A DNA stretch of 64,000 bases from Heptranchias perlo (taxonomy: Eukaryota), in contig NW_027139442.1 of NCBI RefSeq assembly GCF_035084215.1, forward strand, positions 5,766,001-5,830,000. Reading direction: 5' to 3'. Below are positions 1 to 64,000 of the stretch, in pieces. Within the stretch, counting starts at the first letter, position 1; each line of letters begins with the position of its first letter. The position numbers and the translations under genes are program-made. Under the pieces are notes generated by a model, which was not told the origin of the DNA, searched no databases, and saw only the letters and a program-made list of their open reading frames with translations.

Positions 1-1021
1 TTGGATTTTCAGATGGCCTTTGATTGTGTCTCACATAAGAGGTTAGTGTGCAAACTTAAAGCACATGGGATTGGGGTAATATACTGGCATGGATTGAAAA
101 TTGGTTAACAGATAGGAAACAGAGAGTGTGAATAAATGGGTCTGTTTGTGGTGGCAGGCGGTGACTAGTGGGGTACCGCAGTGATCGGTGATTGGGTCCC
201 AACTATTCACAATATATATCAATGATTTGGATGACGGGACCGAAATTTAATATTTTCAAGTTTGCTGACGACACAAAACTATGTGGGATTGTGAGTTGTG
301 AGGAGGATGCAAAGAGGCTTCAAGGCGACAGAGACAAGTTGAGTGAATGGGTAAATACACAGCAGATGCAATATTACTTGGATGGATGTCAAGTTATTAA
401 CTTCGAAAGGAAAAACAAAAAGGCAGAGTATTATTAAATGGTGATAGATTGGGAAATGTTGATGTAAAAAGGCACCTGGTTGTCCTTGTCCACCAGTCAC
501 TAAAAGCAAACATGCAGGTGCAGCAAGCAGTTAGGAAGGCAAATGGTATGTTGGCCTTCAAAGCAAGAGGATTTGAGTAAAGGAGTAAAGATGTCTTACT
601 GCAGTTATGCAGGGCCTTGGTGAGACCACACCTGGAGTATTGTCTGCAGTTTTGTTCTCCTTCCCTAAGAAAGGATATACTTGTCATAGATGGAGTGCAG
701 CGAAGGTTCACCAGACTGATTCCTGGGATGGTAGGAGTGTCGTATGAGGAGAGATTCGGTTAACTAGGCCTGTATTCACTAGAGTTTAGAAGAATGAGAG
801 GTGTTCTCATTGAAACGTATAAAATTCTGACCGGGCTGGACAGACTGGGTGCAGGGAGGATGTTTCCCCTTGCTGGGAGGTCTGGAACGAGATGTCACAG
901 TCTCAAGACACGGGGTAGTCCATTTAGGACTGTGATGAGGATCAGCCATGATCATATTGAATGACGGAGAAGGCTCGAAGGGCCGAATGGTTTGCTCCTG
1001 GTCCTATTTTCTATGTTTCTA
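1..1021 (+). mobile_element. CR1-type LINE, 3' portion (degraded RT, 3' UTR and tail)
   Basis: KFADDTK, ALVRPHLEYC and LYSLEFRRMRG motifs broken by stops and frameshifts; ends in tttctatgtttcta tail. Confidence 0.9.
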
Positions 1022-1789
1022 GGTCAGTCAGTTTAATCTCGGTGGTGGGAAAACTTTTAGAAATGAAAATTCGGGACAAAATTAACAGTTATTTGGACAA
1101 GTGTGGATTAATTAATTAAAGACAGCACGCATTTGCTAAAGGCAAATCTTGTTTCAGCAATGAGCTTGAGTTTTTTGCTGAATTGGGGATTTGAGGAGAG
1201 GCGTTGGGGGTGGATGTTATTTGAGCAATTCATGGGCCTTCGTGTGTTCAAAATCAAAACTATCTGCGTAACTTCAACTTCCCCCTGTTCCTTGCCATTT
1301 ACCTTTCCAACTCCCTAAGCTCCCAACCCTCCCAATGCATCTAACTATGTCCTCACTATTCTTACTCTACGCCGTTTCTGTTCTGTCTTCCTCCATCCTT
1401 CAGCTCACCACTTTATTCATGAAGCCCATTCAGCTTCTCTTTCACATATTTCCTGACACTATCACAATCACCCAGCACAGCAGCTTCCTTCAGAATCATT
1501 GTGATCACCCCCTCCTCAGGTAGTCAACCCTCAGCGTACACTATTTCTCCACTTGAAACATAGGAAGAACATTTTAAAGATCTTAGTATACGGGGCTATG
1601 AAGAGAACGCAGAGGACTGGGGTCAGTTATGAATTGCTTTAGCAAAGAGCCAACCAGGCCACAATGGGCTGAAATTACTCCATCTGTGCTTTACAATTCT
1701 ATGGTTACTAGTTTCCATGGCAATTACTGCCCTATCACCACCTCCCATTCCTCCTCTAAGTCCTGAAATGCGTATTGGTTTGTAATTGC

Positions 1790-2430
1790 GCTGAAAGCTC
1801 TGTCCCAAGGTTTTATTCGAGTTTCTCTGAAGTGGCTTCTGTCCCGTCCACATTGCTGAGACTGCACTGGTCAAAGTCACAAACGATAATCTGGGTGATT
1901 ACAACCTGAGTTACGAATCTCTCCTCGTCCTCGTCGACATCTCTGCCACTCACCGCACCATTCGGCACATCGTCCTTCTCCAACTCCTGTGCACTGCTCT
2001 ACCCAGGTGCTGCTCTTTCCTGACTCACACAACATTGCTGTTCATGGCATTCCCTCTGTTAAACTACAATCTACAGAATTGATGAATTCTTGTTCCTCTC
2101 CGCTTCACAATCCTCATGCTACCTTCGATGACGCAAGTGGTCAGCTGTCACATATAGGTCAATGATACGCAACTTTACCTCGCTCCCACCACTTTTCATC
2201 CATAATTTGCACCTACATTGTGAGGTTTCCTCCCAGATTTCATACTGTTACGAGCTCAAATTATTCCAGCCGAATTTCAGCAAGCGTTAACCCATCCTCT
2301 TTACCTCTCGGCAGCAATTCGTTCAATTGCATCAAACTCTCTGCATGCCGCCTCAAGCTGAGCCAATGGATCTTAATACGATGGCTTGCTCGACCTGCTC
2401 CCGGTTTTCGACCAAACATCGAATTTGACA
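1790..2430 (+). mobile_element. L2-type LINE RT fragment, highly degraded
   Basis: ETALVKVTND...LLVLVDISA motif at ~1858-1945. Confidence 0.65.
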
Positions 2431-2431
2431 C

Positions 2432-3636
2432 CAAAATGAAAGGCAAATCGTGTCTGACAAATTGACTTATTTCTTCGAAGAAATAACTTAGAGGATTGAT
2501 GAAGGTATTGCAGTTGATATTGTGTATATGGACTTTCAAAAGGCGTTTGATAACATAATAGGCTTGTTAGAAAAATTGAAGCCCTTGAGAATAAAGAGAC
2601 AATGACAGCATGGATACCAAATTGGCTAAGGACAGAAAGCAGACAGTATGGTGAACGCTTGTTTTTCAGACTGCAGGGAAGTATACAGTGGTGTTCCCCA
2701 GTGGTCAGTATTAGGACCACTGCTCTTTTTGATATATATTGATGACTTGGACTTGGGTATGGAGGGTATACTTTCAAAGTTTGCAGATGACATGAAACTC
2801 GGAAATGTAGCAATGTGGAGCTTAGTAACAAACTTCAGGAAGACATAGACAGACTGGTGAAATGGGAGGGCGAATGAGGAGAGGCACTATAAACGAAATA
2901 TTACATTTTCATTGGAGGTGCATGAACAGAGGCCCGTGGGTGCACATACATAAACACATCTTTGAAGGTTACAGGTCAAGTTGACAAGGCTGTTTAAAAA
3001 AAGCACAGGGGATCCTTGGCTGTATCGTAGAAGCATAGAGTGCAAAAGCAAGGAAGTTATGGTAAACCTTTATAAATCACTGGTTAGACCTCCCCTGGAG
3101 TATTGTACACAATTCTGTGCAGCATAGTTCAGGAAAGATGTCAAGGCCTTGGGGAGGATGCAGAGGAGATTTACCAGATTTGTACCAAGGGTGAGGGACT
3201 TCAATTTTGTGGGGAGACTAGAGAAGCTGGGATTGATCTCCTGAGAGCAGACAGCGTTAGAGGTGGATTTAATAGAGGTGTTGAAAATTATGAAGGGTTT
3301 TGAAAGAGTAATTAGGGACAAACTGTTTCCAGTGGCAGGAGGGTCGGTAACCAAATGGCACAGATTGAAGATAATTGGCAAAATGACCAGAGGAGAGATG
3401 AGCAGACAATATTTTGCGCAGTGAGTTGTAATGATTTGGAATGCATTGCCTGAAAGAGCAGTGGAAGCAGATTCAATGGTAACTTTCAATCGAGAATCGG
3501 GTATATGTACTTGAAGAGGAGAAATCTATAGCGCTATGCGGTAAGAGAATGGGGAGGTGTATTAATAGGATAGCTCTTCCAAAAGAAGGCACATGCATGA
3601 TGGGCCGAACGGCTTCCTCATGTACTCTATGATTCT
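2432..3636 (+). mobile_element. CR1-type LINE 3' fragment
   Basis: [36 protein letters not shown]; tail ctctatgattct. Confidence 0.9.
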
Positions 3637-5011
3637 TTGATTGTTTGATCAGGTAGGTTTTCTTTCTTGGTGTCAAACGCAATCCAGTAACGGGTTGTTT
3701 TGCCTGGAGAGGAGAAGATGCGAGTCCCTCACCAGTTCTCACCCTTCACTCACAACTTCTCTTTATTTATCCCAGTCCTTCCTAACTGCTGGACAAAGGT
3801 GTTAAACAAAGTCCAAAGATACCTCCTTTCCTCAGTTCGGTCCAATTCTGAAACTAATCCCCAGATGTTAGAGGTTTGGTAGGAGCTATCCTGAGGATGA
3901 GAGGGAGCGGTGGGAGCATGGAAAATTCGAGAGTGGACTGAAAGGATGGAGGGAACATTTTCTGGTTTGTGATAAACTCACATCGAGACTTCTGCAGGTT
4001 CAAGGGCCTGTACTCACACCAGCTGAGAAATGCAGTTCCAGCAGCGACTCGTTTCAAATCTGATTGGCTAGAATTATGACGATTGGCATTATGCATTTGA
4101 CTTCTTCAACTGTGATATGTTTCTGCCGGCTATCAGTTCGCTGCTACCGGATTCCAGTTATGAGAGTTACGAACTGCACTTTCAGATTTTTTTTTGCATA
4201 GGCCGTCATGGTAATTTGTTGGGCTTGTGTGACATCTTCAACTTCACTGGTCCAGAGCCCTGAAACTGTAACTTGCCAGGCCATTCAGAGTTTTTCGTGA
4301 TGCTGCAGACACGAGTGTTACCATACCATTGTATACAAAGAAGCCTGTTCATGGTATTCTCAGTGTCTGTGAAATCTTTAATATTCCTGTAACAACTGAA
4401 AAGGTTTGCTTCGTACGTTTCCTCCTGATTTCCTGATATGAATAAACTTCGAACATGAAATAACTCCTTATTTCCCCTTGATCCCATCTAACTTCGATTG
4501 TGACTTTCAATAGTAAAACCCTATGAAATAGCACGAACATTAGCTCTCCTCATGTTCGCAGCTCAAATTCTCGATTGTATTTATTAAGTTAAACTCCAGT
4601 TGGTGATCTTCAGATCCCTCGGGACCGTACACACCGTTCTGAGTTTGAATTCTTTAAGGATGGCTATCGAAGTGATGGGTCTGTACATGTACTAAATACA
4701 CGGAGTCATGTTAATGAGGCAGTTTGCCCGGCTAGTCCCAGGGCTACAGGAGAACCGTTGTTTTCTGAAGAAATTCCAAAGAAATTTGTAAGTGTTTTGA
4801 AAGATCCCTTTAAATAGATTCTCTGACATAATGAAGCTTTGATTAAATCTGTTTGTTTAACTGAATGCGACTAATGTTTCTGATGGTGCTCTCCAGGTAA
4901 TTATCCCGGAGGATCCCCGCTGGTATCAGTAAGAGATCCTTTGACCGAATTGGTACCTTTCAGTCAGAGCCTCGTGTCCAACGCTGCAGACATCGCTCCT
5001 TCACACTGAAC

Positions 5012-5081
5012 ATGGACTATCCAGTCATCTTTGAGATCGAACGTATTTACTATCCCGTTCTTGCTGCCGTTGGTATTACGG
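5012..5081 (+). CDS. GPR139-like GPCR, coding exon 1 (MDYPVIFEIERIYYPVLAAVGIT)
   Basis: ATG at 5012, 70 nt, phase-1 donor G|gtaag; joins exon 2 in frame to rebuild TM1 (AVGIT-V-NLVAIVILSR). Confidence 0.88.
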
Positions 5082-5211
5082 GTAAGGGAATAGAACTAGT
5101 CATCGTGTAAACCAGTGTAACTCTTACTGCTCCAATTGCTAGTCCGACCCTGTAACATATTGGCCTGGATATGTTTTGATTGAAACAATACATATATAAC
5201 ACGGATTAATG

Positions 5212-5325
5212 TAAGAGAGAGACAAATATGAAGAGAGTGTGTTTGTCAGAGAGATAAATAGAGAGAAAGAGAGAGCGAGAGAGAGAGAGAGAGATAAAAA
5301 CAGGGAGAAAGAGATAGATACATAA
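5212..5325. repeat. Imperfect (GA)n microsatellite in the GPCR intron
   Basis: gagagagaga runs. Confidence 0.8.
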
Positions 5326-6301
5326 ATCAATACTAATTGGATCAATGTTTCAAAGAGCTGGCACAGACAAAATTGGCCGAACGGCCTCCTTCTATGTTGT
5401 ATCGTTCTATGATTCTATGATCATGTGTCTTGATATGTTTGTGACATAATCGCCTAATCCGTTCATTGTACAGTATTTTTGTTGTCTACTTGATAGGATT
5501 TCATGTTTGAAATAATGAACTGCTTTGAATTTTCAACCTGAGAAATAATGGCAGATAATTCCCCAGTACTGTGTGCTGGAGAATTCCTTATCTCGAATAG
5601 ACGCTGGCATTAGACAGAATATAAAACTTAATCGGGCTGTGAGAAAACGTAATCGTTGTCTGTGTTCAAGTTTTAAATTGTCCTTTTTATTGCCAGAAAT
5701 ATCATGTTAACACGCAAGGACAAAGGAAGCATTTTTAAACCGATAAATAATCAGCTTAGTCCAGATAATTGTCTACGAGTTCACAAGGTTCAAGGTCCCA
5801 CATTATGGTGGTTCGGTGCTGCTGATAGTGAATCGACTACAGTCATTACATTGATTCAAAACAATCTTTGCCAATGTCAAAAGTTGACGACTTGCTCAAT
5901 ATCAATGAATGTTTTTTTGGTCTATGATGGTTGACTGCCTTTTGTTCCTGTTTGGTCGCAGAGATAGTCCCGGGCCATCTAGGTTAACAGGCCCTGTCTG
6001 AGACTTGTGAAAGTGGCCTCTTTGATGGTGAGCGCGGTGCCCAGAGGTCACCTATGTACCAAATCTATTGGTAACGCTTTGTGATCAGTGTGCTTCAATC
6101 TTGCAACCATAAAATTAACTTTTTAAACTAGATGGGATGGCCAAGCAATGGGAGATTTATCTACAATAAAATATGATTAGACGGACAACAAAGGGCGTCT
6201 CCACTGATTGTTGAGGAAGGAAACATTCAGCACGGCAACACTTTGCAGGTCATTGTTTGGTTTCTGAACAAAACGGTACAACTGAAACAGTTATCATATT
6301 A

Positions 6302-7170
6302 TCATAGTAACATATTAGGCAGAGCACAGGAGAAGGCCATTCGGACCATCTTGCCTGTGCCGGCTCTTTGAACGAGTTTCCAATTAGTCCCATTCCCCGG
6401 CTCTTTCCCCATAGCCTCTAAATGTTTTCCCTTCAAGTATTTATCCAATTCCCTTTTGAAAATTACCATTGAATCTGATCCCACCGCCCTTTCAGGCAGA
6501 GCATTCCAGATCATTAAAACTCGCTGCATAAAAAAATGTTTCCTCATGTCCCCCCTGGCTCTTTTGCCGATCAACTTAAAACTGTGCCCTCTGGCTACAG
6601 ACCCTTGTGCCACTGGAAACAGTTTCTCCTGATTTACTCTCTTAAAACAGTTCATGATTTTGAACACCTCTATCAAGTCTCCCCTTAACTTTCTCTGTTC
6701 GAAGGAGAACAACCCCAGCTTCTCCAGTCTCTCTACATAACTGAAGTCTCTCATCCCTCTGCAGCATCCTCTCTAAGGCCTTGACATCCTTCCTAAAGGG
6801 TAGTGTCCAGCATTGAACACGATACTCCAGCTGAGGCCTAACCAGTGTTTTATAAAGGTTGAGGATAATTTCTGTGCTTTTGTACTTCATGCCTCTATTA
6901 CGAAAGCCAAGGATCCCAAATGATTATTAACAGCCTTCTCGACTTGTCCAGCCATCTTCAAAGATTTGTGTATGTACATCCCAGGTCTCTGTTCCTGAAC
7001 CCCCTTCAGAATTGTACCATTAAGTTTGCATTACCTCTCCTCATTCTTCCGACCAAATGCATTACCTCACACTTGCCTGCGTTACATTTGATCTGCCATG
7101 TGTCTGCCCATTTCACCAGTCCATCTCTGTCCTCCAGAAGTCTGTTACGATCCTCCCCATTGTTTACTGC
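6302..7170 (-). mobile_element. CR1-type LINE 3' fragment
   Basis: ORFs with LVRPQLEY, RLEKLGLFS and WNALP; tail at the left end. Confidence 0.9.
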
Positions 7171-7442
7171 AGGTGGATTTGTGTAAAATGTGAATAGTCT
7201 GCATAAGGATTGCAATTTAAATGGAAATGGACATTGTGTAAACGGAATCTGTGCGTGTTGAGTAACGCAGGTTCAACACTCGCCAATCCGAGATTTTCCC
7301 AATCACTGGGGAAATAAATCGCTGACTGGCGATTGTAAACCTCCATCAGTGTGTTTGGGATCTCAGCATTCCAACAGAGCTGGGGAATGAGACACCATTG
7401 ATTGAGGCTCAGAGAGAGTCGGGAACTGATAAATGGAGTAAA

Positions 7443-8430
7443 ATCATAGAATCAGAGAAAGGTTACAGCACGGAAGGTGGCTATTGGGCCCATCGAGTCC
7501 ATGCCGGCTCTATGCAAGAGCAATCCAGCTAGTCCACTCCCCCGCCCAATCACTGTCGCTCTGCAAATGTTTTCCTTTCAAGTACTTATCCAGTTACATT
7601 TAAAGGCCATGATTGAATCTGCCTTCACCATCTCCTAACGCAGTGCATTCCAGATCATGAACATTCGCTGAGTAAAAAGGTTTTTTCCTCAAGTGGCCTT
7701 TGGTTCTTTTGACAATTATCTTAAATCAATGTCCTCTAGTTCATGACACTTCCGACAATGGGAACAGTTTCTCTCGATCTACTCTGCCCAGACCCTTCAT
7801 GATTTTGAATGCCTTTATCAAAATTCCTCTCAACCTTCCCTGTTCCATGGAGAACAACCCCAGCCTCTCCAGTCTATCCACGTAATTAAAGTCCTTCATT
7901 CCGAGGAATGATTCTAGTAAATCTCTTCTGCACCATCTCTAAGGTCTTCACATCTTTCCTAAAGTGCGGTGCCCAGAACTGGACACAATACTCCAGTTGT
8001 GGCCGAACCAGTGTTTTATAAAGGTTCAACATGACTTCTTTGCTTTCGTACCCTATGTCTTTATTTATAAACTCAGATTCCCATATGCTTTTTAACCACT
8101 TTCTCAACCTGCCCTGCCACCTTCAATGATTTGTGCATATGCCCCTAGACCTCTCTGTTCCTGAACCCCTTTTAGAATTGTGCCCTTTAGTTCATATTGC
8201 CTCGCCTCATTCTTCCTACTGAAATGTATCACCCCGCAGTTTTCAGTGTTAAATTTCATCTGCCACGTGTCACGCCCACGCCACCAGCCTATATAAACCA
8301 CCTTGAAGTCTATCCCTATCCTCCTCACTGTTCACAGCAGTTCCAAGTTTTGTGTCATCTGCAAACTTGGAAATTGTGCCCTCTGCACCCAAGACCAAGT
8401 CATTAATATATATCAAGAAAAGCAGTGGCA
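7443..8430 (-). mobile_element. CR1-type LINE 3' fragment
   Basis: YKTLVRPQLEYCVQFWAPHFRKD and WQMKFN motifs; tail near 7445. Confidence 0.9.
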
Positions 8431-8728
8431 GAGTTGAGAAAAGATCAGAGGAAACTTAAGTCGGCGGCGGTAGAAATGGACAAAAAATGAAAATGAGACC
8501 AGGGATTTTGCAACAATGTCACAGGATGAACCCCTTCCCTTCGATCAATCTCTCTTAAATTAAAAAAAAACACTCTGCCAGCTCTGCGTTGTTTTATTTT
8601 CCAGCTCCGCTCGGATTTACCTCTGCCCCTCTAAGCAACCACGTCATGGATTCTCTCTAACTCTCCGAGTGATCGATTTTGTACCGAGTGCGGTGATAAT
8701 TCCCTTTATCTCTCTCTCTCTCTTACAG

Positions 8729-9627
8729 TTAACTTGGTAGCGATTGTGATCCTGTCCCGAGGCAAATGCGGTCTCTCCAAATGTATCACTCGCTACCTGG
8801 TGGGAATGGCAGCGGCCGATCTAACGGTGGTGATCATTGAAGTCATTATGAAGCGAATTAACAACATTTACGTGCCAGTAAATGTTTTGTTCATCACTCC
8901 AATATGTGCCCTGAAACTTGTGACGAAGATTGCGGCCCTGGACTGTTCGGTCTGGTTCACGGTCGCTTTCACCGTCGATCGCTTTGTAGCCATTTGCTGT
9001 CAGAATCTCAAACCAAAGTTTTGTACACAAAGGAAGGCGAGCCGTGTTGTAGGGACCGTGTGTATGCTAGGCTGTTTGAGGAGCATCCCCTTTTACTTTG
9101 TGTACCAACCCCAATTTATAATTAATGGCGTCCCGTATTTCTGCATTTTAACGGCTGCCTATCATACCTCGCCCTGGTGGGCAGCGTACGAGTTTTTCGA
9201 CAGCATTTTAACCCCTTTACTGCCCATCTTTTTCATTCTGTTTTTCAATGTTCTCACCGCCAAACACATTATAATGTCCAATATAGTCCGCAGGACACTC
9301 CTGAGGAACGTCGATAATCACAATGACCCAGAGACCGAGAACCGAAAGAAATCCATGATTTTGCTCTTCACTCTATCCGGCAATTTCATTCTACTCTGGG
9401 CCACGTATGTTGTACATTCCTTAAGTTGGCGGGTGAAGAACTACAATTATACTGACAGATACTACACTAACCCGATATACATCAATCAGCAAACGGGATA
9501 CATGCTGCAGCTTCTCAGCTCCTGCACCAACACGTGTATCTATGGACTGACACTGAGGAAATTCAGAGAGGAGCTGAGGAACGGGGTGAAATATCTGTTT
9601 ACACTGAATGGCAGAGTATGTAAATAA
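8729..9627 (+). CDS. GPR139/GPR142-like class A GPCR, exon 2 (spliced protein 322 aa)
   Basis: Pyrimidine tract plus cag acceptor ending at 8728; open frame with MAAADL (TM2), FTVDRFVAIC (TM3), SCTNTCIY (TM7) and KFREEL helix 8; AATAAA at ~9956 and ~9988. Confidence 0.92.
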
Positions 9628-9994
9628 CGGAAAACTGACATAAAGCTGCAGCAGGCTTTGTAGATTTACAGCCCTCTTCTATTTTATAACACCAGGCTGG
9701 TAGGTGATGGGAAGAAAGCGAATGGACGTCTTGAGAGGTAATTGGCCAATTCTACTGATAAGCAGAAGAGGGCAAGTTTGATTTTAATGTGAATTAGTTG
9801 GCAATTGGTAATGTGTTCACAGCATGAAAGCGAGACATGGGAAGTTAGCCAGTTGACTGATGGGGTTATGCAACTTTAATCCCACTGAGGTACATGCAAT
9901 TAAAATATCAGCGAGAGTCTGGGGCTCGCACTGCTTTTTAGTAGAATACATTATAAATAAAATACAACAAAATTTTAAAAATGTGTTCAATAAA

Positions 9995-12155
9995 AAAGCA
10001 TCTGGTCAGAGTGAAGCATTTAATAATAATGCCCACTGGACCTTATCTGGTCAATGAGAAACATTTAATAGCAATGAATAATTGACATTGAGCCACATTT
10101 GGTCAATCTGAAACATTTACCAATAATTCACATTGGAGACTTGCGCTTATGTGGCCTTTGTGAAACATCTAATAATAATGCACGCTGGTCACTGGGTCAT
10201 ATCTGGTCAACGTGAACATTTAATAATAAAGCACACTGGATACTGGACCTGATCTGGTCAACGTGTAACATTTAATAATAATGCACACTGGATACTGGAT
10301 CTGATCTGGTCAACGTGTAACATTTAATAATAATGCACACTGGATACTGGACCTGATCTGGTCAACGTGTAACATTTAATAATAATGCACACTGGATACT
10401 GGACCTGATCTGGTCAACGTGTAACATTTAATTATAATGCACACTGGACACTGGACCACATCTGGTCAACGAGATACATTTATTAATAATGATGCAATGT
10501 GAAGCATTGAATATTAATCCACACTGGACATTGCATCACATCATTTAACATTTAATAATGCACACTAGATCGTGGGTCACCTCTGAACAATGTGAAGCAT
10601 CCAGGGGGGATACACACTGGACAATGGGGCACATCTGGTGAACTTGAATCATGTTTTAATAATAATGTACACTGGAAGCTGGGTCACATCTGGTCAATGT
10701 GAAATATATCGTACCAATGCGCCTTGGACACTGGGTCGCATATGGTCAATGTGGAGCATTTAATAGCAATGCACTATGTACACTGTAACTCATCTGGTCC
10801 ATCAGAAATATTTAATAATAATGGATACTGGACACTGGGCAAGATTGTGAACATGTAAAATTTAAAAATCATGTATATTGGACACGATACCACATTTGAT
10901 CAATGAGAAACATTGAAGAATAATGCACACCAGACACTGCGTCACCTCTTGTCAATGTGAAACATTTAACACTGGATACTGGGTCATATCTGGTTAAAGT
11001 GAAACATTTACTAAAATTGCACACTGGACAGTGGGTCACATCTGGTCAATGTGAAACTTTTAATAATAATGCAGATTGGACGTTCGGCCACATCTGGTCA
11101 ATGTATAACATTTCATAACGCACACTGGACACTGTAGCACATCTGGTCAACGTGAATCATTTAATAATAATGTACACTGGAGACGTTGCCACATTTTGTC
11201 AATGATAAGCATTGAATGATAACATGCACACTGGGCCATATCTGGTCAAAGTGAAGCATTTATAAGTAATGATAACTTTGACACTGGGCAAATCTGGTCA
11301 AAGTGAAGCATTTAGTAGCAATGATAACTTTGACACTGGACCAAATCTGGTCAAAGTGAAGCATTTAGTAGCATTGCATATTTGGCACTGGGGCACACCT
11401 GGTTAATGTGGATCATCTGATAATAATGTGCACTGGATGCTGGGTCACCTCTTGTTAATGTGAAATATTTAATAATAATGTAAACTGGATACTGGATCAC
11501 ATCTGGTCAATTAGAAACATTTATTAATAATAATGTGCACTGGACACTGCGCCACAGCTTGTCATTGTGAAGCATTTAGTAATAATGCGTATTGGACACT
11601 GGGCCATCTCTGGACAGTATGAAACATTGAATATTAATGCAGACTGGACACTGCATCACATCTGGTCAAAGTGAAACATTTACTAAAATTGCACACTGGA
11701 TACTGGGTCACATCTGGTCAATGTGAAACAGTTACCAGTGATGCACATAGGACAATGGGTCACATCTGGCCAATGTGAAACAGTTACCAGTAATGCACAT
11801 AGGACAATGGGTCACATCTGGCCAATGTGCCACAGTTAATAACAATGCACATTGCACACTGTGTCACATCTACTCAATGTGTAGCATTAATTAATAATGA
11901 ATACTGGGCACTGGGTCACATCAGTTCAACGTATAACATTTCGTAATAATGCACATTCGACACTGGGACGAATCTGGTCAATCTGAAACTTATAATAATA
12001 ATGCACACTGGACACTGGGTCACATCTGGTCAATGTAAAACCATTCATAATAATGCAGGCTGGGCACTGGGTCACATCTGGTTAATATGAAACATTTAAT
12101 AATAATGTACACTGGACACAGGGTGCCATCTGATCAATGTGAAACATTTAATAAT
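9995..12155. repeat. 52-bp tandem minisatellite, about 40 diverged copies
   Basis: Unit ~catttaataataatgcacactggacactgggtcacatctggtcaatgtgaaa; units start at 10269, 10321, 10373. Confidence 0.95.
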
Positions 12156-15100
12156 AGAAACATAGAGACGCTATGAATCCGCTTGATAATTATTATTACA
12201 GTAAAGGAGCTCTGTCAATGCAAGTTGTTGTTAACATTCATGGCAATGTGTTTGTTGGTTGTCCACTGTGTGAGCAACAGCATACGTTTCAAATGAAAAA
12301 TCGTGCTTGACAAACCTCGGAGAATTCTTTGAGGAGGTAACCGACATGGTAAATGTCGGAAATGCAATGGATACAGAGTAGATGTATTTTAGAAAAACCT
12401 TTGACAAGGTACCAAATGGCTGATTAAGAGAGCAGATTAAGAGATATTGTTCGAGGAGAGTAAATGTGTTTGTTCTAACTTATAAATTACTCCTCAAATC
12501 AGTATGGTTCGCAACATTGAATGCCAGATGTCACCGATTTATTAAGCATATAATAATTAAACATACACTTAAGAGCAGCACATACAACACAAACTTTGCA
12601 AGTTTTAGCGAGAGAACTGCAATGTATACGAATAATGCAAACAGTCTGATCAGACCTCAATCGAATTTGAAAGTATCTGTTCCAATACCCTCTTTAATAC
12701 CTTTCTCTCACCCTTTCTACCTGACAAGTCGTATGTATTGATATTACACAGTTATATCAACAGGTGTCTTTGATTATATATCATTAAACACTGGTTTGAT
12801 TATGTTCTGTCCTTGCAGCTGCAGGTCCGTGTTACATTAGTGACATGGGTGAAAATAACAGCCTTCAAAACATCGCTATTTCTAACTCTTTTTACTTGAC
12901 GTACACTCACTAACTTTCCAGATCCAGGCTATGCTCATTCTCAGCTCGCTGCTTATCTTGAGTAAGGGTTCAAAGCCTTCCTTCTGATGATTAAATTCTT
13001 CTCTCTTTCTTTGGTACAAAGGGAACTTTTCAGCCTGTCCTCTGCTGCTGAAGTTAGTGACTCATTCTTACCCAGATCTCCTATCACCTTCTTCATTAAG
13101 CAGATGGTTATAACTTTAGGATTACTGTATACTTCCACACGTAAGATTTTACAATATAAGAATCATATTTCCCTTCTTAACAATGTCTAAAAGCTAACAT
13201 TACCACCATATCAAGAACAAGCGTTGGGAGTACTGCATTAGCACGCTTTAATCAGTCCGATTAAAGCTTTCCTTACAGTTCCCTCCAACACCACCCCTCC
13301 CCCCACCCCCGTGGTGTTTGCTTTAGAGTATTTAAGACCAACACTGGACATTATTTCATTACTGTCATATATGACTACCCATTAGTTGTACATGATATAT
13401 GAACAATATGATGAATATCATTGTACATTGAACTTGGTTCAAAACTTCGCCCTTGATACTTCCATGTATCGAAAATTCATGACATGCACCTAAAAGTATT
13501 CTGTTACTGTTATTCATATTGCAGATCATTTTAATTTCAATTTTGGGGGTTGAGGTTGAATTTCCAATTTCCAATTTTATATCTTTCTCCACATGCATTC
13601 CCATCCCTCTGATCGGTACCAGTGCGTTTAACCCCATCCTGGTTCTTTGATTAACCTTAATATAGAAGGTCGGGTCCACTGTGAAGTCCGTGTCAGAGCC
13701 TTAAGTAAAATATTTTAATCAGTAATATACCCTCTACTTCTCCTGAGGTACATTAACTATTGTTTTGTCAGCATGAATGAACATGTCTGGGACCCATTCT
13801 TCAGTAGGTCTCCTTCATGCAAACCGCAAACTAGTTGCCTCACTCGCACCATATCACATGTGCTCACACAGCATTATCCCAAGGTCATGCCACCCGTGGC
13901 ATCAGATACAAACCAATCCTGAGCTTCCAGTATATCTTTTTGAAAGATCCGGGATGTCTGGAGCTCTTTGCTCACCTCCTGCATGTTCGTGGCTCGGCTA
14001 TAAAATATATCTTCGCATTGTGACGTATAGGCAAGGAGATCACCTTCTCCGAAATAAAGCTATCCACTAACTATGCTTAACTACACTTTCCTGACATTCA
14101 CCAGATTGTGCATTGATACAATATTGATATCTTGTGGTGAATTGTGCCCAGGTGATTCATATTACTAGTGAGTGTACTCAGACATCTTTTCCATAACAAC
14201 TTCAGTCCGAGTTCCTGAAATTAATCCATTATCACCAAGGGCTTAGATCACATTGTGTGGTATAATTTTCATTTTGTTACCTTATACCGTAGTTACCTCC
14301 TCTCATCCAATTTAGAAGTCCAATTATACAATCTTGCCATCTCATTCATGAGCCATGGAGGAAATTTACCATCCAATACATTATTCATCATTAAACCTGA
14401 GTCCATTTTATCTCTTCATGATCTTACCGATTCCAGAGGGCCGTCCTGCCTGGAAGATATGGGATATGAGTTATCGTTACCACAACAGTACCCCTCCGCT
14501 CCCAACAACCCCCCTCCCCACCACCCCTCCCACCCCCCCACACACACACACTCAACACTAGGATTCGGTTCAGACTCGGCTACTACTGTTGGACTGACAG
14601 GACTTGCCAATGTTCAATTATTTCAGCTGTCTCTCTGTTGAAGTCCTGAGAATTGGTCCCTGGGTCCTAACGCCAGAACGGTTCGAGTGCTCAGTAATTA
14701 TATCCAATTAACCTCTCTCCTCTCGGTTATTTTATTCCCAACTTTTGTCTGTCTTATCAATTTGAATTTCCGCTGACTGACATGGAAAACAACATTTCTT
14801 CCGCTGTTGCAATCATCTTTTATCCACAGTCTTGTGAAAGAACCAACCAGACTGTGCTCTTTTTATTAATAACATTTTATTAACCCAGTTCTGAAAAGGG
14901 AAACGGTCAGGTAAAGTTTTACCCTTCTCGACTGCTTGAACAGCAAATCACGTCAATATATTCTGTTTTTCGAAACCAATGGTGCCCAGGCTTAGTGGTT
15001 TTACAGCAGAGAGAAGAGTGTTTGCAGCTACTTTTGGAGGTAACTCCCATGACACCCCCTCAGGCATTCTGTCGTGGAAGCTGAGAAAGGACATTGAAGG

Positions 15101-15477
15101 GGTTAAAACCGAAACAGGCGAAGTCTTAGTCCAACTTGTCACCACGCAGGGACATTTGATAATATTCTTCTGATGTCCACAGATCTGAATGGAAATTCTG
15201 AACATTGCTGGATCTGCTCCTTGCCCCAACATGTTTTCAGCAAAAGGCTGCTCCTTTAACTCCATGGAGCTACTTCCATGTAAAAGAAATACTCTCGGTA
15301 ATCCTGCGCCACCACCATTGAGGAAGTCCCGAAAATCTGCAATAACATAGAGAAAATCCATTGTGGCTATTCTGGAGTGCGCCGGAACGGATTAACCTGC
15401 TCAGCGTGCGTTTGTCAATATTCTAATTGCCTTTTTGCGGATTCAGTAGAAATAGTCACAGCTGTCTACTGAGTGTT

Positions 15478-15945
15478 TTTAAATTCATTCTTGGGATGTT
15501 GGTGTCGCTGGGAAGGCAGGAATGTATTGTCCATCACGAGTTGCTCATGAGAAGGTGGTGGTGGGCTTTCTTCTTGAACCGCTGCAGTCCGTGTGGTGAA
15601 GATGCTTCCACAGAGCTGTTTGGTAGCGAGTTCCAAGATATTAACCGAGCGTCGTCAAAGGAAGCGCGATATCTCAGCAAGTCAGTGTGGCCTGTGACCT
15701 GGAGGGGAACTCGGCAGTGATGCTGCCCTTGTCCTTCTAAATAATGGAGGTGTTCGCTTGTTTGGTTCGTGCTGTCGAGGAAGCCTTAGTGAATCGTGCA
15801 GATAGCACACATTGTAGCTACGGTGCGCCGATGGTGGAGTGAGTGGATGTTTAACCTGGTGGACGGGGAGCCGATGAAGCGATGAGCCTGAATAAACTTT
15901 TTGACAGATTGAATGCCGCACTCTAACTGAGATAGAGGGCAACAC
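15478..15945 (-). mobile_element. 3' end of a non-LTR LINE (second CR1/L2-group family)
   Basis: Same 3' sequence as the copies at 23411-23868 (+), 26115-26400, 28270-28460 and 34150-34460; encodes a ...HGLQRFKK-like C-terminus. Confidence 0.75.
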
Positions 15946-16067
15946 ACAAGTACATATGACCGGGTATGTCGGGGGTTGAGTTCAAACAAAAGGTTTAGAG
16001 ACTCATTGGGAGTCTTAATGAATGATTACAGCTTGGTGATTGCATTTTAGTTTACGATGGCTGACCT

Positions 16068-16135
16068 GGCGCCGTCGCTTAGCTGGTCAAAGCTCCTGTC
16101 CATAGTGAAGAGATCCTGGGTTCAAACCAATTTGG
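16068..16135 (+). pseudogene. tRNA-Thr(AGT)-derived pseudogene
   Basis: ggcgccgtcgcttagctggtcaaagctcctgtc...gagatcctgggttcaaacc matches vertebrate tRNA-Thr GGCGCCGTGGCTTAGCTGGTTAAAGCGCCTGTC...GAGATCCTGGGTTCGAATC; anticodon arm and 3' acceptor stem are degenerate. Confidence 0.8.
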
Positions 16136-16333
16136 ATCGATTTTAGCGACTTCGTAGAGTGACTGGTGTTTCTAATATACCCTTTTCACTATTTGTTTTT
16201 CTCGAGGTCTGCTGCTACATTTGGTGCAAAAATTGAATCGATCCTTTTCCAGTCAGATGATAAATTGCTGCTCCAGTAGAAATTGTCACCGCTTCATGTT
16301 GGAGAGCCAGGAACAGCTGCCATTAAGTATGGT

Positions 16334-16384
16334 GCATTGGTGGTTCAGTGGTAGAATTCTCACCAGTGACGCGGGTTCAATTCT
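16334..16384 (+). pseudogene. tRNA-Gly(GCC)-derived pseudogene
   Basis: gcattggtggttcagtggtagaattctc is identical to the vertebrate tRNA-Gly 5' end; internal deletion, then cgggttcaattc B box; no 3' acceptor stem. Confidence 0.82.
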
Positions 16385-16686
16385 GTGTGTGCTTCACTTG
16401 CATGATGTACTGTATTCATTTACCAGCACCTCCACAAGAACCTTTTTGCACAAGAATTGTTCACAGGAAGTCGAATGCTGCTTTCTGAAGGCAGCGAGGT
16501 TCAAATTCTAAGTCTCCACAAACATTCAATTGTCCCGGAGCAGGACTTCATCTCACGATCCCCTCAGCAACTCAGAGCAGCCGCTGACTGACGGGAATGT
16601 GTGACGTGGCAATGTCAAGCGAACAGTCACAGCTTTTGTTTCTGATTGACGCTCTGAAATTCGTCCATCACACTTTCTGATTCAGG

Positions 16687-16909
16687 ATGTGGAGATGCCG
16701 GTGATGGACTGGGGTTGACAATTGTAAACAATTTTACAACACCAAGTTATAGTCCAGCAATTTTATTTTAACTTCACAAGCTTTCGGAGGCTTCCTCCTT
16801 CCTCAGGTAAATGTTGCATTTACCTGAGGAAGGAGGAAGCCTCCGAAAGCTTGTGAAGTTAAAATAAAATTGCTGGACTATAACTTCGTGTTGTAAAATT
16901 GTTTACAAT
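16687..16909. mobile_element. Short Penelope-like element remnant: inverted terminal segments with a 13-bp TSD
   Basis: 94-bp inverted arms (16720-16813 and 16817-16910, 1 mismatch); TSD tttctgattcagg at 16674-16686 and 16910-16922; CTGAGGA..GAAA motif. Confidence 0.75.
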
Positions 16910-17132
16910 TTTCTGATTCAGGGAACGGATTACAGAACCGTCACTAAGCCTCAGCATTCGACTTGACTCAGACTTTTTTTGCTAAGTTCAAAGCAAAGAG
17001 CAACTGAAACTCTGCGAAGTCAAACCGAAGTTGAAATTTTGAGCGCACCGAACCGCTGGACAGCTGGTTTTGTGGGATATACAAAGCGGAAAATACAATT
17101 GTTTTCTTCCAAAAGAGCAACATTTTGTCAAT

Positions 17133-17196
17133 GGGCATGTAGCTCAGTAGTACAGCGCATGTGTTGAGGTCGCGAGTTCGGTTCCCGGCATTTCTA
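17133..17196 (+). pseudogene. tRNA-Ala-derived pseudogene, anticodon loop deleted
   Basis: gggcatgtagctcagtagtacagcgcatg...gaggtcgcgagttcggttcccggcatttct versus GGGGATGTAGCTCAGTGGTAGAGCGCATG...CCCGGCATCTCCA. Confidence 0.8.
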
Positions 17197-17859
17197 AACA
17201 ATCTATATTTTAAATCTTGGATGCAATCATGAAATGATCCTCTTGAACTCGTCGCATTCTTACAAAGAAGGATCGCCAACACTTCAACACAGCAAAAACG
17301 TTTGTCAGAAAAATTAACTAAATGGAGGAGTGGAAGAGCCAATTCAATGGCTCCTAATACCAGCGTGTCAAGGTGTTATAGTGAAGCGATCCTTAAACGC
17401 AAGATCAAACCTGGGACATGTCCCGAGTTCCTCTTCAGTGACATGAGACACAATGCTCTCTGCGTCACACGTTGCCCTCCTCTGCACCTCAAGGACTTGA
17501 AACATTCTTGCAGGCCTCTCTTACAATGTGCATAAGCAGATGTCGTCCACATCCAACCGTAAGCCACGTGAGTGATAATGGGAGCGTTCGAAGAACGGCG
17601 ACTTGTAACAGGAAGGATGGAGAAAGTCTCAGCCCGAGGACACTCTCCCCCATTCCCAGACTTATTCTCAATGCCCCATTATCATTACTCTGTGTAAGGA
17701 GACTTTGTTTCCTCCGACCATGCAGAGTTGTATCGGGCCCCGCGTCTTTTCAGAGGCTGTTGTAAGCCTGGAACGCAGATATAACAGCTAGAAAGCATTG
17801 GGGAACCTAACGAAAATTTGGCGAACATTTATCGGCTTGGTTGAGGCATTATGACATGA

Positions 17860-17931
17860 GAGAATGTAGGTCAGTGGGAAATCACATGATTCCCGTGTAT
17901 CAGATCCCACGTTCAATCCCTTGAATCTTCA
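17860..17931 (+). pseudogene. Full-length but heavily mutated tRNA-Ala pseudogene
   Basis: 72-nt ungapped alignment by eye to vertebrate tRNA-Ala (gagaatgtaggtcagtggg...gttcaatcccttgaatcttca). Confidence 0.65.
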
Positions 17932-18257
17932 AGCACTTCTACACAAGAATTAACCAAAGAAAGACGAGCGATGCTTTCTGAGAGCTGCGGATTCCTTCCT
18001 TGAGCCGCTCTCCTGCAGCTTCACCGCTGTATAATAATTTAATATGACCGGAGCAGGACTTAATCTCACTCTCCCCTGAACAGTTCGGCTTACGCAGCTT
18101 GGGACAATAACGTCTACTGCCGGAATGGGTCCCGGTGCAATGTTGGGCGAGCAGTCTGCTTTGGTTTCTGTTTGACGACCGTTCATTCTTCCTTTCACTT
18201 TCTGTATCAGAGATCAGATTTCACCCCAGCCACCAGATCTCGATTTTACAAGGCCAC

Positions 18258-18502
18258 TTAAAGGGTTGGGAATCTTTGGAATTCTTTACCCCCCAGAGGG
18301 CTGTGGATGCTCAGTCGTTGATTATATTCAAGACTGAGATCGATAGATTTTTAGAGACTAAAGCAATCAAGGGCTATTAGGATCGGGCGGGAAAGTGGAG
18401 TTGAGGTCCAAGATTAGCCATGGTCTTATTGAAGGGCGGAGTAGGCTCGAGGGGCGGTACGGCCCACTGCTGCTTCTATTTCATACATTCTTATTTCCTT
18501 AT
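18258..18502 (+). mobile_element. CR1 3' end fragment
   Basis: PQRAVDAQSLIIFKTEIDRFL followed by the CR1 3' UTR. Confidence 0.85.
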
Positions 18503-18504
18503 GT

Positions 18505-18920
18505 GAGGACAGGAGAGCACTGAACTCAGAGAAGAGAGAGCAAGGTGAGTTAAGATAGGGTTTGACGTCAGCCAGGATGACAAGTTGTTCAGTGCAGAGA
18601 CAGAGGGGCAAAACCAGTAATTTATTCTGGGTGAGAAACTTGGCGTGGGGCATGTGTGGGAGGTAGAGAACAAGGATTTTATAGGAGATGTGAGAGGGGT
18701 GGAACAAAGTGAGGTGCTTAAAGGAGGAGAAGGTGCCGGACGACAATGTGGAGAGAACAAGGTGTGATTCGGTGAAGGGCAACACCGCCACCACAGCGGT
18801 TTGGGCGGGGCAGGTGGTGAAAATTACAACCACAAGGGGGGCTTTAGTAAGGAGGAAGGTGTCATCGCTCATCAACCACGTTATCGTTAAAGCCATGATT
18901 TCGATGCAATCCTTTTAATG
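18505..18920 (-). mobile_element. L2-type LINE endonuclease fragment
   Basis: IMALTITWL, GGGVAL and SFKHLTLFHPSHISYKILVLY resemble APE-domain motifs. Confidence 0.7.
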
Positions 18921-18954
18921 AGGCCATGGATGGTCCGGTCAGAGCCCAGTACAG

Positions 18955-19397
18955 TTTAATTAGGACCTTTTCTGACTTGTATTCCATTGTTTTGGGATGT
19001 GTAGTTCAAGATTCTGTTGGATTTATTGATCGCTGCTCTGCACTGGTTAGACAGGTTGAGCGCCGGGTCTGCTAAGAATTTAAGTCCATTTAAGAAGATA
19101 AGAAAATAAAAGAGAGGAGCAGGAGTAGGCCATAGGGCCTCTCGAGCCTGCTCCGCCATTCAATCAGATCGTGGCTGACTTTCGACCTCAACTCCACTTT
19201 CCCGCCCCATCCCCATATCCCTTGATGACCCTACTGTTCAAAAATCTATCTATCGCAGCCTTGAATATAACAACGACGCAGCATCCTCAACCCTCTGAGA
19301 TAGAGAATGCCAAAGATTCACAACCCTCTGACTGAAGAAATTCATCCTCATCTCAGTCTTAAATGGCCGATCCCTTATCCTGCGACAATGGCCCCTC
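18955..19397 (-). mobile_element. CR1 fragments, including a 3' UTR
   Basis: Typical CR1 3' UTR and tail at 19090-19200. Confidence 0.8.
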
Positions 19398-19564
19398 ATA
19401 CGAGTGTTAACTTCGTCCTTAGACATTTCATCTTTCAGTCCATGATCTCCTTACATTTACAGCCCGAGGTTAGGAGTCCAATGATAGATGGTTGGAGGAG
19501 ATGGTTAGTAGTGGGGAAGAGAGAGGATAATTAGCTCAGTCCGTGTATTTGTAATGAACTGATA

Positions 19565-19674
19565 TTATATATTGTTTAACCTACCTCTCTTCCAGAAGCA
19601 CACAACCAACAGAGCAAGGATGAGCATCAGAACCACAGCAGAGCCAACACGAGCCTCCAGCGCAACGGATTCAT
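19565..19674 (-). CDS. Ig receptor transmembrane exon: DESVALEARVGSAVVLMLILALLVVCFWKR, then either a donor after 19585 or read-through GRLNNI*
   Basis: tttag acceptor at 19675-19676, phase 1; ~19-residue hydrophobic run preceded by Arg and followed by KR; G|gtagg donor at 19584. Confidence 0.82.
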
Positions 19675-22600
19675 CTAAATGATATAAAGGGGCAAAGTAG
19701 AACCAAGTTAGCCCAAAGATTATTCACGAAATAAATAATTTGCTATTTAACAAAGAACATAATAGGCAGCGGATGTTTCATAATGCGGAGTGAATTTCTG
19801 AAGGGGAAAAAATGGTTGAGATGAAGGTGTGTTTCCAACACTCGCCGGAGGCGTAATTGGACTTGGCGGGGGAAGCGAAACTGGTGCAGTCCCTTTTGCC
19901 GCCAGTTATACCGCACGCCAAATATCCAGTTGAGTGGAAGTGGCTCCTCTCGTCACTTTTACCCCTATAAATGTCCCACATTAATGCAAGGCTCCAAAAT
20001 CAGGGAATCGGTAATGAGCTCGGCAATGGTTCGACATCCGGGTGAGAAACGGGGACACGGATCAAAGCTCAATTGTCATTAGCCCATTAATTAAAAGCCT
20101 CATATATTCATTGATTCCTTCGTTGGATAATAATAGTGGACCTGGGACCAGGTGAATTTTTAATTCTTCCCAGCTCACGGTAAAAATATCACACCGGCAG
20201 TGTGGAAATTAATCAATTTAATTCTGTTAACTCGAGAATCAGCATTGGGTCTAACCTGCGCATGTGCGGAGAGGATTGATGCGGTGACGTTTCAGGAGTG
20301 GATCTTGGTCAGAACTCACCTGTTCTCTGCACAGAGGCTGACCGATTATTACAGCATTTGATTGTTTTTATCGTGTTTTGCTGACTAGGTTAAATTAGTT
20401 CTTGTTAAAGACCGTAGCGTGGATGTTATTTTCTCAGCTTCACCGGGGGGCAACCCTGGACTGTTCGCGGATTGGTAAGGAACGACAGGACAAACCGAGC
20501 GAATTTAACTTCTCATCAGAATTTGAAAAATTAAATCATTCAACGTTTTATGCTGTAGTTTTTTCCTCAGTAACACGATAAATGGCGAACATTTAATGAA
20601 ATAAGCGTTACAATGCTTTTTGATATAATTTCCACGCCACTTTTACGCCACACTGGATCAGGCCTAAAATGGAAAATAAACACATTTTACTGGTGTCGGA
20701 TGAACACAAGTTAACAAAGCACTGGGGTTTATTTCCAGCGGAATAGAATCGGAAAGCAGATTTTTTTGTTAAACTGGTATAGAACCTTGGTTCGACCACA
20801 TTTAGAATACTGTGTACAGTTCTGGCCTCCAGAATACATAAAAGTATAGAAGCACTGTCGAAAGTGGGAAGAAGATTTAGGAGGATGTCACCAAAACTGA
20901 GAGGGTACAACTATCAGGAAAGACTGAACAGGCCGGGTCTCTTTTCTCGAGAAAAGAGCTGATCTGATGGAGGTTTTAAAATTATGAAGGGGTTCGATAA
21001 GGTCGATAAGAAGTTTGTACTTGTGCGGAGTCCAAAGCTCGGGGACGTAAATACAATATAGCCACAAATAAACCCAATAAGGAATTCAGGAGAGACATCT
21101 TTACCCTGATCGTGGTTAGAATGCGCATCTCGCTGCCACATGGAGTGAGTGAGGCAAATAGCATAACTGCATTTAAGGGCAAGCTAGATGAGTACACGAA
21201 GGAGAAAGGAAAAGAAGGACATGTTTATAGCGTGAGATGAAGTAACGTGGAAAGAGGCTCGTGTGGAGCATAAAGACCGCCATCGATCCGATGGGCTGAA
21301 TGTCCATTTTGTGAGCTGTAAAAACACCCATGATCCATTTGAATGGCGGAATATGCTTGAGGGAATGGATGGCTTAATTCCATGTTAGTAAAATTCGATA
21401 GAATTCGAAGTGATACAGTCACCGTGCCAATCTCACTCACCTCTTACAGTTATGTGTACAGGGTCACTCAGAGCTGACGTTTGCAGCTTTCTCTTCCCAT
21501 TTGCTTCATACAAACATATGTAGTTTCCTCCATCGTCATGATCTATATTCGTGAGCGTGAAGGTGACATAATTTCGCCGTGCAGCAGCAAACTGGATATC
21601 CGAGTAATTCGCTTCCCCATGTCTGTATAAGTAAAATGTGGAGCAAGGAAGCTTCTGGCGATTTGTGCAGTTAAAGATGACTTTTCCACCTTTCACAGCA
21701 ATACTAGAATCCACTGATATATTTGGTTTGGGTAGGTCTGTAATTCGAATGGAACAAGTAGTGACAATCGATTGAAATGCAATGAGCAAACGTATTTTTG
21801 TGAGCCAAACTGTAATGCACCAGGTACAGCAGTCCTGAATAATTTCACCGGATTCCGCACATTGCTGCCAATCGTGCAGCTGAACAATTAATGGTTCAAC
21901 CAACTTTATAGCATTTTGGTTTACTTTATATTCAGCATCCGAGCGCCCGTGCAGTCATCTCAGGCACGATACAGTAGACGAAAAGGGAGAGCAGTGGGCG
22001 AGGGAAATGCACGATTGGAAAACAGACAACTTGTATTCACTGGAGATTTGTGTGTGTGAAAATTATAGAAAGAAAAAGATGGCCTAAAATCTCGAGGGTA
22101 TTTTGAAATCCTTCCCTTCACTGGCTTACACTTTGTGATATGTAATTGTACCACTCACACTGGAATTATCACAGACACAATTTAAAAGGCCTATTGAACA
22201 TTGCTATTCGTAATTAAATATTTTGTACCCTGTGAAACATTTATCAGAAAGTGCGATTTCTTATCATAACTTCCTGTTATGTATCTACTTTAGTTCATGG
22301 AACAGCGTTTACTCGACATTTCTCTTCATTATAAGTTCAGAAGTGTGGCTGTTCGCTAATGATTGCACAGTGTTCAGCTCCATTCGCAAATCATCAGATA
22401 ATGAAGAAGTCCATATCCGCATGCTGCAAGACCCGGCCAACATCAGACTTCGGCTGATAAGTGGAAAGTAACATTCGCACCACACAAGTGCCAATCAAAG
22501 ACCATCTCCAACAAGCGAAAGTCTAACCACCCCTTTGACATTCAATGACATTACCATCGCCGAATCCCCGACCATCAACATCTGAGAGGTCGCCATTGAT

Positions 22601-25600
22601 CGGAAACTCAACTGGACCAACCACATAAATGGTGTGATTATCAGAGTAGATTCGACGCTGGGTATTCTGCAGTAAGTGGCTCACCTCTTGATTCCCCAAA
22701 GCCTATCTGCTGTAAGGAAATATTGGTTAAGGTATTATGGGGAACCAGGCGCGAAAGGGTTAATTAGTCAAGGCTTTAACTGAAACTACTGCACCATAAC
22801 ATAGATTGCTTTTAAATTAACGTACTGCAGCTGCAGGCACTAAAAATTATCAAAACCATGTCATTTCAAACTAAGGGAGGGACATAACGGCACCCCCACT
22901 CCTTCAGGCTTACTGGAATGCTGAAGTTAACTGGTTACCTTAAAGGCCTATAGAGGGATTTATCAACTGCAGGGATTGAGGAACATTGTGTTAAAGATAA
23001 GGGGCTGGAGGGTGCACAAGACGCAATCCTTTCTTGGCAATTACGTGTTGTCCATACGATTTGGTAAATTAAAGGGAGTATTTTGGAAAAGACCTGATTG
23101 GGTGTATGTTCCCGCAGTTCCGTTTATTGGAGTATAATTGTTAGTCTGGGCTTTTGTTAAGTGCAGGGAACAGTATAGAAAGTACAAGGCGGGAAACGAG
23201 AACGAGAGTACGTGAAGGAACGAACAGGGAACGAGGTCGCAGCTTCTACCCAAAGGACAACGGGGTAATACAATTCTCAATTGTGTTTTGTAAACGACTG
23301 CTGAAACACTGTGATGTATTGATTCTTGCTTGTACTCAGTAAAGTCACATGGCTATTAACCATTATGGTGTCAGTCTCGAAGAATTGAGCAGAGAGTCAA
23401 ATTGACTACACTGCCACCAACAAGGTGGCAGGAGTGTGATGGAATTCTCTTCACTTGCCTGGGCGGGTACAGCTGCAAATAGACTCAAGAAGCTCGACAG
23501 CACAACGCGGACCGCTTGATCGGCAGTCCATTCACTACCTCAACCATCCACTCCCTGCATCACTGGTGCACCGTGGCTGCAGTATTTACTCTCTACAGGA
23601 TAGACTGCAGCACCTTCCTAACTCGCGACCTCCACCATCAGTCAAGACAAGTGTCGAATCGCTATGGGAACACCATCACCTCCAAGTTCCCCTCCAAGTC
23701 AAACACCCTTCCGAACTCCCTCCCTAACAGCACTGCGGGAATACCTTGTCAACATGGACTGCATGGTTCAAGAAAAAGGCTCACCACCACCTTGTCAATG
23801 GCTACTATAAATGGGCAATAAACGCCGGCGTTTCAAGCGATACACACATCCTGAAGAATGATCAAAAATTCAAGTCCACAAGCCTGTAACTCATTCATCT
23901 GAAATGTGAATCCCCATGGATTAGCAGAGATTTTCACTCTTTTAAATCACGTTTGCAACTCAGATAAATTAGCGGAATTGTGAATGTGGGACAAACGCAT
24001 TTTCCTTGTTCCATTCATATCCTGGTGTGAATTTTTTGGGCTGTATCCTTTCTTTGGGACTGGAATCCCTGATTTCTTTTGTTTCTTATTTCCGTTTCAG
24101 TCAGCTCATGAAATTGTGAATTCCCCTTTTGTAGAATCTCAGTTCCCAATGCAAACACTTCCCTTCAACACAATCGGTATTGAGTTACCAACCTTCCACG
24201 ACATGTGGCAATTCACAGCTCTTGGCCTTATTTTTCTTTCCATTAATTTTACCACAGACTCGGTTTATCTAATGGGCTCTGCATTAGCAAGTTATATATT
24301 ATCTGTTCCCCTGGCATCTCTCTCGCTACTGAGTTCGAAGGCGGTGGGTATAAGGTCAACTCCAAGACGTTAGAACCTAAGCCACGTTGAATATTGATTG
24401 TAGTGGAAGGCCAGGCTGCAGTGTGAAAGTAAACGTTAAATCGAGGCACTACCTGCCCGTTTAGCAGAACAGGAAAGAACCGGTGGGCAACATTTAGCCC
24501 TCAACCAATACGGTCAAAATGAATGAACCGATTATTCTCTCATTGCTGTTCGTGTTAACTGGGTACCGCGTTTACAACAGTGACCACACTTCACCGGCTG
24601 TGACATGCTTTGGCACATTTTGAAGAAGCAAAAGCCGCTATCTGATTATCTTTCTATTTACACTGCTGATTTCTGGTTAGAAAATACTTGGGGTTACCTA
24701 AATATCTGCATGAAATGCTTCGGCCGTCAAATTTCGTCTGAAATTTGCCCTGGTTGGTATCGTAAGATGGGCGATAACTATCGGCAGCCAATTTTACACT
24801 CCGCCCAATTTTGCACTCCGCCCAATTTTCATTTCAAGTCACTTCAATGCTGGATAATAGGGGACAATTTCGACTCCCGTATAAGGCTAAGTTCACCGCA
24901 CACATAGATATAAATTAACATCGGAGTTACAGTGAATGCTGATCTCTATAAATGAGACTAATCCCACCCTACACTTGGATATATATTAGCATAGAGGTTA
25001 CAGTGAGTGCTGGTCTCCAGTAACGATACTATTCTCACCCTACACTTGGATCTATATTAACATTGGGGTGACAGTGAATGCTGGTCTCTATTAATGGGAC
25101 TAATCTCACCCTACACTTGGATATATATTAGCATAGGGGTTACAGTGAGTGCGGGTCTCTATTAACGATACTATTCTCACCCTACACTTGGATATATCGT
25201 AACATCGGTGTTACAGTGACTGCTATAAATGCTTTCACCGGCAGTAAACGGTCAGCCTATGTGTTCAGGTCCGTTTGTTACAGAGACCATGAGCTGAGCG
25301 CCGAGACGTTGAACATGCAACACTGAGATATTTATACAAAGATTATTTTTTGAAAATATAAAGAGCGTTGAACAGATATATTAACAATCTCTCCTCTCCT
25401 TCCCTCACCTGCTATAGTGACTGTCACAGCCTCACTCAGCGGGGACCAGAATCGCCTTCTTTTGACGACGGTTCTATATTTGCATTGGTACCGCCCTCCT
25501 TGGTTTGAACTGGTAACCGTGAATGTTCCAATGTTGCCCTTGGTGAAGAATTGGCGAGATGTCAGCAGTTGATTATTTCTGTAAAAGTAGATTTTACCGC

Positions 25601-28600
25601 GATATTCTCTGTTGACGTTGCAGGTAATGGTAACCGTCCCTCCTTTCAAATACACCCCAATCGATTGATCAAGAGACATCCGCGGCCGTGTGATTGGATC
25701 TGTGGTAAAATAGATAGAACCAGCAATGAGAAATTGACCTGTTGATATTTTCGTGCGCGGGAATGTTGGTATCACAGTAACGATTCCGCTATGATCAAGG
25801 GAAATGTTACATCGGGGCCTGGGGTTCCACAAAAGAGTAATTCGCGACTTCATCAGTGGAATGAAATGGATGCGTGACTAAAAAGAAATCAGCTGGGGTT
25901 TCTATTTGTAAAATCACATTTTATCCCAGAAATTGCTCTCTGTGATACAAGCGGAACAAGCGTTGATTTCAATTCCCATTGATGCTGATATAGCAGCATC
26001 TCAAACGCAATTAACAAGAGTACACGCCAACGCTAAACTGTGGGAAGTCACATTTCAAATAAAGCTTGGAAATGTTGGTGGGCTAGAATTTTAATTCTCA
26101 TGTTTCGGTGTGTTTGTTATGCTGCAAAAGTCGGCATTTACTGCCCATCCTTAGGTGCCCTTGAGAAGGTGATCGTCGACCCTCTTCTTGCACCGCTTTA
26201 GCCCGAGTGGCAAAGGTACTCCCTCACTGTTGTTCGATAGTGTGTTCCACGATTTTGAACCAGCAACAATGAAGGAATGGCGATATTTGTCTAAGTCAGG
26301 ATGGTGAGTGACTTGGAAGGCAACGGCAGTGATGGTGTTCCCATGCCCCTGCTGCCCTTCTCGGTGGTGGAAGTCACGGATTTAAGAGGTGCTGCCGAAA
26401 TGCAATCAAGTGAGAGATATGGAAAACTACAGCATAACTGATTTGAAGTATTCTGCAAAGCAGTATCACGGTGAAAGTCTCAGCAGGCAGTTTCGGTTAA
26501 CTGTCAGCGAAATTGGTAATATGTCAAGACCAGCCAGTCTGGCGGTACCTCGTGAGGTGACGCTACAGTCGGTGGAGCTAAAAGACTGGCGACGTGCTGT
26601 CATTGTGGCATTAAACATTTCGCCCTGCTAGTTCAGATATGTAAGGCATAAAATTGGAAATCATGACCATAGATGTGTAATAACATCACATCACCTCCAT
26701 TTACACATTAAGGAGGGCGTATGTTGACATTGTGCCTTATCAGGGATTTTGGACCAACGGCTGAAAGGAAGACTCATTTCTGGGATGCAGTTTTTCCTCA
26801 GTACTGAACTAAAGGGGACATGTTAACCGGAACCGCCCAGTGGGAATGGGACGGGATCGAACGGCCGGCCATTTTACACTCTGCCCATTAAAGTTAACGG
26901 AGGGTAAAATCGGGCGAAGTGTAAAACGGGTGGCCGACCCGAACCTGCCCCCTTTGCCGTCTTTGAGAGTTAGTTAAAAATAACCCTCCTTCCCTTCTTG
27001 GGAACTGAGCTCAAGACTTGGTTGAGATTGAAGACACAAAATTCTGCCTTAGGCGGTGACATTGCGTCAATGAAAAAGAACATTCGGCGAAGTGTAACAT
27101 GCTTCTGCATACCCTGGCACCAGTTTTGCGCTACCACTTAAGATGGATTTCATCCCACACTTGGATACAATAACATGGGGGTCAAAGTGACTGCTTCCCT
27201 CTGTTGATGCTTTCACAGGCGGCTAGCCTGTGTGTTCTGGACCCATTGTTACAGAGACCCTGTCAAGGGATGAACTCAGAAACACTCTCTGCCAATAATA
27301 AACACTGTTACATTGAAAGAAGTATATAATTCTGGAAATACCAAGAATGTTGAATAGACTGCCCTAAAATCTTTGTTCCCATTCACTCACCTGTTATAGT
27401 TACCGTTACAGACTCGCTAAGCTGGGATTCTAACCATCTTGTTTTGGCATAGATTCCATACTTGCATTGGTACATCCCTCCTCGGGTTGGACCGGTAACG
27501 GTGAAGGTTACAGTATTGTCCTTTGCGAAGAGCTGACGAGACCACAGCACTTGATTATCTCTGTAAATGTAGATTTGACCACGACATTCTCCGGCCACAG
27601 TGCAGGTTATGGTGACCGTTTCTCCTTCTAAATACACCCCAGTCGGTTGATCAAGTGATATCTCTGGCGGTGTTAGCGGATCTGTGGTAAAATCAATGGA
27701 AATAACAATTCGAAATGGAACTGTGTATTTTCATGTACAGTTCAACATTGGTGACTCAGTAAGGATGGCGGTTTGTTGAAGGGAAGTGTTTGCATAATTT
27801 CTGAGATTCCACAAAAAAAGGGAATTCGCGATTTCCTTTCCTCAATCAGTGGAAGTGCGAAAGTAAAGAAATCAGCTGGTGGTTCTATTTCGAAAATCAG
27901 CGCTTGGCCCAGAAATTGCTCTTTGCGATACGAGCAGAACACGGAAAATGCATTGATTTGAATTCCCCTGTTCTGTTAATTTAGCCGAGCTGCAAACTCG
28001 ATTAGAGACAGTGAATGGAGTAGATTTAGATTTTGTGCGTTAGTGTAAGATGAATGCTAACGGGACGGCATTCAATTTTACATCTCGGCCGATTTGACTG
28101 CAATGGGAATGAAAATCGGGAGTGATGTAAAACAGGATTGATGATTCGCTTTCACCCGTTTTACAATATCGCGCAAAATCAAAATCTCCCCCAATGTATC
28201 CGCTAAGCCGTCGTGATTCGCTCTTAAAATAAAGGAGTTAAGTGTTGGTGGACTCGAAATTAATTTTATATAATTGTTTCCGATGTGGGCGTTTCCGCTG
28301 CCCATCCCGAGTTGCCTTTGTGAAGATAGTGGTGGGTCTTCTTAATGAGTCGCTGCAGCCTGTGTAGTGAGGAGACTCCCACAATGCTGTTTGGGAGAGA
28401 GTCTCAGGATATTGATCCAGCAATAATAATGGAACGGTTATATAAGTCCAAGTCGGGATGTTGCTTGATAACGTTCCTGTGAAGCGATTCGGGACATTAT
28501 TACTCCGTTAAAGGCGGTGTATAAATGCAAGTTTTTGTTATTGTTGTGACGCTACGTTCAGCGCAGTTGAGATCTTGGCGATGTGCCATCATTGTGGCAT

Positions 28601-31600
28601 TGAACTGTTCTGTCTGCTAGTTCGGGCATGTAAGGAGTAAAATTGGAAATTAGGAACATAGATGTGTAATAATATCACACAATCTGCTTTTATCCTTCAA
28701 CAAGGTCTTACGTTGCACTTCATCAGGTGTCTCCTGCCAATGGCTGTCAGGAAGATTCATCTCTGGAATGCAGCATTTCATCAGTACTCACCAAAATGGG
28801 GCAATTTTAACTTAAACCACCCGGCGGAAACAGAGTGGGTTCAGTCGGCCGACGATTTTGCACTTGGCCCGATTTTATGCACCACTAGAATGGTTGGAGG
28901 GTAAAATCGAGCGGAGCGTAAAACTGGTGACCAACCTGAAAAGGGCTCCAGGTTCGGATAATAACCACCGAAGGATAATTAAAGAGATGGGGCAGGCGCT
29001 CTGTGAGCTCCGTGAACCTGTCTTCAGTAGTTCAATAAAGTTAGGGAAAGTTGCCTTAGATTGGAAGTTAGCCCATGTAGTTCATGTTTACAAAAAATGG
29101 GTCAAATGAGAGCCAGCGAACAACAGGCCCATCGGCCTGACATCCATTATCAGGAAAATACTAGAAGGAATCGTAAGAGGTGTCCTTCGTGATCACTGGG
29201 AAAGAGAAGGGGCCATTAGACATCTACAACACGGCTTCCTGGAAAGTAAGTCGTGCCTTACAAATTTGATTGAGTTTTTTGAGGATGTTACCAGGGTATT
29301 GGATGAGGGAAATCCAGTACGCATTATCTATCTGGATTTTCAGAAAGCCTTTGTTCAGCACTCCTGATATGAAGTTACTTCACAAGATAGGATCTTGTCA
29401 TATCAGTTGGAATTTGATACGGTGGATCAGCAATTGGCTCCTGGAGGCAAGTTACAAGTTTGGTTTCCAAGGGATCGCTACTATGCCCGCTACTGTTCAC
29501 GGTCTTCCTTAATGACCTGGGCAGCGGTGTTGCGATTATGGTCAGTAAGTTTGCAAATAATACAAAATCTGTAAAATGGTTAAGGCAGTACAGGAATGCA
29601 ATCAACTGAAAAGAGATTTAGATGCGCTTGTGGACTCGGTCACACAATGACAAATGATATTTATTAATAGGACCACAGCTCTTTTTGATATATATATTAA
29701 TGACCTGGACTTGGGTAAACAGGGTATAATTTAAGATTTTCAGGAGACACGAAAGATAGGAAATGTAGTAAACAATTTGGAGGGTTGTAACAGACTTCAG
29801 GAGGTCATAGGCAGACTGGTGAAATGAGCAGACCCATGGCAGATGAAATTTAACGCAGAGAAGTGTGAAGTGATACATTTTGGGAGGAAGAATGAGGAAA
29901 GGCAACATAAACTAGATGGTACAATTTTAAAGGGGATGCAGGAAAGGAGAGACCTGGGGATGCACATTAACAAATCTTTCAGAGTGGTAGGACAAGTTGA
30001 GATGGCTGCTAAAAAAGCATATGTTTATACTGGGCTTTATTAATAGAGACATAGAGTTCAAGAACAAGGAAATTATGCTAAACCTTTCTAAAATACTGGC
30101 TAGGCCTCAGTTTGAGTACTATGTTCAATTCTGGGCACCACACATTAGGAAGGATGTCAAAGCCTAAGAGAGGGTAAAGAAGAGTTTTACTAGAATGCTA
30201 CCAGGGATGAAGGACTTCAGTTATGTGGAGAGATTGGAATAGCTGTGGTTCTTCTCCTTAGATCAGAGAAGGTTAAGAGGAGATTTGAAAGAGGTTTTCA
30301 AATTCATGAATGGCTTTGCTAGAGTAAATAAAGAGGAAATGCTTCTATTGGCAGGATGGTCGGTAACCAGAGCACACAGATTTAAGGTGATCGGCAAAGA
30401 GCCAGAGCGAGATGAGGAATATTGTTTTACACAGCGAGTTATAAAAATCTACAATGCACTGCCTGAAAGGGCGGTGGAAGCACATTCAATTGTAACATTC
30501 AAAATGGAATTAGTTAAATACTTGAAGAGAAAAAAATATGCGATGGTGAAAGAGCAGGGAATGTGATTAATGGACAGCTCTTTCTAAGAGCCGGGAGAGG
30601 GACGATGTACCTACTATGATAAAATGCACGGTGCTCTACCTACTATGATACTATGAACGGAGATCAATGTGATGTCCTGCACGTTCGTACGTCCAACACA
30701 GAATAAGCGCATCATTTGCAGGGAACAATACTGAAAGAGGTTGAGAGAGAAAAGTATCTAGGTGTCATTGTACACAGATCACTGAAGGTTGATGACCAAT
30801 GTAGAGAATCTGTAGCTAAAGCTAAAATGGTATTGGGTTCTGTTAATACCACACAACTCCATATTTGTGGATAAACCTCTCCAAAATAAATCAAGGGCTG
30901 AATAGCGTGCCTATTGATAGATTATTCCAGCTTAACAGATTGGGGATATGAAATGAAACTACGCAAGTGTAGAAATAGATAGGATGTCAGGCAGTTCTTT
31001 TTCCATAGTTTAGTGAGCCCCTGGTGAGGTGGTTGTTGACTCTTTGCACGACATAAAGCAAGCTGGACCGCTTCTTGACTCGGGCAGAAATCGCACCTAT
31101 ATAAGGTAAGTGACTTTATAGATACCATTTGTTCCATGTGATCTCCTGTCTGGTTTCGACCGCCTCACTGGATCAAAGGGGAATTTTTTAGAGTATTTTT
31201 CCCTTATCGGCCCTGAATATTCATCTGTTTTTGTCTCTCCCCGGAGATGACACAGCTGCAAGGGCGGGATCGTAATGTTCCAGCCATAATGAATGTGGGT
31301 CAGGCAAGATGGACCAGATAGAGTTAGGTGAATAGACTGGGGGGAGGCTCGTGAGGAGCATAAACATAGAAAATAGGACACATAGAAACATAGAAAATAG
31401 GAGCAAGATCAGGCCGTTCGGCCCTTATGACCTATTCCGCCTTTCAAAATGATCATTGCTGATTGTCTAACTCAGTATCCTGTTCCCGATTTTTCCCCAG
31501 ATCCCTTGATCCCTTTAGCATTAAGGCGTATATTTATCTCCTTCTTGAATACATCTAATGAATTGGTCTCCAATGCCTACTGTGATAGAGAATTCCACAG

Positions 31601-34600
31601 GTTCGCGACGCACTGAGTGAAGAAATTTCTCCTTATCGCTGTTCTAAATGGAATACCCCGTATCCTGAGACTGTGACCCCTGGTTCTGGAATCCACAGCC
31701 ATCGGGAACATCCTCCCGGCGTCTAGTCTGTCTAGTCCTGTCAGAATTTGGTATGTTTCAATGAGATCACCTCTCATTCTTCCAAACTCGAGTGAATACC
31801 GGTCTAGTCGATCCAATCTCTCCTCATACGTCAGTCCTGCCATTCCAGGAATCAATCTGATAAACCTTCGTTGCACTCCCTCCATGGCAAGGACATCCTT
31901 CCTCGGATGAGGAGAACAAAACTGCACACAATACTCCAGATGTGGTCTCACCAAGGCCCTGTATAACTGCAGTAAGACATACCTGCTCCTGCACACAATC
32001 CTCTTGCAATGAAGGCCATCGCCCATTTCGGCCGAATGTCCTTTCTCTATGCTTTACTTTCTATGTAATTCTATGTCGTTCAATATCATTCTATCTAAGT
32101 TGTAAGCTGCCCCTTTTTTGCCTTTACCAGTTATCCAAAATAACAATATTTGTCTCCTTGTGATCTGAGCCCAAGACTTGGCTGGGATGGAATTCACATA
32201 ATTCTGCCTTAGTCGGGTATAAATTGGTCTTGACTGGTAGCGTGAGTTAATTAGAAAGTTAAATCAGGCAGAGTGTAATATGGGCTGCAATCCGCAACCA
32301 CACGGTTTGCACTACAGCCGAAGCCAAATATCACCCTACACTTGGATATAGTAAGAAAGGAGTCAATGAGAATGCTTGTTTCTATTAATGTTTTCGGAGG
32401 CAGTAAACGGTCAGGATGTGTGTTCAGGACCCATTGTTACAGGGATCCTGTCAGGAGCTGAGCTCAAGGACCTTCTCTGTGAGTATTAAACACTATTATA
32501 TCAAAACAATATGAAATTTTGAAAATAACAAGTGTATTGAACAGATATATTAACAATCTCTGTCCCCTTCACTTACGTGCTATAGTGACCGTCACAGCCT
32601 TGCTGAACTGGGATTCCAACCACCTTGTTTTGACAGAGGTTCCATATTTGCATTGGTACCGTCCTCCTTGTTTTTTACTGGTAACCGTCAATATTCCAAC
32701 GTTGTCCTTTGCGAAGAATTGGCGAGAGGACAGCAGTTCATTATTTCTGTAAAAGTAGATTTTATCGCCATATTCTTTGTTCACGGTGCAGGTAATAGCG
32801 ACCGTCTCTCCTTCTAAATATACCCCAGTCGATTGATCAAGAGATATCTCTGGTGGTATCAGCGGATCTGTGGTAAAATCAATGGAAAGAACAGTTAGGA
32901 ATGGATCTGAGGATTTTCATGTACAGTGAAAGGTTGATAACTCAATAACGGTTGCGTTGTGTCGAAGGAATTTGTTTGCATCGAGAATAAAATTCTACCA
33001 AGGGGGAATTCACGATTTCATTCGCGCAATCAGCGAAATTGCGAAAGTAAAAAAAAAAATCGGCGGGATATCTATTTCCAACATCTGGGTTTAGGCCTGA
33101 AATTGCACTCTGGGATACGAGCAAAACAAGGAAAATGTGTTGAATTCAAATTGCAATTTCTGCTGATTTAGCCGAGCTGCAAACCCAATTAAAAAGAACG
33201 AATGGGGTAGATTTTGATTTTGTGCGGTGCTGTAAAGCGGGAGATGGCGAGTCAGAAACCCATTTTACATCTCTCCCCATTTGAACAGTGCAAAGTTGGT
33301 GATGGCGAGTCGGAAGCCCATTTTACACCTCTCCCCATTTCTATAGTGTAAAGCGGTGATGGCGAGTCGGAAGCCCATTTTACATCTCTCCCATTTGTAC
33401 AGTGTAAAGCGGGTAATTACGAGTCGGAAGCCGATTTTACATCTATCCCCATTTGTGCAGTGCACAGCGGGAGATGGCGAGTCAGAAGCACATTTTACAT
33501 CTATCCCCATTTGTGCAGTGTAAAGCGGGAGATGGCGAGTCAGAAGCCCATTTTATATCTCTCCCCATTTGTATGGTGTAAAGCGGGTGATGGCGAGTCG
33601 AAAGCCCATTTTACATCTCTCCCCATTTGTACAGTGTAAAGCGGGTAATTGCGAGTCGGAAGCCCATTTTACATCTCTCCCCATTTGTACAGTGTAAAGC
33701 GGGTAATTGCGAGTCGGAAGCCCATTTTACATCTCTCCCCATTTGTACAGTGTAAAGCGGGTGATGGCGAGTCGGAAGCCCATTTTCCATCTCTCCCATT
33801 TGTACAGTGTAAAACGAGTGATGGCGAGTCGGAAGCCCATTTTCCATCTTTCCCCATTTGTACAGTGTAAAGCGGGTGATGGCGAGTCGGAAGCCCATTT
33901 TACTTCGTTCCCCATGTGTACAGTGTAAAGCGGGTGATGGCGAGGCGGAAGCCCATTTTACATCTCTCCCCATTTGACTTCAATGGAAATAGAAATAGAG
34001 AGTTCTGTCAAACGGGATTGCTGATTGGCTTTCACCCGTTTTACTTTGTCGCACAAAGTCTAGATCGACCCCAATATCTCCGTTAAACCGTGGAGACTCG
34101 CTTTAAAAATAAATGTTAAATGTTGGTGCAATTGAAATTACTTTTAAAAAATCATTCAATGGGATGTGGGCGTTGCTGGAAAGGCCGCAATTTTGTCCAT
34201 CATCGGATGCTCTTGACAAAGTGGTGGTGGGTCTTATTCTTTATATGCAGGCTTCTGAAAAGTGAAGGTGCTCCCACAATGATGTCACGTAGGGAGTTCC
34301 AGGATTTTGACCCAGCGACCATGAAGGGATGATGATATATGTCCAAGTCAGGATGGTGTGAGACTTGGAGCGGGACTCGAGGGTGATGGTGTTCCCACGC
34401 ACATGCTGCACTTGTCCATCTTGTTAGTGCAGGTCGCGGGTTTGGGAGGAGCTGCCGGACAGCAATCCAGTCAGAGACATGGAAAGTCGCAATAGAATTA
34501 AGTTTAAATATTCCGCATTAAGGACTATTTTGAAAATCTCCGCATGCAGATCTAATAGAAAAATGTAAAGCGACAAGGCCAGTCAATCTGAGAGGGTGAC

Positions 34601-37600
34601 GCGACAGTCAGTGGATTTAAAATACTGACGATTTGCTATCATTGTGGCATTAAACTGTTCAGTCTGATAGTTCAGATACATGAGAGATAACACTGGAAAT
34701 CAGGAAGATGGATGAGCATCAATATCACACAGCCTGCAGTTATCTTTTGAAGTTCTTGTGTTCACATCGCTCCTGATCGGGTATCTCGGGCCAACGGCTG
34801 AAAGGAGGACTCATCTCTGGAATGTAGAATTCCCTCAGTAATGAGCTAAAATGGGCAATTTTAACCTGACCTTTCCGGAAGGAACGGCACGATTTCAGTC
34901 GACGGCTGGTATTAAACTCCGCATAAATCTCAGCTCCATTAAAGAAAATGGAGTTTAAAATTGGGCGAACTGTAAATTAGATGGCTGACCGAAGCGGTCC
35001 TTTTACCACCGGGGGGGCCTAAGTAATCAAACCAATTGTTACCTTGGGGTCTGACCTCAAGGTTTGTTTGGGGTTGGAGCAAAAAATTGTGACAATGGGG
35101 TAGAAACCCGTCTTTGGTGTTGGGCTATTCGGGCGGTAGCGTTTCAGCAGCCCAGTGGAAAAAGCAATAGGGTGGAATGTAACACGTGCTGCTGATATAT
35201 TAACATCTATGTTCCTATTCACTTACCTGCTACAGTTAACCAAACAGCCTCACTGGGCTGGGACAGGAATCGTCTTGTTGTGACAGAGGTTCCATATTGG
35301 CATTGGTACAGCCCTCCTTGTTTTGTACTGGTAAGCAGCAATGTACCAATATTGTCCTTTGTGAAGAGTTGACGAGAGGACAGTGGTTGATTTTCTTTGT
35401 AAAAGTAGACTTGACCGCGATACTCTCTTTTCACGGTGCAGGTCATAGTGACCGTCTCTCCTTCTAAATACACTCCAGTCGATTGATCAAAAGTTATCGC
35501 TGGCTTTGTAAGCGGGTCTGTGGTAAAATAAATGGATCGAACAATTAGAAATGGATCTGTGGATTTTCATGTGTAGTGAAAGGTCTGTTACACAATATCG
35601 ATTTTACTGTGTTCAAGGAAATTGGTTGCATCGGGGACGGAGATTCTACAAATGGGGAATTCGCAACGTCATGAGCGAAAACAAATAGAAATGGGAAAGA
35701 AAATAAATTAGCTGGGGTTCTATTTCCAAAATCAGTTTTCGTCCCAGATATTTCTCTCATAAGGTGAGGATAAAGTGATTGAAGTTAAAAACCTGTCCAC
35801 GTGCTGTCATTACCGCATTAAATATTTCGCCCTGATAGTTCAGACATGTCGGGGATAAAATCGGTCTTTGATGGTAGCGTAAAATGGACGGCAATGTAAC
35901 GGCAGCCTGTTCCACACTCCTACTTATATGATAAGGAAAATTGGCCCTGCCTAAAACGTGAGGCCGATTTGCTATGGCCGTTTTTCCGCTACCAGCGAGG
36001 ATGAATTTCACGTATATTTTCAAGGCGTGAGCGGCCATCAAGTAACATCCGATTATCTTAGAGTGATAGGAATTGAAACTTACCCACTACCGTGACCTTC
36101 ACTGTATCACTTCGCTCTGACATCATCTCCCGCTCTGACACTGTATTTTTATATACACAGAAGTAATCTTCTGAACCGGCCCCCAAATGGTTCGTGATGT
36201 CAAAGGTGACAGCGGATTGCGATGACTGGGCTGTGTCCGTTTCGACTGGTGTATTTTGGCCTCTTCTGTACAAATAGAAACTGCTGCCTAAATATGGAGA
36301 CCGTGATTCACAAGTAACCGTGGCCACTTCTCCTGTCACAAATACTTTATCCCGACGGTTAAGAGATAGTGACGGTTTGAGAGGGTAAGCTGTAAACACA
36401 AAAAGGTAACACATTAATGTTAATTACAGGAAAACATACGGGACTAATTATAACCTATCCCGCCGCCTTGAAATGGGTTAGTTCGGGCCGGGCACCCGTT
36501 TTACAGTTCGCACCATCTGTTAGCACAGATTAGAATCGGTCGGGTGTAAAACGATCGATCCACCCGATCCTGTTAGCTTTCGGCCTGGCTGGAAAGGGCA
36601 AAACAGCGTTACGAGACAGCAACTGTACTCATTCCTACATCCGGACTGCAGGTCCAATATTAGAATATAATTCCTTTCCTTCCTACATTCCGGACTGCAG
36701 GTCCAATATTAGAATGTAATTCCTTTCCTTCCTACATTCCGGACTGCAGGTCCAATATTAGAATGTAATTACTTTCCTTCCTACGTTCCGGACTGCAGGT
36801 CCAATATTAGAATGTAATTCCTTTCCTTCCTACATTCTGATCTGCAGGTCCAATATTAGAATGTAATTCCTTTCCTTCCTACATTCCGGACTGCAGGTCC
36901 AATACTAGAATGTAATTCCTTTCCTTCCTACATTCCGGACTGCAGGTCCAATATTAGAATGTAATTCCTTTCCTTCCTACATTCCGGACTGCAGGTCCAA
37001 TATTACAATGTAATTCCTTTCCTTCCTACATTCCGGACTGCAGGTCCAATATTAGAATGTAATTCCTTTCCTTCCTACATTCTGATCTGCAGGTCCAATA
37101 TTAGAATGTAATTCCTTTCCTTCCTACATTCCGGAATGCAGGCCCAATATTAGAATGTATTTCCTTTCCTTCCTACATTCTGAGCTGCAGCTCCAATATT
37201 AGAATGTAATGCCTTTCCTACCGACATTCCGGACTGCAGGTCCAATATTAGAATGTAATTCCTTTCCTTCCTACATTCTGATCTGCAGGTCCAATATTAG
37301 AATGTAATTCCTTTCCTTCCTACATTCCGGACTGCAGGCCCAATATTAGAATGTAATTCCTTTCCTTCCTACATTCTGATCTGCAGCTCCAATATTAGAA
37401 TGTAATGCCTTTCCTTCCTACACTTCGGACGGCAGTTCCAATATTAGAATGTAATCCCTTTCCTTTCTACATTCCGGACTGCAGGTCCAATACTAGAATG
37501 TAATTCCTTTCCTTCCTACTTTCCGGACTGCAGGTCCAATCTCACAATGTAATTCCTTTCCTTCCTACATTCCGGACTGCAGTTCCAATATTAGAATGTA

Positions 37601-40600
37601 ATTCCTTTCCTTTCTACATTCCGGACTGCAGGTCCAATCTTACAATGTAATTCATTTCCTTCCCACATTCCGTACTGCAGGACCAATATTGGAATGTATT
37701 TCCTCTCCTTCCTGCATTCCGGACTGCAAGTCCAATATTAGAATCTAAAACGTTTCCTTCCTACATTCCGGACTGCAGGTCCAATATTGGAGATACCAAA
37801 GTATCTGAAACAAGCACTTAAAGAGGAATAGTTTGAATATTAGAATTTGATATCTTCACGTAAGCGAGAAAAGTCAAACCGTTAACTCCAGTAATGATCT
37901 GGTGGGCAGTCGATGCGCAATTGAGCAATGAGATCAAAAGCCATTCGGTTATATTCCTCTCTCGTAATATTAAACGTTCAATTTTGTTGCAGTGAATAGA
38001 GCGTGTTTTGAAAAATATATGTTAAGAGCTTGAACAGGCATATTAAAAATCTCTGTTCAATATCACTCACCTGCTATCGTTACCGACACAGCCTCGCTGA
38101 GCTGGGACCACAGCCACCTTCTGTTGACGGATCTTCCATATCGGCATTGGTACCGCCCTCCCTGGTTTGTACCTGTTACCGTGAATGTTCCAATGTTGTT
38201 CTTTGTGACGATTTGACTAGAGTACAGAATTTCGCTATTTCCGTAAAAGTAGAATACTTCGCCGAGATAGTCCCTCGTCACGGTGCAGGTAATGGTGACT
38301 GCCTCTCCTTCCAAATACACACCAGTCGATTGATCAAGTGATACCTCTGGCGGTGTTAGCGAATCTGTGGTAAATAAATGGAAAGACCAATTAGAAATCG
38401 ATCTTTGGGTTTACTTGTGCTGTGGAAGTTTAGAAACTCAATATAGATTCTGCTGTTCGATCGGGGACTGAGATGTCAAAAAGGGGAATTCGTGGTCTCA
38501 TCAGGAGAATGATAGAAAAGTGCGAAATAACAAGAAATTAATCAACTGCGTGTGGTATTTCCAAAGTTGAGTTTTAGCTCAGAAATTGCACCGTGGAAAG
38601 CGAGTGGAGTAAGGGGAATGCATTAATCTGCAATTCTTATTTCTGATCATTTATCAGAGGAGCAGACTGGATTATACAACAAATACTTGCATAGCGCCTT
38701 TATCGTAGTAAAACGTCCGACGGTGCTTCACAGGTGCGATACCAAACAAAATTTGATACCGAACAATATGAGGAGATATTGAGGTCGGTGACCAAAAGCT
38801 TGGACAGATAGGTTTTTAGAAGGAGAGAGGGGAAGAGAGGCCGAGAGGTTTCGCGAGGGAATACAGCGGTTGGAGCCCAGGCAGCTGAACGCTTGGGCGC
38901 CAATTGTGGAGCAATGAAAATCATGGATGCGGAAGAGGCCAGAATTGGATGAGCGCAGAGATCTCAGGAGGATTGTGGGGCTGGAGGAGATTACGGAAAT
39001 AGGGAGTGGTGAGGCCATGGAGGGTTTTGAAAACAAGGATGAGAATTTTAAAATCGAAGCGTTGCAGGACCGTAAGCCAATGCAGGTCAGTGAGCACAAG
39101 AGGAGATGGGTTTTCGGGAATTGGTGAGAGTTAAGAGAAGTGCAGCAGAGTTTTTTTCATTTGCTCAATTTCGTGGAGGGTAGAAGATGGGAGACCGGCT
39201 CGGAGAGCACTGGAAAAGTCGAGTCTAGAGGTAAAAAAGGCAAGGATGAGGGTTTCAGCAGCATATAAACCAAGGGTGGAGATGGGCAATGTTAGGTGGA
39301 AGTAGGCACTCTTGGTGATGGAGCGGATATGTGGTCAGAAGCTCATCTTCGCGTCACATCGGACGTCAATTTACATTTTTTCTAATTTGACAGTTTGCAA
39401 TTAATCCACAGTAAGATTTGTAGATGGCGGTGGGCCTGGCGGTGTCTGCCAGCGGTTACTAATATCGGCGTCACCACCATAACGTGCACATGTAATAACT
39501 ATTATCAAGTTAACCAGTTCCTTGAGTTTTGCAACGTATACGGCCGGTTGAACTGAGTGAGTGCTGCATTGTCGGAGGTACCGTCGTCTGCACTCTCAGG
39601 TGGACGTAAAAGATGGCATGATTTCAAAGAAGAGCAGTGGTGTTCTCCCTGGAGTTCTGTCCACTATTTATCCCTCAACCAACAGGAGGGGGAAAAAAGC
39701 ATATTATCTGTCCGTTATCTCATTGGTTTTTGTGGGATCTTCCTATGAGCAAATTAGCTGGCGCGTTTCCTACATTACAGCAGTGACTGCACTTTAAAAT
39801 TACGTCATTGGTTGCTAAGCTCTTTAGGACATCCTGAGGTCGTGAAAGGCGCTATATATTAATGCAAGTCTTTCTTTCTTTTCATTTACCTGTAACAGTT
39901 ATTTCAACAGAGTTGCTGTACTGTGATTGCACCTCTCTTCCTGAAACAGTTTTCGTGTCCCGGCAAGTATACGATCCTTTGTCCCCATCAGAGATCTGGT
40001 CAATGCGGAGCCTGGCCCAACGTCGATCTACATCGGTGCGGGTCAGTAACTCACTGTTTCTGTAGAAAGTGAAAGGGCTACCGCTGTGGAGCCCGAGACT
40101 GGTACATGTTAGAGTGGCCGCATCTCCTTTTAGGTACACACCCGAATGTTGGTCCAGAGCAATTCTTGGAATCACAAGAGAATCTGAAACAAAAGTTAAA
40201 GATTAATTTTACCTAAGCTACACTTTGCCAGACTTGCACGCATTATGTAGGTGAATATTAATACTTATTAATGCTTTGCTGCCACCAGTATTTATAATAA
40301 ATGTAAGCCCACAACTCAGAGTTGAGTTGAAAAGAGTCGGTGCGCAGTGAAACTAACCATCAGTTAGATGAGCCTCATCTTTCTCTCCAATCAAAAATCC
40401 AGCTGCATTCATTGTAGCAGAGGAAAATCCAGGGTTTGGATCATTGTAAATAGGAACAGGAGTCGGCAATTCAGCATTTCGACCCTGCTCCGCCATGCAA
40501 TTGGATCATGGCTGATCTGCACCTCAACCGCATTTGCTCACCTTTAATCCAGCCAGTATTAAAATCTATCCATCTCAGTATTGAAAATTGTATTTGTCCC

Positions 40601-43600
40601 AGCATGCACAGCCTTTTTGGGGAGGGAGTTCTCGGTTATTACTGGACTTCGTGTGAAAAAGTGCGACCTACGTTCACTCCTAAATGTCTCAGTTCTAATT
40701 TTAATATTCTTCTGGATTCCCTGACGAGAGGAAATAGTTTCTGCCTTTCTACCGTATCGAATATCTTTATCGATTGGATAACCCCTGAAATTTCAATACT
40801 CAAGGAAATATAAGCTAATTTAAGGCTACCTTTCAATATATTATTTAATCCTGTAAGCCTCGGTATCATTCTGATGAATCTATGATGAACCCCCTCCAAG
40901 GCCAATATATCCTTCCTGAGTTTCGGTGCCCAAAACTGAATGCAGTACTCCAGAGATGGTCCAGCCAAGGCTGTGCACAAATGAAGCATATCTTTCTCCC
41001 CATTGTATTCCAGTCCCTTTGAGATAAAGGCCAGAGTTCCATTCGCCACTTTGATTGTTTTTTTATGTGTCTACGAGCTTTTATTGATTTATGTAAATGG
41101 ACACCCATTTTCCACCGTTCCTAGTTTCTCACCAGTTAGAAAATACTGCAATTCATCTTTCTTGGGTTCTAAGAGGATGATCCCTCACTTGTCCACATTG
41201 AACACTCATTTAATCTCTCTTTGCCCACTCATTTAATCTCTCTTTGTCCGTCTGTAAGTTACTGCTCCCATCTGCGCTACTTGTATTTAAAAATTCGGAG
41301 GAGTTGATTGGGGAATGTAAAACAAATGGATATAGATAGAGATCAAATGTAAGCGATTTAGTGCAGTGAACAGGAGAAACAATTTTAAACCGAGAGTTGT
41401 GAGGCTGGTGATTGACACAGAGACCATGTTAACATTGAACAATAGTTTAGATAAATGGTTGAAGGAAAGGAGGATAAAAGGGTTGTGGAAACAAGGTGAG
41501 GAATGGGATTAGGTCTACTTCTCTTGTGGGCCAACACGAACTTATTGGGCCTAACAGCGTTTCTCCGTGTTGTAATTTCTCTGTAATTCTATCTATCTGA
41601 CATCCTTGTATTACAACAGAAAATCCGACTGGAGTCAGACAAGCAGCATTGCAGTTGTCTTTTTGATTTTATTTTAATGATCTATGTGAGTGGTGGAAAC
41701 CGAATCTTGTCAATTATTTCATACAGTCTTCCCATTAGAACAGAAGTAGGCCATTCACCACCTCGACCCTGTTCCGCCACTGAATTAGATAATAGCTGCT
41801 CTGTATCTCAACTCCATTGACCTGTCTTGGCTCCATATCGCTTACCTGATAAAAACCTACCAATCTCTGTTTTGAATTTTTCAATTGATCCAGCTTCTCT
41901 CCATCTACCCGGTCAACTCATTTGATCTTTCAAAACATCTCAATTAGATTTACCACTTAATCTTTTATATTCAAGGGACTATAAGCCGAGTCTATGCAAT
42001 CTGTCCTCATAATTTACCCTTTTCACCCCGGTATCATTCTGGTGAATCTGCGTTGCACCCCTTCCAAGGCCAATATATTCTTCCAGAGGTGCAGTGCCCA
42101 GAGCTAAAAACAATACTCTAAATGTGGTCTGACTGGAGCTCTGCACATCTGTAACATAACTTCCACCGCTTTGTATTCTAGTCCACTTGAGATACAGGCC
42201 AACATTACATTAGCCTTTCAATTAATTTCTGTACCAAGCTTTTATTGATTTCTGTACTTTGAACCCGAAATCTCTCTGCTTTCTAGCTTCTCGCCATTTT
42301 GAAAATAGTCTGTTGGCAAAAGTGGATGACCTCACAGTTTTCCACATTGAACTCCATCTGCCACTGTTTTTGCCCACTCACTTAATCTATTAATGTCTCT
42401 TTGCAAATTTCTGCTCCAGTCTGCAGCATTTACTGTGCCCCCTAAATTAGTGTCATGATCAAACTTAGAAATACAGCTCTCTATTCCTTGATGCAAGTTC
42501 TTTATAAATATCGTGAAAAGCTGAGGTCACAGCATAGATCCCCTGGAGGAACCACGAGTCATATCCCGCCAGTTTGAGTATCCCGACATTCTGTCTCCTA
42601 CCTCCTACCCAATTCCATATCCAAGCCAATAATATGTCTCCAATTCCCTGCATTCCCATTTTTGTTAACAGTCTCTTATGTAGAAACTTGTCGAATAGAA
42701 AAATAACATCCAGAGACATTCCCTTATCTACCACGTTAGTTACCTCCTCAAAAACTCAACTGGGTTAGTTTGACATGACTTACCCATTACATATCCTTGC
42801 TGGGTCTCTCTGATCAGCTCAAATTTGTACAATGCTCAGTCACTCTGTCCCTAATAACAGGGTCTAGTAACTTCCCGACAACTGACGCTAGACTAATAGC
42901 TATGGAATTTCCTCGTTTATCTCTCCTACCTTTCCTAAATAATGCAGTGACATTGGCAGTTTGCCAATCCTATGGGACAATTTCTGAGTCGAGATTGCCT
43001 CTTGATTATTCCATTCTGTTGGTACTGTAGTTAACTGTGTTTCACGCATCATTCCCAGATATGTGTTTGTAAAACAATCAGTTGTTCCTTTCACTATGCA
43101 ATAAACTATATAATTATTTACTTTCAGTTGTGCAGATTTTACCGACTAAAACGAGACCAATGAAAGTGTAATGTTCGGCCGGGCATCTTCAGCGAATTGG
43201 ATGTTCCGTTCTGCTTTGTTTCTGTCCATTTAACTTTCCACTCCTTGTAATGTTGCAAAACCACTGCCTCATCTGACTCATCTGTTACCGTTACTTGCAT
43301 TGAGTCACTGCGGGAGGACCATATCCATTCCCCATTGCACTAATTTTCATCCCTGCACTAGTAATCTCTTTGATCATTTCTGCCAGTTGTTGCATTGTTA
43401 GACACGGTGCTGGGAGTAGAACCTGGCATTAATAGCTTAAACTGTAAAATGTATGATCGCCACCAAGGTAATTTCTGTCTCCACTGCAGTTAATATCGAT
43501 GATCAAAGAGATAGATATAAGGGAGGCGGGGGGCGGTACACAACTATGATTTAATGGAAAGCCCAGACATGTGGGTCAAGGTAAGCTGCTGGCAAAAGCA

Positions 43601-46600
43601 GACGGTTCAAGAAGATAAAATGTGTGATTTGGTGATCAGGGCTACAATGCATCCACGACGGTTTTAATGGGTCAGATGGTGGAATGTAAAACCTGGTGAG
43701 GAGGCGTCAGTCAGGTTCAAGGTATTGCCATTCTCATTCAAAAATAATTAAGGTCAAGGCAACCCCACAATCATCCACATGGATGACAAGGGCTTTATTA
43801 GTGAGTGAACCTTCATTCTGGATGGAATGAGTTGGACGGTGATTGATCAACTGAAGAGTCAAGTGGTGTAGCCGAGGGTGAGGTGAGTGAGAGAGGGCAG
43901 AACATTTTGAAGGGGGAAGAGGAACAGCCATAATTCGCGGTCCTAGTGGGAACCAGTGACATAGAAAGGAAAAGAGTTGAGGGCCTGCAGTCAGAATTTT
44001 AGGAGGTACGGAGGAAGTTAAAAAGCAGAACCTCAATGGTAGTAATCTCTGGATTACGCCCAGTGCCAGCCATTAGCGAGTAGAGGAGCAATTGGATGAG
44101 ACAGGTTAATGCGTGTCTGGAACAATGGTGGTGGAGTGAGGCCATCAGATTCCTGGGGCGTTGGGAGCAATAATGGCATAGGAGGGATCTGCTCAAGATG
44201 GAGGGGTTGCACCTCAAAAGACCTCGGACCAATCCCCTTGCGGGGAGCTTAACTAGTGCTGTGGGTGAGCGTTTAATTTAATTTGGTCGAGGGATGGCAC
44301 AAGGATGAAACATCGGAGAGCAGAAACAAGATGCACAGAGGAATGGGAGAGGCAAATAGCACTAGAGTAAAGAATAGTTCAGACGGAGAAACATAGGAGA
44401 ATAGAAACAAAGAAAATAGGAGGAAGAGTAGGCCATTCGGCCCTTCAGGCCTGCTCTGACTTTCAAAATGATCATGGCTGATCGTCCAACTCAGTACCCT
44501 GTTCCGTCTGTTCCCCAATATTACTTGATCCCTTTAGCATTAAGAAATATATCCATCTCCTTCTTGAATACATCGAATGAATTGACCTCCACTGCATTCT
44601 GTGGTACAGAATTCCACATGTTCACCACCCTCTGAGTGAAGAAATTTCTCCTCATCTCGGTTCTAAATGGCATACTCTGTATCCTGAGAATGTGGCCCTT
44701 GGTTCAGGACTCTCCAGCCACCGGGAACATCCTCCCTGCATCTAGTCTGTCCAGTCCTGTTGGAATTTTATCTTTCGATTAGATCACCTATCATTCTTCT
44801 AAACGCGAGTGAATATAGGCCTAGTCGACCCAATCTCTCCTCATACGTTAGTCCTGCCATCCCAGGAACCAATCTGGTAAACCTTCGTTGCACTCACTCC
44901 ATGGCAAGGGCATAGTTCCTCAATTATGGAGACCAAAACTGCACACATTACTCCAGATTTGGTCCCACATAGGAGTGATCAGACAGGGGGCAAATGCGAA
45001 TCAGTCTCAGGTGAGTTTGGACAGCACATTGCATGGTAAATAAAGTTTGTGATTTTCACGCACAAGTCGCATATGGGACTATGATATGGTGGCCATAACT
45101 GAGATCTGGCTCAAAGAAGGAAGGATTGACAACTTAATATTCTTGGCTATAAAGTAATCAGGAAAGATACGGATGGAAAGAAGGGGTGGGGGGCGGGGTT
45201 GTGACAGTATTGATCAGATAAACTATTATGGTACTGGAAGGGGATGATGTAGTTGATGGGTAAAAGACATAATCTATTTGGTTGGAATTAAGGAACAATA
45301 CGGGAGCTATTACGCTACTGGGAGTATACTATAAGCTAACAAAATGTGGGAAGAAGATAGAGGAGCAAATTTTCAGGCAAATTACAGAAAGATGCAAGAA
45401 CTAGAGAGTAGTTTGAGCAGGGGACATCAATTATCCCAATATAGTCTGGGATAGGTACAGTAACAAAGGGCAAAGAGCGGCAGGAATTATTGAAATGTGT
45501 GCAAGAGAACTTTATTGATCAGTATGTTTTCGGACCAACGAGGAAGGAAACAGTGCTGGATCTAATTCTGGGGAATGAAGTGGGGCAAGTGGAGAATGTG
45601 TCAGTGGGGAGCAGCGGGGAACAGTGATCATAATATAATCAGGTTTGGAAAATAGTTTTGGAAAAATAAAAGGAACGATGAGCATTGAGATACTTAACCG
45701 GAGGACGGCTAACTTCATTGAGTTAAAAAGGGATCTGGCCAAGTTAGATTGGAATCAGAAATTGTTCGGCAAAACAGTAATTGCACAATGGGAGGCCTTC
45801 AAGGAGGAGATGGATCGGATACAGAGTAGATATATTCCCACCAGGGGAAATGAAAGGCATCCAAATCTGGAACTTCCTGGATGACGAAAGATACATCAAT
45901 TAAAATGAAACAGAAAAGGGACGTTTATGGTAAATGTAAGAGTCATAATATAGCAGAGAACCAAGCTGAAAACAAAAAATTGCGGAGGAGATTCATGAAA
46001 GGAAATAAGAGGGGCAAAGAGAGAGTATGCGAATAGAGCCGTGAGCATAGAAGGGAATCCAAAAGCATTTTATTGATATTTACATGGTAGAAGCATAATC
46101 AATGTTAGGGTAGGACTGATTGGCACATAAAGGGCGACCTTCTTGTCGAGGCAGGGGCGATTGCTGAGGTAATAAATGAATACTTCGCATTGATTGTCAC
46201 TAGTGAAGAGGATATTGTCAATGTAGCAATAAAGGAGGAGATAGCAGCGATATGAGATAGGATAAATATAGATAAAGAGGAGGTGCGTAAAAGTTTGGAA
46301 TGACCCAAAGTAGAACAGTCACCCGGTCCAGATGGGATGTGTCTTGGTTACTGAGGAAAGTAAGGATGGAAATTGCAGAGGATCTCGCCAAAATCTTTCA
46401 ATCCTCCTTAGTTATGGGAGTGGTGCAAGAGGACTGGAGGATTGCAAATGTTAAACAATTCTTCAAAAAAGTGAAGAGGGATCAATCCGGCAATCATCGG
46501 CCAGTCAGCCTAACGTCGCTGGTGGGAAAACTTTTAAAGACAATAGTCTGAGACAAAAATAATTGTCACTTGGAAAATTATGGGCTAATAAATTACATTA

Positions 46601-49600
46601 CATCGAATTACATAGAATGTACAGCAGAGAAACAGGCCATTCGGCCCAACAGGTCCATACCGGCGATTATGCTCCACACGAGCCTTCTCCTTCCCTACTT
46701 CATCAAACTCGAATGAAAGTCAGCACGGATTGGTTAAAGCAAAATCATGTTTGACTAATTTCATTGATTCTGTTGATGAAGTAGCGGAGAGGGTTGATGA
46801 GGGGAGTGCGGTTGATGCTGTGTATATGGACCTTCAAAAGGCAGTTGCTAAAGTACCACATTGTAGATTTGTTAGCAATATTAGCATTATAGGTTCGGTC
46901 GCAGCGTGGATATAAAATTGGCCCGGGGACAATTGTGAGAGCAATGGTGAACGGATCATTGTCAGACTGGAAGGATGCACAGAGTAATGTTCCCCAGGGG
47001 TTGACATTAGGTCCACTGCTCCTTTTGATTATATTAATGACCTAGACTTGGGTATGCAGCGTATAATTTCAAAGTTTACAGATGACACGAAACTCGGAAA
47101 TGTAGTAAATCATGTCGAGGAAAGTAACAGATTAGAGGAGGACATAGACATCGTGGTGAAATGGACAGACACATGGTTGATTTAATTTAATGCAGCGAAG
47201 TGTAAAGTAATACATTTTGGTCGGAAAAACGAGGAGAGGCAATACAAACTAAATGGTACAATTCTAAATGGAGTGCAGGAACAGAGTGACCTGGGGGGTA
47301 TGTACACAAATCTTTGAATGTGGAAGGATCATTTGAGAATACCGTTCAAAAAGAGTATGGGAAACTTGGCTTTATTAATAGAGGCTTAGATACAAAAGTA
47401 AGGACGATATGCTAAAACACTGGTTAGGTCTCAGCTAAAGTATTCTGTTCAATTCAGGGCACCACACTTTAGCAAGGATGACACGGCCTTAGAGAGGGTA
47501 CAAAAGAGAATTATTAGAATGGATCCAGGGGTGAGTACTTCAGTTACACGGATAGATTGGAGAAGCTGGGATTGTTCTCCTTCGAGTAGAGAAGGTTAAG
47601 GGGTGATTTAATAGAGTTGTTCAAAATCATGAACGGTTTTGAAAGCGTAAATAGTGAGAAACTGTTTCCTGTGACAAAAGGGTCAGTATCATAATATCAC
47701 AGTAGAGTACAACGCAGAAGGAGTCAATTCGGTCCAATTCGGTAATTGCCTCTTCTAATTCTGACTCCCAAAATATATCACTTCACACTGCTCAGAGTTA
47801 AATTTCATCTGCCATGTGTCTACCCATTTCACCAGAGTGTCTATGTCCTCCTGAAGTCTGATATTATTCTGAACATTGTTTGCCACATGTCCGAGTTTCG
47901 TATCATCTGAAAACTTTGAAATTATACTCCGTATGCCCAAGTCGAGGCCAGTAATATATATCAAAAAGAGCCGTGGTTCTAATGCCGATCACTAGGGAAC
48001 AGTACTGTCGACTTCCCTCCAGTTTGAAAACCACTACTCTTTGCTTTCTGTCCCTTAGCCAATTTTACAACCACGCTTCCACTCTCCATTGAATCCCATG
48101 GGCTTCAATTTTTCTTGCAAGTCTATTATTTGGTGCTTCATCAAATGCCTTTTGAAAGTCCATATGCACAACATCGACCGCATTGCCCTCATCAACCCTC
48201 TCCGTCATTTCATCAAAGTCACCAGACGACATAGATTTAAGGTGATTGGCAAAACAACCAGAGGCGACATGAGGAAAGATTTCTTATGCAGCCAGTTGTT
48301 ATGATTTGGAATGCGTTGCTTGACAGAGTGATGGTAACCGATTCAATATTTGAAGGGAAACATTTACAGGGCTATGGGGAAAGCGCAAGGTCGTCGGCAC
48401 AGGCACGACGAGCCGAATGGCCTCCTTCTGTGCAGTACAACGTTATGATGCTATATGGTACCATGAGTCGGACGGGAAGTTGGCTGGTGAGATGAGGCCT
48501 CAGCAGACACGCTGGCCATTCGGGTTGCTGCTCCTATGAAGCGAGAGGCAGGGCCTTCGTTAGGCAGTGCAGAGAACACCAAGAAAGGCACAAAGGCCGG
48601 CTGCGGCTTGTTCAAGTTATTCAAACTGGGAGCATAGAAAGTAAGAAGGAAGGCGGAGGAGTGGTGATGCTTTGGGTTATTGGAGTGGGAGCGGGAGGCA
48701 CCAAAGAGGAAAAGGGGAAAATAAAGAACACAGAGAAGCAGGAGAGCGATCTGGGGTGGGGACAGATTGATCCTTCAATTCATGCAGCCAATGTATGACT
48801 GATGCCGAATGCTGGGATTTGCTAACAAAGCGGAATACAGGTTTGATCTAAAGAAGTAACGTTAACAAAAGGGTGTAAAAGAAATGACAGCCATCCGTGG
48901 CAAAGTAAAAAAAATAAGGATAGTACCCGAATAAAAACAATGACATATAAGGTAGCCAAACTTAGTGGGAGGAGAGAAGATTAGTAAGTCTTCAAAAGAC
49001 AGCAAAAAGTAACGAAAGGATTGGTTAAGAAAGGGAAGATAGATTATGAAAATAAATTCGCAAAAAATATAAAAACAGATAGCAAGAGTTTCTACAGTTA
49101 GATAAAAAGAAAAAGGGTGGCTAAGGCAAACTTCGGTCCCTCAGAGGATGAGACAGGGAAATGAATGGTGGGAAACATGGAGATGGCAAGAATGCTAAAC
49201 AAATATTTTGTTTCAGTCTTTACGGTAGAGGGCACGAAGAATATCCCAACACTGGACAAACAGGGGGCTCTTGGCGGGGGGAGGAGCTAAATACGATTAA
49301 AATCACTAGGGAATTGGTATTCAGTAAATTAATGGGACTCAAGGCGGATAAATCCCCTGGGCCTGATGGCTTGCATCCTAGGGTCTTGAGGGAAGTGGCA
49401 GTCGGGATTGTGGATGCTTTGGTAATAATTTTCCAAAATTCTCTGGACTCGGCAAAGGTCCCGGCAGATTGGAAAACTGCTAATGTAACACCCTTATTTA
49501 AAAAGGGTAGTAGGCAGAAGGCTGGAAAGTATAGACCAGTTAGACTAACATCTGTGGTGGGTAAAATTTTGGAGTCTATTATTAAGGAGACAGTAGCAGA

Positions 49601-52223
49601 ACATTTGGATAAACATAATTTAATAGGTCAAAGTCAGCATGGCTTTACGAAGGGGAAGTCATGTCTGACAAATTTGCTTGAGTTCTTTGAGGACATAACG
49701 TACAGGGTGGATAAAGGGTAACCAGTGGACGTAGTTTATTTAGACTTCGAGAAGGCATTCGATAGGGTGCCACATCAAATATAATTGCTCAAGATAAAGA
49801 ATCACTGGGTTGAGGGTAATATTCTGGCATGGGTGGAGGATTGGTTATCTAACAGGAAGTAGAGAGTTTGGATGAATGATTCATTCTCGGACTGGCAACC
49901 AGTAGCCAGTGGTGTTCCGCAGGGGTCGGTGCTGGGTCCCCAACTCTTTACAACCTACATTAACGATTTGGAGGAGGGGACCGAGTGTAACATATCAAAG
50001 TTTGCAGATGATACAATGATGGGAGGGAAAGTGAAGAGTGAGGAGGACACAAGAAACCTACAGGGGGATATAGACAGGCTGGGTGAGTGGGCGGAGATTT
50101 GGCAGATGCAATACAATATTGGAAAATGTGAGGTTATGCGCTTTGGCAGGAAAAATCAGAGAGCAAGTTATCATCTTAATGTCGAGAAACTGGAAAGTAC
50201 TGCAGTACAACGGGATCTGGGGATCCCAGTGCAAGAAAATCAAAAAGTTAGTATGCAGGTGCAGCAGGTGTTCAAGAAGGCCAACGGAATGTTGGCTTTT
50301 ATTGCTAGGGGGATAGAATATAAAAACAGGGAGGTATTGCTGCAGTTGTATAAGGTATTGGTGAGACCGCACCTGGAATACTGCATACAGTTTTGGTGTC
50401 CATACTTAAGAAAAGATAAACTTGCTCTCGAGGCAGTACAAAGAAGGTTCACTTGGTTAATCCCGGGGATGAGGGGGCGGACATATGAGGAGAGGTTGAG
50501 TAGATTGGGACTCTACTCACTGGAGTTGAGAAGAATGAGAGGCGATCTTATTGAAACATATAAGATTGTGAAGGGGCTTGATCGGGTGGATGCGGTATGG
50601 ATGTTCCCAAGGATGGGTGAAACTAGAGCTAGGGGGCATAATCTTAGAATAAGGGGCTGCTCTTTCAAAACTGAGATGAGGAGAAACTTCTTCACTCAGA
50701 GGGTAGTAGGTCTGTGGAATTTGCTGCCCCAGGAAGCTGTGGAAGCTTCATCATTAAATAAACTTAAAACATAAGTAGGCAGTTTCCTAGAAGTAAAGGG
50801 AATTAGGGGTTACAGGGAGCGGGCAGGAAATTGGACAAGAATTTAGATTTGAGATTAGGATCAGATCAATCATGATCTTATTTAATGACGGAGCAGGCTC
50901 GAGGGGCCGATTGGCCGACTCCTGGTCCTATTTCTTATGTTCTTATGTTCTTATTAAATGGCGCATTGGTCCGGGCCCACCTGGATTGATGTGTGCAGTT
51001 GTTTAATTCACACAAGAGAAAGGATCTGGGTGAACCGTCAGTAACCCCGACTTCTCCCCTGCTGCCTTCGCAATGACAACTGCTGAGATGCAGACTTGCA
51101 TTAGCGCTACCAATAGGACAACACGATCGGCTGCAGCAATCAACTTCATTTACATCAAATCAAAATCAATAATGTAGCAGTGTAGAACATCACCTGTTCG
51201 ATGTCATTATTTTAAAGAGAAATGTCGACACTAACCTTGAGAAACGCTCCGCTCAGTTCCAAAAAACACTAAAAGGAGACACAATGAATCAGTTATTTGA
51301 GTCCGCTCCGTGATGCACTTCAGCTCTGCGCCACTTCTGAAGAAGCGTCCAGTTTTCCTGGACCTGGATCGGGCCGGCGACTAACAGGCAGCCGATGCGA
51401 TCCGACTTGTTTTGAGTCCCCGTCCATGTCCAATTTAAACCCCAGAATGACTTCGATATAACCCAGATGAATTTGGCCTTCTCCAGTAACACTCGCTCAT
51501 AGCGAATCGCAGCCCGTTTTACACCGCGCCGAATGCGCTTTTCCACATCGGGTACATTCCTGCCCTGTGCTGCAAATTTAACATTTGCTTCATAGAAGCG
51601 GTAGTGGAAAATATGTTAAACTTCAATCCTCATGAGTTTAAATCAGGCATTATCAGAAAAAAACTGCGACTTTTATTTTACGAAGGAGGGCACACTTCCT
51701 GGAACACGATGTTAAGGGCGGCACCGATCTGTTTTACCCTTCGGCAGAGCGGATACTTTTCATGTCTGAGCTCAGACACTATTTGTCCGCGAACAATTTG
51801 ACTCGGGGAAGGTGTGAGCACGGACCCTGATCGTGTCCTCAGCGGACATCCACGAATCAATACTTTATAACGGGGCCACGAGTTAACGATCAACAAAGGG
51901 CACTCTCTCTGTTTCTGTCTCCGCCTTATACCGTTCACTTTTCCCGGAAACTAATACCAGTTGCACTCCCTCACCGTTACCCACCGAGAATTGAGCACAA
52001 GCAAGTAACCGCTCCTGTAGCTTTCCAGTCTAAAGGGCTGCACACCAAACTACGAGTTGCTTCTCTCCATTGAGCTGCCGGAGATCGGACAGCGTTGGGC
52101 TCAGTCCCAGTCTCCCGCTTACATCTGTCCACTCCGCTGCACCACAGTCAAGGAATCCTGTACTTTTGGTATAAAATAGTTTCACGACTCACCAAACAGC
52201 AGTAAAACAGAGACAGTATCCAT
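19565..52223 (-). CDS. Multi-exon leukocyte-receptor-complex-like Ig superfamily receptor (split leader, 8 C2-type Ig domains, TM with Arg); ~839 aa if the TM exon is terminal
   Basis: Eleven exons joined by phase-1 GT-AG introns give one open frame (exons listed separately); the 3' end is uncertain. Confidence 0.8.
20690..21385 (+). mobile_element. CR1 3' fragment, degraded
   Basis: LVRPHLEYCVQFW-like sequence and 3' UTR. Confidence 0.8.
21441..21737 (-). CDS. Ig receptor domain D8 (membrane-proximal C2-type Ig)
   Basis: DLPKPNIS...VIFNC...FYLYR...DDGGNYICLY...SALSDPVHITVR; 297 nt, phase 1-1. Confidence 0.92.
22325..23868 (+). mobile_element. Non-LTR LINE 3' fragment interrupted by a solo LTR
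   Basis: LFANDCTVF RT motif; the LINE resumes after 23414 (...NSLPNST..HGL..) and ends in aaaaa near 23865. Confidence 0.75.
22711..23410. mobile_element. Solo LTR, 700 bp
   Basis: TGTA...TACA termini, 4-bp TSD CTGC (22707-22710 and 23411-23414), splits a LINE cleanly; AGTAAA near 23338. Confidence 0.82.
24310..24655 (+). mobile_element. Degraded DeuSINE (SacSINE1/AmnSINE-like)
   Basis: acgttaaatcgagg, ccctcaaccaa and acaacagtgaccacacttc; the last two blocks are shared with the copy at 39555. Confidence 0.55.
24905..25222. repeat. 71-bp tandem repeat, ~4.4 copies with alternating variants
   Basis: cagtga recurs at 24930, 25001, 25072, 25143, 25214. Confidence 0.9.
25409..25699 (-). CDS. 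Ig receptor domain D7
   Basis: DPITRPRMSLDQSIGVYLKGGTVTITC...GGRYQC...SEAVTVTIA; 291 nt, phase 1-1. Confidence 0.92.
27391..27681 (-). CDS. Ig receptor domain D6
   Basis: PLTPPEISLDQPTGVYLEGETVTITC...GGMYQC...SESVTVTIT; 291 nt, phase 1-1. Confidence 0.92.
28015..28195. mobile_element. MITE-like palindromic element
   Basis: Imperfect terminal inverted repeats tggagtagatttagattttgtgcg / cgcgcaaaatcaaaatctccccca plus internal dyad symmetry. Confidence 0.6.
28950..31320 (+). mobile_element. Nested CR1 fragments (younger copy ~29660-30655 inside an older one)
   Basis: KSCLTNLIEFF, WQMKFNAEKCEVIHFGRKN and CR1 3' UTR motifs. Confidence 0.8.
31362..32018 (-). mobile_element. CR1 3' fragment
   Basis: ORF 31577-32026 LQLYRALVRPHLEYCVQF...LWNSL; (catagaaa)n tail. 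Confidence 0.92.
32577..32867 (-). CDS. Ig receptor domain D5
   Basis: DPLIPPEISLDQSTGVYLEGETVAITC...GGRYQC...SKAVTVTIA; 291 nt, phase 1-1. Confidence 0.92.
33228..33978. repeat. 58-bp minisatellite, ~13 copies, inside a MITE-like element (33203-34073)
   Basis: Unit tgtaaagcgggtgatggcgagtcggaagcccattttacatctctccccatttgtacag. Confidence 0.95.
35227..35517 (-). CDS. Ig receptor domain D4
   Basis: DPLTKPAITFDQSTGVYLEGETVTMTC...GGLYQC...SEAVWLTVA; 291 nt, phase 1-1. Confidence 0.92.
36084..36389 (-). CDS. Ig receptor domain D3
   Basis: AYPLKPSLSL...GEVATVTC...FYLYR...EDYFCVY...SERSDTVKVTVV; 306 nt, phase 1-1. Confidence 0.92.
36632..37790. repeat. 49-bp minisatellite, ~24 copies, highly homogeneous
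   Basis: Unit cctacattccggactgcaggtccaatattagaatgtaattcctttcctt; starts at 36682, 36731, 36780. Confidence 0.97.
38071..38364 (-). CDS. Ig receptor domain D2
   Basis: DSLTPPEVSLDQSTGVYLEGEAVTITC...GGRYQC...SEAVSVTIA; 294 nt, phase 1-1. Confidence 0.92.
38675..39365 (-). mobile_element. L2-type LINE 3' end
   Basis: L2-like C-terminus (..LRSLRSSNSGL..AFSCLG..) and ggcgctatgcaagtatttgttgt tail. Confidence 0.8.
39555..39881 (+). mobile_element. DeuSINE (SacSINE1/AmnSINE-like), 3' part
   Basis: Deu-domain-like gagtgctgcattgtcggagg...ctctcaggtggacgtaaaagat...gaagagcag; L2-derived tail gaaaggcgctat..aatgcaagtctttctttc. Confidence 0.78.
39890..40183 (-). CDS. Ig receptor domain D1 (N-terminal)
   Basis: SLVIPRIALDQHSGVYLKGDAATLTC...DKGSYTC...SNSVEITVT; 294 nt, phase 1-1. 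Confidence 0.92.
40445..41285 (-). mobile_element. CR1 3' fragment
   Basis: ORF 40639-41049 LEYCIQFWAPKLRKDILALEGV. Confidence 0.88.
41735..43000 (-). mobile_element. CR1 RT/3' fragment, degraded
   Basis: VDKGMSLDVIF..FDK, KRLLTK and 3' UTR motifs. Confidence 0.85.
43122..43145 (-). CDS. Ig receptor leader mini-exon S2 (24 nt, xGKICTTE)
   Basis: ctcgttttag acceptor and gtaaat donor, phase 1-1; completes the signal peptide MDTVSVLLLFVGKICTTE. Confidence 0.6.
43915..48460 (+). mobile_element. Long degraded CR1 (end of ORF1 esterase, EN, RT, 3' UTR) with nested CR1 insertions at ~44391-44966 (-), ~46590-46710 (-) and ~47745-48215 (-)
   Basis: VGTSDI (GTND-like), AITEIWL, LDLILGNE, EDWRIANV, HRPVSLTS, KSCLTN in order, with many stops. 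Confidence 0.85.
48880..50953 (+). mobile_element. 5'-truncated CR1 with a mostly intact RT region
   Basis: ORFs 49161-49721 and 49872-50774 (KSPGPDG, YRPV.LTS, GVPQGSVLGP, KFADDT); (ttcttatg)n tail. Confidence 0.95.
52193..52223 (-). CDS. Ig receptor leader exon S1 (MDTVSVLLLF)
   Basis: aaaATGG start context, hydrophobic 31-nt coding segment, strong G|gtgagt phase-1 donor. Confidence 0.72.
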
Positions 52224-52400
52224 TTTCTAAGAGGCGCTACGTTGAGACGTGAGAAGTGTAAGGAACGGCGACTCGGTCACTTGTTCGACCTCGCAGCAGA
52301 AGGAATCCGGAAGTGTTTAAATCATGAGACCGGAAACAGAGGCTGGAGAAAGTAAGGTGGTCCCGATAATTAAAGCAACAGTACAGAATTTTGTACAACC
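52224..52400 (-). promoter_or_regulatory. Putative promoter of the Ig receptor gene with an ETS site
   Basis: ccggaagtg at 52307-52315 and further ggaa cores just upstream of the leader ATG; the region is conserved in the inverted paralog. Confidence 0.45.
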
Positions 52401-53024
52401 TGGAATAAAATCTGGATTGGAACTATCGAAGGGTCCAACATGGCAACCTTTCAATATTATACAACGATCACAGGGTGGAGAGATTAGAATGGACTGTGAA
52501 CCCAGAACAACACCGTAAATCACTTGTGATCGATTAGAATTTTTACTCCTCGTGGTCAAGAACTCCAGTGCTGGGAAGGGATTTTTTCCCACTTCAGGCA
52601 CTCAGTAATAGCAACAAACAACCAAACGCCAGGTCCATGCAGTAAAATGCACCAACAAAGTGCCTCAACACAAACCCTATTTCCCAAAACAGCGATCCTG
52701 TGGGCTCTTTCTGTGAGATGCTGTTGGAGCAGGGTCATAGTCAGGGTTGTGACCCAGCCGAATAAAATAAATTAGATCATCTAAAACTGATAGCTATTTA
52801 GTTACGTGGAAGTCTAGTATAATGAATTTACGCGGATATGTTTAACCTGACTCCGATAATTGAGTTGGTTTACAGTTGGTCATACTTATTTGAATTCTAC
52901 CCTTTTCAATTCGGTCGTGATTGTGTGAGGAAATCACTTAATTGAGGAGACGTTTTGATTGTGTAGCGCCAGTGTCCATAAATGGGTTGTGTCGGTAAAG
53001 ATTATTTGAATGAGAAACAGGTTT

Positions 53025-53450
53025 ACTGGAGAAGCTGGTGTTGTTCTCCGTGGAACAGAAAAGGTAAAGGGGAGATTTGTTAGAGGTGTTCAAGATCATG
53101 AACGGTTCTGATAGAGTAAATAAGGAGAAACGATTTCCAGTGGCAGACGGGTCGGTAACCAAAGGACAGAGATTTAAGGTGGTCGAAAAAAGAGCTCGAG
53201 GCGACATGAGGAAAAATGTTTTTATGCAGGGAGTTGTAATGATCTGGAATGCACTACCTGAAAGGGCGGTGGAAGCAGATTCAATGGTAACTTTGAGAAG
53301 GGAATTCGATAATACTTGAAGGGAAAAATTACAGGACTATGGGGACAGTGCAGGGGAATGGTGCTAATTGGATGGCTCTTTCAAAGAGCCGGCAGAAGCA
53401 AAATGGGCCGAATGGCCTCCTTCTATGCTGTACCAACTACGATACTATGA
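53025..53450 (+). mobile_element. CR1 3' fragment
   Basis: EVFKIMNG...WNALPERAVEA and tail. Confidence 0.88.
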
Positions 53451-53964
53451 ATGAAAGGCGTGTTGTTTTTTAATGATGTGAAGATCAGCTCTATTCATCT
53501 GCAGTGAAAAAGTATCAATAGTTGTTACGATTGGAGGTATCGCTAAATCAAACCACACAAAAAGCCGAAACCTTGAAAGTAACTGACCGATCACACTCCC
53601 CATCACCAGTTGAAACTTTCTATTCTTTAGTCTCCATTGACGTATTTCATCTGATGGCTGAATACAATGTTCCTCAGATTGTAAAGACGCTTATTTAAAG
53701 AGATTGCAGGATGTTTAGAGGGGTGGTTGTTGGTGAAAGGTATTTTGACAGTTGAACCCAGTTCGCTGAAGGGAAGTGGTAAAATTTACCGAATCATGAC
53801 GGCCGACGAAAACTGCAACATCGACAGAACATTCAACATCACAGAGGAATGGCCTTGGATTTGCCCGTCACAATCTTTTGTTCCAGATCTTATCTCGTGT
53901 CTGAAATACAAGATTCTGCTACTGTTCTTTATTGTGGGACAGGCAAGAACAATAACTTGCATTG

Positions 53965-54225
53965 ATGTAGCGCCTTGAATTTAAGAAAATGTCCCAAGAC
54001 ACTTCACAGGAGTAGTATTTAGACAACAATTGCACAGAACCATGAAGGTGTATAGGGCTGAAGGAGACTACAGGGATTGGGAGGGAAGAGGCCATGTCGG
54101 GATTTGAACCGGAGGATGAGAATTCTAAATTGGAGGAGTTGGTGGTAACTATAGTGAGTACATGGATGATGTGTGAACGGGAGTTGATATGGGTTAGGAC
54201 ACGGGCAGCAGAGTTTTGGATGTAT
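53965..54225 (-). mobile_element. L2 3' end fragment
   Basis: aacttgcattgatgtagcgcc tail and similarity to 38675-39365. Confidence 0.6.
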
Positions 54226-55176
54226 TGGCGTGCATTGTCATTATTTTACAACCTAAATGTTCTGCACAATTGACATAAAACGACTTTAGTGGAAATACGA
54301 TGAAGTGTTTGAATTCACTGTGACTTATCTCTCACCGTGACTATTTTAACTCTTGTGGAATGATCCGGAATTTGCGAGAAGTGAAAGACCCTATGAGATA
54401 ATTGGAGGAAATCACTAATAATTAGTTGATTAACTCACACAACTATGTCCTAATTAAAGAGGGTAGGTTTCAACTTATCATTCCCAAATGCAAGCCAACT
54501 GAATATCCCTGTCAGATTAAACATACCTGTTTACATTCATTATACTAGACTTCCCTGTGACTAAATTGCTGCCAGTTTCTGGATATTCCGGTTTCTTTTT
54601 AATGGATTGGACCATAAATCTGACAGAGGACCCGGCACTATCAATGTCTCCCTGAAAGAGCCGAAAGTTTGGTTGTTCTGGGAAACAAAAAAAATGATCG
54701 ACGCAGTAGGGGGCGCTCTTCAGAGGTTTGGGTTGAGGCACTTGGTTATTGCATTTGTCTCTGCTGCGCCTGATATTTGAGTGTTTGATGCTGGCACGGA
54801 GGACCTGAAGTGGGAAAAGGCTTATTCCCAGCATTGGAGTCCCTGACCATGATGTGAGCCAAAATTCTACTCAAAGCAAATGATTTACGGTGTTGTTCTG
54901 GGTATGTATTCCATTCTCGCCCCTTAATTCTGAATTCACTATGTAAGATTCAAACGTTGCCATGTTGGACCCTTGCAACATTCCAATCCATATGTTATTC
55001 CAGGTTGTATAAAACTCAGTGTTATTGCTTTCATTGTGGGGACCGACTGATTTGCACCCAGCCTCTTTTTCCGTTCTCAGTCTTTGAATGATTCCGGGTT
55101 CCTCTTGAGTGGCGGAGCAAGTGACTCATTTGCCGTTCCTTACAGTTCTAGGGTGTCAAAGTATTCCTATTAGAAA

Positions 55177-55215
55177 ACGGATAAATCGCTTTTTTACTGT
55201 TGTTTGCTGAGTCGT
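55177..55215 (+). pseudogene. Dead inverted copy of the Ig receptor leader exon 1, within a ~1.3-kb inverted duplication (~54670-55995 vs ~51385-52700)
   Basis: tagaaaACGgat...ttactgttgtttg|CTgagtcgtgaaac versus tagaaaATGgat...ttactgctgtttg|GTgagtcgtgaaac: start and donor both mutated, 1 nt shorter. Confidence 0.78.
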
Positions 55216-56121
55216 GAAACAGTTTTACATCAAAAGTATAGGATTCCCGGACTGTGGTGCAGCTGAATGGACAACTGTTAAGCGGGAGAGTGGGACTGAA
55301 TCTGGCGGTATCCGATATCCGGTAGATCAGTGGATAAAATCAACTCGTGGTTTGATGTGGAGCCCTCTGAATTTGAAAGCTATCAGAGCGGTTACTTATG
55401 TGTAATGAATTCTCAGTGGTAACGGTGAGGGAGTGCAACTCGTGCATGTTTATGGAAAAGGTGAGTGATTAGCGGGGAGAGAGAAGCAGAGAGAGTCGCC
55501 GGCGCTTATCGCTACCCCGTGGATCCGATTGCAAAGTGCCGAGCAGTGGATGTTGGCTGAGGACACTATCAAGTTCCGTGCTCACACCTTCTGTTGTTAA
55601 ACTGTTCGCGGACAAACAACGTCTGAGCTCAGAGATGGAAAGTCTCCACTCTGCCGAAGGGGAAAAGGCGCCGCCGTTAGAACCGTGTTCCAGGGTGAGT
55701 CGCCTCTTTCATAGAAGGAAAATGAAAGAGAGATAAAGCGCACAAGCTTTTTCTGCTAATGCACGATTTAAGATCATGAGGTTTCACCGTTTTTTTTTTA
55801 CTATTTATAACTCACTGTTAAATGCACTGAACAGGGCAGGAATGGAAAGGAAATCCGGCGCCGTGTAAAACGGGCTGCGACTTTCTATTAACCCATTTTG
55901 TTATATCAATGAACCAATTTCATTCCAGTTATGGCGAAGGCATTCTGGGGGTAAAATTAGGCGGGTACATGAAACAGGCGGAATCCAATCGGCTCCAGAG
56001 AGCTTTGGGAAATTATGACGAATGCATCTGCAATTTCCCCACCCGTTTCCTTTAATACCCTAGAGTGGAAACAATCAGGTCCTGGAGATTTTATTATTTG
56101 TTTGCAGTTATTTATTTATCG

Positions 56122-56270
56122 GACTGTGTGTATAACAGGACTGAGTGTCCCAGCACTGACTGTGTGCACAATAGGACTGACAGTCCCAGCACTGACTGTG
56201 TGTTTAAAAAGACTGATGTGCCTTAGCGCTGACAGTGTGTAAAACAGGACTGAGTGTCCCAGCACTGACA
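56122..56270. repeat. 36/38-bp minisatellite, left part
   Basis: Unit tataacaggactgagtgtcccagcactgactgtgtg. Confidence 0.9.
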
Positions 56271-59200
56271 GTTTAAACTAATGTGGCAGGGGGATGGGAA
56301 CCGATGCAGGAAGTCAGTGGGAAATAAAGTGGTGACAGAAACAAAAGGCAGTAAGGGAGAGTGTACAGAACATGACCGGACAGATGGTCTGAGAAAGCAG
56401 GGCAAAGACCAAGGGAAGACTAGATTAAACTGCATTTATTTCAATGCAAGAAGTCTGATGGGCAAGGCAGATGAACTCAGGGCATGGATGGGTACATGGG
56501 ACTGGGATGTTATAGCTATTACTGAAACATGGCTAAGGGAGGGGCAGGACTGGCAGCTCAATGTTCCAGGGTACAGATGCTATAGGAAAGATAGAGCAGG
56601 AGGTAAGAGAGGAGGGGGAGTTGCGTTCTTGATTAGGGAGAACATCACGGCAGTAGTGAGAGGGGATATATCCGAGGGTTCGCCCACTGAGTCCATATGG
56701 GTAGAACTGAAAAATAAGAAGGGAGAGATCACTTTGATAGGATTGTACTACAGACCCCCAAATAGTCAACGGGAAATTGAGGAGCAAATATGTAAGGAGA
56801 TTACAGACAGCTGCAAGAAAAATAGGGTGGTAATAGTAGGGGACTTTAACTTTCCCAACATTGACTGGGACAGCCATAGCATTAGGGGCTTGGATGGAGA
56901 GAAATTTGTTGAGTGTATTCAGGAGGAATTTCTCATTCAGTATGTGGATGGCCCGACTAGAGAGGGGGCAAAACTTGACCTCCTCTTGGGAAATAAGGAA
57001 GGGCAGGTGACAGAAGTGTTAGTGAGGGATCACTTTGGGACCAGTGATCATAATTCCATTAGTTTTAAGATAGCTATGGAGAAGGATAGGTCTGGCCCAA
57101 AAGTTAAAATTCTAAATTGGGGAAAGGCCAATTTTGATGGTATTAGACAGGAACTTTCAGAAGTTGATTGGGAGAGTCTGTTGGCAGGCAAAGGGACGTC
57201 TGGTAAGTGGGAGGCTTTCAAAAGTGTGTTAACCAGGGTTCAGTGTAAGCACATTCCTTATAAAGTGAAGGGCAAGGCTGGTAGAAGTAGGGAACCTTGG
57301 ATGACTCGGGAGATTGAGGCACTAGTCAAAAATAAGAAGGAGGCATATGACATGCATAGGCAGCTGGGATCAAGTGGATCCCTTGAAGAGTATAGAGATT
57401 GCCGGAGTAGAGTTAAGAGAGAAATCAGGAGGGCAAAAAGGGGATATGAGATTGCTTTGGCAGATCAGGCAAAGGTGAATCCAAAGAGCTTCTACAAATA
57501 CATAAAGGTCAAAAGGGTAACAAGGGAGAGAGTAGGGCCTCTTAAGGATCAACAAGGTCATCTATGTGCGGAACCACAAGAGATGGGTGAGATCCTGAAT
57601 GAATATTTCACATCGGTATTTACGGTTGAGAAAGGCATGGATGTTAGGGAACTTGGGGAAATAAATAGTGATGTCTTGAGGAGTGTACATATTACAGAGA
57701 GGGAGGTGCTGGAAGTCTTAACGCGCATCAAGGTAGATAAATCTCCGGGACCTGATGAAATGTATCCCAGGACGTTATGGGAGGTTAGGGAGGAAATTGC
57801 GGGTCCCCTAGCAGAGATATTTGAATCATCCACCGCTACAGGTGAGGTGCCTGAAGATTGGAGGGTAGCAAATGTTGTGCCTTTGTTTAAGAAGGGCGGC
57901 AGGGAAAAGCCTGGGAACTACAGACCAGTGAGCCTGACATCTGTAGTGGGTAAGTTGTTAGAGGGTATTCTGAGGGACAGAATCTACAGGCATTTGGAGA
58001 GGCAGGGACTAATTAGGAACAGTCAGCATGGTTTTGTGAGAGGAAAATCATGTCTCACGAATTTGATTGAGTTTTTTGAAGGGGTAACCAAGAAGATAGA
58101 TGAGGGCTGTGCAGTAGACGTGGTCTACATGGACTTCAGCAAAGCATTTGACAAGGTACCGCATGGTAGGTTGTTACATAAGGTTAAATCTCATGGGATC
58201 CAAGGTGAGGTAGCCAATTGGATACAAAATTGGCTTGACGACAGAAGACAGAGGGTGGTTGTCGATGGTTGTTTTTCAAACTGGATGCCTGTGTCCAGCG
58301 GTGTGCCTCAGGGATCGGTGCTGGGTCCGCTGTTATTTGTTATTTATATTAATGATTTGGATGAGAATTTAGGAGGCATGGTTAGTAAGTTTGCAGATGA
58401 CACCAAGATTGGTGGCATTGTGGACAGTGAAGAAGGTTATCTAGGATTTCAACGGGATCTTGATAAATTGGGCCAGTGGGCCGATGAATGGCAGATGGAG
58501 TTTAATTTAGATAAATGTGAGGTGATGCATTTTGGTAGATCGAATCGGGCCAGGACCTACTCCGTTAATGGTAGGGCGTTGGGGAGAGTTATAGAACAAA
58601 GAGATCTAGGAGTACAGATTCATAGCTCCTTGAAAGTGGAGTCACAGGTGGATAGGGTGGTGAAGAAGGCATTCAGCATGCTTGGTTTCATTGGTCAGAA
58701 CATTGAATGCAGGAGTTGGGATGTCTTGTTGAAGTTGTACAGGGCATTGGTGAGGCCACACTTGGAGTACTGTGTACAGTTCTGGTCACCCTATAGAAAG
58801 GATATTATTAAACTAGAAAGAGTGCAGAAAAGATTTACTAGGATGCTACCGGGACTTGATGGTTTGACTTACAGGGAGAGGTTAGACAGACTGGGACTTT
58901 ATTCCCTGGAGAGTAGGAGGTTAAGGGGTGATCTTATAGAAGTCTATAAAATAATGAGGGGCAGAGATAAGGTCGATAGTCAAAATCTTTTCCCAAAGGT
59001 AGGGGAGTCTATAACGAGGGGGCACAGATTTAAGGTGAGAGGGGAGAGATACAAAAGGGTCCAGAGGGGCAATTTTTTCACTCAAAGGGTGGTGAGTGTC
59101 TGGAACGAGCTGCCAGAGGCAGTAGTAGAGGCGGGTACAATTTTGTCTTTTAAAAAGCATTTGGACAGTTACATGGGGAAGATGGGTATCGAGGGATATG

Positions 59201-59313
59201 GGCCAAGTGCAGGCAATTGGGACTAGCTTAGTGGTATAAACTGGGCGACATGGACATGTTGGGCCGAAGGGCCTGTTTCCATGTTGTAACTTCTATGACT
59301 TCTATGATTCTAT
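56271..59313 (+). mobile_element. Young CR1 LINE, 5'-truncated near the ORF1/ORF2 boundary
   Basis: Contains an uninterrupted ORF2, 3' UTR and (ttctatga)n tail; sits inside a minisatellite. Confidence 0.97.
56281..59226 (+). CDS. CR1 ORF2 (APE endonuclease plus reverse transcriptase), 981 aa
   Basis: YFNARS, ITETW, YYRPP, GDFN, LDLLL, SDH (EN); KSPGPD, YRPVSLTS, DFSKAFD, GVPQGSVLGP, FADD (RT). Confidence 0.95.
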   Translation: MWQGDGNRCRKSVGNKVVTETKGSKGECTEHDRTDGLRKQGKDQGKTRLNCIYFNARSLMGKADELRAWMGTWDWDVIAITETWLREGQDWQLNVPGYRCYRKDRAGGKRGGGVAFLIRENITAVVRGDISEGSPTESIWVELKNKKGEITLIGLYYRPPNSQREIEEQICKEITDSCKKNRVVIVGDFNFPNIDWDSHSIRGLDGEKFVECIQEEFLIQYVDGPTREGAKLDLLLGNKEGQVTEVLVRDHFGTSDHNSISFKIAMEKDRSGPKVKILNWGKANFDGIRQELSEVDWESLLAGKGTSGKWEAFKSVLTRVQCKHIPYKVKGKAGRSREPWMTREIEALVKNKKEAYDMHRQLGSSGSLEEYRDCRSRVKREIRRAKRGYEIALADQAKVNPKSFYKYIKVKRVTRERVGPLKDQQGHLCAEPQEMGEILNEYFTSVFTVEKGMDVRELGEINSDVLRSVHITEREVLEVLTRIKVDKSPGPDEMYPRTLWEVREEIAGPLAEIFESSTATGEVPEDWRVANVVPLFKKGGREKPGNYRPVSLTSVVGKLLEGILRDRIYRHLERQGLIRNSQHGFVRGKSCLTNLIEFFEGVTKKIDEGCAVDVVYMDFSKAFDKVPHGRLLHKVKSHGIQGEVANWIQNWLDDRRQRVVVDGCFSNWMPVSSGVPQGSVLGPLLFVIYINDLDENLGGMVSKFADDTKIGGIVDSEEGYLGFQRDLDKLGQWADEWQMEFNLDKCEVMHFGRSNRARTYSVNGRALGRVIEQRDLGVQIHSSLKVESQVDRVVKKAFSMLGFIGQNIECRSWDVLLKLYRALVRPHLEYCVQFWSPYRKDIIKLERVQKRFTRMLPGLDGLTYRERLDRLGLYSLESRRLRGDLIEVYKIMRGRDKVDSQNLFPKVGESITRGHRFKVRGERYKRVQRGNFFTQRVVSVWNELPEAVVEAGTILSFKKHLDSYMGKMGIEGYGPSAGNWD

Positions 59314-59628
59314 AACAGGACTGAGTGTCCCAGCATTGACTGTGTGAGTAACAGGGCTGAGTGCCCCAGCGCTGACAGTGTGTATCACAGGACTGAGTGT
59401 CCCAGCATTGAATGTGTGAGCAACAGGGCTGAGTGCCCCAGCGCTGACAGTATGTATAACAGGACTGAGTGTCCCAGCATTGACTGTGTGAGGAACAGGG
59501 CTGAGTGTTCCAGCGCTGACAGTGTGTATAACAGGACTGAGTGTCGCAGCATTGACTGTGTGAGTAACAGGACTGAGTGTCCCAGCGCTAACAGTGTGTA
59601 TAACAGGAATGCATGTCCCAGCACTGAC
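59311..59628. repeat. 36/38-bp minisatellite, right part
   Basis: Same unit as 56122-56270 with alternating 36- and 38-bp variants. Confidence 0.92.
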
Positions 59629-59634
59629 GGTTCT

Positions 59635-59838
59635 TAGAATGCACATGGGGTGTGGAGGAGATAAATGGGTGGGGTCGATTCGATGATAGGGTGGAGTGAC
59701 ATGGGGTTGTCAGAAGTGATGAAAAACAGTTGGAGGAGGTTACAGAGATAGGGAGGGGGCGACGACCATGGAGGGTTTTGAACACAAGGATGCGGATTAT
59801 AAAATCGAGGCATTGCCGAAACGGGAGCCAATGTAGTA
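59635..59838 (-). mobile_element. L2 fragment
   Basis: LHWLPFRQCLDFIIRILVFKTLHG is typical of the L2 ORF2 C-terminus. Confidence 0.8.
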
Positions 59839-59858
59839 ACACACGAACAGAAACTTAC

Positions 59859-60977
59859 GGTTCACTGCCCCGCAGACAGGTGGAGAAGACATTGATATCC
59901 GCGAAGGAACAGTCAGGGTCACAGCAGTAGTCGAGTTCACTGACTCCGACAGCCAGGTCACAGGTACAAACGGGACCTGCGAAGGAAGACACACACAGAG
60001 ATCTTACAACAAAGCACGGACAGTCTCAAAGACCACCTCCCTCCCTTGCCTAAATCCATGATCACCGTCTTCTCCATCTCCCAAAATCAATCTGCGGACT
60101 TATCCTCCCACTGCTTTCTACTCACCGAATTACAGCTTCCAAATACCCAGCACAACACACTTAATAAAAAATAATAATTATGTGGAGAGAATAGAGAAGC
60201 TGCGATTACTCTCTTTAGACCAGAGAAGTTTAAGGGGAGATTGACCAGTGTGGTACCGTGGATGAGGGACTTCAGTTACGTGGAGAGACTGGAGAAGCTG
60301 GGATTGTTCTCCTTGGAGCAGAGACAGTAAAGGGGAGATTAAATAGAGGGGTTCAAAATGAGGAGGGGTTTCGATGTATTAGATGGGGAGAAACTGTTGC
60401 CACTGGCGAGAGGGTCGGTAACCAGAGGACACAGATTGAAGGGAATTGGGAAAAGAGCCGGAGGGAGATGAGGAGAATGTTTTTAGGCAGCGAGTTGTTC
60501 TGATCTGGAATTCATTGCGTGAAAGGGCGGTGGGAACAGTTTCAATAATAACTTTCAAACGGGAATCGGATCAATCCTTGAAGGGGGGAAATTTGCGGGA
60601 CTGTGGGGAAAGAGCAGGGGTATGGGACTAATGGGATCGCTCTTTCACTGAGCCGGCACAGGCGCGATCGGCCGAGCGGCCTCTCTATGTGCTGTTTGAT
60701 TCTCACTCACTTTTCTCTCCGACCCACGGCCCGTTTAACTTGGAGGCGGCAGAGTGACTGCCCCCGGAGCCCAGCTGGACATCGGGCGCTGCCAGAGTGG
60801 AGATTCACGGGGCCCGCAGGAAGGCCCGAGTAACTCCGCCCGCCTCCCCATTACCACCAACCCCCCCCCCGCTCTCTCCTCTCAGCACACTCCCCGGGTG
60901 CGGGCCCTCCCTCTGTCGGCCTCACCCCGCCCAAAGCAGCCCCCACCCGCGCGCCGGCCCGAGACCGCCATCATCAT
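59859..60977 (-). pseudogene. Truncated tectonic-family (TCTN3/TCTN1-like) gene fragment: disrupted exon 1 (~60977-60711) and exon 2 (59976-59859)
   Basis: Exon 2 (118 nt, cttcgcag acceptor, gtaagt donor) reads PVCTCDLAVGVSELDYCCDPDCSFADINVFSTCLRGS, matching the tectonic CxCDL..CD.NCCCD.DC...VFS.C motif with two Cys lost; exon 1 has an in-frame stop; no further exons found. Confidence 0.72.
60178..60700 (+). mobile_element. CR1 3' fragments in the tectonic-like intron
   Basis: RDFSYVERLEKLGLFSLEQR and WNSLRERAV. Confidence 0.85.
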
Positions 60978-61140
60978 CCGCCCGGCGCCGTCCTGTTGCT
61001 GAGGGAACGCGGCACAGAAAAAGCGCGGCGCATGCGCGGCGTCCCTCGGACCGGAGCGTCACGTACGCGCCGTGACGTCAGCGCGCAATGGGGAGAAACG
61101 CTGTCGCGTGTCGCGTGATGGGAAGAGGGGCGGAGAAGGT
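60720..61140 (-). promoter_or_regulatory. CpG island promoter with NRF1 and CRE motifs
   Basis: Very CpG-rich; GCGCATGCGC at 61028-61037, TGACGTCA at 61073-61080, GC boxes. Confidence 0.8.
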
Positions 61141-61999
61141 GAGAGCTCTTCATCAAAGGGCCAGAATATCGCACTCACTGCGCACAGGGTTTGGAGAATT
61201 TGTTTGGAATGCATAATGTGCAAGAATGAAATAAAAATAGAAATCGACAAAAAAAGGAATAAACTGCAAATGCAATAATCTGAATTTAAAACGGAAATGT
61301 CGAAACTCACATAAGGCGGATGGTCTGGGTCCTCCTGCCAATATTAGCCTTCTCTACCTGGGGATTAGGATGAGCAGAATGATTGAATGTAACTTTTTTA
61401 ATACAGAGGGTGCTGAATGGATGTAATGGAGCAGCAAGGGAGGCAGTGGGGCCTGATTGTATCAGCAAATTCCAGAAAGATGGCGAAGTACCTGATAGCG
61501 ATACCTTGGGATACGACAGCCTCGAAATTTAACATTATTTTTGGTACATGTGCACTAGTTTTTAGTGATTGCTGTACCGAGACACCTAAGCCCCTTTGCT
61601 TCTCTGCAGTCCCTAGTTTCTCACCATGAAGAAAATTCTCCTATTTCTCACTTGGTACCAACAATAGAATTACAGAGAATGTACGGAAGGCCGGTGTTTA
61701 TGCTCTACATGAACCTCCTGTCACCCTTCTTCATCTAACCCTATCAGCATATCTTTCTGTTCCTTGGAATATGACAGCCTCGAAATTGGGGTGTTCAATG
61801 TTATTTTTGGTACATGTGCACTCGCTTTCCACTCTTCACCATCCAATAATAACAGACTTTTACTGATTTGTGTACCGACACACCAAAGCCCCTTTGCTCC
61901 TCTACAGTCCCTATAGATGCTCTTTGTATTACTCCCCACATCTTTAGTCTGGTCGTATTTACTCTGTTCACTGTCCAATAACAACAGAGACGGTGAGAC

Positions 62000-62465
62000 T
62001 GGAATTTTTTTTGTATTTCAAAATATAGTTCATTTCATAATTTTTTTGGACACACACAGTTCAATGTAAATATCACAGTTACAATTCAAAACAATACAAT
62101 AAGAAACGTACGCACTACGGATTCCATTTTTACAATTCAAAACACAGTACATATTTTAGAAGACATGATGTACAATCGAAGGTGAAATGGCTTTACACAG
62201 TGACATTTCCCCATAGAGCCTTTGTGTGAGCCGCACCTCGCTTCAGTTTGTCCCACAGCTGCTGGGGGCTGATCTCCTCTCCGACTCCATGGTATAGGGA
62301 GTCATGTCTCTATGGAGGGGGGGTTATCAGCTTTTACCTGAATACACGGGTCCATTCGCCTACATTCATGTTAGTGTTTGGCAAACACCGTCTGATGTCG
62401 TTCACACACCTGTCGAACCTCAGGGTCAGAGACGTGGAAGGTAATTTCATCTTCTCTGCTTGGGC
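62000..62465 (-). mobile_element. Tx1/L1-clade LINE remnant, probably internally deleted
   Basis: LKRGAAHTKALWGNVTV* C-terminus, AT-rich 3' UTR and A tail; the upstream part resembles ORF1. Confidence 0.55.
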
Positions 62466-63693
62466 AGTAAACTGAAGGAGCAGAAATTAAAATCGGGCCG
62501 GTTCGATAAGGGGCAGATGATCCGCTCTACCAGTTCAGCCCCCGGCGATGGTGAAATTTTCCCTCCACGTGTTGTGATCTGATGCAGTTTGCACAACGGA
62601 CCAGCTTGTGGGCGTCGAAGATTGATACTCCTGCATAGGTCAGGAAAGATGTGGCCAATTTGAAGCATCATCGCCTGGCGGAAATGGGGTGGATGAGGCT
62701 AGTAAATGGTGTCAGGTCAATTAATGCCCCTTTAACACTCTGGTTCCTGCCTCCACCATCGTGGGGAGGGTCCTGAGAAGAGCGGCCGGAGCAACACGCA
62801 CCTGTTTCCGGTCAGGCCACGTGTAATATGTAAATCAGAGCTTTATGACGTGCACTGGAAACCATTTAATGTTGGGCAAAAATGGGTGGAGGAGCCGCCC
62901 TTTCGATGGGTATTGAGTGGTCCAGAACACTGAGAAGTTTATTTTTAACATATATCTTGTGGGGCAAGGAGGAGAAGGAGAGCTTTCCCTTGGCTTGATG
63001 CTGCTGTGAGAAATCTCCCTGATCGTTTCAGAAATGTATCAGGAGGTTTCCTTATAGATCTGTGCAACCAGTCCCAGCCTCATGTCCCATTAAACTCCCT
63101 GCAGTGAGTAAACATTGCTGCACAGAGCTCAGAGAGGAAACGATCTCCGGAACTGCCCACTGGAGTTTGAAATTACATTAATATTTTACCAGTTAGTAAC
63201 GGTCCGGGTGTTGTTCCATTATTATTCTGTTCTGGTCAAAACAAGTGTCCCAATGAACAGGACGCTGTCTGACTCTGACAGCTCACCCTCAGTCCATCCC
63301 ACCGGGCAGTGTGTGTGATGGGAAATAATCATCAACCGAAAAGGAGGATTTGATTTTATTCATTTCAGGATTAAACATTTAATATTGAAATCATATTATT
63401 TCCAAACTAAAACAGCAAAACATTTCATGTTAGAATCACATCTTTTATCATTTCACAACACCGCATTTGTCGGGTAAAATATTATTCCTGTCTGGTGTTC
63501 ACAAATTTATTTGAATTATTGGAATGATATCAGTTACTTTAGTGAACACATTGATGTCAATGGATCGTAAAATCAGGGGCGGTGAATAACGGGCGCAGGA
63601 TCCGCTACCGCCCGTCTTACACCACCGCCAAACATGAAAATCTACTCTCATTGACGTTTTATATAATTTTGAATGAAATGTAATTAGATGTTT

Positions 63694-64000
63694 CTATGAT
63701 TTAACGAATGTAACAATTAGATTCAGGGCGTATTTCACCCCGTTCTTCAGCTCCTCTCTGAATTTAGTCTGGGTCACAGCATAAATACACGTGTTGGTGC
63801 AGGAACTGAGAAGTTGAAGCATGAATCCGGCTGACTCAATGTCACTGACCGTATAATACTGGGTGTTTGTTGTATGCAGAGAGATAACATAAAAAACGTC
63901 TGTGCTCCATAACAATATAAAACTGCCTGATATACTGAAGAGTAAAATGATGGAATTCCTTCGGTTCTCCGTCTCTGGATCCTTGTGATTCCCCCCATTG
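63694..64000 (-). CDS. Second GPR139-like GPCR, 3' end of last exon (runs off the window)
   Basis: Frame from 63999: NGGNHKDPETENRRNSIILLFSISGSFILLW...GFMLQLLSSCTNTCIYAVTQTKFREELKNGVKY, a clear paralog of 8729-9627. Confidence 0.9.
   Translation of the reverse strand, partial: NGGNHKDPETENRRNSIILLFSISGSFILLWSTDVFYVISLHTTNTQYYTVSDIESAGFMLQLLSSCTNTCIYAVTQTKFREELKNGVKYALNLIVTFVKS

Follow-up and report, generated by a model that had tools for sequence, protein, structure and literature searches.

An eight-Ig receptor gene without ITIM exons in the shark Heptranchias perlo, probably a member of an LRC-related paired-receptor family

In the genome of the shark Heptranchias perlo, the window analyzed here (a whole stretch of 64,000 nucleotides on contig C1275) carries a single intact gene, whose predicted product is an 842-residue receptor with eight immunoglobulin (Ig) domains. 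With moderate confidence, we read it as a member of a shark paired-receptor family that is LRC-related (LRC, leukocyte receptor complex). This copy is devoid of ITIM exons, and its likely role is that of a decoy or tether that does not signal. The deletion of the cytoplasmic tail would have preceded a burst of segmental duplications, the transmembrane (TM) exon now reading through to a putative stop. The protein would reach the leukocyte surface and bind, via a long rod with D1 at its tip, a ligand of the kind that the inhibitory siblings recognize; as D1 is well conserved, a host ligand is more likely. Without an ITIM or a canonical adaptor motif, the receptor would compete for this ligand or tether it and would thereby shift the balance between inhibitory and activating receptors.

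Gene structure and predicted protein

Eleven minus-strand exons (Table 1) join into a single open frame of 842 codons with one stop, at 19567-19565, and the ten introns are all phase-1 GT-AG introns, as a preliminary description of this DNA had proposed. The predicted product comprises, in order, a split leader, eight Ig domains, a TM segment and a read-through tail of six residues. All eight Ig exons have a length that is a multiple of three and are flanked by AG on the 5' side and GT on the 3' side, and all eight Ig-bearing open reading frames match Pfam Ig_2 (E 1e-4 or better). The absence of the C-strand Trp, claimed earlier, holds for 8/8 domains; regarding the claimed C-terminal signature S..S[DE].V.ITV, the pattern S..S..V..T is invariant in 8/8 domains but [DE] is found in only six. 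The proposed gene end at 19565 presupposes read-through of an intact donor site (19585/19584), which makes the end of the mRNA a predicted one. Of note, a splice-site scan alone overlooked the leader mini-exon.

Table 1. Features of the receptor gene (positions in the window)
Feature	Position	Strand	Observations
Leader exon 1	52193..52223	-	coding part of 31 nt starting at ATG, donor in phase 1; 19 genomic copies, 96-100% identity, one per gene copy
Leader mini-exon	51236..51268	-	33 nt, AG/GT flanked; located via similarity to RefSeq paralog leaders
Ig domain D1	39890..40183	-	N-terminal subtype of its own; shares 65-77% identity with the D1 domains of relatives in sawshark, manta, whale shark and catshark
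Ig domain D2	38071..38364	-	repeat type, named Y here
Ig domain D3	36084..36389	-	LRC-like type, named X here
Ig domain D4	35227..35517	-	Y type; a retrocopy on C34 has D3 and D4 joined with no intron between them
Ig domain D5	32577..32867	-	Y type
Ig domain D6	27391..27681	-	Y type; structure model pLDDT 85
Ig domain D7	25409..25699	-	Y type; 16 basic versus 3 acidic residues
Ig domain D8	21441..21737	-	X type, membrane-proximal; structure model pLDDT 93
Transmembrane exon	19585..19674	-	inhibitory-paralog type; recent Gly-to-Arg change, present in 4/19 copies
Former intron start	19565..19584	-	read through to stop after six residues; putative protein end
Putative tail deletion	18911..19425	-	DNA similarity to ITIM paralogs ends here; four tail exons missing

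Leader, D3, D8 and TM exons each occur 19 times in the genome (92-100% identity) in matching order, relatives display the same domain order and a retrocopy joins D3 to D4, which together argue that these exons belong to one gene. Indeed, the sawshark protein P0023 has eight Ig domains and a TM segment arranged in the same way (65-77% identity at D1, D2, D3, D7 and D8), and the domain order of manta P0027 and whale shark P0192 is that of the window gene. The ectodomain, first described as unusually long, has an ordinary length for elasmobranch members of this receptor family. Many relatives have received the automatic RefSeq name 'Fc receptor-like protein 5'; the automatic name 'IGSF1-like' on shark proteins is no proof of orthology, since IGSF1 is described as eutherian-specific.

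A family with inhibitory-type, activating-type and tailless members

A genome-wide count returned at least 70 family genes, a number that may include allelic copies (C1562 versus C1456), of inhibitory, activating and tailless types. The preliminary description had overlooked these ~70 paralogs and their paired signalling types, as well as the tail loss in the window copy. A four-exon tail is present in 19/70 genes and contains motifs recognized by the ITIM consensus (LTYAVL or LTYADL, then STYAVV or TTYAMV), and the joints of an ITIM tail are spliced GT..AG in RNA contigs of runs X1 and X3. Seven paralogs have an arginine in their TM segment, within SPIR in four of them and within NLIR in three located on C1275 (one of which, L069, may have a shifted acceptor). 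NLIR, which is preceded by HFT and followed by a C-terminal Glu in these paralogs, fits NxxR, a motif that marks activating LRC receptors without being exclusive to LRC; a search of the NLIR TM segment against the PDB found no relative. As to possible adaptors, an intact CD3-zeta-like TM exon is present on C11, and no separate FcR-gamma was found in this shark genome. In the literature searched, which leaves out most subscription journals, we found no description of this receptor family in cartilaginous fish, and it is best read as an LRC-related family of paired receptors in elasmobranchs that has gone undescribed.

The tailless subfamily

Nineteen near-identical genes, including the one in the window, have no tail exons. 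Protein and DNA searches found no ITIM exon within 39.6 kb below the window TM exon, a splice-site scan gave no convincing tail exon, and none of the 19 copies has a tail exon within 10 kb of D8. As three tail exons (c1, c3 and c4) can still be detected in the closest outgroup gene, located on C2, the ancestor of these copies probably possessed a tail. The TM donor site being intact in 19/19 copies, an unrecognized tail exon may nonetheless exist. That a downstream exon, for example one with the acceptor at 17767, was recruited as a new signalling tail is in our opinion very improbable: this acceptor and the first seven codons are present in 19/19 copies, with two tyrosines in frame in 12, but the frame is shifted in six and stopped early in one, neither tyrosine lies within an ITIM or ITAM, and poly(A)-like hexamers are found 540-650 bases past the read-through stop. 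The 17767 candidate was rejected, its reading frame not being conserved across the 19 copies.

The eight Ig exons and their splice sites are intact in 15/19 copies, and three copies have a disabled exon. Distinct variants among the tailless copies (75.5 synonymous and 85.5 nonsynonymous) give a pN/pS of 0.36 (p 4e-10), or 0.41 without D2 by arithmetic on the same counts; as they come from near-copies, these variants lack independence, and older constraint could have entered this ratio through gene conversion. Judged from these sequences, the tailless copies appear to be under constraint. This bears on the possibility, which we regard as fairly unlikely, that deletion of the tail left the gene non-functional and that its copies were passively multiplied in large segmental duplications also carrying GPCR genes. 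Indeed, the duplicated units (95-99.8% identical) span introns and a neighbouring GPCR gene and no RNA was seen for any of the 19 copies, but passive multiplication fits poorly with this pN/pS, with the 15 intact copies and with a leader region conserved at 96-100%. Matches of runs X1-X3 to the window gene at 80% likeness were dominated by repeats and showed no exon joint of this gene, a result neutral on its expression; just one paralog contig from these runs covers exactly the D8 exon. No protein of the tailless subfamily was among the matches listed in protein searches. The proposal that C1499 is a mere second haplotype of C1275 was unsupported, with one of five C1499 copies exceeding 99.5% identity to a C1275 copy. 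The tailless subfamily illustrates recent birth-and-death evolution in which the signalling type changed.

In the window gene, the TM arginine results from a single GGT-to-CGT change. It is found in only four of the 19 copies, which rules it out as a trait of the whole subfamily, and these four near-identical copies form one clade (SH-aLRT 90, with the Arg site retained in the alignment). By this change, the window copy could be an incipient activating receptor that pairs with an adaptor of the zeta family, in the way that inhibitory KIRs gave rise to activating ones. The arginine, which arose once, is located 19 residues ahead of the first cytoplasmic Lys, in the same register as that of the NLIR paralogs, the CD3-zeta-like exon on C11 is a candidate partner, and inhibitory-to-activating changes have a precedent in the passages of PMC6557307 considered here. 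We judge this scenario unlikely, however, as Gly is kept in 15/19 copies, meaning that the subfamily expanded without the arginine, as the residue sits in a LEAR and not an NxxR context, and as drift could account for one change shared by four young copies.

Affinity with LRC and Fc receptors

The assignment of the gene to LRC-like receptors, made from the outset, is supported by profile, fold, tree and the ITIM-tailed and NxxR paralogs, whereas six of the eight domains score higher on FCRL5/FcgRI than on LILR by profile. The LRC traits cited in its favor are not exclusive: FCRL5 domains likewise are without the C-strand Trp in the alignment, and a split leader is common to FcR/FCRL genes too. 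The leader mini-exon measures 21 nt in FcR/FCRL/LITR genes and 33-36 nt in LRC genes, reference lengths for which no published source was found; the 33 nt of the window gene are unlike the former.

For D3 and D8, LRC proteins are better matches than other families of the IgSF, for D8 by fold too. Their best profile matches are LILR, PIR, KIR, OSCAR and CHIR; against the PDB, PIR-B and LILRs occupy the top six ranks and LRC members represent most of the 60 matches listed. The best 10 Foldseek matches of the D8 model are all LRC-type, with TM-scores of 0.80 for CHIR and 0.81 for LILRB4 among the matches listed.

The six Y-type domains (D1, D2 and D4-D7) lean toward FCRL5 by profile and toward LRC by fold and tree. 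It is conceivable, though improbable, that the family is related to FCRL/LITR in the Fc-receptor lineage, with LRC likeness at D3 and D8 only, and that it binds shark immunoglobulin. FCRL5, FcgRI and FCRL4 rank above LILR in Y-domain profiles, in line with the RefSeq names, but the best single FCRL5 domain reaches only 24 bits and its match ends at profile position 74-79 of 96; D1 alone gave no clear family match. With group profiles, the Y domains score 34-43 bits for ray-finned FCRL5-like versus 28-37 bits for amniote LRC sequences, frog/turtle multi-Ig receptors being best (55-68 bits). By fold, CHIR-AB1 has the best TM-score for D6 (0.78) and no Fc receptor is among the 45 Foldseek matches listed; LAIR1, LILRB1 and LAIR1 rank first in a narrow E-value band that also includes nanobodies and PD-1. 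In the tree, a 100/100 clade unites the eight shark domains with amniote LRC rows and leaves ray-finned FCRL5-like rows outside, and frog/turtle multi-Ig receptors are sister to the Y domains (90/79). This tree is based on 97 columns, with reference rows chosen from our own profile search matches and without mammalian LILR, KIR, FcR and FCRL rows or named catfish LITR. A clade of Y domains and ray-finned FCRL5-like rows is not rejected by the AU test (p 0.19), and Xenopus FCRL and SLAM receptors also carry NxxR TMs, according to portions of PMC6557307 and PMC2413239.

Among LRC framework genes, NDUFA3 was located on a 38-kb contig, CNOT3-like matches on C43 and a 165-kb contig, and Tweety (TTYH1) matches on C25, on C26 and on a pair of ~30-kb contigs, with none of these on C1275; genome searches for PRPF31 and RPS9 gave nothing.

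Comparison with known receptor systems

Mammalian LILR/PIR receptors (with OSCAR, LAIR1, FCAR, NKp46 and KIR) are the closest to shark D3 and D8 by profile, and to D8 by fold. Both systems use one exon per C2-type Ig domain and have clustered, expanded members with either ITIM tails or NxxR arginine TMs. The shark receptor differs by its eight domains of three subtypes and by an identity of ~20-27% to solved LRC domains; moreover, unlike LILR/PIR, the window copy is tailless and the receptor cluster is interspersed with GPCR genes. Chicken CHIRs, which have one or two domains, give for D6 and (beside LILRB4) D8 the highest TM-scores among the Foldseek matches listed. IgY binding is a CHIR feature, and the shark likeness to CHIR concerns fold and expansion. 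Like the shark family, CHIRs are massively expanded, with activating and inhibitory types (PMC3601082, in part).

IGSF1/A1BG (LRC group B) and the IGSF1-like receptors of reptiles and marsupials share with the shark receptor a long ectodomain of mixed subtypes, which excerpts of PMC6557307 propose as the ancestral group B architecture, and their rows form the amniote clade grouping with the shark domains. Teleost LITRs and ray-finned 'FCRL5-like' receptors are paired receptors too, polymorphic, with several Ig domains and a mixture of FcR and LRC likeness (PMC4810170, in part); the ray-finned FCRL5-like rows, unlike the shark domains, lie outside this clade. The frog/turtle receptors P0071, P0065, P0050 and P0072, the best group for the six Y domains, are represented here by automatic annotation.

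Implications for the origin of paired receptors

The time of LRC origin is stated as unresolved in the sections of PMC6557307 considered, and a 2014 survey, as far as its cited portion goes, reports LRC homologs as absent from sharks and places their origin in bony fish (PMC4016189). We tentatively consider the possibility, less probable than not, that an LRC-type paired-receptor system with ITIM, NxxR and decoy members already existed in the shark-human ancestor. In this shark, it would combine a CHIR-like size, signalling through CD3 zeta (as no separate FcR-gamma was found) and an inhibitory receptor turning activating, by tail deletion followed, in its four youngest copies (the window gene included), by a TM arginine. 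A family of ~70 genes with both signalling types, NxxR and a long form conserved in sharks and rays would date the origin of LRC-type receptors to the jawed-vertebrate ancestor. Candidate NK and myeloid receptors would follow in the most ancient lineage that possesses MHC and antibodies, and candidate ligands such as shark MHC class I, IgM, IgNAR and collagen would thereby be open to direct test.

A single intact gene

The window almost certainly holds a single intact gene. In six-frame translation the minus strand shows eight open frames with Ig domains, from 40202 to 21436, all of which match Pfam Ig families (8/8). With exon limits set by splice sites and the mini-exon of the leader located via the leaders of annotated paralogs (table), the eleven exons spliced in silico give 842 codons with a sole, terminal stop, provided that the TM exon reads through its own donor site. 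The intact one-frame receptor of the preliminary description is thus real and, given this read-through, was correctly read; the motifs reported in its Ig domains (D1 to D8, from N-terminal to membrane-proximal) are present. That the exons belong to one gene is borne out by the genome, in which the leader, D3, D8 and TM each occur 19 times, 92-100% identical and in matching order and spacing (the window's contig measures 12.4 Mb in a 3.25-Gb assembly), and by a sawshark protein that matches the gene domain for domain, D1 to D8, and carries a TM of the same type. Relatives have nine domains in manta and seven in whale shark, only partial forms being seen in catshark; all four species' proteins are automatic models whose 3' ends appear unreliable. 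Moreover, an intronless fragment on contig C34 of the shark genome fuses D3 to D4 precisely at the predicted junction (81% identity), which implies that this splice once existed in a relative's mRNA. The window gene is one gene, of old origin.

Coordinates of the gene and of neighbouring and related elements
Feature	Location	Strand	Remarks
Leader mini-exon	window 51268-51236	minus	
Processed retrocopy fragment, D3-D4 without intron	L145:8098-8483 (C34)		
Single-exon rhodopsin-family GPCR frame	window 8635-9624	+	330 aa stop to stop; Pfam 7tm_1
LINE ORF	window 56269-59223	+	985 codons uninterrupted; endonuclease and reverse transcriptase domains
Minisatellite arrays	window 10045-12156, 24893-25224, 33231-33976, 36632-37788, 56122-56269, 59312-59628		periods 52, 71, 58, 49, 36

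Frames akin to the GPCR frame occur in three of five flanking stretches read (L016, L017 and L020), and one was duplicated along with the receptor gene; the window frame resembles the shark GPR139-like arrays. Many broken LINE pieces lie in the introns of the window gene. Speculatively, those minisatellites that separate Ig exons might favour the shuffling of exons.

Affinity of the Ig domains

Regarding the X-type domains (D3, D8), a profile of 21 such domains places PIR-B and the LILRs at the top, followed by KIR, FCAR, OSCAR, NKp46 and CHIR-AB1, FCRL5 reaching rank 7 solely through the summing of nine domains; the top 10 Foldseek rows for the D8 model (pLDDT 93) are all LRC-type proteins. 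The profile of the Y type (D1, D2, D4-D7; 15 domains), with weak per-domain scores, puts FCRL5, FcgRI and FCRL4 ahead of LILR, and an AU test does not reject joining the Y domains to ray-finned rows (p 0.19). Descent of the family from the FCRL lineage, which may overlap with other readings, is quite improbable. For the D6 model (pLDDT 85), LAIR1 and LILRB1 rank first, with no Fc receptor among the 45 rows listed. In a tree of 54 rows, chosen from a set of 169 domains after removal of near-duplicates and of several long rows, all eight domains group with amniote LRC rows in a clade supported at 100/100, outside which lie ray-finned FCRL5-like rows and the outgroup; a quick tree of 146 rows gives the same grouping (SH-aLRT 94). 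On these profile, fold, tree and AU results, the X domains are LRC-type and the Y domains probably so; the LRC-like membership initially proposed stands for the former, but the Y profile and AU test temper it for the latter. A search of 1.84 billion representative sequences returned 5315 matches at E 0.001, and the 30 identified among the best 150 include elasmobranchs, reptiles, marsupials, monkey IGSF1, frogs and two teleosts. Among tetrapods, the shark Y domains are matched most closely by multi-Ig receptors of frog and turtle (P0071, P0065, P0050, P0072), which may represent a branch of the family that has not been named.

The family is quite likely LRC-related in the broad sense; that it is directly orthologous to the LRC locus of mammals is slightly less likely than not. 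Synteny placement failed because marker genes sit mostly on tiny contigs. In published accounts, no LRC homologs with C2 domains only and no FcR-gamma are reported in sharks (PMC4016189), LRC origin is termed unclear and automatic LRC names outside mammals misleading (PMC6557307), the LRC region is assigned to a proto-gnathostome microchromosome (PMC8302630), and LITRs are described (PMC4810170). Our literature search found no published account of this receptor family, though one in a journal not covered is possible; its proteins are already public in RefSeq under scattered automatic names.

A second cluster, on the GC-rich 1.24-Mb contig C511 (L089-L095; proteins P0112, P0014), has numerous Ig domains of the X type, hybrid receptors that combine SRCR with Ig domains, and TMs bearing arginine (EALIRLCL); compared with the cluster in the window, it may be the closer one to the true LRC locus. 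Relatives in sawfish (P0012) and electric ray (P0013) are receptors of this kind and are very long, with 25 and 18 X-type domains plus a TM. A divergent member (contig C1562, L147-L148; P0033) mixes X and Y domains in a model without TM and is possibly secreted.

Family size, tail loss and signalling

A genome search with D8 gave at least 126 matches (best 150 of 492 candidates scored), of which 70 are D8-type exons (63-100% identity), giving a family of at least 70 genes in this genome, some of which may be allelic copies. We surveyed 10 kb below each of these exons and below seven distant matches. Among the 70 genes, 19 near-identical copies including the window gene (group A) have no tail exon in the 10 kb read, 19 have four tail exons (the ITIM paralogs), three the first two only, and 21 the first, accompanied by the third in 20, the remainder possibly lying outside the stretch read; seven have an arginine TM, and one, on chromosome-size contig C2, has its tail further off than 10 kb. 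GT..AG joints from the TM through the tail exons of an ITIM paralog are present in RNA contigs, three in both runs X1 and X3 and the fourth, among the joints listed, in X1 only, with short sides of 24-41 letters and from one sample; these contigs are 95-99% alike to that paralog and possibly transcripts of a sister copy.

DNA similarity between the window gene and ITIM paralogs spans D8, the intron and TM, ends at 19425 and restarts at 18911-17438, which matches paralog sequence beyond the last coding exon and is perhaps partly repeat DNA. No tail exons were found in the 39.6 kb searched; a newly recruited tail is very improbable. The C2 gene, the closest outgroup by D1-D3 architecture (D3 identity 78%), retains three detectable tail exons ending SIYTMV, and tail loss is therefore the derived state. 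Judging from the DNA, the tail is lost from the window copy. The read-through stop lies six residues past the TM in 18 of the 19 group A copies; 15 keep eight intact Ig exons, three have a disabled exon and one lacks D1 (20 kb read). With pN/pS at 0.36 among them, group A genes are unlikely to be passenger copies.

The TM arginine of the window gene is one GGT-to-CGT change common to four copies forming a clade. The genome yielded a single zeta-family TM exon that is intact, and it lies closer to CD3 zeta (46 bits) than to FcR-gamma (37 bits); scoring all 42 candidates revealed no separate FcR-gamma in the genome, which does not prove its absence. That the window gene is an incipient zeta-coupled activator appears rather improbable. 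A decayed zeta/FcR-gamma-like TM exon with an early stop (L022, contig C1) may be what is left of another adaptor gene. In three of the seven arginine-TM genes the TM reads NLIR, with HFT upstream of it and a Glu on the C-terminal side, which are features that PMC6557307 and PMC4536121 describe for LRC members associating with FcR-gamma; NxxR is not confined to the LRC, being also described in Xenopus FCRL and SLAM receptors (PMC6557307, PMC4536121, PMC2413239).

The most likely mechanism, which we favour somewhat on the predicted protein, is that the window gene product would be a surface receptor binding ligand without signalling. Of greater weight than the gene itself is the family of paired receptors that surrounds it.
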